The translations under genes and the position numbers were made by a program. DNA of 64,000 nucleotides from Vitrella brassicaformis CCMP3155 (taxonomy: Eukaryota > Protista > Chromerida), in contig CDMY01000859.1 in assembly GCA_001179505.1 (NCBI GenBank), positions 62,001 through 126,000 of the forward strand, read 5' to 3'. This document shows, in pieces, positions 1 to 64,000 of the stretch; position 1 is the stretch's first letter, and each line of letters starts with the position of its first letter. Below the pieces are notes generated by a model, which was not told the origin of the DNA, did not search any database, and saw nothing but the letters and a program-made list of their open reading frames with translations.

Positions 1-3000
1 CGAAGTTGGCAATGTCAGGCAACACCTGCACACAAGAACATCGATTGTGTCTCGATTGTCGTGTCTCCCTTGGGGCTACTTCTTTGAGCAGCTTGGCCCA
101 AGTGAAGTCAAATCCCATGGCCCTCATGCCGCCCGGGGCGATGTATGTGGTGGCAGTCTGCTGGTTGAGGTCGTCTATCGTGTTGCACATGTCGTCAAAG
201 TTCGCCTTGATCGGCCCCAGCATGTACTTGGGGATCAGCACCTTCCTGAGACACACAGAACAGGAAGGGCACGGATGTGGGCAATTGGGTAAGCTGTAGG
301 TAGGGAGTGGGCGTCGCTTCTTGCCTGATGGTGGTCATGTATAGTTCCCAGAAGGCGACGATGTACTCTGCGGCCTTCTCCTGTGACAGCATGTAGGTCT
401 TGCAGGTGCGGTGGAACATTTTCTTGTCCTTCGTGTAAGGAACCTGACAGGCACCACAGCAGTGAGATGTTTTATGAATGGCTGGCGGCTCCAATGACCC
501 CCTACGCTTTTGGCGGTGGCTGCGATGAGGTTGGCCCACCCGTCTGTGGGCATCTCCAAAGCGGTTGGCCGCTCAAGGTGCAGCTCATTCACCCTGCAGC
601 CATGGCAGACCTCATTTCCGTGTCTCGTGTGTCTCCATGTGTCCATGCATGTGTCCATGGATCGATCTCACTTTGAGAGTATTTTGTGCCTCGTGACGGC
701 GTTGGCCCCCTGCTGCTTGAGGTAGTGGTCCACTGACCGCACCCACTTCTGGTTGGTCCGCGTCAGACGACCCTGAAGACCAACCACAACAGACATGACC
801 AGCGAAGCGTCGGACCAGGCATGGATCCACCTGTGCGGCGTTCATGAAGTCGAGATAGCGCTTTGTCCATGCCTCGTTGGCGTCCTTCGATGACAACTAC
901 AACCACACCCAGAAGAGACACATTTGTTAGCTGACTATCTACGGCAGGCGCCAGTCCTCACCTTAAGAAACTCCTGCAGCTCTCGCATCCCCTCCCCTGG
1001 ATTCTCCTCACGAATCTCCTTGACCCCACCTACAGATCCAGGACAGTCTTATAATTCAGGGCGGCTGTTTGTTCACACCTTCGAGTTTTAGGAGGTTGGT
1101 TGCTTCGTCCCTCGTGGGCAGTCCCATTGCCACCTCGTCGATCTTATGCCCGCAGTCCTCATAGTACGCCGCGAAGACGCTTCTCAACTGATCCAGATTG
1201 ACGCCCTCGGCACCTCCCGACGGACCATGTTCAAAGGAATCCAGCTCCTGCAGGAAGACAGGAACAAGCTTACTCAACACGTATCTATGACAGGATCCAC
1301 GTGCATACTTGAATGAAGTTCTCGAGCTGCTCCTTGAGACTCCCCATGAACTTTACCACCGACCGGGGGAGCATCTTCACATAGGGCTGCAGCAGACAAG
1401 AAAGAGCGCTTGGAGGAAGGCGGAATCAGTGCGTCTCTGTGATGTCCTTCACCAGACCTGTTTCAAGACAGAGCTTGCGAGGGCATCGCTGATCTGGCCC
1501 ATCAACCTACACCACCACCGACATGAGTGATCCGCGTAAGTATGTGTCTCCGGTGGCCCTACTGGCATTCCTTCATGGCCTCGTTCCACTTCCTCGGTGT
1601 CATCATTTTAACGGCCCGAGTCCAGTGGATGCCATACAGAAACGCGCATATCTGACCTGTGCACATGCACACGTGAGCAAATATGAAGAGCCAGCAGCTA
1701 AGTGTCTCTGTGCCTTCGTCTTACCGAACCACGGTTTCTTGGAATATTCCTTGAACAGGTTCTTCTGCACCTTTTGCCCGCAGTATTGGCCGTACACACC
1801 CTGCACACATGAATGAACCCAGTTCAGGAAAGAAGCATCAACTTATCGCTGCACTTGGCGTACCAGCAGCGAGATGGATGCAGCCGTCGGGATGACGTGG
1901 TCGGGGCCCACAATGATTTCCCTGAATGACCCAGAACGGCCAAGGTCCCTCTTCTTCCCAACGACCCGTATGTTGCTTTGCTCACTTGAAGAAATCGAAC
2001 TGCTGCTCACGAACCCTGTTGCATCCCTGATCAGCCGCAACGGACAACAACGATCTCGATTCGCTGTCTCTCGAGTGCCGTGAGCTCACGTCTCTGAGGC
2101 CGTTAAGACAAAAGAAGTCGTTGAGCTGGTCAATCTTGTTGGCCACAATCCAGATGTCATTCGGCTGAAGAGTCCCATTGGCTGAGCAGAACAACATGCA
2201 TCATTGCAGACGCTCTTTCTGCGACACTTGTCCCTCATGTTTACCCAGACAATCCTCTAAGACGGAGCGTAGAACACCAGCCGCCTTGTGACGACTCGCA
2301 TCCACCTGAGTAGAGAGCTTCTAATGCAATTCGCCCTCTCTAGTCTTTGGCTCGCTGTGCTCACCACGGCAAGGACGCCGTCGGCCCTCTTGAGGTGGTT
2401 GCGCATGAGGAGGTCCAGGTCATGACCCTGCCAGATGCTCAGGTCCGGCGACGGCAAGTCCACCAGCTTCAACGTGCCAACCTCGGCCAAATCATCTGTT
2501 CACACAAGAGCGAGGCGCCCACACATGGGCTCATGTATCCATTCATTTGTCGCCAGGCCAACCGTCGAGTGACGAGAGACACGGGAAGGCGGTGTCGACT
2601 CTGAGGGTGAGCGAGGGGTCAGTGAGCAGCCGAAGCTCCTTGGCGTCAAGCACCTCCAGCTGACGACCCATGTACACCAAATGCTGCACAAATATACACA
2701 GACATATGACACAGCCCGGCGTTGCCCTTCCAGTGCATCGAGCACATTGGCGCGTTCAATCTCGCGTGTAATTTCCTCGAAGCCCTCGACTGTCTGTCCC
2801 CAGGGACCACTGCGCACACAAACACAGAAACGTCGGAAAATCATCAAGTCCTCTCAATCTGTGCCAAAGTCGGTCACCTCAACGATGCAATCAGCGCTTG
2901 GTCAGAGGTAGCTTCGCTGGCCAGTTTTACCCGCACCTTCTGTGCCCATCCTTGAAGCGCCTCAGCGAGTGTGTCCGGCATGATTAGCCGTGGAAGGGCG

Positions 3001-4492
3001 AGATGTGCTGTGTGCGTCCACTCGATTGTGAGGGCAGAAGGGGTGCTGGTTGGGAGGCAGGGGAAACCCGCCAACGCTTGCGCAACGGTTGTCTTCCCTA
3101 GAGGCACAGAGAAGGATGTATGTGTCTCATATCTTGCCTTTTGTTCCCTCCTTTACCGGCCTGTGCAGGTCCAAGCACCAGCAGGACCGCTTCCAGGTCG
3201 TGAAGACGCCTTGCGAAGTCCATTATGCGACGTGCATGGGCAGTGGCGAGGTTCTCCTCCGCTCCAACCTGTCGATAGATAGACCACAGACAGACAGAAG
3301 GCTACTTGAATGCTATCAGTGGTTCTTCGTGAAAGGTGTGCCGTCTGTCTGTCTGTGTGCGAATGCCTGTCTGCCTGTATCGGTTGGAGACACTCGGCTG
3401 CCACTTCAAGGGCCTCCAAAGCGGAGTTGAACAGGCGCAAAATGATCTCCTTCTGAGACAACGATGGCACGGCTGAATGAACAGCGCAAACATACAGACT
3501 CGTAATTGTGGGCCCAACTCTACGTCCCATATTTCATCTCCTTGTTACATGGCACCGGTGCCTGCTCCTCTCCTGCAAGGCTGTTTCGACGACTCACAGC
3601 AGCTTTGATCAGATCGATCTGCGCCTGGTTTTGCGCGATGTAATCACCGACCGTCGATGACACCTCGTCTGTAGTGAAAAGAATCCAAAGAGACATCAAG
3701 CGCGCAGGTGATCATTTCTGCATGGCTGCGCACCTTTGTCGGCGGGCTCGCTCTTGCGATCGGACACTGCATCCTCCGGTGCCTCGCTCGCTATCTGAGG
3801 ACCGCTGAGGATCTTCTTCGCAACCATATTGCCGCCGTCACTGCACGCTCGAAGTGTCGCTGAGCAACAGAGCAAGAGGCAACATAATGTGAAAGGGCGT
3901 GACCATATTCACTGCTGCTGACCTTTCGCTGCAGCCGAGAAGTCGCCGCTTCTTTCTTGCAATTTACTGACCAAGTCGGACTTCATCGCTTCCGCCGGCA
4001 ACAGCTGGTCCGGGTCGACACCCCTCTCCAGCAGCTGGACCAGCACATCTTGAGGGCCGCACCCTGACGCATGGCCACTCGGGCTCACTTTCCACAGCGT
4101 CAGCAGAGACTTGTCTTCCAGCGCTTTGAACGACTCCACCCAGGGGGCTGATACACAGAGAGATGAACACACATGAGAATGTAGTTGACCTTCCTTCAGG
4201 TTTGTGCGAGTCTCGGCTTGCTTGACGACAGCAACACGGCGACGCAGTTGAGGATCTGTTTTGAGAATTTGGGCTCCTGCTTGAACAGAGTGAGCAGGAA
4301 CTTCCAGACCAGCTGCCGCGTGGAGTACTCGATGTTGTCGATGAGTTCCACCTGCTTCTTGACATCGTTGATTCCCCTCTTCAGGTTGGTGAAGACGGTG
4401 CCGCAGTCCTCCATGAACCGCTGCTTCTTGTCGCCCATGATCTTCTCCACGCTTGGCAGCGCGTCACGCAGCCGCTTCGACCTGTCTGCCAT
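1..4492 (-). CDS. Multi-exon dynamin-like (Dynamin_N-type) P-loop GTPase; 3' end runs off the window start
   Basis: Splicing a phase-1 intron joins ...VLLVLGPAQA and GKTTVAQALAGFPCLPTS into a G1 motif GPAQAGKT (~3150/3097). Later exons give LKLVDLPS (G3-like, ~2460), RADGVLAVVS and IWIVANKID (G4, ~2140). Helical exons flank the GTPase domain. Start MADRSKRL at 4492. Confidence 0.75.
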
Positions 4493-4800
4493 CTTGCTGA
4501 CCGATGAACAAGGACGGGGCGAGGAGGGCTTTTCTGCTGACGTCTGCTGATGCCTCAAGGACGGCCTCCACGACAGAAAGCGCAAGGGCAACCGTCAGAT
4601 GAACAAGCAGCCCCACAAGAGTGACCAACCACCGTTTTCACCGCTCAGCACCCGATTTCGCCACCTCAGTCGTGCTTGTAGGTCTCCACAAAAGACGTAG
4701 ATGGCTCAGACGGGCGAGGGCCTTGGGAAATGAGATTCGACAGGGAAAGCTCGCCAGCGAGCTAATCGGCGTCGAGAATCTCTCGGAGAAAAGATCAGTG

Positions 4801-5910
4801 ATGATCAGCGAGGAGTCGTTCTGGACCGAGGAGAAGGACGCGCCCCTCCTGAACCGCAATGCCGACCACCTCACCCACGCATCTGCCGAGAAGGCAATGC
4901 AGCGCGCCAAGGGATGGGTGGATCTGGTGGAGGAGGGCAGCAGCACCGAGGTCGACATGAGTGCCACATGCACTGACGAGGCCTCCCTCCGCATCTTTAA
5001 ACTCGACGCTGAGAGGACGTTCAAGTCGCCCGCGCGTCGAGAGGCGATGGTGGATGTGCTCAAGATCCTTCACTCGTCGGTGCAGGACTACCACCAAGGG
5101 CTCGGCTACATCGTGTCATTCCTCCTGCTGCTGCTGCCCAAGGAGGAGACCGTGCGGCTGTGCCTCAACCTGCACCGGAAGGACAAGTACGTGCCGGGCT
5201 ACTGGAAGGCCGCCCCGCCCGCATTCGTCCGCGACGCCAAGGTGTACCAGAAGATCACCGCCCACTACTTTCCCCAAGTGGCCGAGCACACCACCAAGCT
5301 GTGCGTGGTGCCCGAGGCCTACGCGCAGAAGTGGCTGGTGGGCCTGTGCATCCACGTGCTGCCCTTCCGCGCCCTGTGCGACTTCCTCGAGGCCTTCTTC
5401 AACAAGGGCGTGGAGTTCCTCTTCCAGTTCACCCAGGGGCTGATCAAGACGATAGAGGGTGACCTGCTGGCGGAGAAGGACGTGTCCAAGGTGCTGGCCA
5501 TGCTGCGGCTCGACGCGTCCATCTATGCCGACGACAAGACAGCCGCGGGAGAGGACAAGACACCGGGCTCCTTCTTCGGCCAGATAGTGCAGGAGGCCAT
5601 CAATTTCGACCTCAGGTGAGCCAACACAGAGAGAGAGGAGCATTCATGGGTGGAAATGTGTTGGCTTGTGTGTCGTGTGTGCAGCGAGGTGTCGATCGAT
5701 GCGTTGCGCGCCGAGGCGATGGAGGAGATGAAGATCGAGGAAGAGAGGCGCAAGAAACGAGACGCAGAGGTGCGCACCAACGAAGAGCGATGCCCAGGCA
5801 GTGACGATGGGATGATTGCGGGGCTGCTGTGTTGTGTTGTGTTGTGTTGTGTTCAGTTGGACGAAGAGGATGACGAGATCACATTCAGCGACGAAGAGGA
5901 CGACGGCTAG
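4801..5910 (+). CDS. Rab-GAP TBC-domain protein, 3 exons (4801-5615, 5685-5769, ~5857-5910)
   Basis: IFKLDAERTF (IxxDxxR arginine finger) and DYHQGLGYI (YxQ glutamine finger); canonical GT-AG introns; acidic tail ending in TAG at 5910. Confidence 0.9.
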
Positions 5911-5994
5911 CGCTGACGGCTTGTCATGCTGCTTGGACGTGGGGGATGGAGCCCATTCCTCACGGCCATGTTGGCCGCAAAGCTGACGGACTTG

Positions 5995-7480
5995 TGTGTG
6001 CGCGCATCATTTGTACAGACAAACTACTGACTAGGCTTTGTGCGTGTCTGAGCAAAAGCATCAGTGATCTTGATCGAGTAGACTTGATCGAGTTCAATAA
6101 GTCGATATACCAGCTGTGTTCGTCCATCGATTCGTCCATACCATCCACACACCCGTGCATGTCACCGGCCAGCCCACACACTTCAAGTAGATGGGCGTGT
6201 GTAGAACTAGTGGCCATGGCTCGTACCCACCACAGCAGAGCCATTCATTCAATGGTCCAGGGAGGAGTGCTTCGGCTGGTCCACAGCCCGACACGATAGA
6301 GGAGGACGGTCCTCCTTGCGGAGCTGATGATGCTCAGTCAGCTCAGGCGATGCGATGCCGCCCACCAGTTGGCGGCCACCTGTGTTGCCGTCCGAGGACA
6401 GCCAGCAGACGGACAGACAGACAGGATGGATGCCGTCCTTCATTAATGCATTCACTTCAAGCTGCCATCTGGTGAGTGAGCCACACATACATAGGAAGAG
6501 GGGATGGCTAAAGGCAGATAGGATGGTGGGTGATGTGTGTGCTGGCTTGTTTGTCGTTGTGTGCAGCGCAGCGACGTGAACATCGATCTATCTATCGACA
6601 TGAGGAACGAACAACGCGAGCAGCCAGAGAGAGGTGCGTCCAGAGCTACGGGGCTGGTTGGATTGGGTGCGTGCAGGGAGCGAATCTTGTTGTGTTGTGG
6701 TGTGTGGTGTGGTGTGTTGTGGTGTGTTGTGGTGTGTTGGTGTGGAATTCAGATGCCACTCACTATTCGGCCAGCGAAAGGCAGACGGCGCCAGCGGGCG
6801 GGGAGGGATTGCCTGTATGTGTGTGAGCGTCTGAGTGTGTGTGAGCGGTTACGATGGATTGATGGGTGGATGGTGTGCTGCGACTTGGCAGGCAGGCCGG
6901 CATGGATGCTTTGCGAGTGTGTCGATAGATAGATAGTGTGACCTTTGATCCATCCAAGGTCACATCCATCTATCCGAGTCAATGGTCCGTCCATCCATCT
7001 ATCAACACGCATGCAGCCATCCCATCCCATCCACAAATCACGTACGTGTCAGCTAGACATCCAGCCAGCCAGACAGACAGACAGACAGAGACAGGCAAGA
7101 GAGATGGCCACGCCATTCATTCAACTCGAGGGCATCAGCCGGTCGTCTAAGCGTGAGCAAGTTGAAAGAGCAAGGGGCAGGGAAGTGTCGTAGGTAGATG
7201 TGTGTGTATGGTCGTACGCCGCCGGACGGTTTAGCTTTAACCACACACACACACACACACACAGAGCACGCATCATGTGTGCAGAAAAACTACTGAGTAG
7301 GCTCTGTGCGTGTGAGTAGAAGCTTCAGTGGTCTGACGTGAATGCCATGCCGGTGGACTTGATCGAGTTCAATAAGTCGATATACCAGCCGTGTTCGTTC
7401 ATCGATTCGTCCATACCATCCACACACCCGTCCGTACGCACCTGCCAAAGTACACACCTTCAAGTACATGGGCGTGTGGA
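5995..7480. repeat. Diverged ~200-bp direct repeat (~6000-6200 and ~7270-7480)
   Basis: Both copies share GACTTGATCGAGTTCAATAAGTCGATATACCAGC and CATCGATTCGTCCATACCATCCACACACCCG. Confidence 0.8.
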
Positions 7481-9039
7481 GGCGGTGGTGCGGGGATGCT
7501 GACTAGGCTATGTGCGTTGATTCAGTCAGGTCAGATCACAGTCCGAGAGAGTTTGCCGCTAATCAACACAGACACACATACGGGCTTTCCGCCCCTCCAT
7601 CTATCTCATCCACCCGCCCGTATGTGTGTTGCGGGGCAGCAGAGCCATTCATTCATCGAGAGAACCAAGTGTTTGCACTGATCACACATGCAAAGTCATC
7701 TATCTCGCATCGATGAACGCACCTCGCCAAGTCCCTTTCCCTCGTCAAGTTACTAAGCCATGGGTAGCCCCACGCAGGCCTCCTCGTGTGTCTGTGTGTG
7801 TGCCTGTGCTACCTCTCTTGCGCACTTACCTGAGTGCTTTGCCGCCACGCCAGCCGACCTGCAGAGAAACACAATGACACAAGCCGACACACCAGAACAT
7901 GCCAGCAGCACGAGAAGTTGAGCACGAGTCACACACACACACACACACAGCTGATCATGGGGTGATGGGGTGAGTACAGCTGATATATGCTGGGGCCAGC
8001 AAAATCTGTCTGCGGAGAGGGCTCCTGTCTGTCTGCGGCAAAGTGAGTCAGTCAGCTCTGGCGGAGGAACTGATTGCACTCCCGCAAAGGGCAAAAGACC
8101 TGCGTTGTTGCAACGCGCCTGGTGTGTGGAGCGAGTGTGACGCCCGCGTGGATGGCTGGCTGCCTGGGAGGTAGTAAATGATCCTTACACACACACAAAC
8201 ACATGCGGACACACACGCACATTGACGTACGTACCATCACGAGAAAGTCAGTGAGTGAGTCATGGACATATATAATGGCTGAGTGAGTGAGTGAGTGCAT
8301 TGCATGCATCGCTGTACACACCCAAGTGAGTCACACACGGAGGTATGGTGGCGGCCACATGCACCGATCCCATCAATGGACACGCACGCACACACGCAAG
8401 TATGCACACACACAAGCCAGCACACACCACGCAGCCAGCAACCATGTGTGTCTAGGCCGGGGGGTGGAAACACTGCACTGCGCAAGTCAGTCTGCCCGTG
8501 GCAGCGACATCGGCTCGCTTTGCGAGCGTCAGTCGCGGGCAGGGAATGCACCACACTTATAAATACACAGCAACGGAGGCAGCCAATCACATCCATGGAA
8601 AAGAGCCGCTCTCTCTCTCAGCGACACACGGACCCCACATACGAACAGCCAGACGACTAGAGGCGAAGGCATCCATCCCAGCATCCATCCATCCATCCAT
8701 GTATAGTGCCATGTCTGTATCCCCTGGTGCACTGGGTGGGTGGGTGCTGTCCCGATCGCCCGTTTGTGTGTCAGCCGGCAGTCCGCCCGTGTCGTATGTC
8801 GTCAACCTGACCACACACAAAGGGGCAAGAGAGAACAATATGTGTGTGAGGGTATTCGTCCCACATGAGCGTGTGTGTGCAAGCACACCTGATGTGCCTT
8901 TGTTGGGTATCGAGAGGCCTCTGATCAACAGGCCTCCCGACAACAGAATTTATCGAGAAGAACGTCTGAAAGCGGGACCAGAAGACATGGTCTGATCTGA
9001 TCTGATCTGTGTGAGTGGGTGTGGGTGTGTGTGCCAGCT

Positions 9040-10870
9040 CGGCTGCTCACCAGTTTGTGTGGTCCGGTGGGTCGGGGGATTATAGGTAGGGAAGGTAGTG
9101 TGGTGGTGATGGCTTGACTACGGCTTCGTTACGCAGCTGCACACCAGCACCCACACACACATCCATGGGATGCACTGCAATGTGTGTGTGTGTGTGTGTG
9201 TGCTCCCAGTACCCTCGTGTGCTCGCACCGTACCTCTATCGAATCGCATGCCGTGGCGATGTTTCGGGTCAACGTCTTTCGGTCGACAAACAGGACGCGT
9301 CCCTGGAGGGCACCCAAACAGATCAGGCAGGCCTGCAGACAATGCCTGGTGTGGGTGTGTTGTTGGCAAATTGCTGGCTGCTCACCGATGGATGGGCACG
9401 CTGAGGTCGAGGGAGGCGTGGCGTGTTTAGGGACGGCCGTGTGTGGGGATGAGACAGTGTGTCTGTCTCTGTGGCCCCCCTCGTCAAGGTGTTCAAGACC
9501 ACTCACTCACTGAGGAGTGCGCGGCTTACTAACCTGCAGACACACAGCACATCGGTGGTTGGGTGTCTGTTCGTCTGTGTGTCTGTTCGTCTTTGCCATC
9601 CGGACATACCGAGACGAGGAGGGCCCTCGAGTCAGCCAACAAAGTCGTCCATTAGTTGACGTGACGGAAACGGCCGATATAATCTAATCGCCTACACGTG
9701 GAGACATGGGTCGATGGACACATGAGCGGGCTGTCTCCTGTGTGTTTGTGTGTGTGTGTGTGTATGTGACCGCCCGACTGCTGGCTGCTCACCAGTGGTG
9801 GAGTGACGTCCGCACAAGAATGCGTCGCTCGATGGATGAATGGCTTCTTCGCTACCCATGAGAGACACGCAAGATGGCTTCACCCACTATGGCTTCGTTG
9901 CGCTGCACGCCACCACAAACACCCACAGATGCGACAATGTATTGGTTTCTGTCGTCTGTTCTGTGCTCCATCGGACTCACCATGCGTTGATATCTGGGCA
10001 TATGGATGTATATACTTGGCGGATATGAGGGCGTCGAGGAGACGTGGGGCGTGTTTAGGGACGGCCGTGTGTGTCACCGTGTGTGTGGAAGACAGGCAGA
10101 CACACTGTCTGTCTCTGTGGGCCCCCTCGTCAAGGTGTTCAAGACCACTCCACTCACTGGGGAGTGGGCGGCTTACTAACCTGCACACAAAGGAGACAGA
10201 AAGGTCGACCGATGTCTCCCTCTGTCTGTCTGTCTGTCTGTCTGTGATGAGCGGCATATTGGTGTATGCGTAGGTACTTACCCAGACGAGAAGGGCCCTG
10301 AGGGAGCGGCCTGGGGTGGCGGGAGAAGGACACAGCGATGGCGAAGAACAGCTGCCGTCCGGCCAAATAAAGGCGAGCGTCCCGAAGGAATGACTTGCCA
10401 TAGCCGAGCGGCAGCCGATTTACGCCCCTCCGCGAAGGTAGCCGCTCTCTTGTAGATGGCCAGAAGGAGGGCAAAGCAGCGGCGGCCTTCAAGAATGCCT
10501 GAAAGCCAACAGGCACATTTGTGTCTGGTATGGTCTGGTGTGGTTGGGTGGGGGGGTGGTTGATTGCTCACCGACAACTGCAGCTGGCAGGGCGTGGCGT
10601 TATCCGTGTGTTTGTCGTTTGTTTCATGGCTTCGTTGCGCATGTGTCGTGACACCTGCACACACCCACACACACACATTGCACATTGCGTGTGTTGACTC
10701 CCAGCATCCCTACCTCTGTCGTAGAATCTGTTGTATAAAGCCGTCGCGCCAATGGAACTTCGGCCGGTATACGCCACTGCAGAGAAGACAAACAGAAGGA
10801 GGTGAGATTGATGGCGTCCTGTCGGCTGTTCTGTGTTGTGTCGGACTCACCGTTGGTAGATAGAGGACGG
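9040..10870 (-). pseudogene. Degenerate, internally repeated small-exon module (2-3 copies), product unknown
   Basis: Blocks GCGTGTTTAGGGACGGCCGTGTGTG and CCCTCGTCAAGGTGTTCAAGACCACTC...GGCTTACTAACCTGCA recur at ~9420-9540 and ~10050-10185; GGCTTCGTT at ~9122, ~9891 and ~10628; TCGGACTCACC donors at ~9970 and ~10840. An exon-like stretch lies at ~10280-10500. Confidence 0.3.
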
Positions 10871-12288
10871 TCGTGAGCTCGCCCTCGAGGATGGGCATGT
10901 GTGTGTGGGTGGGCGAGAGAGACGATCGTCTGAGCCATCCGTTCTCGATGGACGGGATACGGCCAAAACGGCCTTCCCCCGCCCATCGTGGGCTGGCTCG
11001 GACGGCGGACTGACATGGCCCACCTGCCAAGGCACACACACGAGACACACGTGAGCCCACCGATGGGCACTGCCTGGCTGAGTCCAGTGCCCGCTCACGT
11101 ACCCTCTTCAGGTCGCCTCGCCCGTATCATCCCGCCTCGGCTCGGTAATTGGGTACACATGTTGTTGTCGGGCCCCTCGACAGCGATGGAATGCGCCGCG
11201 CCTCTTCGGCTCGGGGAGGGCGCTTGCCGAGTCGAAACCGTCGGCTGCTCCGGCGCCGCGCTCGTGGCAGCATCCACAGTGTCCAGCCCGTCTCCCAGCC
11301 AGCAGCCGTCAGATGCACGGAGGCAGCCAAAGGGGGCGTCGCCAGTCAGAGGTGGGCGGCTTTGGTGAGGTGAAATGAGACAGAAAGCACCTGAAGGACA
11401 CGACAAGTGGATCCATAACACACACATCGACTGGTCGGTGGCGGGCGCACCTCTTGCTCTTGTGCGTGTGGGGGGGCTGGTGGGGGGCGGGCGGGGCGGA
11501 TAGCAGGAATAGCTAGGAATGTGTGTGGAGGGGCATCTGGGTGAGTGCATCGAGGGCAACAGAGAGACACACGAGCCATGCACGAGTGTGGGTGGGGTGG
11601 GGGGAGGGGTACCCATTCACTCACCGCTGTGGTATAGCGGGATATATACATACATGGGGGTCGGGCGGGGCTTCGCTAAGTCAATACATAAGTGTCATCT
11701 GAAGTGAGGAAACATTGACTTGACGTTGATGGGCTCTTCCGTGTGTATATGTGTGTGTGTGTCGATTGCCTGACTGAGAGCTCACCTTTGATGGACAAGT
11801 AGCAGACTGCACACACCGACAGACAGACAGACAGACAGACAGAAAGAACGTGTCAACAGTGGCGCTGCACTGCAAGCTCTCTGCCTGCCTGCCTGCCTGC
11901 CTGCCTCAACTAACTTACCTTTGGTATCTGTCAAGGTCGTTGAGTTGTTGACCGGGGTAGACAGGGGTCGGTCGGGCGGGGCGGGGCGGGGCGGTCATTT
12001 GGGGGTGACTACAGTGTGTGTACTTTGTGGCGGCTTCGTTGACAATGAACTACTATGTGTAGTCAGCCTAAAAAAGAAACGAAGGCACGAACAGCAGCAA
12101 GACTCAGGTGATTGGTAAGTAGACTAACGACTTGTTGGGCTGGCTGACATCTCATTCTCTCACCCTGGGTGAGTCGAGTAGGGCGGGGGTCCGCGGCTCA
12201 GCACACGCGGGCCAGATCAGTGCAACGGTACTGTATATATGGTGGTGGCTTCCTCCTGGCACACACACACACACACAGACACACACAG

Positions 12289-12329
<41 letters not shown>

Positions 12330-13446
12330 CGAGCACAGCGGTTCGATCCACACGGCTGGTCGGTCGATCTATCTGTGTGCGAACCTTACTTACCGGTAGG
12401 GCCAGTGGGCTGCTTCAGGTAGGTGCATATCTGTTGGCTTCGTTAGTTAAGCATTACACAACTGAGGGAGAAAGGAGCCACCCAGACATCACAAAGGTGG
12501 ATGGACCGGCTGGCATCTATCTCACTCACCTTGGGTGAATGGCGGCGTCCGCCCCTCGGCACTCGTGTTCCCGATGAGTGGCTCGCTTCCTTTGTTGTGT
12601 TGTGTGGGCTGCGGGTGCAAAGCCCACCTGAAAAGACCTGCACACGTCAGTCAGCGCCACACACATCACATCCCTCCATGTACACGTGGCCCTCCGCCTG
12701 CCCGTCAGTCTCGCCATGACGTCAAGACACTTACCAGTCGGGGTAAATGGACCGCAGCGAACGGAGGAAGACACGGACAGACCAGAAGGGGCGATCGATC
12801 GGGAGCAGCCTCACCACTGCACACCTGAGGCGCACACAGACAGACAAAGCAGTGGATGACCGACAGGTGTCTTGATGTGGTGCGTGTGTGTCGTCGTGTC
12901 GTGCGCACCAGGGTCAGGTGAAATGGCCAGCAGATGGATGGATGGATGGACAAGTGGACAAGTGGACGGACCATACATACACACGCCAGCCAGCCAGCCA
13001 GCCAGCCAGCCAGTTAGCCAAAACTCACCCCGATCGGACGGACACACACGCCCTCAAGACACTTACAAACCTCAGCCAGACGAAGAATAGCTCAGGCTCA
13101 CCGACACACACCCACCCGCCACCAGCCATCCGCAGACAGACATGCAGCAGCGCCCATCCACACACACGCGGCCGCCACCATACCAAAAATAGCACTGAGA
13201 CATGAATGCACACATCAGCCTCACAGGAAAAATAGCACTCAGACACGAATGAACACATCAGCCTCACAGGGGCGGGCAGGCAGGCGGGCAGGCAGGCAGG
13301 CAGGCAGTAGTATACACTGGTGTACAGGTAGGCTTTTTTTGGGTGCTTGGGCTTTTCTGTTGTTTTTGGCTTTTCTCCCCGCTCGCTGCCTCGTCTGACC
13401 TCCGCTGGCGAAAAGGAGAACAAAGGCAGCCACTCGCCCCCCCCCC

Positions 13447-13746
13447 NNNNNNNNNNNNNNNNNNNNNNNNNNNNNNNNNNNNNNNNNNNNNNNNNNNNNN
13501 NNNNNNNNNNNNNNNNNNNNNNNNNNNNNNNNNNNNNNNNNNNNNNNNNNNNNNNNNNNNNNNNNNNNNNNNNNNNNNNNNNNNNNNNNNNNNNNNNNNN
13601 NNNNNNNNNNNNNNNNNNNNNNNNNNNNNNNNNNNNNNNNNNNNNNNNNNNNNNNNNNNNNNNNNNNNNNNNNNNNNNNNNNNNNNNNNNNNNNNNNNNN
13701 NNNNNNNNNNNNNNNNNNNNNNNNNNNNNNNNNNNNNNNNNNNNNN
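13447..13746. other. Assembly gap (300 N) flanked by poly-C
   Basis: N run with C homopolymers on both sides. Confidence 0.99.
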
Positions 13747-14016
13747 CCCCCCCCCCCCCCCCCCCCCCCCCCCAGCAGCCTGTGGCAGGGTGTGCTATCT
13801 ACCTACTGACTGCACACGGTAGTCGTCTGTCTGTGGGGTGTGTGGTCTGTGAGGGTGTCTGTGTGTGTGTGGCGGCTGTGTCACCTCCCCCCATCATACC
13901 ACGTCGGTGTGGTCGGTGTGTGTGTCTGTGTGTGTGTGGCGACTCTCTTATCACTCACAGCAGCAAGCGGCAGCAGCACCCTCTCGCTCACTCACGGCAC
14001 CAGCTATCTCTCTGAC

Positions 14017-16480
14017 TCACTGCCCTCCTCCGAAGACGCCCGCGATGGCCTTGCCGATGGTCTCGACGCCCTCCTTGATGCAGCTGAGTGCCGCCCAGCT
14101 CCTCATGGAGAGATCCTGGCGGGCCGATCGCACCTCCCAGAGACCTGGGTAGGCGGCGCTGGGTTGCCACCATTCCCGCTCCTCCGTGAACGGGTTCCAC
14201 ACCCATCCCGTCTGCACGTGGTGCCCCCCCACGCTGACCAGCTTGGGTGCCCCCGCCGTGAAGGGGATGTGGTGCGCCGGGATCGGGACGCCGTGCGGCC
14301 CGAAGATGACCGGCAGGGAAGGCACTGGCCGAGCAGCTGCAGCAGGTGGTGGTGGTGGTGGTGTGGACGGATGTGCTGGCGGTGGTGACGGTGTGGTCGT
14401 GTCTGGCGGTGCGTCTGGGGCGGGGGGTGGCAGGTCGTCCTCATCGTCTTCCTCACCGACGTCTACGCAATCGCCAGCTGAGCGAGGGAGGGGCGGTGCG
14501 ATGCAAGGGAAATGGGGCTGTGGGGCCGTGCAGTGGGGCTGACTGGTGGGGGCGGGCTCCTCACTCTCGTCCTCGTCGTTGCCCACATCTACACAGTCCC
14601 CGTCTGGCGTGGGAGGCGGGAGGGATGCCGGGATGGCCAGGCGGTGGGGCGCCTTGGCGGGGTGGTGGGGCGGGATGGTGCTGCGGCTCAGGGATGGCTG
14701 CTGCGGCGTGGCCGCGACCCTCTGCACCTCCTGCTTCCTCGGGGCGACGAAGGCGGTGCCGTTCTTGACGGCGTCGAGCACCTCTGGAGACTGCAGGAAT
14801 GCCAGTACGGCCTCCAGCGAGTCCCGGATCTCCTTGAGAGTGCTCCTCCTCGACTGGTCGGCCACCAGGCCGCCCCGCTCCTCTCTTGTCTGGCCGGGCT
14901 GGTCCTCCAAAGTCGTGTATGCGATCGCGGTGAGCCTCCTCCTCCACTCGGTCAGCCACTCCACGCCCTGCTCGTTGCCCAGGTACCACAGCCCCTGGTC
15001 GATGTGGTGGCCGCAGCCCTCTGGCGGGAATGAGGGGAGGCCGACCATGGGGTGGTTGGGGTCGGTGATGACCAGGGCGCCCTCGCGCGTGAAGTCCTCC
15101 CAGTTGCTCAGCAGAGTCGCCTCCGCCTCTTCCTGGGCTTGTCTGGGACGCAGCTTCTCGCCCGTCCTCAACTCCCTCTCGCCCATGATAAACCTTTTGA
15201 GATTGTCCAGCCTGTCGAGCAGTGACCGCCCGCGCGCCGCGGCGTAGATGAGCATGCAGAAAGACCACGCGAGGGTCGGCTCGCCCAGCCACACGTCTCC
15301 CTCCCCCGACGACGGCCCTGAGAGGACGGCCTGCACCTCCGGCGGCGTGAAAGTGGCGGTGCCGGTGGGCAGCTGCTTCTGCTTCCTCCGCTCCTCGAAG
15401 TCGGTGGACACGAGGACGGCGAACGGGCCGAGATGGTCTGGGGGTGGGATGGAGTGCTCGGCCCTGGCCTTGGCGACTATGACATTGACCAAGTCGATGG
15501 CCTTGGCGCGCTGCTCGTCGCCGCCATCTGCTGCCACCGCTGCCGATGCTGCTGATGCTGAGGGTGTTGGGGATTCTAGGGCGGCTCGGGGGAGCATGAT
15601 GTTGTTGCAGAACCCGTCAAGGTGGAGCATGCCCAGGGAGTATGCCGCCTCGTGGGCCTCCAGGACGAGGAGAAGGGCGCGTGTGATGATGATGGTCTCA
15701 CGCCAGAGTTCCGCCCTCGCCTCTGGGGTGTTGCCCTCCTTGGCAAATGCAAATGCCTCGCAGGCGTCGACCACGTTGTGCTTGGTCTCGCCCTTGCTGC
15801 CAGGCCTCGCCGGGCGCCAGCCAAAAAACACACTCAACTCTACCCACTTGTCCTCTGCACACCCAACACCAACACACACCCGAGCACGAGAGCAGAGGTA
15901 TGGTCGTTGTCTTCTAGAAGGACCGACACTCTCTGTGTGCCGTGCAGTGCAGCCCACCCACCCACTCACCGCTAAGCAGTGGACTCGCTATGCACAGGGC
16001 TTCCCTCCTACTGCCGTCGGCGCCGGTGACGATGGCGGGGTTCTGTGGGTCGGTGTCGGAGGCCAGCAGGTGGAGGAAGGGATAGCGGCCGGCCGCTTGC
16101 CGCATTCGCTCCTCCTCGACCTCGAATTCCCTCTCCTTCTTGGCCCACGCTGGGTCCGCCGGGTCGCCGACGAACGCCATCTTGACGGCCGCCTCGTGCT
16201 CACGCCCTCCCTGCTGCAGCCGGGCTGCCCTGACGACGCCCGTCACCCCCTCGCCAACGATGGCGGCTTCCCCTCCCTCAAACACCGCCCTACTGCTGCT
16301 GCTGCTGAACCGGATGCTGCTACTACTGCTACTGCTGCTGCTGCTGGTCGCCATGTTGTTGCTGTGGTGCTGCTGGCGACGGTATTGCGATGGGCACGGC
16401 TGGCCAGGGGACGGCTGCGCCTGATCCGCGCCGACGGGTCGTAGACTTTGGTCGTGGGTGCTGGTGCTGCTGCTGGGCAT
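14017..16480 (-). CDS. Divergent non-RD protein kinase, paralog 1 (exons ~16480-15970 and 15854-14017)
   Basis: VGEGVTG (G-loop), AAVKM (beta3 Lys), EEERM (alphaC), LHLDGFCNN (catalytic loop), AIDLVN (DFG-equivalent), GTATFTPPE (APE). Followed by a Pro/acidic linker and a W-rich tail. Start codon uncertain. Confidence 0.85.
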
Positions 16481-16892
16481 GTGTGCTCTCTTCTGCGCGA
16501 GGACCTTTTCTCGTCGACGCCTTTTCTCGCCATGAATATCTCGCCGCGCTTATCCATGGGTTCCTTGCTGTCTGCATGAAATCCATCCATCCATTCATCC
16601 GGTGTGACGGACACGGCTGGGTGGAGGCGCCGCAGACAGCGGAGATGCTGGCGGCACAATTCATTCAAGACCCTTCCATTGGCAAAAGAATGTCAAACAA
16701 CCCATAGTGCCGTCACACTCAGCCGTGGTAACACAACACACACCACGAGGCACATAGCAGGTCCGCACCCGAGGCCATCCCGTCCTCCTATCTCTCCATG
16801 TGCCTTATTCGGGTCAGGTTTCCTCCTCTACATGCCCGTGGTCTCTCGCCACCTTGCATCTTCCCTCGACAACGACAGATCAAGCTCAGGAC

Positions 16893-16952
16893 GGAGAGAC
16901 AGAGAGAGAGAGAGGGAGAGAGAGGGAGAGAGAAAGAGAGAAAGGGAGAGAC

Positions 16953-16985
<33 letters not shown>

Positions 16986-17075
16986 GAGAAAGAGAGGGAG
17001 GGAGGGAGAGACAGAGGGAGGGAGAGAGGGAGGGAGAGACAGAGGCAGGAAGAGACAAAGGAGGGAGGGAAAGAG
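16893..17075. repeat. Long (GA)/(GGGA) microsatellite
   Basis: About 180 bp of almost pure purine repeat. Confidence 0.95.
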
Positions 17076-17557
17076 GATAGACCGTTTGATGCTGCCGTCG
17101 TTGACGAAAGAAATTGCGGCTGTGGGTGCATGGAGGGGCTGTCTCGTGTGTGTTGTTGATGATGTGAGTCTTGGATTTGGGCGTGTCGCTACTCCTCGTT
17201 GGATGGATGGAGGATGGCTTCTGCGTTGTTCGACAGCCCGATCAGCGACGCTCAGATGTCTGTGCGTGTGTGTGCAGAGAGGGGTCATCTGGCCAGTGCG
17301 AATCTTGCACGTTGCGTGTGTTTCCCTCACTGACAATCTATGTGTGAATGGCTTCCACAGACCCGATGTGACACTCAACTACATCAGTTGCCGCCATGTA
17401 TTCAGAGCCAGAAGTCGGTTGGTCCATCAGATGTACACACATACACACACGCATACGCCAGCCACACCAGCCATGACGAAGGCAGACATACGCAGAAACG
17501 CCGTGAGTCCTTCCCCTGCCTCCTCTTATCGATTAATCGTATTCTTTCTTTGTCAGT

Positions 17558-19790
17558 TCATACTCTGATCGTATGACCCTTCAGATCTGCCCGGACCCGC
17601 ATGCCCTGACGGGTCATGGCATCATATGTGAAGCTGATGATGGTGAAGTCGCCCACTCGCATGCCGTTTGGGAGCAGCTGTCGAATGGCATCGAGAAGCT
17701 CGCCAGACCGATTTGCGCCAGACCATCCCGGCAGATCCAGCGTCACACAGCCCAGGCCACGCACGCCGGCGTTGAGCAGAGACGTGAGGCCGCGGCGAAT
17801 GCGCTCGGCAGCGTCAAAGGGCTCCAAGCCGTCGGGCACTGAATGGAGGAAGACACAGACACAAGGCGGATGCACACACACACAAGGTGGACAGACAAGC
17901 ACCTTCCTGAGCTCACTGCCTTGTCGGCATACCTGAGAGGTACATTTGTAGAGTGCCAATCGCTGGCACGTTCGCTGGCAGGCTACTCGACCCCCATCCG
18001 TCAAAGGCGCCGCTCTGGGTGACACTGACCTGATCCCCGCCGAGTGAGCCACCGACCTGGACACGGTGCACCTCCCTCCCCGCCCCCAGCGCCTCCAGCA
18101 CCCCCACCATCTCCTGTCGGCCGATACCGCTACTGAACTTCACTCTGCCCACCTCCCTGGGCATCTTCTCCGCCAAAAGCCGGCCCGCAGCACTGCCCAC
18201 AGCACTCTCGATATGCAACTCACAACACTACCGCAAAGGCCGCAGGTGGGTGCTGATGGAGAACTGCTGCAGGTGGCTGATGATAGTGGGGGCGGGTGGC
18301 TGGGTGCCGGGAGGGGGGACGAAGCCAGGGGCGTTGGCGACCACCACCTCGACGCTGCGGGATTCGAGGCTCTGTGCGATCTTGATGGCGGACTCGCTGG
18401 GCCTGTCGATGGGGTGGGTGAGGTCGTGCTGACTGATGGTGTAGGACACCTCCCCCGCCTGCCGTGCCGCCTGTTGGATGGCCGTCTTGATGAAGGGGGA
18501 TGCGCGACGGGGGAAGTCGTTGGCGTAGAAAAGTGACAGGTCGAAATCCTGGCGGGCACCGCCGGTGAACGTCACTGTGACGGGGACGTCCGGCGACACA
18601 CAGCATGTGTCGATGAAACCGTCGACAGCGAGCAGGACAGAGAGGCCGCCGCGGTCCCCGAAGTGTGGGATCTCCATGTCGAGCCTCTTGAGCGACTTCT
18701 GACACCCGCGCGATGTCAGCGCCTCCTACAGATGCAAAGAGAGAGACACATTCGTATGTGTACACACATCCGTATGTATCACGCCTCTCTGTACAGTGTG
18801 ATGGGTGCTTGCCTGCAGTCGCTTGACTCCTTCCAGGCATTGCTCCGAGGTCTCTCCAAGCTCGTGCTCCATCCCCTCGATGGTCTGCAGGTGTCTGAGC
18901 CCCTCGAAGGTCTGCAGGTGTCTGAGGGGCCCCGGCTGCCCAGGAGGAGCGTTGGGGAAGTGCGCAAACACGGCCGCCCACTCCCTCCAGGTCGGTCTCA
19001 CCCTCAAATACGAAAACCGCCGCCAAACCTCCCCCACCCGCCTCAGCGACGACGACGACCCGATGAATCGGCCTAGCGCGTCGGCATCCCACTCCTCCAC
19101 CTCCATGCACTCGAGAGCGGGCATCTTCCACCCCCTCTCGGCCAGCACACGGTGGTCTCGGAGGGCTCCCGTGACGCTCTTGAGCGAGGGGAGGAGGGGG
19201 CAAGACGCAGAGGAAGAGGAAGAGGGCTGCCGGCTCCGGCTCCGCGCTGTGCGGAAGACGTACAAACCGGTGTCGAAGTTGGAGTTGGTGTTGGTGTCGG
19301 TGGCGAAGTCGATGGTCTCTAGACTGCCCCCCATGTGCTGCTGGCCCTCTTTCTCGCACGTCTCGTGCCGCCCAGCAGCATGGCCCTCCACTATGCTGAT
19401 CATGTTCTCCAGGCACCACGACCGGTCGGAGGGTGGCTGGACGAGGGTGAGGGCTGTCAAATTGAGGAGCTGTTTGCCGAAGTCGAAAGCGTCCCCAGGC
19501 CTCATGCTCTCCCAGAACTGGCGGGCTGCAGCTGTGGAGCTGTCGATGGTGATGTGGGTGTACTGATAGAGGACAGCGTGGCGGATGCTCTGTGTGGCAC
19601 CACCGCCACAGGTGGCGGATGAAAGGCACACAGCACCATTGGCTGACTCAGCAGGTAGCTGCCTGTCACTGTCACCAATCAGCCCTGTTGCCGGCCGCTG
19701 TGTCGCCAAGTGCCTCCCTGCCCTTCGCTCAGGCGATGGCAGCGAACTCGTCGCAGACACAGAGAAACCCAACCACCACAAACTTGCAGA
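17558..19790 (-). pseudogene. Member of a large lineage-specific (Vitrella-type) helical/LRR-like family with an in-frame TAG at 18228-18230
   Basis: Long spliceable frames (WCLENMISIVEGHAAG; RGWKMPALE; FYANDFPRRASPFIKTAIQQ; ELHIESAVGSAAGRLLAEKMP). ORFs 18228..18677 and 17913..18218 are the same frame separated by one TAG. A paralog lies at 60129-61921. Confidence 0.65.
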
Positions 19791-19811
19791 ACACACTCAT
19801 GACACACGCCG

Positions 19812-20123
19812 GCTTGTGGCCCTTTGTCGGTTCTTCATCGTCTTTTTCCATTCGGTAGAAGCGCCGCATGTCGTCGGCCTTGACCTCCCTGTTGCGTCTG
19901 CCGTAGGGATCAACCACCGTGTGCGTCTGGAAGGCCTTGTCATCGAACATCCTGACAGCCACACAGACACAGGCGGGATCAATGGGGGCGATGGATGGAC
20001 TGATGGATTGGTGCGTGTTTTGTACCTGTGGAATCTGTCATCGATGAGGGTCCTCCTGGTCTTGAGCGGCGCCTTCTTGAAGCGCGGGTTGCTGGACGGA
20101 TCAAACCGGGGATCCATCGCCAT
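19812..20123 (-). pseudogene. ESF1: Isolated 5' fragment (two exons) of a pre-rRNA processing ESF1-like gene
   Basis: Spliced (intron 20025-19952): MAMDPRFDPSSNPRFKKAPLKTRRTLIDDRFHRMFDDKAFQTHTVVDPYGRRNREVKADDMRRFYRMEKDDEE. This matches the ESF1 N-terminal pattern DPRF..PRF...IDxRFxxMFxDxxF...VDxxGR...DLxxFY as I recall it; no further ESF1 exons were seen. Confidence 0.7.
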
Positions 20124-20252
20124 CACGACAACGCAGTCCGCAGACCTGATGGCAGATCTTCGGACTTGAGCTAAGCTCGCAAATTGAGCTCGCAGGGTCG
20201 ACAGGAAGGGATCGCATTCATCAGACGGGCTTTGTGATGATGCGAGCCAGGA

Positions 20253-23200
20253 GCTGAGCCAATGAAAGCAAAGAATGCAGCAAAGCATCGCAACTTTGTA
20301 CCCCCACCCATCATTTTTCCACGGTCTGTGAGTGAGTGTACTGTGTGCAGCGACAAGGCAGCCACGTTCCCTCCGCCCCTCAGCCATGCAACGACCTCTT
20401 GCAGAAATGTCATGCAAGAGCTACAGACGCGATCCACGGAATGTCATGCAGACCCTCATTCGTATGTATAGGTACACAGCTTACACAAACGCGTAAGCAA
20501 CAGAGTGAGCTGTGTACGCTTCTACACATGTGGTCAATGCACAATCTGCCGGCCCGCCGGCAGTTTCACCCACTGAAAGATGCAGGAGGAAGCAGGCAGA
20601 CAGGGAGGTCACATCGAACATCACGTACGTGTTAGACCCAAACACGTATATCATATATACGTGTTCGGGTTTAACACCTACGTGATGTTGACATGATCTT
20701 TCCCTCACCCCTCACCCCTTCCTCCCCCTCCCTGTCTGTCTGCCTGCCTGCCCCAACCACACAGCACAGCTCACCCGTAAAGACACAGACAGACAGACAG
20801 ACAGACGGACAGACAGACAGACAGGAGGGCAGACAGGCGGGCAGCTTCCCGCGCCACACAGCACCCGTCGTAAATCAATACAACCAGACAGGAGTGTGGG
20901 TGTGTCGGTTGTATTGATCTACGACGGGTGTTGTGTGGCGAGGTGAAGCGCTATGAGTGAAGGTGCACGCCCTCGGTGTTCACGGCAATGTCAAGCAGAC
21001 ACGCACAGCAAGCCATAGAAGTGTCCATACCTATGCACAGTGTGCCGGGCCGTCGGCGGTTTCACCCACTGAGCACTGGACTGCTGCGCGTGGGTGAACG
21101 TGTGACGGCCAGCAGGCACGCAAGATGGGAGCAAAACCTGCTCCCTCGTTCTCTCCGCTGGCCATCATCTGTACACCATAGTCAGTCCATCAGAGAGAGA
21201 GAGAGAGAGTAAGCGAAGAGGGAAGAACCCACCCATCAGCTTGCAGCAGTCTCGTGTGCGGCGGTGCAATATCCATGGTGGTGCAAGCACACGTCTGGCC
21301 TGCCAGCCGCCGACGCATAAGTAGCAGGCGCACCCCTCGCTGGCTATGCCATCCGCCGCCGACAAGAGCGGTCTCCCCAGGCACCGCCCACCATTCATCA
21401 CACACATACACACACTACACACTCAAATACACACACAGCCACGTATGTGTATGTGTGTGTATGTAGGCATGGAAGTCAGTCAGTCAGTCGGCCTTGCTGT
21501 TTCTCTCCATTTCTACCAGCCATGCAGGCTTGTTCATGTGCCTCCCCCGCCCAGCGTTGGCGTCGGGCGGCTCCTCGCTCTCTGTCGTCTGGTGGTAGGC
21601 CGCCCTCCCTCTCCCCTTCCCTCGCCCTTGGCCCCTGCCTCGTGGCCTGCCTCCATCTGTGCGGTCATCGCCGCTCGAGCTAGCACCTCCCCAACCTCTA
21701 CCGCCGTCAGACCCCAAGCCTTCTCCGCTGCCCCACCCCTCTCCACGACGACCCCCACCCACGCCGCTCGTCTTGCCCTCCTCCTCGGCCATGAGGTACC
21801 GCGCCAGTGCCGTCACGTCCTCACCACTGCCCTGATGCTGCTGGGGGTCTTCTCCCGGCCAGATGCCGTTCTGGGGGACTCGGACCATCGGGCCGTCCAC
21901 GGTGCTTGGCCACTCCTCCAACTCCTCCACGCTGACCGGCTCTGCGTCGAGGCTGGTTGGCCAAGCCGGTAGGCCGGGTGAGAGGGGCTGCTGGTCATTG
22001 TGTGCGTGTGGGCGTCGGTATGCCGATGGGCCCATGGGTGAGGACGTGCGGGCTGTCTCGACGGCGAGACGCGGAGGCCGACACGCCGAGACGCCTGGGA
22101 TCTCGGTCCTCTGGCACACCTGTAGCATACACATGAAGACATGGATAGTTGCGGGTCTCTGCCACGGTCCGTGCGTGTGCGCCTCACCTCGGTCCCGAAG
22201 AGCTGTCGACTTGTCGTGGCGGTGCGCATCCAAGCCGCCGCCCCGCTCCCTCTCCTTGCCGTCATCCAGGTGCCCACGGGACGATGCCTCCGATGGATCA
22301 CGTGAGGGGCGAGACAGGCCAATGCCGTATCGGTCGCGCCGACACAATCCGTCGTCATCGCGAGGCCAACCACGCCCTGCCCCCAACACCTCACGCACAC
22401 TCGCGGATGTCGGGTGGATTCTCCGCACGCAGGGGATGTCATGGTGAGGGTGGTGAGGGTTTGTATTGATCGTTTGTATTGATCGTTTGTATTGTGGTGG
22501 GCTGGGAGGCCGGGAGCCCTCTGACGAGATGGATCGCGAGCGGTGGGGAGAGCGGCGACGGACGGAGCGGCGAGGAGAGAGGTGGAATCTGGGCAGGGGG
22601 GGAGGATCTGATAGAGACATCCATCCATTCATCCATCCATCGGCGTGTGTTGGATGGTGTATGGGTCGCTCTCTCAACACCCACCACGCTGGTTTGGGCT
22701 CTGTGCGAAGGCCACCAGCCGGCACGCCATAGCGAACTCCTCCCAGCCGAGCCCATTCTTGTTACGGGTGACCAATCTAAGAATCTGGACGACCATAACC
22801 GCCACCACACACACACACGCACACACACGGGCAGACAAACACGTCTCGACGACTCTATGTATGCGTGTGCGCATTGTGCATTGTCCATGCCTGGTCAGCC
22901 ACTGCCACATTTATGCCCAATGTGAGTAGGATCTGTCTCGCCCTGCCGTGCCGGACGAACCCCAGGCAATCACCGCCTGCCGCTCTGACACAGGGAGACA
23001 CACACATAAAATGGTGTGGATCGAACACCTGACCCACACGCGCACCCGAATAGGCTTCTGTAGAGGGGGATCTCGTGTTGGTTGACTCGCACTGAGGGTG
23101 GTGGGGGTGGTGGGGCGTTGGTCGCAGGATGTCGACGCACGCCAGGGACACTGTTGAGGACCGCCCCGCCCCGCGCCGACCCCCCGCTCGACATGTTGCT

Positions 23201-26200
23201 ACGGCCTGCCGTTGCTGCTGATTGCGCGTTGGGTGACGATGGATCCGGAGCTGGTGCTTGGGCGAGTGCAGGAGCCGGGGATGGCTCACTGGGTGCTGCT
23301 GTGGGCTCACTGACCGCAACCCCCTCGCCCTCAACCTTCTCCGGGGTAACTGAAGGAGCCCAGCTTCTGGCAAAGACCTCGATCCGCTGGACTCGGCCCC
23401 GCTGCGGCGGCGGGATGTCTGGCCCAGTCACGGCCAGTCTCGCACGTGTGTCGCTCGAGACGCCTGGCGGCTGTGTGTGGGCAGAGGTGGTGGTGGGGTC
23501 AGGGAGCTGGAGGGTGAGGGCCTCCAGCCCCTGCAACGCGTGGTGCAGCGCGTCCTCGATCTCCGCCAGCGTGCTGCGGTCGCCCTCGTGGAAGCTGGTG
23601 GCCACTTTGCTGATGTTGCACATCTTGTCCAGCCAGTTCCTCGCCCACTCGAGGCCGCTTGGTTTGTCCAACAGGCCGCCCAGAGGGCTGTCGAGGCTCT
23701 TCTCGTCACCGAGGGTAGGGCGGCCTCGGCTGTCGATGAAGTGCTTGCGACGCGGGAGGCCCGCAGTGGCGCGCAGCTCAATCTCGAAGCGAACCTCCTC
23801 CTCCTCCCCCGGCGCCAGGGAGTCATCGATGGGGCGGCCCCGAGTGGCGGCTGAGTGGATCAGCAGTCCGCAGCAGTATGCCGCGGTCGCCTCGCCCACC
23901 CAGACGCCCTCCTGCTCCCCCTTGCCCACCAGCAGCCCTCTGGCACGGAGCTGGTTGCGGGCCTTGGCCCGCGCGTCCGCCACACCGGGCATTTCGGCCT
24001 TCTGCGCCTCGTTCCATGGGCCAGCTCGTCCGAAAGAGATGATGGTCTCCGGCGCCTGAAACGAGCGGGTGCCGCAGGGAATCTGCAGCTCCTTGAGCTG
24101 CCTGGCACAGTCCAGCGGGACGAGGGCCGTGCGGTCGGCGGGGCCCAAGAAGGTGGGCGGCTGTCGAGTGCTGGCCCTGCTGCCGGTGCTCGTCCCCGTT
24201 CGGCTGCTGCCGGTGCTGCTGCTGCTGTGGGCGCCGCTGAGGGTGATGATGTTGCCAAGGTCGATCATCCTGACGCCATTGTCGGCTGGGTATGGCCGCA
24301 GGGGCCTCTTGCCGTGCAGGGTCGTCTGGGGTATCATCACGTTCTTGTAGAAGCCGTCTGGGTGGAGGACGCCGCAGTCCATGGCTCCCCCGTGGGCCTG
24401 GACCACGAGGAGGAGGGCGCGGGTGATGACCAGGAGGTCCTGCCGCAGCAGCTCTACCCTCTCCTCGAGTGTGCTCGTGTCGATGCTGCGCTCGAAGCGA
24501 TCCACAGCCGCACCCACGTTGTATGGGGTGAGGTCGCTGACTTCCGCCCACCCAAACTGCTTGGCGGCCTCGACGAACTCATCACCTGCATTCAGGACAC
24601 ACACACAACACAGCACGACAAACACGGACCACAATGAGGGACCTGCCCGCCCCACATGACCCGCCGTCCCGGTGCCCTGATCTATCTGCTCTGGCCTGAT
24701 CTTGCTTCCCCCCTGGCTGCCCACAGTGCGTGGCTCGCTCGCTGCCTCACTCACCCTCAAGCACCTCCATGGCTATGCACAGCACGGCGGTCTTAGTGCC
24801 GTTGGCCTTTTCGTACATGGCCGGCTTGCCGGGGTCGGTGTCCGCCACCAAGAGGCGGATGAAGGGCGGCCACCCCCCCATCCGCCGCATGGCCTTGGCC
24901 TCGGCCTGCAGCTCCGCTATCCCCTGCTGCTGGGTTGGGGGATTGTTGGGCAGGAGGGTGAGCCGCTTCAAGGCCACCTCGACTGGCATGCCGTCCCCGC
25001 ACGGCAGAGGCCGCCAAAGCTTGGCCCGCACGACAGCCTCACCCTTGCCCTTGCCGAGAGTGGGGCCCTCTTCAAACTCGGCCCTGTGGCCGGTCTGAAA
25101 GACGATGGCCGACATGCTCATCGTCTGCTGCTGATGCTGCTGCTGGTGCTGGTGAGCGGACGCTGCTGAGGGAGGCACAGTAGCGCTGCTGGTGCTACTG
25201 GTCGACTCACACGACACCTGGCCGCCGATGTCGTGAGAGTCGTCGGGCGGTGTGGGCGTCGGGCCTGGTGCTGGTGCTACTCCTGGTGGAAATGTGCTCT
25301 CAGACCTGACACATCCATGTCACAACACCAAACACAACACCAAACACATAAGTGACACGTACATGGACGGATGGATGGATGGATGTGTCGTGTCGTGTTG
25401 CGTTGTGTTGTGTTGTCGTGTGTCGTCATCTCACTTGAGAGGTGGGTCGTGAGCGTCGTCAGCATCAGGATCGGTGTGCTGCTCCTTATGCTTGCTGCCA
25501 TCTCCCGCCGCAGATACGCTACGCTCGCCGCCAACAAGACCAACATCCACACACCCACTGCGTACACGCATCAACCATGCATGGGAGAAGGAAGATCAAT
25601 CAAGGAGGAGAGGCCACAGACACTTTGTGTGGGTGTGGTACAGTACCTGGTGTGGCGCGGGTGTGGCAGGCTCTCCCCTACCGCGCCACGGACGGAAACA
25701 GAGAAGAGGCGTCCTGATGGACAGGCCCGTTGGACAGCAGACGGATCTCCAGCAGCAGCCGTCTGCATCAATACACGCAGACACACAAGTTAGTTACACA
25801 TGTACACGAACGAACACTCACCCTCTTTGTTGAAGTAGTTTGGGCGGCACTCTCAGCACCTCCCGACGCGTCGCCGCTCATCTCTCCTCGCCGGTCCGTA
25901 TCAGCCGCAGAGGAGGAAGCCGCCATTGACACAAGACGCCTGCACGAGCGACAAACAAAGCGAGCGCAGAGGAAACTACGCATGAGCCTTCGTGGGGAAT
26001 GGATGCATCAGTGCCTCTCTCTCAATCTCTCTCACCTAGATGCAGTAGCCGAAACGCCTGAAGAAACGCCTCACCATGCGTGGCGCTCCCAAGGTCTCTC
26101 TGCTTCCTGCCGGCCCGCCTCGTTCACCTTCGCCAACGGTTTGCAGCCATCCGGACGGGAGGAATGTGGCGTGTGACGAACATCTTCCAAGCCCCACTAA

Positions 26201-26675
26201 ACCCCGAACCCTGCAAATGAAACCCTGGATGGGCCGCTTCCCTGCATGAGACGGACAGCCACGGCCATTGCAAACATACCCATGGAGTGTGACAGACTGT
26301 ACACGCAGGCACGCCAGACTGAGTCCATACCCACTCCCGTGTCCATTTAGCTGCACAACAAGCATTCCCTTCCCTGCCCCTCACCATGCACATGCCCTCC
26401 AATCCATCCAATCTGTCCACCCACCCAGGCAGGCAGGGAGGCAGCCACTCAGACGGCCACAGAGAGTAGGATCGTCACAAACCCAGCAGACAGCCAGCCA
26501 GCCAGCCAGCCAGCCAGACAGCTGAGCCAATGGAAGCAAAGAGTGCAGCAAAGCATCGCAACTTTGTACCCCCACACCCCCACCCACCCTCCACGGTCTG
26601 CGAGTGAGTGTCCTGTGTGCAGCGACAAGGCAGCCACGTTCCCTCCGCCCCTCAGCCATGCAACGACCTCTTGCA
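20253..26675. repeat. ~150-bp dispersed direct repeat (20253-20403 and 26521-26675)
   Basis: Both copies contain GCAGCAAAGCATCGCAACTTTGTACCCCCA...CTGTGTGCAGCGACAAGGCAGCCACGTTCCCTCCGCCCCTCAGCCATGCAACGACCTCTTGCA. Confidence 0.9.
21484..25290 (-). CDS. Divergent non-RD protein kinase, paralog 2, with a C-terminal EH (Eps15-homology) domain and a probable Arg/Ser/Gly-rich tail
   Basis: LGKGKGE, VALKRL, AEAKAM, LHPDGFYKN, MIDLGN, CGTRSFQAPE. Exons 22984-22891 and 22784-22685 splice in frame to YRSLFGAAGGDCLGFVRHGRARQILLTLGINVAVADQILRLVTRNKNGLGWEEFAMACRLVAFAQ. The 5' end and the tail beyond 22607 are uncertain. Confidence 0.85.
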
Positions 26676-28706
26676 TGGCTGAGAGACACTGTCTGTGGCA
26701 CACACGAGCTACAGCACACACATTCGTTTGGTGGACAAAACATAGCATGTAACATGGCATCCATCGCACGAAAAACAGCAGCATCAGCACCGTGCATCCA
26801 TCCGTCCGTCCAATCGTCTACCTCTCCTCTCTGCCCTCCTTCTAGCTGGCCCCCTTGCCCCAACCGCTCTACATGCGTGCGATGCCCCTGCCGATGGTCT
26901 CGACGCCGGCCCTGATGCCCTCTGCGAGCTGCTCCGCGCCCTCCCTGATGTCCGTGGCGAGTGCCCATGTGCCCATCATGAGGTCTTGGTCACCCGACCG
27001 GACCTCCCAGATGACGCGCCCATAATCATCTACTTCACCGGACGGCTCTCACCACTCCCACTCCCCCGTCCATGCGCTTGGCCGCCAGTGCGCCACGGGA
27101 TGCTGGTTGATGGCCCCCACTGTGGGCACCAGGCGGGCGTTGCACGCCTTGTATTGGGGTGCGAGCATCGCGAGGGCCCTGAAGAGCTCCGTCTCGATGT
27201 CGCTGAGGGTTCCGCGGTTGGCCATGTCCGCGCTCATGCCCCTCGCTGTGATGCGGCAGATGGTGTCCAACCAGCTCTCGGCGTACTGCAGCTGGGGTGA
27301 CTTGAGGGGGAGGGTGTCGAGCGGGCTGTCGACCTGGCCGTGGTAGGAGAGGGGGCGGCCGTCATGCTGCAAGAGGGGCCTGCCCAGGCCCGCGGCGGTG
27401 CGCAGCTCTGCCTTGTCAGTGCCCTTGTTGATGGCCACCCCTCTGGTAACGGCATGAAAGATGCTCGAGACGCCATACACCGCCACCGACTCGTCCACCC
27501 TGATCTCCTCTCGGCCGTCGGGGTGCAGCAGCAGCACCCTATTGGCGTGCAGGTCTTCTCGCACCTCCTTCAGGGCGTCCTTGAACTCCTCCCTCCCCTC
27601 CGGCCAGTCAGCGGGCCTGCCGGACTGCAGCACCACGGTCTCGGGCGACCGGAACCATTTCGTGCTGCCGGGCCGCTGATGCTGAGCCGCCTGGGTGTCG
27701 GGGTCCAGAGGGATGAAGGCGCTGCGGCTGCTGGGGTCCACCGTGACCATGTTGCCCAGGTCAATGGCCCGCACGCCGTTGTCCGCCGGATAGCGGTGGG
27801 GGTGCCGTTTGACGAACAGCACGCGTCGGGGCAGCATGATGTTCCTGTAGAAGCTATCCAGGAGAACCGCGCCGCGTGACAGGGCTCCCTGGTGGGCCTG
27901 CGTGACCAGGATGAGGGCCACGGTGATGGCCCTGAGGTCCTCGCGAAGCCGCTCCACCTTCTCCTCGAAGCTGCTCTTGCTGCTGCGGAATCGCTCGGCC
28001 ACATTCAGCAGGTTGAACGAGCCGGGGCGTTCCTCACCGTCCCAGCCGAACAGCTTGTTCGTCTCGACAAACCCATCAGGGCCTGCAGGCAGCCAGTGTG
28101 CAAACAGGGATACACATCTGATATGTTCTGATCTGATCTAATCTAATGTGGCTCACCAAGGTATTCCATTGCGATGCACAGCACGGCCTCCTTCGTCCCG
28201 TCGCTCTTGTGGTAGGTGGCTGGGCTGTGGGGATGGGTGGCGGCCGCGAGAACCGGCAGGAATGGCGGCCGGCCGGCCATCTGCAGCATCTTGCTCTCCT
28301 CGATTTGCAGCCCTCGCACCTCGTCGTCGTCGAAGGTGCCGTCCTCCTTCGGCGAGAGGCGCTTGACGGCGGCCGTGACGGGTGCGCCGTTGGGCTGCCG
28401 TAGGACGCCGAGGAGGACGGGCTCACCCTTGCCCTTGCCCGCTATGGCGCCTTCCCAGAGCTCCACCCACTTACGTACCCACTTCCCGTCCTGGAACTTG
28501 GGCTGGAAAACGATGCACGCCGGCATGGCTGATGCTGCTCGGCTGCTGCTGCTCTAGTGGTTCTCTCGTGTGGGCACCGTTGTGGCGCGTTCCAGACCCC
28601 ACCAAACCCCGAACCCTGCAAATGAAACCCTGGATGGGCCGCTGCCCTGCATGAGACGGAGAGCCACGGCCATTGCAAACATACCCATGGAGTGTGACAG
28701 ACTGTA
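26195..28706. repeat. ~110-bp direct repeat bracketing kinase paralog 3 (~26195-26305 and ~28600-28706)
   Basis: Both copies contain AAACCCCGAACCCTGCAAATGAAACCCTGGATGGGCCGCT...CCACGGCCATTGCAAACATACCCATGGAGTGTGACAGACTGTAC. Confidence 0.9.
26869..28526 (-). CDS. Divergent non-RD protein kinase, paralog 3 (exons 28526-28157 and 28082-26869), with an in-frame TGA at 27049-27051 in its tail
   Basis: AGKGKGE, AAVKRL, EESKM, VLLDSFYRN, AIDLGN, GSTKWFRSPE. Same phase-1 intron position as paralogs 1 and 2. The conserved tail continues 59 codons past the TGA to a TAG at 26869. Confidence 0.8.
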
Positions 28707-29052
28707 CGTGACTTCGCTCATTCATGTGCAAAAGCAGCTTCATTGATTGTCTCCCTCCTCCTTCACACCACCATGATGGGTCACAACAGCAGCTTTGCTG
28801 ATTCTCCACAGCCCTCAATGACAAACACACACACACATCCACACACACATTCCCACACACACACACATGAATTACGCTGCGCACCAAAAAGGGAGCATTC
28901 ACCGACCACCACTCACTGAGCTGAGCAGCAGCGCTGCCTCTACAGCCGCTGAATGAATGACTATCCACACACTTGACACGTGCAGCAGAAAGCCAGCCAG
29001 CTATACACAAGGAAAACAGAGACAAAAGGGTGGGTGCCGTCCGGCAATCTAG

Positions 29053-30991
29053 CTAACCGCCACAACTCTTGCCGTCTGCAGCGCTCTCTAGCCGCACGTA
29101 GACCTTCACCGGCGTCAGCGGCAGCATCAGGGAAGGCTCCGTCGACGCCTCGGGCGCACCCTCCGCCCGCACACACGTGTGGTCGGCCAGCAGCTTGGCG
29201 AGTATCAGCTTCATGAGGGGGAAGGCCACACCAGAGCCTGGGCAGCCCCTCTTGCCGATTGAGAAGGGGAAGAAGACGGGCGAGTGGCCGTGGGCGCCCT
29301 TGGTGTGGCGGGGCGGCGACACTCTGGCGGTAGACGACGGCAGGGCCTCCTGCTGGCCTTGCTGGCTCCCATCGACTGTCAGGAATCGTGACGGATCAAA
29401 ACTGTGGGGCTTCTCCCAGATGCTCTCGTCTCTGCACACAGACAGACACAGAGAAACAAACCTCGTGAGTGCAAAGCAGTGTTTAAACGGCGTGAGGGAG
29501 GACTCACCGGTGGACGAGCCATGGGTTGGTGAATACGTCGCATCCCTTCCGCATGGCGAGGGTTTCGCCGAGCGTGTGATCCTCCACCACCTTGCGGCCG
29601 ATGTGGATCGGTGGATACATCCTAACACACATACAGAAAGACGCCTTGAATACGACGCACTGGCTGGGAGATCACTGCTTGTCAGCCGGTGCTCACCTGA
29701 GTGTCTCCAACAGGACGCCATGCAAGATGGGCAGCCTGTCGACGTGCTCAAAGCCCACTGCATGACGGCTGAGGCCGCACACACGGTGAATCTCGTCACG
29801 CACCAACCCCTTAACGAACAACATAACATCGACAACAATCCCCACCCACCCCACCAAGACGCTTCTCTCCCTCCCCCTTCTGTCTATGTACCTGCCACTG
29901 GCAGTTCTCGTCTTGCGCCAGGTGCCAGAGTGTCCATACGATGGTGGTCGACACGGACGCCGCCCCGGTGAACAGCAGCTCCAGGATGACCTCTGTCCTG
30001 TCCTCCAGGCTCATCGACGGGTGCGACGCATTCAGGTGGGCGATGGCGCACCAGGGCCGGTCAGAGGGGTGGGCGGCGATGCGCTGGCGGACAGCTGTCC
30101 GGAGGGCATGGCAGAGGGAACGGAATCGGATGTTCCTCAGGAAAGGAAGTCTGTGCCAAAACCTGCGTCAACACACACCTGTCAGCGCCCTGGTGTCGAT
30201 TCTTTTGTCTGCGACGCGTACCACACTGTGTGTGTGAGCGGATCGTCGATCTGCTCGATGACAGCCTTCCACGCCCCCTCATACAGACGCCTCAGCTCCT
30301 CGTCGGTCTCCCCCAGCACCTCCACAAGCACCACATTCCAGTAGAAGGATCGAAAAGCCACTGCAAAGTCCGCCATCTCGTGTGCCTTCAGCTGGTGGAC
30401 GAAGCCGTCGATCAGCGGGTCGATTTGCGCCTGGAACAGAGCCCGATCATCGGGGCGCCTGAGGAGCTGAGAGACCAGCTGGTGGACCACAGGCCAGGCG
30501 TCGCTGCCCCCTGCTTCGCTCGCCTTGCCCTTGCCGCTGTAGGACAGGCGAGTCTTTCTGAAGGTCTCCAGCACCTGGATACAGCCACACCATAGAAACG
30601 ACGATGTCTGCTTGGCTCTTTGGCTCACCCCATAGGCGTGCATCTTGGTGTAGCAGTCGTTGTGTGACACGCACATCTGCCGCATCAGCACTGGGTCAGC
30701 GATGCAGTAGAAGGTCTTCAGGTTGAAGGGCAGCTGCAGCCTCAAAACGCCGCCCTCCTCACCAGCCCACCCACGCACGTGCTCCAGCAATGCACGTGAA
30801 TTTCGCCGGGAGGACAGAAGACCCAGATCGGCCGAGAAGAGTGATAGCGACCGAGGAGCATGGCCAGTCCGCTTCTTCCGTGCAGCACAGAGAGCAGCAA
30901 GGGCTCCAAATAACACGAAGACAAGCAGAAGCGCCGCTCCTTCGAGAATCAGCAGTTGCGAAACGCCTTGGATTTCAGATACAGCTGGCAT
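29053..30991 (-). CDS. Cytochrome P450, multi-exon
   Basis: N-terminal hydrophobic anchor (AALLLVFVLFGALAALCAA), I-helix ELLFTGAASVSTT, ExxR (ETLR), PERF-like FDPSRF, heme motif FSIGKRGCPG. Confidence 0.95.
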
Positions 30992-31177
30992 TGGGTGAGC
31001 ACTGAAGCCTTCGGGTCTTCTCGGGGGGAGAAAAATTCCGAGCTCAAAAGTGCGAGCTCGTCTTGAGATCGTTTCAGATCTGGCACACAGGTCGGCGCTG
31101 AGGAGTCCTGCCGGCCTGTGCGGCAGCCCTCTGCCATTTGGCTGCGATCTATTCATTTACCTCGGCCCAGATCCAAG

Positions 31178-33496
31178 ATGAGGTGGTGTCTGATGCTGGC
31201 GCTTGTGTTGATCACCGTAGCTAATGGCAATGAGGCCTCTGCGTCGGCAGGGTTTGCTTTCCCAGCACTCCATCGTCGCTCTGTTAGTCGCCTTCTACCG
31301 CAGACGCCGCCCTCTGATTCATCCCTGGTCAGGCCAAGCGCAGCTGCTGTTGCACTGGTGGATGACGTCACGCAAGAGAAGCCGCAGCAGCCGCAGCAAC
31401 TGGAGGCTGCACCCCTCGTCGAGCCATTCTGGGTGAGAAACACATCCATCGATGTGAGGCGGTGTTACGCTTTTTTGGTGGCTTGGTGTGTGTGTTGTCT
31501 TTGATCAGCGTGGGATTGCACGTGACGCGAAGGCCCGCTATGCCCTCTATCGCTCTGACATAGTGGACGGCATCTCCCTCAAGGCCCTCAGCTCCATTTT
31601 CTTCCTCTTCTTCGGCTGCCTGGCGCCCGCCGTGGCCTTCGGGTCGGCCATGGCTGCTGCCACCGGTGGGCAGATCGGCAGCATCGAGATGATCGTTGCC
31701 ACGGGGATGCTCGGCCTCATCTACGCGGCCTTCTCTGCACAGCCGCTGACCATCATCGGCAGCACCGGGCCGGTGCTGGCCTTCACTTCGGCCCTGTACA
31801 AGGGGTGTCAGGCGATGCAGTTGCCCTTCCTGCCCACCTATGTGTGCATCGGCCTGTGGAACACGCTCTACCTGGGAATTGCGGCCGTCTTCTCGATGAG
31901 TAACAGCATCAAGTACCTGACGCGATGGACGGACGAGATCTTCAGCCTCTTGATATCGGTCATCTTCATGTACGAGGCCCTCGTGTACTTCTCAGGCCTC
32001 TTCACAAACACGGCTGGTAAATGTGGAAGAAACTCTATGAGCATTTGTCTGTTTCCATTTCTGTGCGCTGGGCGTATTCAGTGTCTGCGAGCACCGCTGC
32101 CCTGTCCACCGGCATCGGCGCCTTCACCTTCATCGCGGCGGTGCTGCTGTCTGGCCTGAGGAAGAGCCCCTTCTTCAACCGATTCATCCGCGACAAGACT
32201 GCAGACTTCGGGCCAACGATTGCTGTCGCTGGCGGCAGTGGTCTGGCGTACTTGGCTTACCTGAGGTACGGTATCCGTCTGCCCACCCTGAGCATGCCGT
32301 CAGCTCTCACGACGTCCACTGGGAGACCGTGGCTGATGCGTAAGTCTAAGACAACGAGCACAGACGACAGAAGCACTCGGTGTTTTTTGTTTGTGTGGAT
32401 TGTCAGTGCGCAGCCTGTCGTCGCTGCCCTTGTGGGTGCGTTGGGGGGCCGCTCTGCCCGCCCTGATGTGCACGGTGCTGCTCTTCATGGACCAGAACAT
32501 CACTGTTCGTCTGGTCAACAGCAACAAGCACAAGCTCAAGAAGCCCAACGGCTATGACCTGGACCTCGCCACACTCACCGTCACCACAGGTGCGCCGGTG
32601 CACGTGACGTTGCCGAGAGTGTCAAGCTGTTTGGCCCCTGTCGGTCATCAGGCATCTCGTCTGTGTTGGGGCTCCCTTGGCTGGTGGCCGCGACTGTGCG
32701 GTCCCTCAACCACGTCCGCTCGGTCATGAACTTCGACTACTCAAAGGTGCGACGAGAGAATACAAGCCGCGTGACACACAGTCTTTGTCTCTATGGCTGT
32801 GTCAGGGGGGCGATGACAGCAGTGCTGTCGTGGGTTGTGACGAGCAGCGTGTGACAGGGCTGGGGATCCACACTCTCATCCTGACGTCAGTGATACTGTT
32901 CAGACAGCAGCTGGCGCTCCTGCCTGAAGCTGTACTCAAGGTCAGCCAGGCAGTACACATACGATGGCCAAACGAGCACAGGTGATTGGTGTTGTGTTGT
33001 GTTGTGTGTCAGGGTCTGTTCTTGTTCCTGGGTGTGTCCACCCTTGCTGGTAATGAGATGTGGCAGCGCACCAAGCTCTTCGTGACCGAACCGAAACTCG
33101 CACCCAAAAGGCCATGGTAAAGCGGACTGACAGACGTCACACAGACATGCACATCATGGGGGAGAGATAGGCTGCCGGCCTGCCTGTCCTTGGATCTGCG
33201 ACGTGCGCAGGACCAATGTGGTGCCATTGCGGAAGGTGCATCTGTTCACGGCCGCGCAAATCGCGTGCCTGGCCGCCGTCTGGCTGCTCAAGGTGAGGAT
33301 GAGGCAACAGAGACCGACCGAACTATGGTAATGTCTCGGTGTGGTGTGTGATCTGTGACCTGTCTGTCTGCAGGAGAGTTCCATTGGTGTGATGTTTCCC
33401 GTCATCATAGCGCTGCTGCATCCCATTCGTGTGGCACTGGAGAGATACAAGGCATTCTCGGCAGAGGAGGTGGCAGTGCTTGACAGCGAGGATTGA
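31178..33496 (+). CDS. SLC4/BOR-family (HCO3- cotransporter fold) anion transporter with an N-terminal signal peptide and transit-like extension, multi-exon
   Basis: IFFLFFGCLAPAVAFG, SAQPLTIIGSTGPV, YLTRWTDEIFSLLISVIF, LLFMDQNITVRLVN, GLPWLVAATVRS are characteristic SLC4/BOR segments. N-terminus MRWCLMLALVLITVANG. Confidence 0.93.
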
Positions 33497-33935
33497 CTGA
33501 CTGATTTATACGTGTGACGAAAGGGGGGCGGCCAGGCAGGCTGTGTGGGTGTATGCTGTCGGTGTCCTTGGGTCAGATTGATTTTTGGACGAATGAATAG
33601 ATGGGCCATGTGATGTGCCTTGTTGATTAAGCAAGTGGACGTGCGTGTAGATCCAGTTGAATCTCAATGCATGTTATGTTGACCCCCCAGCGTTTGTGTG
33701 TTGGCCATCTATGCACAAGCCGACGTATCGACCCGTCCGCCACACGCACCGTACACCCATCCCACTCAGCTACTGATCCTCTCGGGCATGTGCTGTGCCA
33801 GCCATCTGCCACGCGGCCACACCCGCCACCACCTGCGACACAGACGACGTCAGACGCACACAGGTCGTTATGAGAGGCATGCACTTCCCTCTACCATCCC
33901 ATATACCATGCCAGCCTCACCAGAATCATGGTTGC

Positions 33936-35753
33936 TCACGGCGTCTGGCCATCGAGCAGGACAGGTGCGACGGGGCCCAGTGGCCGCCGAGCCAGACTGA
34001 TCACACGCGGATACCTGGTCGTCCATGGGTCGCCGGGAGTGCCCACTGACTGCTCGTAAGTCGCAAGAGTGACCCTCACTGCCAACACCACACGCACACG
34101 TAAAGAATGGGTATGTTGGCTTGGCCCCTGGCTGCTAGCTACTCACCAGTTTGAAGGTCGTCAGGGTTGACGGGGACTTTGAAGGTCAGCCATGCGATGA
34201 AGGGGTCGTCGAAGGACATCAGGAGATGGTTGATATGAGAATGCCGCCCATCTTCCCGTTCCCGCGCCATGGCGGCTGTGCACCCCTCCAGCAGCGTGTG
34301 GGGTGATCCCGTCAACATCTTGTCGAGATAACCGCCTCCCGCGCTACTGAACGCGCAAACGCGCACACACGCACACATACATACAGACTGAACCCCCCGC
34401 ATGTACGTGTACCGGTTGATTTCCGCGGACGAGCTGGCTGGCGGGGGGCCAGTGAAGCGCACGAAGTGGAGAAGTATGGTGATGATGAAGCCGCTCGTCG
34501 ATCCATCGATGAGCCCTAGGTCTGGCACCCATTCGCCCGCCTCGTGGTCGTATTTGAAGCTCGCCAGGACGGGCGGGTCGTCGGGCTTGGCGTGCTGCTG
34601 GAAGGGGTGCTGCTGCAGGTGATGCACGAAGGTGCGAGGGAGGCGCGGGTTGAGTGTCATGGCGAACTCGGGCTCGTCTCGGATGGCTCGGATCTCGTTG
34701 GTAGTGGGATGGTAGAAGAGCTCAAACGTGCCGGCATGCTGGCCATCAGCACGGCGAAAAACTACGTGCCGCCCGACAATCATCCACTGGGCCGGCACTC
34801 GGGGCAGCGCTAAGTATGCCTACACACACACACACACACATACACACACACATACACACACACTGAGCAGATCAGACCGTTTCGTCCATCCTGTGTGTCT
34901 GCGCTGACCCTCTTCGTGTCGTGCTTCTGCAGATCTACAGCTTCGATGGTGATTGGGAGCTGGCAGTAGCCACACTGCCTCGCCCCCTTGAGCCCCTTGC
35001 GCACCTCGTCCCACCGGCCGCCCTCCTCCATCAGCCACACAGCCGTCATCACACCATCGTTGTCCAGCTGGGGAGCGAATCGCACCACGCCCGTCAGACC
35101 CGCCTTGTCGATGGCGTCGGTCAGTCGGCTTCGGAAGGCCTGACGGATGTGATCTCTCATCAGCCGCGCCGTGGTCTTGAGGCGGCCGACGACCGTCACG
35201 TCTGCGGATCCCTGCAGGTGGCACATGGCGTCAGGCGAGAGGTCCACCAACTGGGCCTGAGAGAAGGACACCCGTCCATCGCGATGACTGAATGCATTGA
35301 TGCCATTGTGTGGTGCACTGACCGATGCGTCGGTGCGTGGCTGTGGGAAGGTGGCCGACTTGACGAGGGCCTTGAGTGTGGCTCTCAACTTGGCAAACCG
35401 TTGCGATGCCGCTATCATGTGAACCAAACAATCCTGCATGACGCATACACAGACAGACAGACAGACGGCGGCAGTGAGTGTGTCGTGCATCCAGGTGCAG
35501 ATGCTGCAGCCTGCCTCCATCCATTCATACTTGCGAGGAGAGGTCCGATGGGTCCAGCGCCGACAACCGGTACATCAGGCAGCTGACCTGCACGATAGAT
35601 CAACACAGGACAGGCCAAGAAGGAAAGGTGCGTGTACAGTAGTGTACAGTAACTCCCATCGTGCGATACGCGTCACTGAGAGACGTTTTGGAGTACCTCA
35701 GAGTGCATGTGTTCTAGATTAGCCATCACGGTGGCCGCCTGGACCGCAGCCAT
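33936..35753 (-). CDS. Lineage-specific (Vitrella-type) hypothetical protein, multi-exon, apparently intact
   Basis: Exons splice in frame: MAAVQAATVMANLEHMHSE / VSCLMYRLSALDPSDLSSQ / DCLVHMIAASQRFAKLR...CGYCQLPI / ...AQWMIVG... / LTGSPHTLLEGCT / ...PVLLDGQTP stop. Family assignment is from memory only; start codon uncertain. Confidence 0.65.
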
Positions 35754-35795
35754 GGCGCCTTTTGACTTCGAAGGCCCCGCACTTCAGGCTTGCAA

Positions 35796-37478
35796 ATGGC
35801 TCGGCCCCCCCAGTCTCAAAGACGGAGTCTCAGCACAAGATCTCTCCTTCCAGACCTCTGGGCGTCGATAATGCATCAGAATCACACGACATCGGCAGAG
35901 CCCCGCCCAAGTACAGGCCCATCGGCTTCAGCTCACCAGCCCTCAGCGGCACTCGTTGAGGAACTGGAGCAGGCCAAGAGGGAGCTCGTCCAGCGAGATT
36001 TTGCCCTTCAGAGCATCACCAGAAGCCTGCAGAACGTGTCGAGGTTGGCACAGGATGATCGGCAGGAGGTGGTCCGGCTGAGACAGGTCCTCAACTCCGA
36101 GGGAGGGAGAGGAAACAGCAGCCGCCCGGCCCGGCAGCTGCCCGCCGTCTCTAAGTCTGCCGACGGGACCAGCACGTCGCCTTCGAGCGACAAAGACCGC
36201 GACAACAAGCCTGCCAGGGCGCACAAGTACCACGATGCAGCGGTCGACGACTTCCATCTGACGCCTCCCCTCAACCACACCCTCTCCGCCAGTCTCTCCG
36301 ATCTGTTGCTGCGGGGCATGCCGTCGAAAGCCAAGAAGGAAGAGCCCACTCGGCCACACGTTAGCCTCGAGAGCCGGATCAAATCGTCACACATCTACCG
36401 GCAATTGGAGGCCCAAAATCAGAAGTTGACTGAGCACCTGCGAGAGAGCGAGGAGCAGAGGAAGGGGCTTGAAGCGGAGCTTGCTGCCGTCAGGGCACGG
36501 TGCAGCACGGCAAAAAAGAGGGCGACCAAGGTGATCGCGGAGAGGGACAGGCTCCATCAGATGTGGAACACACAGAAGGAGTGGGCAGAGAGGCTGGAAC
36601 AGGGCAGGGAAAAGCTTGAGCAGGGCAAAAGAGACCTTGAGAGACAGCTGAAGCAGCACATCGAGGTGAGAAGGCGGCGTACACAAAGAGAAGGCAAAAA
36701 GCAATGGCTGCACTGTCCATATGCTGGACTGCAGCGCTATAGTGCATGCGAGAAAGCCGCAGACGAAACTGCCGCACAGTTGGCGGACGAGAGACATGCG
36801 ATTATTAGAAAAGACATGCTCTACGAAGACATTCTTGCCACTGCAACACGAAAGGTATAAAGGAGGTCTAGATATGCTGTCCTGACGTGGACACTTATTA
36901 GCTTTTCTTGCTTGCAGATTGAGCGACTGGAGGCCGACCTCACCGCAGCGACGGAGGAGACACGACGAGAATCTGCAATGCGATCCACCATCGAAAGGCA
37001 CTCCAAACGCGAGATTGACACATGGGACGCCAAATGCAGCCAGCTGCAGACTACATGTGATGAGCTTCAAAGGGCTTTGGAGTCCTTGGCAGCCGAGAAA
37101 GTACCTTGCCGATCCTCAGAGGCCCAGACGATAGACACGATAGACACCTTGGCTGGCGACGCTGAGCCTGCCCTCCCCCCTCCAGTTTCTATTGCTGACG
37201 GATCCACACAGACCGAGATTAGGGAGCTGTCAGCAGTCCGCTGCCTCGATTCTTTCTTCCAGTGCCCACAGTGCAGCGGCCCGCTCGACCGTCCCGTCAC
37301 CTACCTGCCGTGTGGCTGCAGCATTTGTGAGGGCTGCTTTGTTAAGGGATTAGAGCGAAAGCAGGGCAACATGAGCGACATGGTGTGTGAGGTGTGCTGC
37401 GGGACGGTGTATCGGGCTTTCGAGAATCCGCCGTTGCAAAGGCTGCAGAAGGAGTGGAAAGAGAGCTCTGCGCCATAG
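35796..37478 (+). CDS. Coiled-coil protein with a C-terminal RING-type zinc finger (exons 35796-36665, 36735-36854, 36918-37478)
   Basis: All three exon lengths are multiples of 3 with GT-AG introns. Heptad-rich E/Q/R/L segments, then CPQC...PCGCSICEGC...CEVC. Confidence 0.8.
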
Positions 37479-38757
37479 CAGTGACTAACTGTGCTGGGCC
37501 CGGGCATCTGTGACTGTGTCTGTGCGTTTGACTGTGTTGAACTGTGAGAACCACAGCCACGATGGATTCAGAAAGGTCCAATCCGTCTCTCATAGTCGAT
37601 GGCTCGAGTCATACACGCAAACACCACCACACATGTCTCTGCTGTGCATGCTCCAAGGAAGATGGGACTCGGAAATATAAAATGTAGACTGCAATTGCTT
37701 TCTCTCTGCCTTCCTAGCTCCCTCCCTCCTTCCCTTCCTCCAATCCATCCATCCATCCATCCATCCATCCATCCAGCCAGCCAGCCAGCCAGCCATCCAG
37801 GCACGCAGCCAGCCAGCCAGCCAGCCAGCCAGCTAGGCAAGCACCACCAATGCACCACCAATGCACTAGGTCTACTGGTCCGCCCACCAACGCATTCATA
37901 CCATTCGCAGTCAGTCGCATGCACACAGCCACGTTTATCCATCCATCAATCCATCCATGCAGGCAGGCAGGCAGGCAGCCAGCCAGAAAGACAGCCAGGC
38001 GGACGGACAGACAGGGTAGCGACTGCATGGCAGCCAGACACCCAGCCAGCCACAGAGAAGAGGGTCATCACACGCAGCAGACAGGCAGGAAAGCCAGGGG
38101 GAAGCAGACAGCCACGGTCGTTGAGGGAAAGAGAAGGCACACGGACACACACACGTACGCACAGGGTGCCGTGCCAATTGATGCTCTTGAAAGGAGGTTG
38201 CCTGTTTCTCTCTCTGTGTGTGTTTGTTTGTGTGCCTGCCTTTCGGCTCTCTGTCTCTCTTTCCGCCATGCACTAATGGGGCTATCGGCTACCACACGAG
38301 AATTGGCCAGCCAGGCATCATCCGGTGCAAAGTGACACGGGCCAGAATGGACTACCATATGCCCGTGTGTGTATACTCGACAACACATTGCCCGCTGCAG
38401 GGCTCGTCAACATCTTGCTAGTCACGTGAGTATCCTGAACGAGAACCGTCACACAAGCGGCCATATATCGGATGGGCTGACCTTGCTAGGTGGTGTGGCT
38501 TTGGGTTTGTCCTTGTACTTGTCAACCTCCTCTCTCTCTCTCTCTCTCTCTCTCCCTCTCACTCAATATTGGTCCCCGGCCCTTCTGTCCCTCTGCAACT
38601 AAGACTCCTCCTCTGTGCCCCCCTCCTCCTCTGTCCCATCCTCTCCCTCCGCACCGCCGTCTGTGCTGTTGGGCTTGCGGGGTGCGGCGTGGCCGGCGGT
38701 CGGTGTCCCACAGACGTGTCGAGGCTCGGGTAGAATCTGGAGCCGGGTTCTTGGGTG

Positions 38758-38857
38758 CCGATCTTGCCGATCCCCTGGTAGCTTTGGTCTTATTTGGGAG
38801 GGGGCTTCCGATCTTGCCGATCCCCTGGTAGCTTTGGTCTTATTTGGGAGGGGGCTT
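38758..38857. repeat. Perfect 50-bp tandem duplication
   Basis: CCGATCTTGCCGATCCCCTGGTAGCTTTGGTCTTATTTGGGAGGGGGCTT occurs twice (38758-38807, 38808-38857). Confidence 0.97.
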
Positions 38858-41070
38858 CTCGAATCCGTCGTTCTGGACGACACGCACATATTCATTCATT
38901 TATATGGATGGATGGATGAATGGCTGTCTCTTCGCGTACCCAGACGGACTTCTGGTCGTTTCGGGGGAAGTTGGGCACGTTCTGGGTGAGTTTGCGGAAC
39001 CACCGCCCGCCGCCGCCTTGCGCTTCGCCATGGCGGCTGCCAACCAACAGCAAACACACACAGCAGGTGTGACGCAAGAAAATTTGTGTGTGAGTGCTTG
39101 TTTGATCGTGCGTACGAGTTGGCTTGGTGAATTTGGACGTCGAAGTCGAAGTCGAGCCCGAGCCGCCCGCGAGCAGCGCCTGGGCGAGCTGAGAAAAGAC
39201 ACAAGCACAGAGGCAGACACGTGTGGGAGACGATGTATGTCGATTCATCTCATGGATGGTGGAGTCGTCTTGGGCGACACAGCCAACACCGACTGCGGCG
39301 CATCACCACTAGCACCTGCAAAGATATACGAGACTCACACGACAAACCAGCAGACACAGTGTGTGTTGTATTCATTCTTGTGTGTGTGGGGCATGTGTGT
39401 GTGTGTGTGTGTCCGTACTCGACAACGGCATCACGTCTCCGAGCTTTGAGACCGACACGGGCAGCTTGGACGACGGGCTCGAACTGGCACCAGCAGAACC
39501 ACCAACACACACCTGACACACAGCACACAACACAGCACAGCACCAGAGACAGATGGATGTGTACACGCAACCAGAAAGGACCCCGGAGATCCGTGTGCTG
39601 TGTTGTGTCTTGTCTTGTGTGTGGCGTACTGTACCTGGCTGGCAGACGGTCCCTGCAACACGGGCATCTTGGACACCGGGGCGGCCCCAGCGACTCCAAC
39701 ACCAACATCAACACCCTTAGACATGGCCGCACCCATTGCAGCCTGACCCACACGGCCCGACACACCCATTGCGACACACAACAGCACTGCCGGCAATTAC
39801 GTGTGTGTGCGCACTACCTGGAGATTTTTGGTATCGTGTACCTTGAGCTGAGTGCCACCACCCACACCGACACCGACACCGACAACGGCACCGCCACCAC
39901 CTGCATTCATTCATTCATTAGTCAGTGAATGCAATGTTTGTCTGTCCAGTGTGGTGTGGCAACCTTGCCCTGCCTTTCTATGTCTGCGTACATACCGTCA
40001 GTGCGGGGGTTGAGTACAGGTGACGGCACCGTCGTCTCGGAGACTCTCTCAACCACAGCCCCGTCACCTACGGCGTGCACCGGGCCACCCGCACCGCTAG
40101 CAGCCCCGTCCTGAACCACACACACAGACACACAGACACACCGTCTCTGTGTTAGTTGGTTGGTTGGTTGTGTCGTGTGTGTCATGAGGGCATGCGCTTG
40201 TCTGTCTGTCTGTCTGTCTGTCTGTTCCATCCATCCATCCATCCATGACCTTGAGTATTTTGCCGGATTTGTTCAAGCACTGGGCAGGTTCTCGCAAGCG
40301 CCAACGTGTTGTGCACCGACCTACGTGTAGCCGCCAGATGTTTTTTCAGTGGTCGAAATGCGGCCATCCATCACACACAAAGCAGAGGAAAATGGCGATC
40401 AAACCAACCACAGATCTCCCAAAATCTTCCTACCGTCTTGAGGTACGCGTAGCCGCCATGGTTGCCATTGAAGTTAGCCGTGTTTGGCGCCATGGCCCTG
40501 CAGTAGTGAAGGGCACGGCGTCGACAATTGACGCGCTTGCCTGCCAGTACGTAGCCGCCATACGCACCACGAAAGGCCCTCCATATCCACCAGACCCCAT
40601 ACGAGCCTGCTGCCTTTGCATACATCACACACACAACCAACAGACAAACACGGTGACGGTGAGCGGCTGGTGCGTCAGTTGTCTGTCTCTCCTCTCTGCT
40701 GTGCTGTATGCCTGCCTGTCTGTCTGTCTGTCTGTCTACGTACATGGGGCGCCGTATGGTGGCTGTTGCTCGTGCTGCTTCCGCTGCTCGACAGCTGGTC
40801 AGCCACCTCGACAGCTTGGTCACTGAAGTAATCAATGACGCGAGCGAAAGTGATGGAATATGAGACTTCGAGATATAAAATGTAGGCAACGATCTGCAGA
40901 CACACCAATTTGACGCCGGCCATGAGGGGCGTCGACATACATGACATCGCTTGTGCACCATCTTGGCCCTTCTGTCTACAGCAGCGTGAAGACCTCTACC
41001 TCGTTCGTAAGAAACTCATTTATCTGGCACCCCCCGGCCCCGGCTTCCGCTGCTGTCGTCTCCTCCCATC

Positions 41071-41830
41071 TCACCCGCACACAGCACCGTCCATCCGTCG
41101 CTTCCTGCACCTGCCCCACAAGGGCGGGCGTCCACAGCCCCAGCCACTCCCGAATTGGCCGCGACCGACCGGCCCACTCTCAGCTTGGCCGCCCATTGAC
41201 ATGCCATCGGCCGCTGGCGAGACACTGACACACTGGGGTGTGACGGCCGGGGATTGGAAGATGGGGTGGGAGGGGCCAGGTGCCTTGAAGACCAGGGCGT
41301 CTACCGTGAAGTGGTGGTCGGTGGCCGCGTGAGAGTGTGGAAGTAGGGGCGGCTGGATGCTGTCGTCGATGAAGCAGCCGTGCATGCCTCCATTGCTCCG
41401 GGTGAGGAACAGCAGGCAGCTCGCATCGCCCAAGCGGGTGAGCATGTCGGTGAACTCGAAGCCGTCCACCGTAGCCCTGCAGCCAGCCGCCCACACAAAG
41501 CAGCAGGTGACAGACTCCTCTCCATCCGTTGCCTCCTTACTTGTAAAGCAGCCGGGTGCCTGTGATTTGTTTGCCCGTCTGCTGCAGTATGCCCACCCAC
41601 TCAGCCAGGCAGCCGACGGGGACGTATCCAAATGTTGTGGGTGGCTTCATCAATGTGTGTACAGCCCCTGAGGACAAGACAAGTGGATCCATACCCATAC
41701 ATCCACACTCCCCCACACACATGTGTACGCATCGATCGGCCGCGAGAGCACCTTTTGCTCTCTTGTGCGCGGGGAGGGGGGGGGAGAGCTTGATAAAGTA
41801 ATATGAGTGAGGGGATCTGTATGCGTGCGT
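41071..41830 (-). pseudogene. Degenerate TLDc-like domain fragment
   Basis: LILLYQA (~41800) followed by DGFEFTDMLTRLGDASCLLFLTRSNGGMHGCFIDDSI, resembling the TLDc LLYxxxxDGF...L.LV...GCF pattern. The frames do not join cleanly. Confidence 0.5.
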
Positions 41831-43205
41831 CGGGGGTGCTGCAGCAGACAAACACGGGCCATGAATGACTTCATCTGCGATGAGATGTGACGGGTAGGGT
41901 ATGCACTCACTCGCCGGTGGTGTAGAGGGTAGGTCCTGGGGTCGGACGGGGCGGCCAATGGTGAGCGTCTACTGCACGTCGGCTTCGTTGAGCGTATTTG
42001 TGTTATCTAAAAAGCAAAAGCAAGAAAGACGCCCTAAGTTGACGGGCATGACGATGGTATATGTATTATCCTCTCCTTTCTTCCAAGAGTATGTATTATC
42101 CTCTCCTCGGGCACCATACATAGCGCCACCGCGGCCTCGTTATGAGGGCCATTATCAATGGTTCCCTGACACACACCGACACGAGAACACACGTGGACGG
42201 ATGCAGTTGTTGCCTTTGGTGGCCTGTCCGTGTCCGCAAAAGCTGCGTGTCCTGAGGTGCAGCAGGGCATCTGCTTGGTCGATGAAGCGTGTGGGAGAGC
42301 GGCGTGGACACAAACTTCCTGTCTGTGTGTGACTGGATGAACCACGCACAGAGGACAAGGACCGACACATGTGCTGGGGGCCGGGTGGGGTGGGGTGGGG
42401 GGAGTGTGTGTGAGCGTGTACACACCTTGATGAGTCGTGGGTCGACGTCGCTCTGCGGGTCAGCTGTTGAAAGGCGGGCGGCAACTGGTCAAATGTTGTA
42501 CGGCTGCGCACACACACACCGAGTGCCATACTCTCGTAAGGATGACCAGTTGCCGCACTCGTAAGGCTTACTGTCCTTTCGACGGATGCGGTAATGCGAA
42601 TACGCGGGACCGACTGCGGCTATCTCGAGCTGGGCCGACAAGGCAGTGAAAACGGAATGTAGAGGGAAGAGGCCGCCGGATATAAAATGTAGGCAACAAT
42701 CTGAAGACACACATACATTATCAAGACCATGTCTCCGTACGGCAATCTTCTACTGTGTCTCTTTCCATCTCACCTCTGTCGTCACACAGCAGCAGGTGGG
42801 CAGGAGGGTGGCGAGCTTGAGCTGCTCGAGCGCGGCGAAGAGGGGGTCCTCGATGGTATTGAAGTCGGTGTGGCCCTAGATGGCCCAATCTGGCCAGCCA
42901 CCTCGACAGCTTGGTCACTGAAGTGGTCAAGGACGCGAGCGAAGGTGGTGGAATATGAGACTTCGAGATATAAAATGTAGACAACGATCTGCAGACACAC
43001 CAAGCACATCACAAACATGTCTCGTCATGTCTCCTTCTCGGCTGCATTCCCACTGCACATGGCGAGCAACCAAAGAGGCCGTCCTTCGACGTCCTTGAGG
43101 GGATGGCGGGGGAGATGTGCTGTGAGTGTATGCGCTGGTGCTGGTGTGGGTGTGTGTGGCGAGGCTGGGGGCGGCAGGAGGCCCCTAAAGAACGGACCAA
43201 CGCAA

Positions 43206-43445
43206 CTCTCTGCTCGCTCCGCTATCTATCAGTGGCATGCGCCTGCCTGTGCCTCTCTCCCCTATCTGTCTCTCTGCTCGCTCCGCTATCTGTCTCTCTG
43301 CTCGCTCCGCTATCTGTCTCTCTGCTCGCTCCGCTATCTGTCTCTCTGCTCGCTCCGCGCTCGCTCCCCTATCTGTCTCTCTGCTCGCTCCGCTATCTAT
43401 CAGTGGCATGCGCCTGCCTGTGCCTCTCTCCCCTATCTGTCTCTC
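43206..43445. repeat. Compound 24-bp minisatellite
   Basis: The unit TCTCTGCTCGCTCCGCTATCTGTC is repeated in tandem and bracketed by two copies of a longer block containing CTATCAGTGGCATGCGCCTGCCTGTGCC. Confidence 0.95.
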
Positions 43446-43488
43446 TCCCTGTCCGCCATTCCCCCCCCTCCCTCCTCCTCCCTCCTCC

Positions 43489-44775
43489 TCATTGGCCGAA
43501 CAGCCCTGCGATGGCGTTGGCGATGCCCTTGCCGACCCTCTCGGCGCCCTCCTTGAGGTCGGTGAGTGCCGCCCAGCTCCGCATGACGAGGTCCTGGTGG
43601 GCCGAGCGCACCTCCCAGAGACCCGGGTAGGCAACGCTCGGCTGCCATCCATCCATCCATCCATTGAGCACCCAGCCCTCGCGAACGTGGTGGCCGCCCA
43701 CGCTCACGTACTTGACGCCCCCGGCTGGTAGGGCACGTTGTGCGCCGGGATGCGGGTGCCGCGCGTGTCCTTGACAAAGGGCAGCGGGGATGGCAGCGAT
43801 GGGGTGTGTGCGGGTGGGGTAGGCGTTGGGGCAGGTGGTGGTGCTGCGTCGCCGTGCTGGTCCTCGTCCTCGTCAACCACGTCGATGACATCATCGACGT
43901 CGCCAGACGGCTGTTCAGGGGCAAGGGGTGCGGATGGCTGCAGGGCCATGGCAGTGCGCGCGGGGCTGGCGTGTGGCCGTTGTGGGAAGGGGTCCTCAGG
44001 CACGTCGTCGGGCTCTGTGGTGCTGTCCTGCTCGAATGTGGCTGCGGCTGTGTCTGTATGATGGGGCTGGCTGGGGCTGCGGCTGACACAGGGCTCCTCG
44101 GGCACCGCCACGACTGCGACCGCCTCCATCTCCTTCCCCTGGTGCTGCGGCTGTGGGTGGACTGTCGTCTCGTCCTCCTCTCTCTCCCCCTCCTCTCGGT
44201 GATGGCCATGGGCGATGTGTGGTGGCTGTGGTGGCTGTGCTGCTGCGGCTGGGTGGTCCTGCTGGGTGCGGCGGGTGCTTGGCTCGAGAAGCTGGAGGGC
44301 GGGGGCCTCCAGCTTGTGCAGCTGCTCAAACAGCCTGGTCTCGACTTCCTTGAGTGTGCCGCGGTGCTCCTCGTGGAAGTTGGTCCCCTTGGCAGCTATG
44401 GCGCACATGCCGTCCCGCCACTTCTTGGCGAAGTCGAGGCCGGGGGTGTCGATGATCTCGTCGAGGGGGCTGTCGGGGGTGCCGTCAAGCTTGATGGGGT
44501 GACCATCATCTTCGATGAAGTCCTCTCTCCCCGTGCCCGACACCTTGCCCGACACCGCCCGCATCTCCTTCTCGCTCTCAACCAAGGGGTGCTGCTCTGC
44601 GCCGGCCGTGAGGGGCCTCATGATGGTGCGGCCGCGCGTCGCTACCGAGTGCACCAGCAGCAGGCCCGCGGCATGGACGGTAGCCGGCTACCCAGCCAGA
44701 TGGCCTCGTTCTGGCCCTTGCCCACCAGCACACCCCTCTGCCGCAGACCAGCACGCACCTCTGCCCTGGCTCTGT
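43489..44775 (-). pseudogene. Kinase paralog 4: C-lobe and tail only, with two frameshifts
   Basis: RARAEVRAGLRQRGVLVGKGQNEAIWLG matches paralog 2 (RAKARNQLRARGLLVGKGEQEGVWVG). A 1-nt loss at ~44690 shifts into HSVATRGR; a second at ~43712 precedes VSVGGHHV...WQPSVAYPGLWEVRSAHQDL. No N-lobe was seen upstream. Confidence 0.85.
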
Positions 44776-44879
44776 ACAGGGCCGCAAATTGGGGGGAGCA
44801 CTGGGCCAGCACACTGGGCATGCACTCATTCCTTCCTTCATTCATTTCAGTCTGTGTGCACTCACCTGCATTTGCCGAG

Positions 44880-47290
44880 ACACCTCATCTCTTCAAATGG
44901 GGATATTGAGGTGGCGGCACTCCTCGCGCACACCCTACAGGAACACAAACAAGTTTCCCTGCGTCCAACGTGCATGCCCAATTACTTACCAGCTCATCGT
45001 ATTCCCGCCGCCTCTCCTCGTCCATGAGGAATGGCCCCGGCCTCCTGGACGTACCCAAACATGTAGCCGTCCTTCAAGAAACCCCTATCAGGATGCGCCT
45101 GCATCGAATGCAATCAATGACAGCACACCCATTGCAACACACCGAGCGATGCACACGCACGGCGCCATCCGCGTCACATCATCCCTCCAGCCATGCGCCC
45201 CTCCGCTTACCCAGAAACGTGATTTCTTGTACGCCGCCTTGTACTACCAATGTGCGCCAGTACCAGTATGGCGCACATTTGTAGTCACTGGTACTGGATG
45301 TTCCCCCAGGTGGCGCCGTAGGCGGTCCCCGTGCCCTGTGTCGCGGATCTCCTCGTCGTCCTGCATTCAGTCAACAGCCATCCGCACACACACACAAACA
45401 CACACACACATAGACAGTGTGGGTGGTGGTGCACTGCACGCCCTCTCTCCCCCCCTCTCTGCTCTCTGCTCTCTGTCTGTGGTGTGGGTGTGGGTGTGTG
45501 GGTCAGGGGGGAGGGGGCCTTTCTGCCTCACGCACGTTGTCCGGCACGCCGCTCGAGTTGGGCGGGGCTGCAGCCACGCATCCACACAGAGAGAGAGAGG
45601 TGACAGTGGGTGGGTGTACATGGACGTTTTCTCTCTCTGTGCACTGACTGAATGTGTGTCTGCGTATCGGCCTGCAGGCATGAGATGTATACCATCACGG
45701 AACGACACAACCAGCACCGCACAGACACGCAGACACACAGACAAACAGATGGGCAATTAAATGAGTGAGATGTGTATGCGGGTCTTGCACCCCTCCCCCT
45801 CTCTCTCTCTCTCTCTCTGTATGTGTGTGTGTGTGTGTGTGTGGGTGTGTGTACCGTGTTGTTGCCACGGCCGCCGCCCCGCCCAGCAGCCGACACGCCT
45901 CGGCCGCCGCCCCACCCAGCAGCAGCAGACAAAGACAGACAGACAGACATGTGGAGAAGAATGTGTGTGTAGTGCGTATGTGTACGGGTGTGTGCGTCAT
46001 ATATTCCTTCACTGATTTGAGGCAGTCTGTCTGAACTTACCGGCAAGTCCTCGATGACCTCTCTCCGCCACAAGTAGGTGGCCTTGTGGCGGTATGTTCT
46101 TCTCACACACGCCCTGCAGGCAGGACGGATGCATCAATCACGAGCCACACAGCATACGCACACACAGACCAAAGAGGGGAATGGACATCCCGTGCGTCAC
46201 CCTCCTTTTTTTTGTGTGATAAACTATCGACCCACGTGCATTGCATGCCCCACTTTCTCACCAGCTCCTCGTCATATTCCCGCCGCCTCTCCTCCCCGGC
46301 GGCTCTCATGTCGAAGTGCTTCTGTAAATCGGACAGCTGCAGACGCACCCACACACGAACACACGGATGAATGTGCATCAGACGCACCTGGTTGGTCGTG
46401 GGGTCTTCTCTTGCTCTGTGGGTCCATAGTCGTCGGGCACCTTGCCCAACAGACGTCTCAGCCTCGATGGCCGCCGAAGCGGCCAAATATGCGTTACACA
46501 ACAAACAGACGAGAAGAGACACGATGAAATAAATGCCTGTAGCGTCTTCCCCTCTCCCTCAATTACGTACCTGGCTGGCCGCCGGGAGACGTGGACCAAG
46601 TAGGTAGGACGGCGATCCATCTGTAGACACAGACACGAGACACGACACGGGACTTGATCAGTACAATAGTATATTTCGACAGCTCACGTACCATTTGCAG
46701 ATCATTTTGGGCAAGGCAGTGCGATCGAATGGCCGTCATCGGTCGGTCAAATATAAAATGTAGCCAGCGATCTACACACCACCCAGCCACAGAAAAGAGA
46801 ACACCAGAGATTTATTCCTTGTTGCCTCGATGACTTCTCTCCGCCACAAGAAGGTGACCTTCTGGCGTCCTCCTCACACACGCCCTGCAGTCAATCACGA
46901 GCCACATGGACACGGTCGTGTACTTAACTAACTAACGACCCACGTGCATGGCCCACTTACTTACCGGCCCCTCGTCGTACTCCCGGCGCCTCTCGTCGTC
47001 CAGAAGGACATCCCTGGCCTGCTTGACGTAGTCAAACATGTAGCCGTCCTTCACAAACCCCTATCAGGATGCGCCTGCATCGAATCCCATTAATGACAGC
47101 ACACCCATTGCAGTGCAACACACCCATGCACACGCATCCGCACGTCACATCATCCCTCCAGCATGCAATGCATCGCTCCGCTTACCCAGAAAGCTGCTTT
47201 CTTGTACGCCGCCTTGATCTCCTCCCTACTCGCAAAGGGCGACACGCCCAACACCACATAGTGGCCAAGGATGAAGTGGTCCGTCATGGT
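44880..47290 (-). pseudogene. Tandem degenerate DnaJ (J-domain) gene copies
   Basis: HYVVLGVSPFASREEIKAAYKKAAFW (47187-47290) splices to AHPDRG, then frameshifts into FVKDGYMFDYVKQARDVLLDDERRREYD. A second copy at ~44985-45240 (YKAAYKKSRFW / AHPDRGFLKDGYMFGYVQEA) has a different frameshift. A third EERRREYDEEL exon end lies at ~46260-46330. Confidence 0.8.
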
Positions 47291-47700
47291 GGTGGTGGCG
47301 GCGCTGCGGACTGCTGCTATTTGACGGGCGCAGCGGTCTCGCCGTTGCCGGTGTGTGTCTGCTGCTGTGTGTTGGTCTTTAGTGTGGGTGTGGAGGGTGC
47401 GGCGGCCTCCTTCTTGGTCTGTGGCTGCTTACCGGCCTGCAGGCATGGGATGTATACCGTCACCGAACGACACAACCAGCACCACACACACACACACACA
47501 CACAGATAGACGGGCAATTAAATGAGTGAGATGTGTATGCGGGTCTTGCACCCCTCCCCCTCTCTCTCTCTGTGTGTGTGTGTCTGTGTGTGTGTGTGTG
47601 TCTGTGTGTGTACCGTGTTGTTGCCACGGCCACGGCCGCCGCCCCGCCCAGCAGCAGACGCACCAGACGCAGCAGCAGCAGCAGCAGCACCGCCGCCGCC
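45660..47700. repeat. ~280-bp segmental duplication (~45670-45940 and ~47430-47660)
   Basis: Shared CCTGCAGGCATG...AACGACACAACCAGCACC...GGGCAATTAAATGAGTGAGATGTGTATGCGGGTCTTGCACCCCTCCCCC...TACCGTGTTGTTGCCACGGCC. Confidence 0.9.
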
Positions 47701-47878
47701 GCCGCCACGCCCAGCAGCAGACGCACCGCCACCGCCACCGCCACGGCCACGGCCACCGACCTGAAGGGACCACATCAGCGACCATTGGTGTGGTGTGTTG
47801 GTTTGTCGGTGTGGCTTGGTGTGTTGTGTTGGTTAGTGGGATGTGTGATGAAGTGAGTGGGATGCACCCATAGCGTAC

Positions 47879-48436
47879 ACACGTACCTGACACACACCAC
47901 CCGCACACAACAACAAGACAAGACAAGACAAGACAACACAACACAGTGTGGTCTGTGTGGGTGTGTATGGGTGTGTGTCGTCTCCTTGTCTCTGACCCAC
48001 CCGCGTCACAACGAAGTCAGGCTGAGAGAGGAGCCAGCCATGCAGCCAAACAAGAACACACACAAAGAACGATGTATGTATGTGAGTGCAGAGGTCCTCT
48101 CCTCTCCTCCCCTCCACTTACCTCGAGGTCTAACTCCGGAAACACATTGGTGACACGTACCTGACACACACCACCCGCACACAACAAGAAGACAAGACAA
48201 GACAAGACAACACAACACAGTGTGGTCTGTGTGGGTGTGTATGGGTGTGTGTCGTCTCCTTGTCTCTGACCCACCCGCGTCACAACGAAGTCAGACTGAG
48301 AGAGGAGCCAGCCATGCAGCCAAACAAGAACACACACAAAGAACGATGTATGTATGTGAGTGCAGAGGTCCTCTCCTCTCCTCCCCTCTCCTCCCCTCCA
48401 CTTACCTCGAGGTCTAACTCCGGAAACACATTGGTG
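47879..48436. repeat. Near-perfect ~280-bp tandem duplication (~47879-48153 and ~48154-48436)
   Basis: The unit from CACGTACCTGACACACACCACCCGCAC to CTCGAGGTCTAACTCCGGAAACACATTGGTGA occurs twice, differing mainly in microsatellite length. Confidence 0.95.
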
Positions 48437-50270
48437 AGCACCAGCGCCTTGCGCATCATCAGGGCTATGTGCGAAGGAATCTTCTTCTGCACACGAACGG
48501 ACAAGAAGCCTCAGACAGCCCCCGGCCAATTCATCGTCCGGTGACTTACTCTCACAATCAGCTCGAATGCGATTTTGACCTGCAGCAGCTCTTCCAAGTA
48601 GGTGGCCGTCTGAAAGAAACGACAACGGACCATGCGCATGGTGCAACTCACGCGTGTGGCGTGCCGTTACTCTTACCGTGACGACGTCGCACAGTATTTT
48701 GCAGGTCATACCCTCCAGATATCGCCCACGTCCTGGGGATCATTTTTTCTAAATGCCGTCTGGGCAGAGGGCGTCGCGGTCCAGGGCTCCCCGGGTGGCA
48801 GACGGCGCGGGTGGCAGAGCTCCGAGTAATGAGATCCACAAATATAAAATGTAAACAGCGATCTGACAGACACACGCCATGGAGACAACGCTCTCAGCCA
48901 GTTTTGACTCAGTGTCATTGCTTTTTTTTCACCTTAGTGCTGCGCTCTTCTCGAACGTATTGCGTAGGCGTCTTTCTCGCGCCGCCAGCCGAACCAGCCG
49001 AACAGACAGACTCATCACCTACATTCGAACATACACACAATACAAAAGACAAGAGAGAGGACAACACTGAGTGACCCCGTCTGTCTGTCTGTCTGTCTTT
49101 CTGTGGTCGGGGTGGCAGTGTGTTGTGTGTGGTGAGCTGCGCTGGCTGAACGGACTGCACGTACGGACACACACGTACCTGACACAACACGACACAAGAC
49201 AACACAAGGCAACACAAGACAAGACGGTCGTCATTGTATGTAAGGGTCTGTGTGTATGGGGGTGTGGCGTGGCCGCGTACCTGACGGTTCGTGAGCGGGT
49301 TCGGGTAGTTCTGAGGGATGGTGGGGTTGCGCTCCTGAACAGCGTCCGCCTGAGAAGCCCGTGACAACCACACATTCGACCGACTTGTCGTACCCATCCA
49401 TCCATCCATCCATCTCTCACCCCGTCAGCAGGGAGCACGGTGAACTCGCCCTGGCAAAGCAACCACATACATAGCACAAGGAAGAAAGGAGGAAATGCGA
49501 TAAGTAAGGTCTTCTCCCTTTCTCCCTCCCTTCCTCCCTCCCTCCCTCCCCCTCTCCCTCCCTCCCGCTCACTTCCAGCCCTAGGTCCTTCAAGACCGGG
49601 TGTAGCTTGGCCAGGCCGACGAAGTTCGTTGTCTGCATACAGGGGAGGGGAGGGGAGGCGTAGTGCGGTGTGGTGTGGTGTGTGGTGTGGTGTGAGAGGC
49701 TCCATGTGGACCCGCCATATCCCACTCACTACATATCGGCCCTGTGTGGTTGGGTGCACGGCAGGCAGGCAGGCAGGCAGGCAGGCAAGGAGGGAGGGAG
49801 GGAGGGAGGCGCCACCAACACACATGACGTGTGACATATGCACACACACACACACACGAACAGGGATCCATCCATCCATCCATTCCATTGCAAATGGTGA
49901 GGTGCTGTTGGTATGCGTGTTGGTTTGCTTACGCTTCCGATCTTCGTGATCTGCAGTTGCTGGTCGTCATTCTGAATCCATCAAGGCCATCAAGGGCAAC
50001 GTGCGTGCAGCATCTCATGGATCTCATCTCGTCGGTCAGAGATCTCAAAACCTTCTGCGACACACGGATGAAGACGTCCTTGTATTGGTCCACTGAGTCT
50101 GACGGCTCATCCTTCCTCCGGATCTGCAGCACCCATCCATCCATCCATCCTTATTGTTGCAGCATCCACGGACGGCTGATGTGTGTGCCCGCTTACCTGA
50201 TGGTTGCGGCCCTTCTTGCCAGCTGGCCCGCTGCCGCCTTGGTCCCCTCGCGCGCCGCTGGCCATGACTC
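47880..50270 (-). pseudogene. Multi-exon hypothetical gene, probably disrupted
   Basis: Spliceable exons MASGARGDQGGSGPAGKKGRNHQ / IRRKDEPSDSVDQYKDVF / ... / IAVYILYLWI (two in-frame stops) / TATYLEELLQVKIAFELIVR / KKIPSHIALMMRKALVLTNVFPELDLE. No recognised domain. Confidence 0.35.
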
Positions 50271-53200
50271 GACGGACGGCAGAAGGGCGGCCTTACTATT
50301 TGAACATACGCTTACTCACAGACAGACGCTAGCTAGAACGAACCGGGAAGGGTTCGCGCCGCGCGGCTCGAGGCTTTCTTACGCGGCCTTTGAAACGAAG
50401 AAGGGAGAAAAACGACCACCACCACCACCACTGGGAGCAGACGGCACAGCCACACTCACACTCGGCACCGCACCGCGACGACGCCCACGCCCGCCAGCAC
50501 CACTGTCGCGGCGCTGCCCTCGGCCCCGGCCCCCCCGGCCGCGACCACCCTGAGCCGCCTGGTGTGCCGCGCGACACGAGTTGTAGGAGTCCTGACCATC
50601 CCAAAAGGACAAAGGAAAAAGGAGTGTGAAATCCCGAATTGCCCTCCCCTCCCCTCCCACCCCACCATGTGCTGTGTCCCTCCCTCCCTCCCTCCCTCCC
50701 TCCCATCCATTCCACCCACCTCCAGACCCNNNNNNNNNNNNNNNNNNNNNNNNNNNNNNNNNNNNNNNNNNNNNNNNNNNNNNNNNNNNNNNNNNNNNNN
50801 NNNNNNNNNNNNNNNNNNNNNNNNNNNNNNNNNNNNNNNNNNNNNNNNNNNNNNNNNNNNNNNNNNNNNNNNNNNNNNNNNNNNNNNNNNNNNNNNNNNN
50901 NNNNNNNNNNNNNNNNNNNNNNNNNNNNNNNNNNNNNNNNNNNNNNNNNNNNNNNNNNNNNNNNNNNNNNNNNNNNNNNNNNNNNNNNNNNNNNNNNNNN
51001 NNNNNNNNNNNNNNNNNNNNNNNNNNNNNCCATCCATCCTTATTGTTGCAGCATCCACGGACGGCTGATGTGTGTGCCCGCTTACCTGATGGTTGCGGCC
51101 CTTCTTGCCAGCTGGCCCGCTGCCGCCTTGGTCCCCTCGCGCGCCGCTGGCCATGACTCGACGGACGGCAGAAGGGCGGCCTTACTATTTGAACATACGC
51201 TTACTCACAGACAGACGCTAGCTAGAACGAACCGGGAAGGGTTCGCGCCGCGCGGCTCGAGGCTTTCTTACGCGGCCTTTGAAACGAAGAAGGGAGAAAA
51301 ACGACCACCACCACCACCACTGGGAGCAGACGGCACAGCCACACTCACACTCGGCACCGCACCGCGACGACGCCCACGCCCGCCAGCACCACTGTCGCGG
51401 CGCTGCCCTCGGCCCCGGCCCCCCCGGCCGCGACCACCCTGAGCCGCCTGGTGTGCCGCGCGACACGAGTTGTAGGAGTCCTGACCATCCCAAAAGGACA
51501 AAGGAAAAAGGAGTGTGAAATCCCGAATTGCCCTCCCCTCCCCTCCCACCCCACCATGTGCTGTGTCCCTCCCTCCCTCCCTTGTATTGGTCCACTGAGT
51601 CTGACGGCTCATCCGTCCTCCGGATCTGCAGCACCCATCCATCCATCCATCCTCATTGTTGCAGCATCCACGGACGGCTGATGTGTGTGCCCGCTTACCC
51701 GATGGTTGCCGCCGCCGCAGCCACCGCCGCCGCCCTTGTTACCACCTGGCCCGCGGCTGCCTTGGTCCCCTCGCGCGCCACTGGCCATGACCTCGCCGGA
51801 CGGTAGAAGGGCGGCCTTACTATTTAAACATACGCTTACTCACAGACAGACGTTAGCTACAAGGAACCGGGAAGGGTTCGCGCCGCCAGCACCAGACGCA
51901 CCGGCAGCCGCCGCATTCGACGCACTTGACGCACTCAGACCCGACGCGCCACCACCAGCACCCGCAGCAGACGCACCACCACCACCACCACTTGGAGCAG
52001 ACGGCGCAGCCACACTCACACTGGGCACCGCACCGCGACCACGCCCGCGCCCACCACCACGCCCTCGGCCCCGGCCCCGGCCCCCCCGGCCGCCACCACC
52101 CTGAGCCGCCTGGTGTGCCGCGCGAGACGAGTTGAAACTGTCCTGACCATCCCAAAAGGACAAAGGAAAAAGGAGTGTGAAATCCCGAATTGCCCTCCCC
52201 TCCCCTCCCACCCCACCATGTGCTGTGTCCCTCCCTCCCTCCCTCCCTCCCTCTCCTCGCTTCCTTGCCCATAGATCTCTCTGGCCGTGGCGCCCCAAGC
52301 CCACCTACCTGGTTGTAGATGTGACGGTGTTATGTGGCCGCAAATACACAAACACACACACACATGGATCCATCCATCCGTCCATCNNNNNNNNNNNNNN
52401 NNNNNNNNNNNNNNNNNNNNNNNNNNNNNNNNNNNNNNNNNNNNNNNNNNNNNNNNNNNNNNNNNNNNNNNNNNNNNNNNNNNNNNNNNNNNNNNNNNNN
52501 NNNNNNNNNNNNNNNNNNNNNNNNNNNNNNNNNNNNNNNNNNNNNNNNNNNNNNNNNNNNNNNNNNNNNNNNNNNNNNNNNNNNNNNNNNNNNNNNNNNN
52601 NNNNNNNNNNNNNNNNNNNNNNNNNNNNNNNNNNNNNNNNNNNNNNNNNNNNNNNNNNNNNNNNNNNNNNNNNNNNNNNNNNNNNNACACGGATGAAGTC
52701 GTCCTTGTATTGGTCCACTGAGTCTGACGGCTCATCCGTCCTCCGGATCTGCAGCACCCATCCATCCATCCATCCTCATTGTTGCAGCATCCACGGACGG
52801 CTGATGTGTGTGCCCGCTTACCCGATGGTTGCCGCCGCCGCAGCCACCGCCGCCGCCCTTGTTACCACCTGGCCCGCGGCTGCCTTGGTCCCCTCGCGCG
52901 CCACTGGCCATGACCTCGCCGGACGGTAGAAGGGCGGCCTTACTATTTAAACATACGCTTACTCACAGACAGACGTTAGCTACAAGGAACCGGGAAGGGT
53001 TCGCGCCGCCAGCACCAGACGCACCGGCAGCCGCCGCATTCGACGCACTTGACGCACTCAGACCCGACGCGCCACCACCAGCACCCGCAGCAGACGCACC
53101 ACCACCACCACCACTTGGAGCAGACGGCGCAGCCACACTCACACTGGGCACCGCACCGCGACCACGCCCGCGCCCACCACCACGCCCTCGGCCCCGGCCC

Positions 53201-53550
53201 CGGCCCCCCCGGCCGCCACCACCCTGAGCCGCCTGGTGTGCCGCGCGAGACGAGTTGAAACTGTCCTGACCATCCCAAAAGGACAAAGGAAAAAGGAGTG
53301 TGAAATCCCGAATTGCCCTCCCCTCCCCTCCCACCCCACCATGTGCTGTGTCCCTCCCTCCCTCCCTCCCTCCCTCTCCTCGCTTCCTTGCCCATAGATC
53401 CCTCTCCTCGCTTCCTTGCCCATAGATCTCTCTGGCCGTGGCGCCCCGAGCCCACCTACCTGGTTGTAGATGTGACGGTGTTATGGGGTTGTGGGACGGC
53501 AGAAGGGGCCGCAAACACACACACACACACACACACATGGATCCATCCAT
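50080..53550. repeat. Four tandem ~0.6-0.8 kb units in order A, A, B, B, interrupted by two 300-N gaps (50730-51029 and 52387-52686)
   Basis: All units share GTCCTGACCATCCCAAAAGGACAAAGGAAAAAGGAGTGTGAAATCCCGAATTGCCC and GAAGGGCGGCCTTACTATTT(G/A)AACATACGCTTACTCACAGACAGACG. Units 1 and 2 look essentially identical to each other, as do units 3 and 4. Confidence 0.92.
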
Positions 53551-55740
53551 CCATCCATCCGGTCAGTCGAGAGATCTGCCGCTTACGGCGGGAGTGCCGC
53601 CCAGGGTGCGGTGGATCCTGACGGAGTTGGGGTGGTCGATCTGCGGGGAGCCGGCAAACGAGAGCCAATGGCCAGGAATGAATCTCCCTTCACCACCCAC
53701 GGCAGCCGCTCACCTGGTACTCGAGATCGAGCGTGGCAAAACGAGGGTTGGGATACATCGCAAACAGAAGAAAGGATCAGAACCTCCTTCGTCTGGCGCA
53801 CGGCAGCACACACAGACACACAGACACACAGGCAGCAGTGTGGATGGATGGATGGGTACACATGTGAGTGCGCCAAACACGTACCTCGGCCTTGTCGTCC
53901 TTGTTGTCCTGAGGGGCCGGGGCAGCGCCGCCCTCAGCACTGGCCACAGCCGGAGGAGCTGCATTCACCACACGTCATCCCACACCAGTGTGTGTGCGTG
54001 AAGGAGAGCATCAGCATACATAAATACATACATACAGACGTGCGACCTTCCCGTACCCGTGTTGGTGCCGGCAGCCTGCTGGTTCAACCCCTGCATGTCA
54101 GACAACACCAACGGACCGACGGACAGACAGAGAGCCGAGAGAGATATGTGATGTGGTGTGATGTGTAGAGATTCGGGTAGCTGTGTCTGTGTGTGTGCCG
54201 GGTGTTCACCTGAGTCGTGTTGCCGTGAGCCGCGGGGGCAGAAGCGTTGCCACCAGTAGCACCGCCAGCACCGCCCTGAGTGTTCGAACCCTGCATGTCA
54301 GATGACACCAACGGACCGACGGACAGACAGAGAGCCGAGAGAGATATGTGCTGTGGTGTGATGTGTAGAGATTCGGGTAGCTGTGTCTGTGTGTGTGGCG
54401 GGTGCTCACGTGTCCAGCCGAGTTGGGTGCCCCCTGGTGGTGGTACATGCCGACAACTGATGAAGGCACACACAGGACGCATGTACGTGTGTGTCGTCCA
54501 TCCATCATGGCGTGTGTGTGTTGTCGTTCCCATCTGCGCACCAGGCAGCCCGGGGGCAGGAATGAGGCTCCCCTGAACGCATCCATCCATCACACACACA
54601 CATCCATCCATCCATCCATCAGGCAGTCAGGCAGTCAGTCTGTTTTGAGGTGGGTGGTGTCACTGGTGTGGGTATGTGGGTGGGCGTTGGTTAGTGGCTG
54701 GCTGGCTCTTGGCCGTCCATCCATTACGTACGTCGGGACGCAAATACATGAACTGGGTGCGCTGCAACAACACACACAACACACAGCACACAGCACAATG
54801 CGGTCATCCAGCCACCCGTCGTGTGCGGTGCGCATCGCATGTGTGTGTAGGGTAGGGTAGGGTGTGTGTGGCTTGCTTACACGGCTATCGAAACTCAGAT
54901 ACGGCTGACAGAGAACGGGTCATTGTCCATGGCCTGCCTCAATGACCGAAATGCTTTCTTCACCCCTCCTTCCCACCTTGATCCACCCATCAATATTGAT
55001 GAGGTCGTCGATGGGTTGGTTGACGTAGTCGATCTGCCATGGCATGCATGGATATAATCCATGTGAGCGAGCCGCTTTGGCGGATCGATAGGTGGGTGGA
55101 TGCGTTCGCCCACCTACCGGATAACCCTGTTCAACAGAAGTACACATACACACACACACACACAGAGAGACCCATGACACCACATGCGCACTGCGGCTCT
55201 CAGCTGGCTGGTCGGTGCGACGTGTGGTCTTACGTCCTTGAGAATCTGCGTCGTAGCTATGTGCGCCCTGTCCTGCAGGGGTTGCAACAAAGACAGAGAT
55301 CTCATGGTGACATTGCCGCACCAAGATGGAGCTCCTCACCAACGGCACTATGACACGCAAATCAAACTGCACGATGCAACCAGCCAATGGACGCACACAT
55401 GACGTCCACATCGCCCGCACCGACAGAGATCTATCTCTTCCGCCCATCTGCCCGCTTTCGTGGCCCGCCTGCTTACCTTCCGCACCCCGAGATGTATGTA
55501 GTGTCCCTGGATGTAGTAGCCTGGCCCGCCGCTGTGGGGAGGGGGAGGGGGACCGCCGCCCGAAGGACCGGGCCCACGCCGCCCTCTAATCCCACACACA
55601 CAGAGGGAGAGAGGGAGAGGGAGAGGGATGGATGGATGGATGTGTGTGTCAGTTGCTCACCTTCTGTTTCGATCCGGCCGCCCGCATTGATTTTCTCGCA
55701 GAGCTCCATTGCCTTGTCGATGGTCGAACGCACACCTGCA
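53150..55740 (-). CDS. Possible multi-mini-exon low-complexity (Gly/Pro/RGG-rich) hypothetical gene
   Basis: Series of short AG..GT-bounded exons: GVRSTIDKAMELCEKINAGGRIETE; RGRRGPGPSGGGPPPPPHSGGPGYY; GSNTQGGAGGATGGNASAP; APPAVASAEGGAAPAPQDNKDDKAE; GGRGGRGRGRGRGGGRGRG. Phases were not fully reconciled. Confidence 0.35.
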
Positions 55741-55794
55741 CACACATACACACACGCACATCGACAAAGTGCGGGCCTCGTCCACACATAGCGG

Positions 55795-56945
55795 CCGGCC
55801 TGCCTGCATCTACGAGCCGGCAGGCCAGACAGAGAGACAGGAGACACAGACACACACAGACAAAGAGAGAGTGGAAAAGATGTGAGGAACACAGTCGAAG
55901 ACGCCACCCTCCCTCTCTCTTCTTGCGTGCGTACCTGCGCCAAGGTAGGTAACTCAGCCGCTGTCCTAATACGAACCAACGAACCAAACCAGCAAGCAAG
56001 GAAGGAAGAAGACAGCCCGCCTGTCTGTCTGTCTGTCTACGGCCGCAACAAACGACAAACAAGAGCCTCACAACCAACAAACAAACAGGAGCTAGCTTGC
56101 TACACACAACAGACACACACATATACATACGTACGCATAGATCCACACGTATGCTGTCGGTCTCTACTCTAAGCATTCTCTATTTTATGTTTATGTTTAT
56201 GCGATGGGTTTGTCTGCCTGTCTGTGGAGGAGCGGAGGAGTTCGCTGGATTGATGATTTGATGATAAAGGGCGAATCAAGGGAGAATGAAGGTCGTCGGT
56301 GAAGGGTGTTTGTTGCTATGTTGCCGTGGCGTCGATGCGCGTCCACAAGTCGGGGCCGGGTTTCGTTACCATTTGTTTGCAGCGTAGAAGGCGATGAGGC
56401 GGGCGGGCGATGAGACGATGGGCGTCGATCGGGAGAGAGATGAGGAGGAGGAGGGCTTGGGCGCCTGCGTCTACGAGCAGGCCAGACAGAGAGACAAGCA
56501 GAGACAGACAGACAGACAGACAAAGAGTGGAAGAGATATGAGATGTAACAAGCCCTCTGTCTCCTGTCTGTCTTTACATGCGTACCTGCGCGTTGGGTAA
56601 GCCGCCATACCACGACGAGGGAAGGAAGACAGCCCGCCCGTCTGTCTGTCTGTCTCCGGCCCCAAGGTTGCAACAAACAACACACAAAAGCCTCACAAAC
56701 AACAACCTAACAAGAGCTAGCTAGCTACACATACACATACATACACGTTTGCTGCCTTTGGTATTCCATTCTCTATTTGATAACTATGCGATGCATCTGT
56801 GTGTGGAGGAGCGGAGGAGTTTGTTGGTTTGATGGTTTTCATTGAGGAGAAAAGGAGAGGGCCGTCGGTGGGGGGGTGTTTGTTGCCGTGGCGTCGATCC
56901 GCATCCACAAGTCGGGGCCGGCTTTCGTTACCATTTCATTGAAGT
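55795..56945. repeat. Diverged ~600-bp tandem duplication (~55795-56390 and ~56460-56945)
   Basis: Shared GCCTGC(A/G)TCTACGAGC, TGCGTACCTGCGC, GGAAGAAGACAGCCCGCC-like, GAGGAGCGGAGGAGTT and TCCACAAGTCGGGGCCGG(G/C)TTTCGTTACCATTT blocks in the same order. Confidence 0.8.
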
Positions 56946-57210
56946 GTAGAAGGCCATGGGGCGATGAGGCGAAGAGGCGATCGGCATCGATCAACAGGTG
57001 AGGAGGGAGACGATGGGGGGGTAACTTTCGCGGACGTCGTCGACGGCGGCGCTACACACAGAATATGCTCAACTTTTCTCGTTTGTTCCGCTTACCGGCT
57101 TCCTGTTTCTCTTCCAGGAATGAAAAGAGTTGTCTGTGAAGCAGCAAAGGCAAAGTAAGTGCACTCCCAACACCTGATTTATTGAATAGTTGGAATACTC
57201 CATTCACCTG

Positions 57211-57562
57211 TTGAGGACTCCGTCGAGAAAAGGAGACGGCCATTAGGAGAAAAATTCAAAATTCCATCATCTGCACACAGACAGAGTTGGCCAAGGGAAT
57301 GACATGATCACACCATCCATACACCACACCACCATCGCCGCAGGCGACAACCACTCATCAAGTCCATGGCCAAGTCACCACACACGTGAGGTGTGGCCAA
57401 AGGCGACGGGCTCCTAATTTCATGTGCAGGCGTCATTCGCATCACCGCACACAAGCGCACCACACCACGTCACCACACACATGAACTCACTTGTTGAGGA
57501 CTCCGTCGGGAAAAAGAGACGGCAATGAGGAGAAAGAACCAAAATTCCATCATCTGCACACA
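57211..57562. repeat. ~70-bp direct repeat (~57211-57280 and ~57493-57562)
   Basis: GTTGAGGACTCCGTCG(A/G)GAAAA(G/A)GAGACGGC...CAAAATTCCATCATCTGCACACA in both copies. Confidence 0.85.
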
Positions 57563-58356
57563 AGCATGCCGACAGGGCACAGTGAGATCACCACAGGAAT
57601 GAAACGGACTGTGCAGTCACCCTTGAACATCATGCACATGCCATACCGTCACCACCCAACACAGAGACAATGAGACGTGTACTCACCTGAGAGGATGTTT
57701 TGAGGACAAGGGAAGGCGTCGGCGCACTCAGTTGACGCCAGACAGGTGTCGGGGAGTCGCCAGCTGTTCAGAAGACGGCAGGGCGCCACCGGCGGAGGCC
57801 TCGCTCGTGGCACGGCGCGGAGGAAGGAAGGGTCGGTTTTCATCCGGACGAGTTGGGATGGGTAGAGGATGATGGGGCGGACCACACGAGCCAAAAAGCG
57901 GATGAAAACAACAAGAATCGGGGCATCTGTAGCCGAAATGAGGCTGAGAAGCCGAGCGGACGGGTATTGTGAGAAACGGGACGAAATTTCTGTCTCGAAT
58001 CTCGAATTTCTCGTCCCGTCTCCAATTCTCGCCGAGGGAAGTCATTGCTTGCGCCATCTGTTCGTGGAGCAAAACAGAGGCTTGAGACGCCGTGGGCGAC
58101 AGTGGGCAAAACTGAGCTCGCATCTTTCGTCCGGAAAACTGGAAGGGTGCCGCAACAGTATTGGTGGTGGAGTGTAGCAGCATGCGGTTGTTTGTTGTGT
58201 TGGATCACTGCGGTGCTCGTGCCGTCGAGCTGCACGTGGAAGAAGATGCCACGGTGAGAACACAAGTGCATCACTCGTTGCAGGCTCATCCATGATTCCG
58301 CATCACTCATTGTTCCGCTCACCTCACGGATGGATGTGTGTTTGGTGTCGTGCAGG

Positions 58357-59845
58357 TGAGCCACGTGCTGCGCATGTACGGGTGCAGCGGTGCCATCGCG
58401 GCACTTCCACTCTGCCTCACCTACCACAGCAAACCGGTACATCACGTCCGTCTGCATTCCAACCATCCATCCATCCATCCATCAGCTGGAACACACCAAG
58501 ATCCTGAAGGACTACCACATCAAGCAGGACGCCATCCTGCTTGCCGTCGTCGACAGAGACCTGCTCAGTGTGCTGTTCCCCAGCAACGTCGGTGACAAGA
58601 TCACACTGGGACCTGTCGAGGTGGGGAGAAGGGAGGAGGGATACGCACGCACTGTGCATCGGCTGCCGTGTTTTGTGTCACGTCAGGAGCGTGGCTCACC
58701 TCGTAGCATTGAGAACGGAGAGCGGCTGGCCAAGGCCTACAAAGACGGACGCCAGACGGTATGTGTGCATATGGCGAGGGTGATGGGTGAGCGGGCCATG
58801 TGTGATGGTGTGGTGTGCTGTGTGTGTGGCTCTTGGTTCCGTGTTTGCAGATCATGCAGATCACATCGTTCAAGTACGCAGACAACAAATGCGAGCCCAT
58901 CATTGGAGTCTTCGACATCGCATCCCGCAACACGGCATATCATGGTTCGTATTCCATCGACACGCACCGACAGAGAGACGATGAACCCTGCACACGTTTT
59001 GCTTTCCCATGTCAGCGTGTGAGTTTTCGTTTTCGGAGCTCAAGGACTGCCTGGCCGATCTGCAGTCGAGCGCCCTAGACAACATTACGTGGGTGGACGT
59101 GCACAGCGTGAGCTCGGTGTGGAAGGCGCAGAGTTGCCTCATCGAGTCCGCCAGTTTGTGGGAGTTGCGGTACCTCAAGACCGTTGCTGCTCTCCAATCG
59201 GTAAGTATCGCCAACCAAGGGGAGAGAGGGGCAGGGGAGGGAGAAAGCAAAATCACGACAACCAGGGAATTCCTTCGTCTTTGTCGTTTTGTTTCGATCA
59301 GGCCAGCCGCGGCCTCGAGGAGCAGCAGCAGCTCATCGGCAAGCAGCAGCAGCTCATCGGCACACAGCAACAGAGACTCAAGTAAGTACACCCCTCTCCA
59401 CATACAAACACAATGGCGACCGAACCATCCATTCTCATATTGGTTGTCGTTTCATCCATGCCGATACATGCGTCAGGGAGCAGGACGCTACCATGGCCGA
59501 GCAGGAGGGCAAGGTCCAGGCGCTGCAGGAGGCCATGCGTGCCCTCGAGGCCGACAATGAGCGCCTGGCTGACCAGGTCGCCCTGAACGGCGACCTGCGC
59601 CTCAACGAGAGCAGTGCTGCCGAGCTGGCGGCTCTGGGCGCCAAGATCTCCGGCGAGATCGAGCGTCTGAGCAAGCTAGCCGAGGAAGCTGAGGCGGCGC
59701 GGGCGGAGCAGGAGGAGCGCGAGGAGGAGGACAAGAAGCGACAGGCGGAGATGGCCGAGGACTACGAATCCTTTGAGGAGGACGAGGAAGAGGAGGAAGA
59801 GGAGGAAGAGGAGGAAGAGGAGGAGGAATACCCCGTTGCCACAGG
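58357..59845 (+). CDS. Ubiquitin-like domain + coiled-coil + poly-Glu protein, multi-exon; both ends uncertain
   Basis: Spliced CLTYHSKP/LEHTKILKDYHIKQDAILLAV resembles the ubiquitin [28 protein letters not shown] segment. Later exons encode QQQLIG repeats, a coiled coil and an E-run (~59770-59828). Confidence 0.7.
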
Positions 59846-60128
59846 TGGGTTGACAGGGAGGCCAGAAAGGACAGATTCACCCGGTCTGTTGCGTTGCATG
59901 GATGTGCGCGCGTGTGTGTGCCAGGCAGCCGCAAGCACACTCGTTTCCACGTGTGATATGAAGGCCACAGCATCTTGCGTGCTATTCTCTGACTGGTGGA
60001 CGTGCCGACAGACAGACAGACAGACAGAAGGACAGACAGACCGATCGATTGTGACAGGGGTATTGTGCTGCAAACAGTGACTATGGTGGGAATTTGTCTC
60101 TTTCTGGGTTGTTAGATACGGGGGCTGT

Positions 60129-61921
60129 TCATGCAAATGACTTGTGTACAGTCCATCTTACTGATGTACATTGCATGCGGGACGCTGCTTGAAAAAAACG
60201 ACTCGTTGATGCATAATTCGTGTGCGGAGCATCGTGACATGTTGCCCGTACCCACACAGGCGTGTGTGTCTCATATATAGTTGAAAACAGCACCCATCCA
60301 CGAGCCATGAACACTTCCGAATTAGAGTAGCGATGCACCAACCAACCAGCAGACGACCGAGACACTGCCATGCAGCACGGTGCTGGCTGTGTGTCTGTCT
60401 GTGTGTCTGTCTGGCTCAGCTGCTTGAGAGGGTTACGATCGGGATATAAAGATGTAGGCAGCGATGCAATCGTCCTGCCCAGGGCCTTGAATGTCTCGTA
60501 CTCGTTGAGGAAGAGCGAATGGCAGTCGTCATGATGGAAGGCGAAGCGCAGGGGCTCGAGAGACTTCGAGCAGCCGCGAGCGAGCAAACACCTCTAAAAC
60601 AAGCACAATCGAAGCAGAAATGTGGTGATGGCCTTCCTCTCCACTCCCCTCCCCTCTCCTCTGTCTTCTGTGCCCCGTCTTTCGTTCTGTGTCTGTGTCA
60701 CCTGCAATCTGTTCAGCCCATCCTGGATGACAGCCGACTCCATCCCGTAGAGCTTCATGGCTGGAATGAGCCGAAGGCGCGCGAGAGGCCCTGGACTCCC
60801 CCGCTGCCCCAGAGGAATGGTCTCGATCAGCTGCGCCAGCTGCGATGGCGGCAGCAGGCGCTCAAAGCTCGACGAGGGACCTTGCCGTCTTGACGAACGG
60901 CTTGATGTCGGCCACCTGGGCAGTCTCGTATGGTGCAGACACCCGTTCGACAGCGGGTGTTGCCCATCCGCCCAGCGATGACAAAGTGGCCCGAGATGAC
61001 GCCGTTGACCTCTGCGAGTGCTGGCAGGCTGCTGGATTGAGAATGGAGGGCCTCGGGGGGCTGCAAGTTGGTATCTTGCATCCGCTCCATCTTTTCCACC
61101 TCGACGACCGGAAGGCACGCCACGGGCTCAAATGTGAAGGACTTGAGCGAGCCCTCGCTCAACATGGTGGCTGGGCCCTCCCTCTCGCGAGCCGCCTGCC
61201 GCCCCGCCACATGCCCCTCCACCAGTCCGACGACAATCCCACGGCACCATCAGGGTGCACTGAAGAAGCGGCCGGGAGAACGCCCCTCCACGCCGTCGGC
61301 TGTCCGCGAGTAGCGATGTGTGATGGATTTGAGGTTGATCATCTGTCTGCCGAGGTCCCGTGCCGTCTGTGGGGTCAGCTGCTCCCAGAAGCGGCGCTGT
61401 CTTGCCTCGCTGCAGTCGATGACCACCTCAGTGTGGTGCTGCACGACGGCGCTGCTGAGTGGGGAGGGGAGGGGAGGGGGGAGGTCCCACACGGCATTGG
61501 CCAACGCAAAGACGGGGATGTACACCTCGGGATCCTGCACACACAGATACCATGACGGGTGAAAGGTGAAAGGATGCCTCGTCTATCTCCTCGAGTCTTT
61601 TCTTTGTGGATGCTTACGATGGGAATGCCCCGACCAGCCATGGAGCCGAATCGCCTGTCAGTCAGCAGCCATCCAGGAAACCCAAACAAATGAGCATCCG
61701 TGTTTGCCATGCGGATCCTGTGATTACCTGGAAGGCGGCCTCGACACCATCGGTGTATGTCGGACTGCCGAGCGGGTCGTCGTTGGCATTCGAATCGGCT
61801 TCTACGCCATCCTCACCGTCACCACCTGCAAGAAACGATAGAGATACCAGCTGAAACGGATGGGCACCGCTCTCATTTTCGTACCTTCCTGCTCCTCAAC
61901 AACTGTGCTATGCGCTAGCAT
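60129..61921 (-). pseudogene. Pseudogene of the same lineage-specific family as 17558-19790
   Basis: FWEQLTPQTARDLGRQMINL; AP*WCRGIVVGLVEGHVAG (in-frame TGA at 61250); a frameshift at ~60970 (IAGR / GWATPAVERV); another at ~60865; IPLGQRGSPGPL; LLARGCSKSL. Confidence 0.8.
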
Positions 61922-62214
61922 ATCTTGCGAATCGTCTGCATCCATTGCTTGCTGATAGGCACGACGCTAATTGACGCTGCGATTCTTCGGGACAGGATTC
62001 ACGTTCGGCCAGGAATTTGCGAGCTTTCTTGGCAAGTCGAAAGCGTCGGAAGGTGCATTTGGACAGAGATCTCTGAGTGCATTCTGTTGTTCGCGGTCGT
62101 TGCTTTCGAACAGGCACGCCGCACATGAGGTGAATGCGAGAGATCTCGCCTGCCTTTCAGCATTTGAGCACCTCTGCATCTCGTCGGCACCGCTTCTCCT
62201 CCCTCTGGGCCGCC

Positions 62215-62967
62215 ATGTCATTCAGCCTCTGGCTTGAGGTACCCAGCACGCCATGAGCTTTTCCTTCACTTATCATCTATCCAATTTGCGCCATCGTCTG
62301 TCGATTGATTTTCTGACAGGCACCACAAAGCCCTTTTGGTGACGCCATTCAACGACATGCAGGCGAATTGGGCACGCCTGAGTTCTCACCCCACGTCACA
62401 CTGGTCAGCGGGGGACCGTATGCGTCTATCTGCGATGAATTCCTCTCCCTGTGTGTCAGATCGGTGGCGTCAAGCATCTTTCGTTGGAGGCTTTGCAAGA
62501 CAAGTGCATGCGGCTGGCGGCCTCGTCGCGGCGTGCGACGCTCACCGTGACCGATGTTGACTACGGCGAGATGTTCTTTCAGTGCATCTATGCCCTGATC
62601 AACAAGACCCAAGAGCTGACCGCCTTGCATGAAAACGCCAAGAAGGTGAGATGGGAGGGGATGGACACGGCGAGCGAGGCACCGCCAACGAACCTGCCTG
62701 TTCTCATCGATATGGATGGATGGACGGATGCAGCTCTTGTACACGGACGAGGGCGTGGACTTCAAAGGGCCGAATGATGAGTACATGCCTCACCTGTCGC
62801 TGGTATACGGCGAGCTGTCGAAGGAGGTCAAGGGGGAGCTGAGCGCCATCCTGAGCGAGGAGGTGCGAGGGAGTGAGTTCACCGTTGGCGCGATAGCCCT
62901 GTACGAGACGGGGCCTGACATTCAGGACTGGAAGTGTATCGCGAGATATCCTCTCTTGAGCCAGTGA
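62215..62967 (+). CDS. 2H-phosphoesterase, cyclic phosphodiesterase (CPDase)-like; 4 exons (62215-62238, 62320-62403, 62460-62645, 62734-62967)
   Basis: MSFSLWLE, FSPHVTLIGG (HxT motif 1), FFQCIY, YMPHLSLVYG (HxS motif 2): the same motif order as plant CPDase. Confidence 0.9.
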
Positions 62968-64000
62968 AGAGTGGGGTGAGGGAGGTTTTGCGTCGTCTGT
63001 TTAGTTGTTTGGTGTTCTCGTGCTTGGCGATCGATAAGCGACGACACACTTATTCATTCACGCAGACACGTGGATATGTATGTAATGGGTCAGTCAATCG
63101 CTGCATTGCATTGCATGTACGACGGTGTCATGATGCATTGGCAAGGGGGAACACGTGGCCAGACGGACGCAGAACTGCTCGACGCACACACAGCACGGTG
63201 CTGCAACCCCCTGCAGGCCTGCTATTCACACAAGTGCTTTGTACAAACCGCACAGACGTACAGCGACGGTAATCGTGTGTGTTGTGCCCGTGCCAGCATG
63301 TGTCGACCAGGAGATCGCCGAGAAGAAGCACTTGTCAGGGGAGGCGTGCTCCTCCTCCCCTTCCAAATGCTGCATGTCGGCGATCGGCAGGTCGACACAA
63401 CTGCTCGCCTCGATGCACTCACAACTCAACCAGAAAATGACACACTGTCTGAAGATACAGGAAACCGTGTGCGCCATTCTCCGATGCCTCTGCTGCATTT
63501 TTGGTCATTGTCGGTGGCTCTGTCTGGCAACCTCATTAGAGAGAGAGACGAGGCAGCCTCCAATGCTCCACTTACGAACAGCCCCCCCCACAAAGGCCAA
63601 GAGGAACGAGCGACTCTCTGCGACAAAAAGACCGACCCACGAGTGTCGGGGTGACACATGCAGAGACGAACGCTACAAGAGCAGTAGTCAGGTGAGGCAT
63701 ACAAAGATGCAGCTATGGTACAGAGCTGGCGCACGCACAGGCAGAGGGGCGGGCAGCGCAGCTAATTCGATGGATCGATGCACTCAGGTAGGTATGTAAG
63801 GCGAACGAGCTAACAACAAAACAAACAAGACCGCATCGATGCGCTGACGCGTCCGTCCGGCTGTACAAATCGATCCGTCAATGCGGCAGGCAGGCAGGCA
63901 GGCGAGTACGCAGCGCATGTTGCACATGACCACGCAGTAATGCAGGAATACAATACAACTGCACTGCGACAGAACCCCCGGCCCATATAGATCGCTCATG

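What the first reader, a model, noticed from the sequence alone, without database searches (positions are those of the whole stretch)
14017..44775. Array of four paralogous divergent non-RD kinases with interchangeable terminal modules
Paralogs 1-3 share a phase-1 intron after (A/V)LCIA...L and the peptides FGW and (I/A)IT(R/V)AL(L/I)LV..AH. Their unusual catalytic loops (HLDGFCNN, HPDGFYKN, LLDSFYRN) and DL(G/V)N replacing DFG retain Lys, Glu, Asp and Asn, so they are probably active. Paralog 4 retains only the C-lobe. The ends differ: W-rich tail (1, 3, 4), EH domain (2), J-domain exons upstream (4). Non-RD kinases are enriched in plant and animal innate-immunity signalling, and expanded divergent kinases such as ROPKs typify apicomplexans. 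A birth-and-death kinase family with modular ends in a chromerid is the best candidate here for an undescribed signalling system (inference).
Basis: partly seen in the sequence, partly recalled or inferred. Interest (0 to 1): 0.78.

Follow-up and report, generated by a model that had tools for sequence, protein, structure and literature searches.

The report
Vitrella-only family of divergent kinases
The window holds three intact genes and one decayed fragment of a fast-evolving protein kinase family of about 50 genes, found only in the alga Vitrella brassicaformis. Standard domain models miss it, but it keeps every core catalytic residue, so it is a real lineage-specific kinase expansion, not a shown new signalling system.

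Summary
Predicted structures of P3 and of a paralogue on another contig are complete protein kinase folds (pLDDT 83-89; Z 19-22 to FES, PknB, BRAF). The beta3 Lys, catalytic Asp and DFG Asp are invariant across 51 family representatives, and the alphaC Glu nearly so. No member has the HRD Arg (non-RD) or the catalytic-loop Lys.

Pfam detects none of P1-P3. UniProt auto-labels P1 and P3 "Protein kinase domain-containing protein".

A C-lobe profile searched against 1.84 billion proteins found 51 hits. All 47 that I traced are Vitrella brassicaformis.

- The four copies belong to a dispersed family of about 50 genes, not a self-contained array.
- P4 is a frameshifted remnant.
- P3 is transcribed, but a TGA present in its mRNA cuts off the tail.
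- The W-rich tail is ancestral to the family, not a swapped module.
- The EH-like end of P2 is a real, diverged copy of three exons of an EH-domain gene on another contig. Its splicing is unproven.
- The J-domain pieces are frameshifted pseudo-exons.

No link to immunity is shown. No other window's report in this scan describes this family.

The parts
14017..16480 (-). P1: intact gene of two coding exons (16480-15970 and 15854-14017; 115-nt phase-1 intron). It encodes the kinase domain (catalytic loop HLDGFCNN, DLVN in place of DFG), a Pro/acidic low-complexity linker, and a W-rich tail of about 95 aa. Public model CEM35594.1 / A0A0G4GX87, 782 aa (P0008).
   Evidence: No RNA was found.
14020..14310 (-). 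W-rich C-terminal module of P1 (core GW.WNP...WEWW...GLWEVRSA.QDL). It is the ancestral tail of the family.
   Evidence: It occurs at 25 places in the genome and in 12 of 52 family proteins across clades. There is no Pfam hit and no useful Atlas match.
22973..25121 (-). P2: kinase coding region. The N-lobe exon is 25121-24755, followed by a 169-nt phase-1 intron. The C-lobe exon starts at 24585. Catalytic loop HPDGFYKN, DLGN in place of DFG, and a Ser/Thr-rich insert in the activation segment. The ORF runs in frame into the first EH-like exon.
   Evidence: No public model was retrieved, and no RNA was found.
22677..23099 (-). EH-like 3' end of P2. It has three exon-like pieces: about 23099-23048 (..YRSLF), about 22983-22891, and about 22793-22677. 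They are collinear with three exons of an EH-domain gene at G000:C214:64.0-64.5 kb. The conserved Trp of the EH pocket motif (IW) reads IL here.
   Evidence: The Pfam EH model hits C214 but not the window. Piece c is 56% identical over 34 aa to the C214 EH exon. Collinear tblastx/blastn matches include intron sequence.
26522..28643 (-). P3: a transcribed two-exon gene (28643-28157 and 28082-26522 or beyond; 74-nt intron). The CDS is 28526-27049. Catalytic loop LLDSFYRN, DLGN in place of DFG. Public model CEM35601.1 / A0A0G4GX25, 467 aa (P0006).
   Evidence: RNA contigs L021 (JGI 3300017148) and L022 (Logan SRR646408) give an exact protein match. The AF2 model has pLDDT 88.9.
26872..27051 (-). 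In-frame TGA (27049-27051) followed by the remnant of the W-rich tail (..VIWEVRSGDQDL..). It now lies in P3's 3' UTR.
   Evidence: The TGA is present at 100% identity in RNA contig L022.
43492..44962 (-). P4: a decayed fragment holding only the alphaEF/alphaF-to-alphaI part, a linker and half a tail. There is a stop plus a frameshift at about 44690-44741 and a frameshift at about 43700-43755. There is no N-lobe and no catalytic loop. The public model (P0032, 353 aa) starts at an internal Met and splices around the second frameshift.
   Evidence: dN/dS against P2 is 0.81. No N-lobe was found upstream as far as about window position 50,000.
44900..47428 (-). Three degenerate copies of J-domain exon pieces. 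Copy 1 is at 47153-47428 plus 46935-47100, copy 2 at 44900-45243, and copy 3 at about 46240-46330. An HPD motif is present, but copies 1 and 2 are each frameshifted inside the second piece.
   Evidence: Pfam DnaJ E 6.7e-5 and 0.0038, both below the cut-off. These pieces are not part of the public P4 model.
28590..28707 (.). A 118-bp element spanning the 5' end of the longer P3 RNA contig (L022). Its only other copy in the genome (96% identical) is at 26185-26302, upstream of P2.

Best explanation
The window carries five-member-cluster copies of a Vitrella brassicaformis-specific multigene family of highly divergent eukaryotic protein kinases. Four copies are in the window and one lies just outside. 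The family has about 50 representative clusters genome-wide.

Each full member has these parts:
- A complete bilobal kinase domain. A conserved phase-1 intron at the hinge splits it in the window copies.
- A Pro-rich or acidic disordered linker.
- Ancestrally, a W-rich C-terminal domain of about 90 residues with unknown fold.

The ATP-binding and phosphotransfer residues are kept throughout: the beta3 Lys, alphaC Glu, catalytic Asp, catalytic-loop Asn and the Mg-binding Asp. The proteins are therefore most likely active, cytosolic, Mg-ATP-dependent protein kinases (inference).

The whole family lacks the HRD Arg, so activation-loop phosphorylation is probably not their switch (inference from what is known of non-RD kinases). 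It also lacks the catalytic-loop Lys. In P2 and P3 a Lys or Arg two residues further on (..FYKN, ..FYRN) occupies the position used by tyrosine kinases (HRDLAARN). Residue specificity is therefore open.

Family-specific additions in the models are:
- an N-terminal three-strand extension;
- a long conserved Pro-rich activation segment;
- a helix plus hairpin before alphaF.

The family evolves by tandem and segmental duplication, fast divergence and decay. P1 is intact. P2 has swapped its tail for a captured, diverged EH-domain fragment. P3 is expressed but lost its tail to a nonsense codon. P4 is a pseudogene remnant next to broken J-domain pieces.
For: Fold:
- The AF2 model of P3 (pLDDT 88.9, pTM 0.87) and of the C666 paralogue (82.6, 0.83) match only protein kinases.
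- Foldseek gave at least 500 hits at E <= 0.001; every listed row was a kinase.
- VIA gave Z 19-21.6 at rmsd about 3.0-3.6 A over about 255-270 residues, spanning model residues 1-432. This included an exhaustive scan of 48,161 chains.

Sequence:
- The family profile hits TK/TKL kinases in register at the G-loop/VAIK/alphaC, the catalytic loop and alphaH-I (Mer E 4e-4).

Conservation across 51 representatives, consistent:
- beta3 Lys 34/34
- alphaC Glu 32/34
- catalytic Asp 35/35
- catalytic-loop Asn 27/36 (plus 8 Asp)
- DFG Asp 37/37
- APE 41/42
- alphaI Arg 30/30
- HRD Arg 0/35
- catalytic-loop Lys 0/35

Distribution:
- The C-lobe profile found 51 hits in 1.84 billion proteins. All 47 traced are Vitrella.
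- The genome has 37-55 exon matches on more than 20 contigs.

Expression:
- P3 is encoded exactly on two RNA contigs that confirm the intron.

Evolution:
- The tree is, dN/dS, and broken copies.

Tail:
- The tail is ancestral.

Localisation:
- No N-terminal hydrophobic signal was seen in a crude check.
Against: - No biochemical evidence of activity exists.
- The HRD His is replaced in most members (Cys, Leu). The DFG Phe/Gly are Leu/Ala. The catalytic-loop Lys is absent. Some of these changes occur in pseudokinases.
- Pfam gives no kinase hit for 50 of 51 full-length members. The C-lobe profile alone hits nothing in the PDB. Homology of the C-lobe therefore rests on predicted structure and weak in-register profile segments.
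- RNA support exists only for P3 and one other family member. None was found for P1, P2 or P4.
- 'Vitrella-only' holds only within the reach of a HMMER C-lobe profile. Four of the 51 hits were not traced.
- The no-signal-peptide check was a simple hydrophobicity count.
Confidence: 0.75

Rival explanations
1. They are pseudokinases: proteins with a kinase fold that bind nucleotide or partners but do not transfer phosphate. They would act as scaffolds or allosteric regulators, as many ROP5-like or STK40/Tribbles-like proteins do.
For: No member has the HRD Arg or the catalytic-loop Lys. The HRD His is usually Cys or Leu. DFG reads DLA, DLG or DLV. STK40, CASK and IRAK3 pseudokinases are among the top structural matches. 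dN/dS is high for kinases, at 0.3-0.65.
Against: The four residues most often lost in pseudokinases are invariant or nearly so over paralogues only about 20-35% identical: the beta3 Lys, alphaC Glu, catalytic Asp and DFG Asp. That pattern is hard to explain without selection for catalysis or at least Mg-ATP binding. The structural matches are flat across active kinases too.
Confidence: 0.17
2. One reading: a modular, immune-like signalling system. Non-RD kinases would carry interchangeable terminal recognition modules (W-rich tail, EH, J) and diversify by birth and death, like pathogen-sensing kinases.
For: The family is non-RD. It is large, clustered and fast-evolving, with pseudogenes. P2 really has a different, captured 3' end. 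Another note of this scan reports a hypervariable ankyrin-kinase family in the same genome (s1-221681, not tested here).
Against: The tail is ancestral, not shuffled. The J pieces are frameshifted and are not in the P4 gene model. The EH-like copy has lost the pocket Trp and is unproven in RNA. No receptor, TM, LRR, TIR, death or NB-ARC part occurs in 51 representatives. No signal peptide was seen. No data link the family to any biotic response.
Confidence: 0.06
3. They are small-molecule kinases of the eukaryotic-like kinase type (such as aminoglycoside or choline kinases), not protein kinases. The catalytic loop reads x-x-D-x-x-x-x-N without the protein-kinase Lys.
For: The catalytic loop pattern D....N without Lys, and DL(A/G) instead of DFG, recall APH/ChoK/RIO-type loops (from my own knowledge).
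Against: An exhaustive structural scan ranks only canonical protein kinases in the top 50, with full-length C-lobe alignment. The APE motif (41/42) and the alphaI Arg (30/30), which are hallmarks of protein kinases, are conserved. The alphaF-alphaI helices are present in the models.
Confidence: 0.02

Closest known systems
Tyrosine-kinase and tyrosine-kinase-like (TK/TKL) group ePKs, e.g. Mer/Axl/Tyro3, SYK/ZAP-70, ACK1, RAF, CTR1, ACVR1, IRAK4
   Same: - They are the best, though weak, profile matches, in register at the G-loop, VAIK Lys and alphaC Glu, the catalytic loop and alphaH-I.
- The full kinase fold matches at Z about 20.
- P2 and P3 carry a Lys/Arg at the position of the TK catalytic-loop Arg.
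   Different: - E-values are only 4e-4 to 0.1 and are driven by the N-lobe. The C-lobe profile alone finds no solved kinase.
- There is no HRD His-Arg.
- DFG is DLA/DLG.
- The activation segment is much longer, and there is an extra helix-hairpin before alphaF.
- Structural Z-scores are flat across all kinase groups, so no group assignment can be made.
Apicomplexan lineage-specific kinase expansions: ROPK (rhoptry kinases/pseudokinases of coccidia) and FIKK (Plasmodium)
   Same: They belong to the same broad lineage (the chromerid-apicomplexan clade). They show the same evolutionary behaviour: an orphan, rapidly diverging, clustered ePK family that standard models barely see (from my own knowledge of ROPK and FIKK).
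   Different: - No signal peptide or export element was seen (crude check).
- The glycine-rich loop is present and the VAIK region reads AA(I/V)K, not FIKK.
- Catalytic residues are uniformly kept, unlike in many ROPKs.
- The C-lobe profile retrieved no apicomplexan protein from 1.84 billion.
- No ROPK or FIKK structure appears in the top 50 structural matches.
- ROPK and FIKK HMMs were not available to run.
Non-RD kinases of innate immunity (IRAK1, RIPKs, plant XA21/FLS2-type receptor kinases)
   Same: The Arg before the catalytic Asp is absent (0/35). IRAK4, IRAK1, RIPK2, RIPK3 and a rice receptor-like kinase are among the structural matches.
   Different: There are no death, TIR, LRR or transmembrane parts. 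The structural matches are no better than those to unrelated kinases. The immune role of non-RD kinases is a statistical association in plants and animals, not a property of the motif.
NAK family (GAK, AAK1, BIKE, STK16)
   Same: They rank at the top of the Foldseek list for P3 (E 4e-7 to 1e-6). They also have an atypical, structured activation segment.
   Different: Their E-values and Z-scores are within noise of PknB, IRAK4, CLK and others. There is no sequence-level link and there are no shared family motifs.

Membership tests
Eukaryotic protein kinase (ePK) superfamily | Bilobal kinase fold, with a five-stranded N-lobe plus alphaC, and a helical C-lobe from alphaD to alphaI | tested here: met
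   AF2 models have pLDDT 82.6 and 88.9. VIA gave Z 19-21.6 at rmsd about 3.0-3.6 A over about 255-270 residues against FES, PknB, BRAF, CaMKII and others. All listed Foldseek hits are kinases.
Eukaryotic protein kinase (ePK) superfamily | Conserved catalytic residues: beta3 Lys, alphaC Glu, catalytic Asp and Asn, DFG Asp, APE Glu and the alphaI (subdomain XI) Arg | tested here: met
   K 34/34, E 32/34, D 35/35, N 27/36 (plus 8 D), DFG-D 37/37, PE 41/42 and R 30/30 among 51 representatives. These residues are invariant in 19 exon sets.
Eukaryotic protein kinase (ePK) superfamily | Match to the Pfam Pkinase or PK_Tyr_Ser-Thr models above the gathering score | tested here: not met
   There was no hit at E <= 1 for P1 or P3, and only E 0.16-0.23 for the C666 copy. 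Among 51 full-length members there was no hit at the gathering score. UniProt's automatic label (its basis is not shown in the tool output) does call some of them kinase-domain proteins.
Non-RD kinase class | No Arg immediately before the catalytic Asp | tested here: met
   0 of 35 aligned members have Arg there. The residue is Leu, Pro, Ile or another. P1 reads HLD, P2 HPD and P3 LLD.
FIKK kinases | Phe-Ile-Lys-Lys motif in the N-lobe and no glycine-rich loop | tested here: not met
   The G-x-G loop is present in 27 of 28 aligned members. The beta3 motif is AA(I/V)K or VA(L/I)K.
ROPK (rhoptry kinases) | Signal peptide, an N-terminal extension, and a match to the ROPK-specific HMM | tested here: inconclusive
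   The crude hydrophobicity check shows no signal peptide. The C-lobe profile finds no apicomplexan protein. No ROPK HMM was available.
EH domain (Pfam PF12763) at the end of P2 | Match to the EH model: a pair of EF-hand-like helices with the conserved pocket Trp | tested here: inconclusive
   There was no Pfam hit on the exon pieces and no window hit in the six-frame genome scan with PF12763. However, the pieces are collinear, three-exon paralogues of a Pfam-positive EH gene on C214 (56% identity over 34 aa). The pocket Trp is Leu in P2. The joined exons were not searched.
DnaJ / J domain (Pfam PF00226) upstream of P4 | Match above the gathering score, with an intact HPD-containing helix II-III | tested here: not met
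   The pieces score 23.4 and 17.7 bits against a cut-off of 27.8. HPD is present, but the reading frame breaks right after it in copy 1 and later in copy 2.

The most novel reading that the evidence does not exclude
The family is a Vitrella-specific recognition and signalling system. The fast-evolving W-rich tail (and, in P2, a captured EH-like module) would bind variable partners or ligands. The constitutively competent non-RD kinase would relay the signal. This would be an independent, cytosolic analogue of the expanded non-RD kinase repertoires used in plant and animal innate immunity.
Probability: 0.07. Interest if true: 0.7.

Novelty: new variant of a known kind. Interest (0 to 1): 0.4.

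Why it matters
Chromerids are the closest free-living, photosynthetic relatives of apicomplexan parasites. The parasites' own orphan kinase families (ROPK, FIKK) are central to virulence.

This work shows that Vitrella has independently built a family of about 50 very divergent kinases that still have a full catalytic residue set. Pfam-based kinome counts miss the family entirely. Two things follow:
- The tendency to spawn orphan kinase families is not confined to the parasites.
- Published or automated kinome sizes for this lineage are underestimates.

The family also offers a natural test set. It can show how far a kinase can drift (no HRD His-Arg, no catalytic-loop Lys, DLA for DFG, a 40-75-residue activation segment) while keeping the catalytic core.

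The family is ordinary in kind, since lineage-specific kinase expansions are common in protists. No new mechanism is shown.

Tried and rejected
- **Word-index protein search.** It was blank twice for the P2 exon, probably swamped by low-complexity words. It gave only two hits with P3, so it was no use for finding relatives or the P2 gene model.
- **PDB sequence searches.** A search with a single paralogue and one with the C-lobe profile found no kinase.
- **First alignment of whole-domain and exon fragments (A1).** It misaligned alphaD onto the N-lobe. It was rebuilt with trimmed references (A4), which left only small residual slippage.
- **The search for related loci with the alignment.** With the P2 and P1 exons it found no JGI contig, so there is no RNA evidence for these two. 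The tool may also withhold records of this genome.
- **Exact-sequence look-ups of the P1 and P4 models.** Nothing was on record.
- **ESM Atlas search for the W-rich tail.** The matches were heterogeneous and meaningless.
- **A 23-nt mini-intron to bypass the TGA in P3's tail.** I considered this and rejected it. It is too short and breaks the frame, and the RNA contig keeps the TGA.
- **The J-domain pieces as functional 5' exons of P4.** I considered this and rejected it because of the frameshifts and the public model.
- **Joined exon models.** Searches were run exon by exon by reference, on public proteins returned by the tools, and on one natural ORF (L001) that reads through its hinge intron.
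- **Literature.** Three searches and the chromerid genome paper (PMC4501334) gave no description of this family.

Full report
**What is in the window.** The window is G000:C859:62001-126000 of a 72.7-Mb, 1064-contig genome. The proteins it encodes are those of Vitrella brassicaformis CCMP3155.

- P1 (14017-16480), P2 (22973-25121 plus 3' pieces) and P3 (CDS 27049-28526) each consist of an N-lobe exon and a large C-lobe exon. These exons are mutually similar (tblastn E 1e-9 to 1e-49).
- In all three, a GTGAG donor in phase 1 follows the LCIA..L hinge peptide. A good acceptor precedes the ..FVE...FGW peptide. The introns are 115, 169 and 74 nt.
- The P1 junction equals the public gene model (P0008). 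Two RNA contigs prove the P3 junction.
- I did not build joined exon models of my own. All searches used single exons by reference, public proteins returned by the tools, or one natural ORF on contig C666 (L001:1902-3653:-) whose hinge intron happens to be open in frame.

**Is it a kinase?** Standard sequence tools say almost nothing.

- Pfam finds no kinase domain on any exon, or on the full-length public proteins of P1 and P3. At the gathering score it finds none in any of 51 family representatives.
- A single paralogue and the C-lobe profile find no solved kinase.
- The N-lobe profile and the whole-domain profile do find protein kinases, and almost only those, in register. Mer tyrosine kinase scores E 0.008 and 4e-4, followed by Axl, ZAP-70, ACK1, SYK, A-Raf, ACVR1 and CTR1.
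- The Mer alignment picks up three collinear segments: G-loop/VAIK/alphaC, the catalytic loop (..D....N.. against HRDLAARN), and alphaH-alphaI with the subdomain-XI Arg.

Structure settles the question.

- AlphaFold2 on the C666 ORF with the family alignment gave pLDDT 82.6 and pTM 0.83.
- AlphaFold2 on P3 (P0006) gave pLDDT 88.9 and pTM 0.87.
- Foldseek returned at least 500 hits at E <= 0.001 for each model. Every listed row was a protein kinase.
- VIA-align gave Z 18.6-19.8 for the C666 model and up to 21.6 for P3, at rmsd about 3.0-3.6 A over about 255-270 aligned residues spanning model residues 1-432.
- The P3 run included an exhaustive comparison with 48,161 representative chains. The top matches were FES, PknB, STK40, BRAF, ASK1 and EGFR.
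- Scores are flat across kinase groups, so no group membership can be claimed. The sequence profile leans weakly to TK/TKL.

**Catalytic residues.** In 19 exon sets that are 25-60% identical, the invariant columns are exactly the beta3 Lys, the alphaC Glu, a Pro-Phe after alphaC, the catalytic Asp, the catalytic-loop Asn, the DFG Asp and the Pro-Glu of APE. Across the 51 representatives, wherever the position aligns:

| Position | Count |
|---|---|
| beta3 Lys | 34/34 |
| alphaC Glu | 32/34 |
| catalytic Asp | 35/35 |
| catalytic-loop Asn | 27/36 (8 Asp) |
| DFG Asp | 37/37 |
| APE | 41/42 |
| alphaI Arg | 30/30 |
| Arg before the catalytic Asp | 0/35 |
| catalytic-loop Lys | 0/35 |

- The HRD His is mostly Cys, Leu or His. 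DFG is mostly DLA.
- The family is therefore uniformly non-RD and lacks the Ser/Thr-kinase Lys.
- P2 (..FYKN) and P3 (..FYRN) have a basic residue where tyrosine kinases have their Arg. P1 has Asn.
- I infer that these are active Mg-ATP phosphotransferases whose regulation does not depend on activation-loop phosphorylation. Residue specificity cannot be read from sequence.
- Family-specific elements in the models are an N-terminal three-strand extension, an extra helix between alphaD and alphaE, a long conserved Pro-rich activation segment (..PP.F(L/M)G...A.VP.D...Q.P.GT....PE), and a helix plus hairpin before alphaF.

**How big and how widespread.**

- The C-lobe exon of P2 matches 55 places, and the N-lobe exon 26 places, on more than 20 contigs of this genome. 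One copy lies about 4 kb before the window start, on the opposite strand (L014, P0013).
- A C-lobe profile scored against all 1.84 billion representative proteins found only 51 proteins at E <= 0.001, 21 of them at 1e-30.
- I traced 47 of the 51, through exact mapping to fetched loci or the window, or through source records. All are Vitrella brassicaformis.
- The library includes EukProt, MMETSP, NCBI and UniRef sources. Within HMMER's reach, the family is therefore species-specific.
- UniProt auto-names P1 (A0A0G4GX87), P3 (A0A0G4GX25) and some others "Protein kinase domain-containing protein", and the rest "Uncharacterized".
- The chromerid genome paper does not treat kinases (PMC4501334). 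Three literature searches found no description of the family.

**Evolution.**

- In a maximum-likelihood tree of the C-lobe (33 rows), P1 pairs with the neighbouring copy P0013 (support 100).
- P2, P0011 (contig C518) and the pair P3 + P0017 (contig C436) form a clade (support 99). P1 lies elsewhere in the tree.
- The window copies are thus not one local tandem burst. Each has relatives as close or closer on other contigs.
- Pairwise NG86 dN/dS is 0.33-0.64 for intact pairs and 0.81 for P4 against P2. These estimates are rough. They indicate weak purifying selection overall, with strict conservation of the catalytic core.
- Decayed copies are common: P4 here, P3-like copies on C436 with frameshifts or TAG, and a stop in the C255 copy.

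**The ends.** The W-rich tail of P1 (about 14020-14310) recurs at 25 genomic places, mostly at family loci. It is found in 12 of 52 proteins (the 51 representatives plus one cluster member), including members of the most distant clades (P0019, P0021). It is therefore the ancestral C-terminus, not a swapped-in module. It has no Pfam match and no informative Atlas neighbour.

- **P3.** The tail is cut by an in-frame TGA (27049-27051), and recognisable tail sequence continues after it (26872-27048). RNA contig L022 carries the TGA at 100% identity and runs on through the remnant, so the remnant is 3' UTR.
- **P4.** There is a stop and a frameshift in the alphaF region, no N-lobe or catalytic loop, and another frameshift before the tail. 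The public model (P0032, 353 aa) starts at an internal Met and splices around the second break.
- **P2.**
  - There is no W-rich tail. Instead the ORF runs in frame into ..NQHEIPLYRSLF, the first of three exon-like pieces (about 23099-22677).
  - These are collinear, introns included, with three exons of a gene at C214:64.0-64.5 kb.
  - The third C214 exon matches the Pfam EH model above its cut-off (26.2 bits). It is 56% identical over 34 residues to the P2 piece.
  - The P2 pieces themselves fail the EH model, and the pocket Trp is Leu.
It is unproven as a spliced, functional domain.
- **J-domain pieces.** The pieces upstream of P4 are sub-threshold DnaJ matches. They lie in three degenerate copies. 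The two better copies have the HPD motif, but each carries a frameshift.

**Expression.**

- P3's exact 467-residue product is encoded on JGI contig Ga0186167_105627 and on Logan SRR646408_5847, both spliced as predicted.
- A second family member (P0036) comes from a JGI/IMG contig of 2,130 nt, whose nature (RNA or DNA) was not checked.
- No RNA was found for P1, P2 or P4. The tools may withhold records of this genome, so these blanks are weak.
- Two small repeats bear on P2.
  - A 118-bp element spans the 5' end of the longer P3 RNA contig (28590-28707). Its only other genomic copy, 96% identical, lies upstream of P2 (26185-26302).
  - A 167-bp piece of P3's 3' UTR recurs at 20242-20403.
  - The last 87 nt or so of the JGI RNA contig match that second copy, not P3's own. 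That stretch is therefore transcribed.
  - I infer that P2 may have a P3-like promoter and a transcription unit reaching to about 20.25 kb.

**Verdict.** The finding is best described as a species-specific, fast-evolving, non-RD protein kinase family with an ancestral W-rich tail, seen here as three intact genes and one wreck. The immune analogy and 'interchangeable modules' are not supported beyond one gene-fragment capture. This fits the ordinary segmental duplication and decay that another note of this scan saw elsewhere in this genome (s1-080144, not tested here).

Noticed in passing
window 28590-28707 and 26185-26302: A 118-bp element is present exactly twice in the 72.7-Mb genome, at 96% identity. 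One copy spans the 5' end of the longer P3 RNA contig (L022). The other lies about 1 kb upstream of the P2 start codon. The two coding regions are only about 40% identical. This suggests a shared or converted promoter/5' UTR.
   Followed up: partly
window 26509-26675 and 20242-20403; L021:1835-1984: A 167-bp piece of P3's 3' UTR recurs, at 90% identity, about 2.6 kb downstream of the P2 ORF. The JGI RNA contig for P3 switches to the 20.3-kb copy for its last 87 nt or so (100% identical). The contig is therefore chimeric, and the 20.25-20.34 kb stretch is transcribed.
   Followed up: partly
G000:C214:64034-64455 (L026:6035-6455), and 65513-65587: This gene has two Pfam-positive EH-domain hits. 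Three of its exons, with their introns, are the paralogous source (or sister) of the EH-like 3' end of P2.
   Followed up: partly
window 44900-47428 (-): A J-domain exon pair has been triplicated and decayed. The HPD motif survives in two copies, and each of those has a one-base frameshift. Flanking low-complexity sequence is duplicated with them.
   Followed up: partly
L004 (G000:C436:89500-99499) and L003 (C436:40000-47000): Contig C436 carries its own cluster of P3-like copies (three, some with frameshifts or a TAG) and P2-like copies (two). This mirrors the P2/P3 pair in the window.
   Followed up: partly
P0001 (G000:C7:51000-55500, L009): The public 918-aa model contains an internal repeat of about half a kinase domain, from the hinge to the APE motif. 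This is either a partial tandem duplication or two genes merged by the annotator.
   Followed up: no
L001:1902-3653 (G000:C666): In this paralogue the hinge intron is open in frame. One ORF therefore spans both kinase lobes with a 28-residue insert. The public model (P0009, 489 aa) exists for this gene.
   Followed up: partly
window 29056-29838 (-) and 31488-32156 (+): Unrelated genes lie between P3 and P4: a cytochrome P450 C-terminal exon (Pfam E 4e-15) and an HCO3-transporter exon (E 5e-55).
   Followed up: no
window 13447-13746, 50730-51029, 52387-52686: There are three 300-N assembly gaps. The first lies 270 bp downstream of the P1 stop codon.
   Followed up: no
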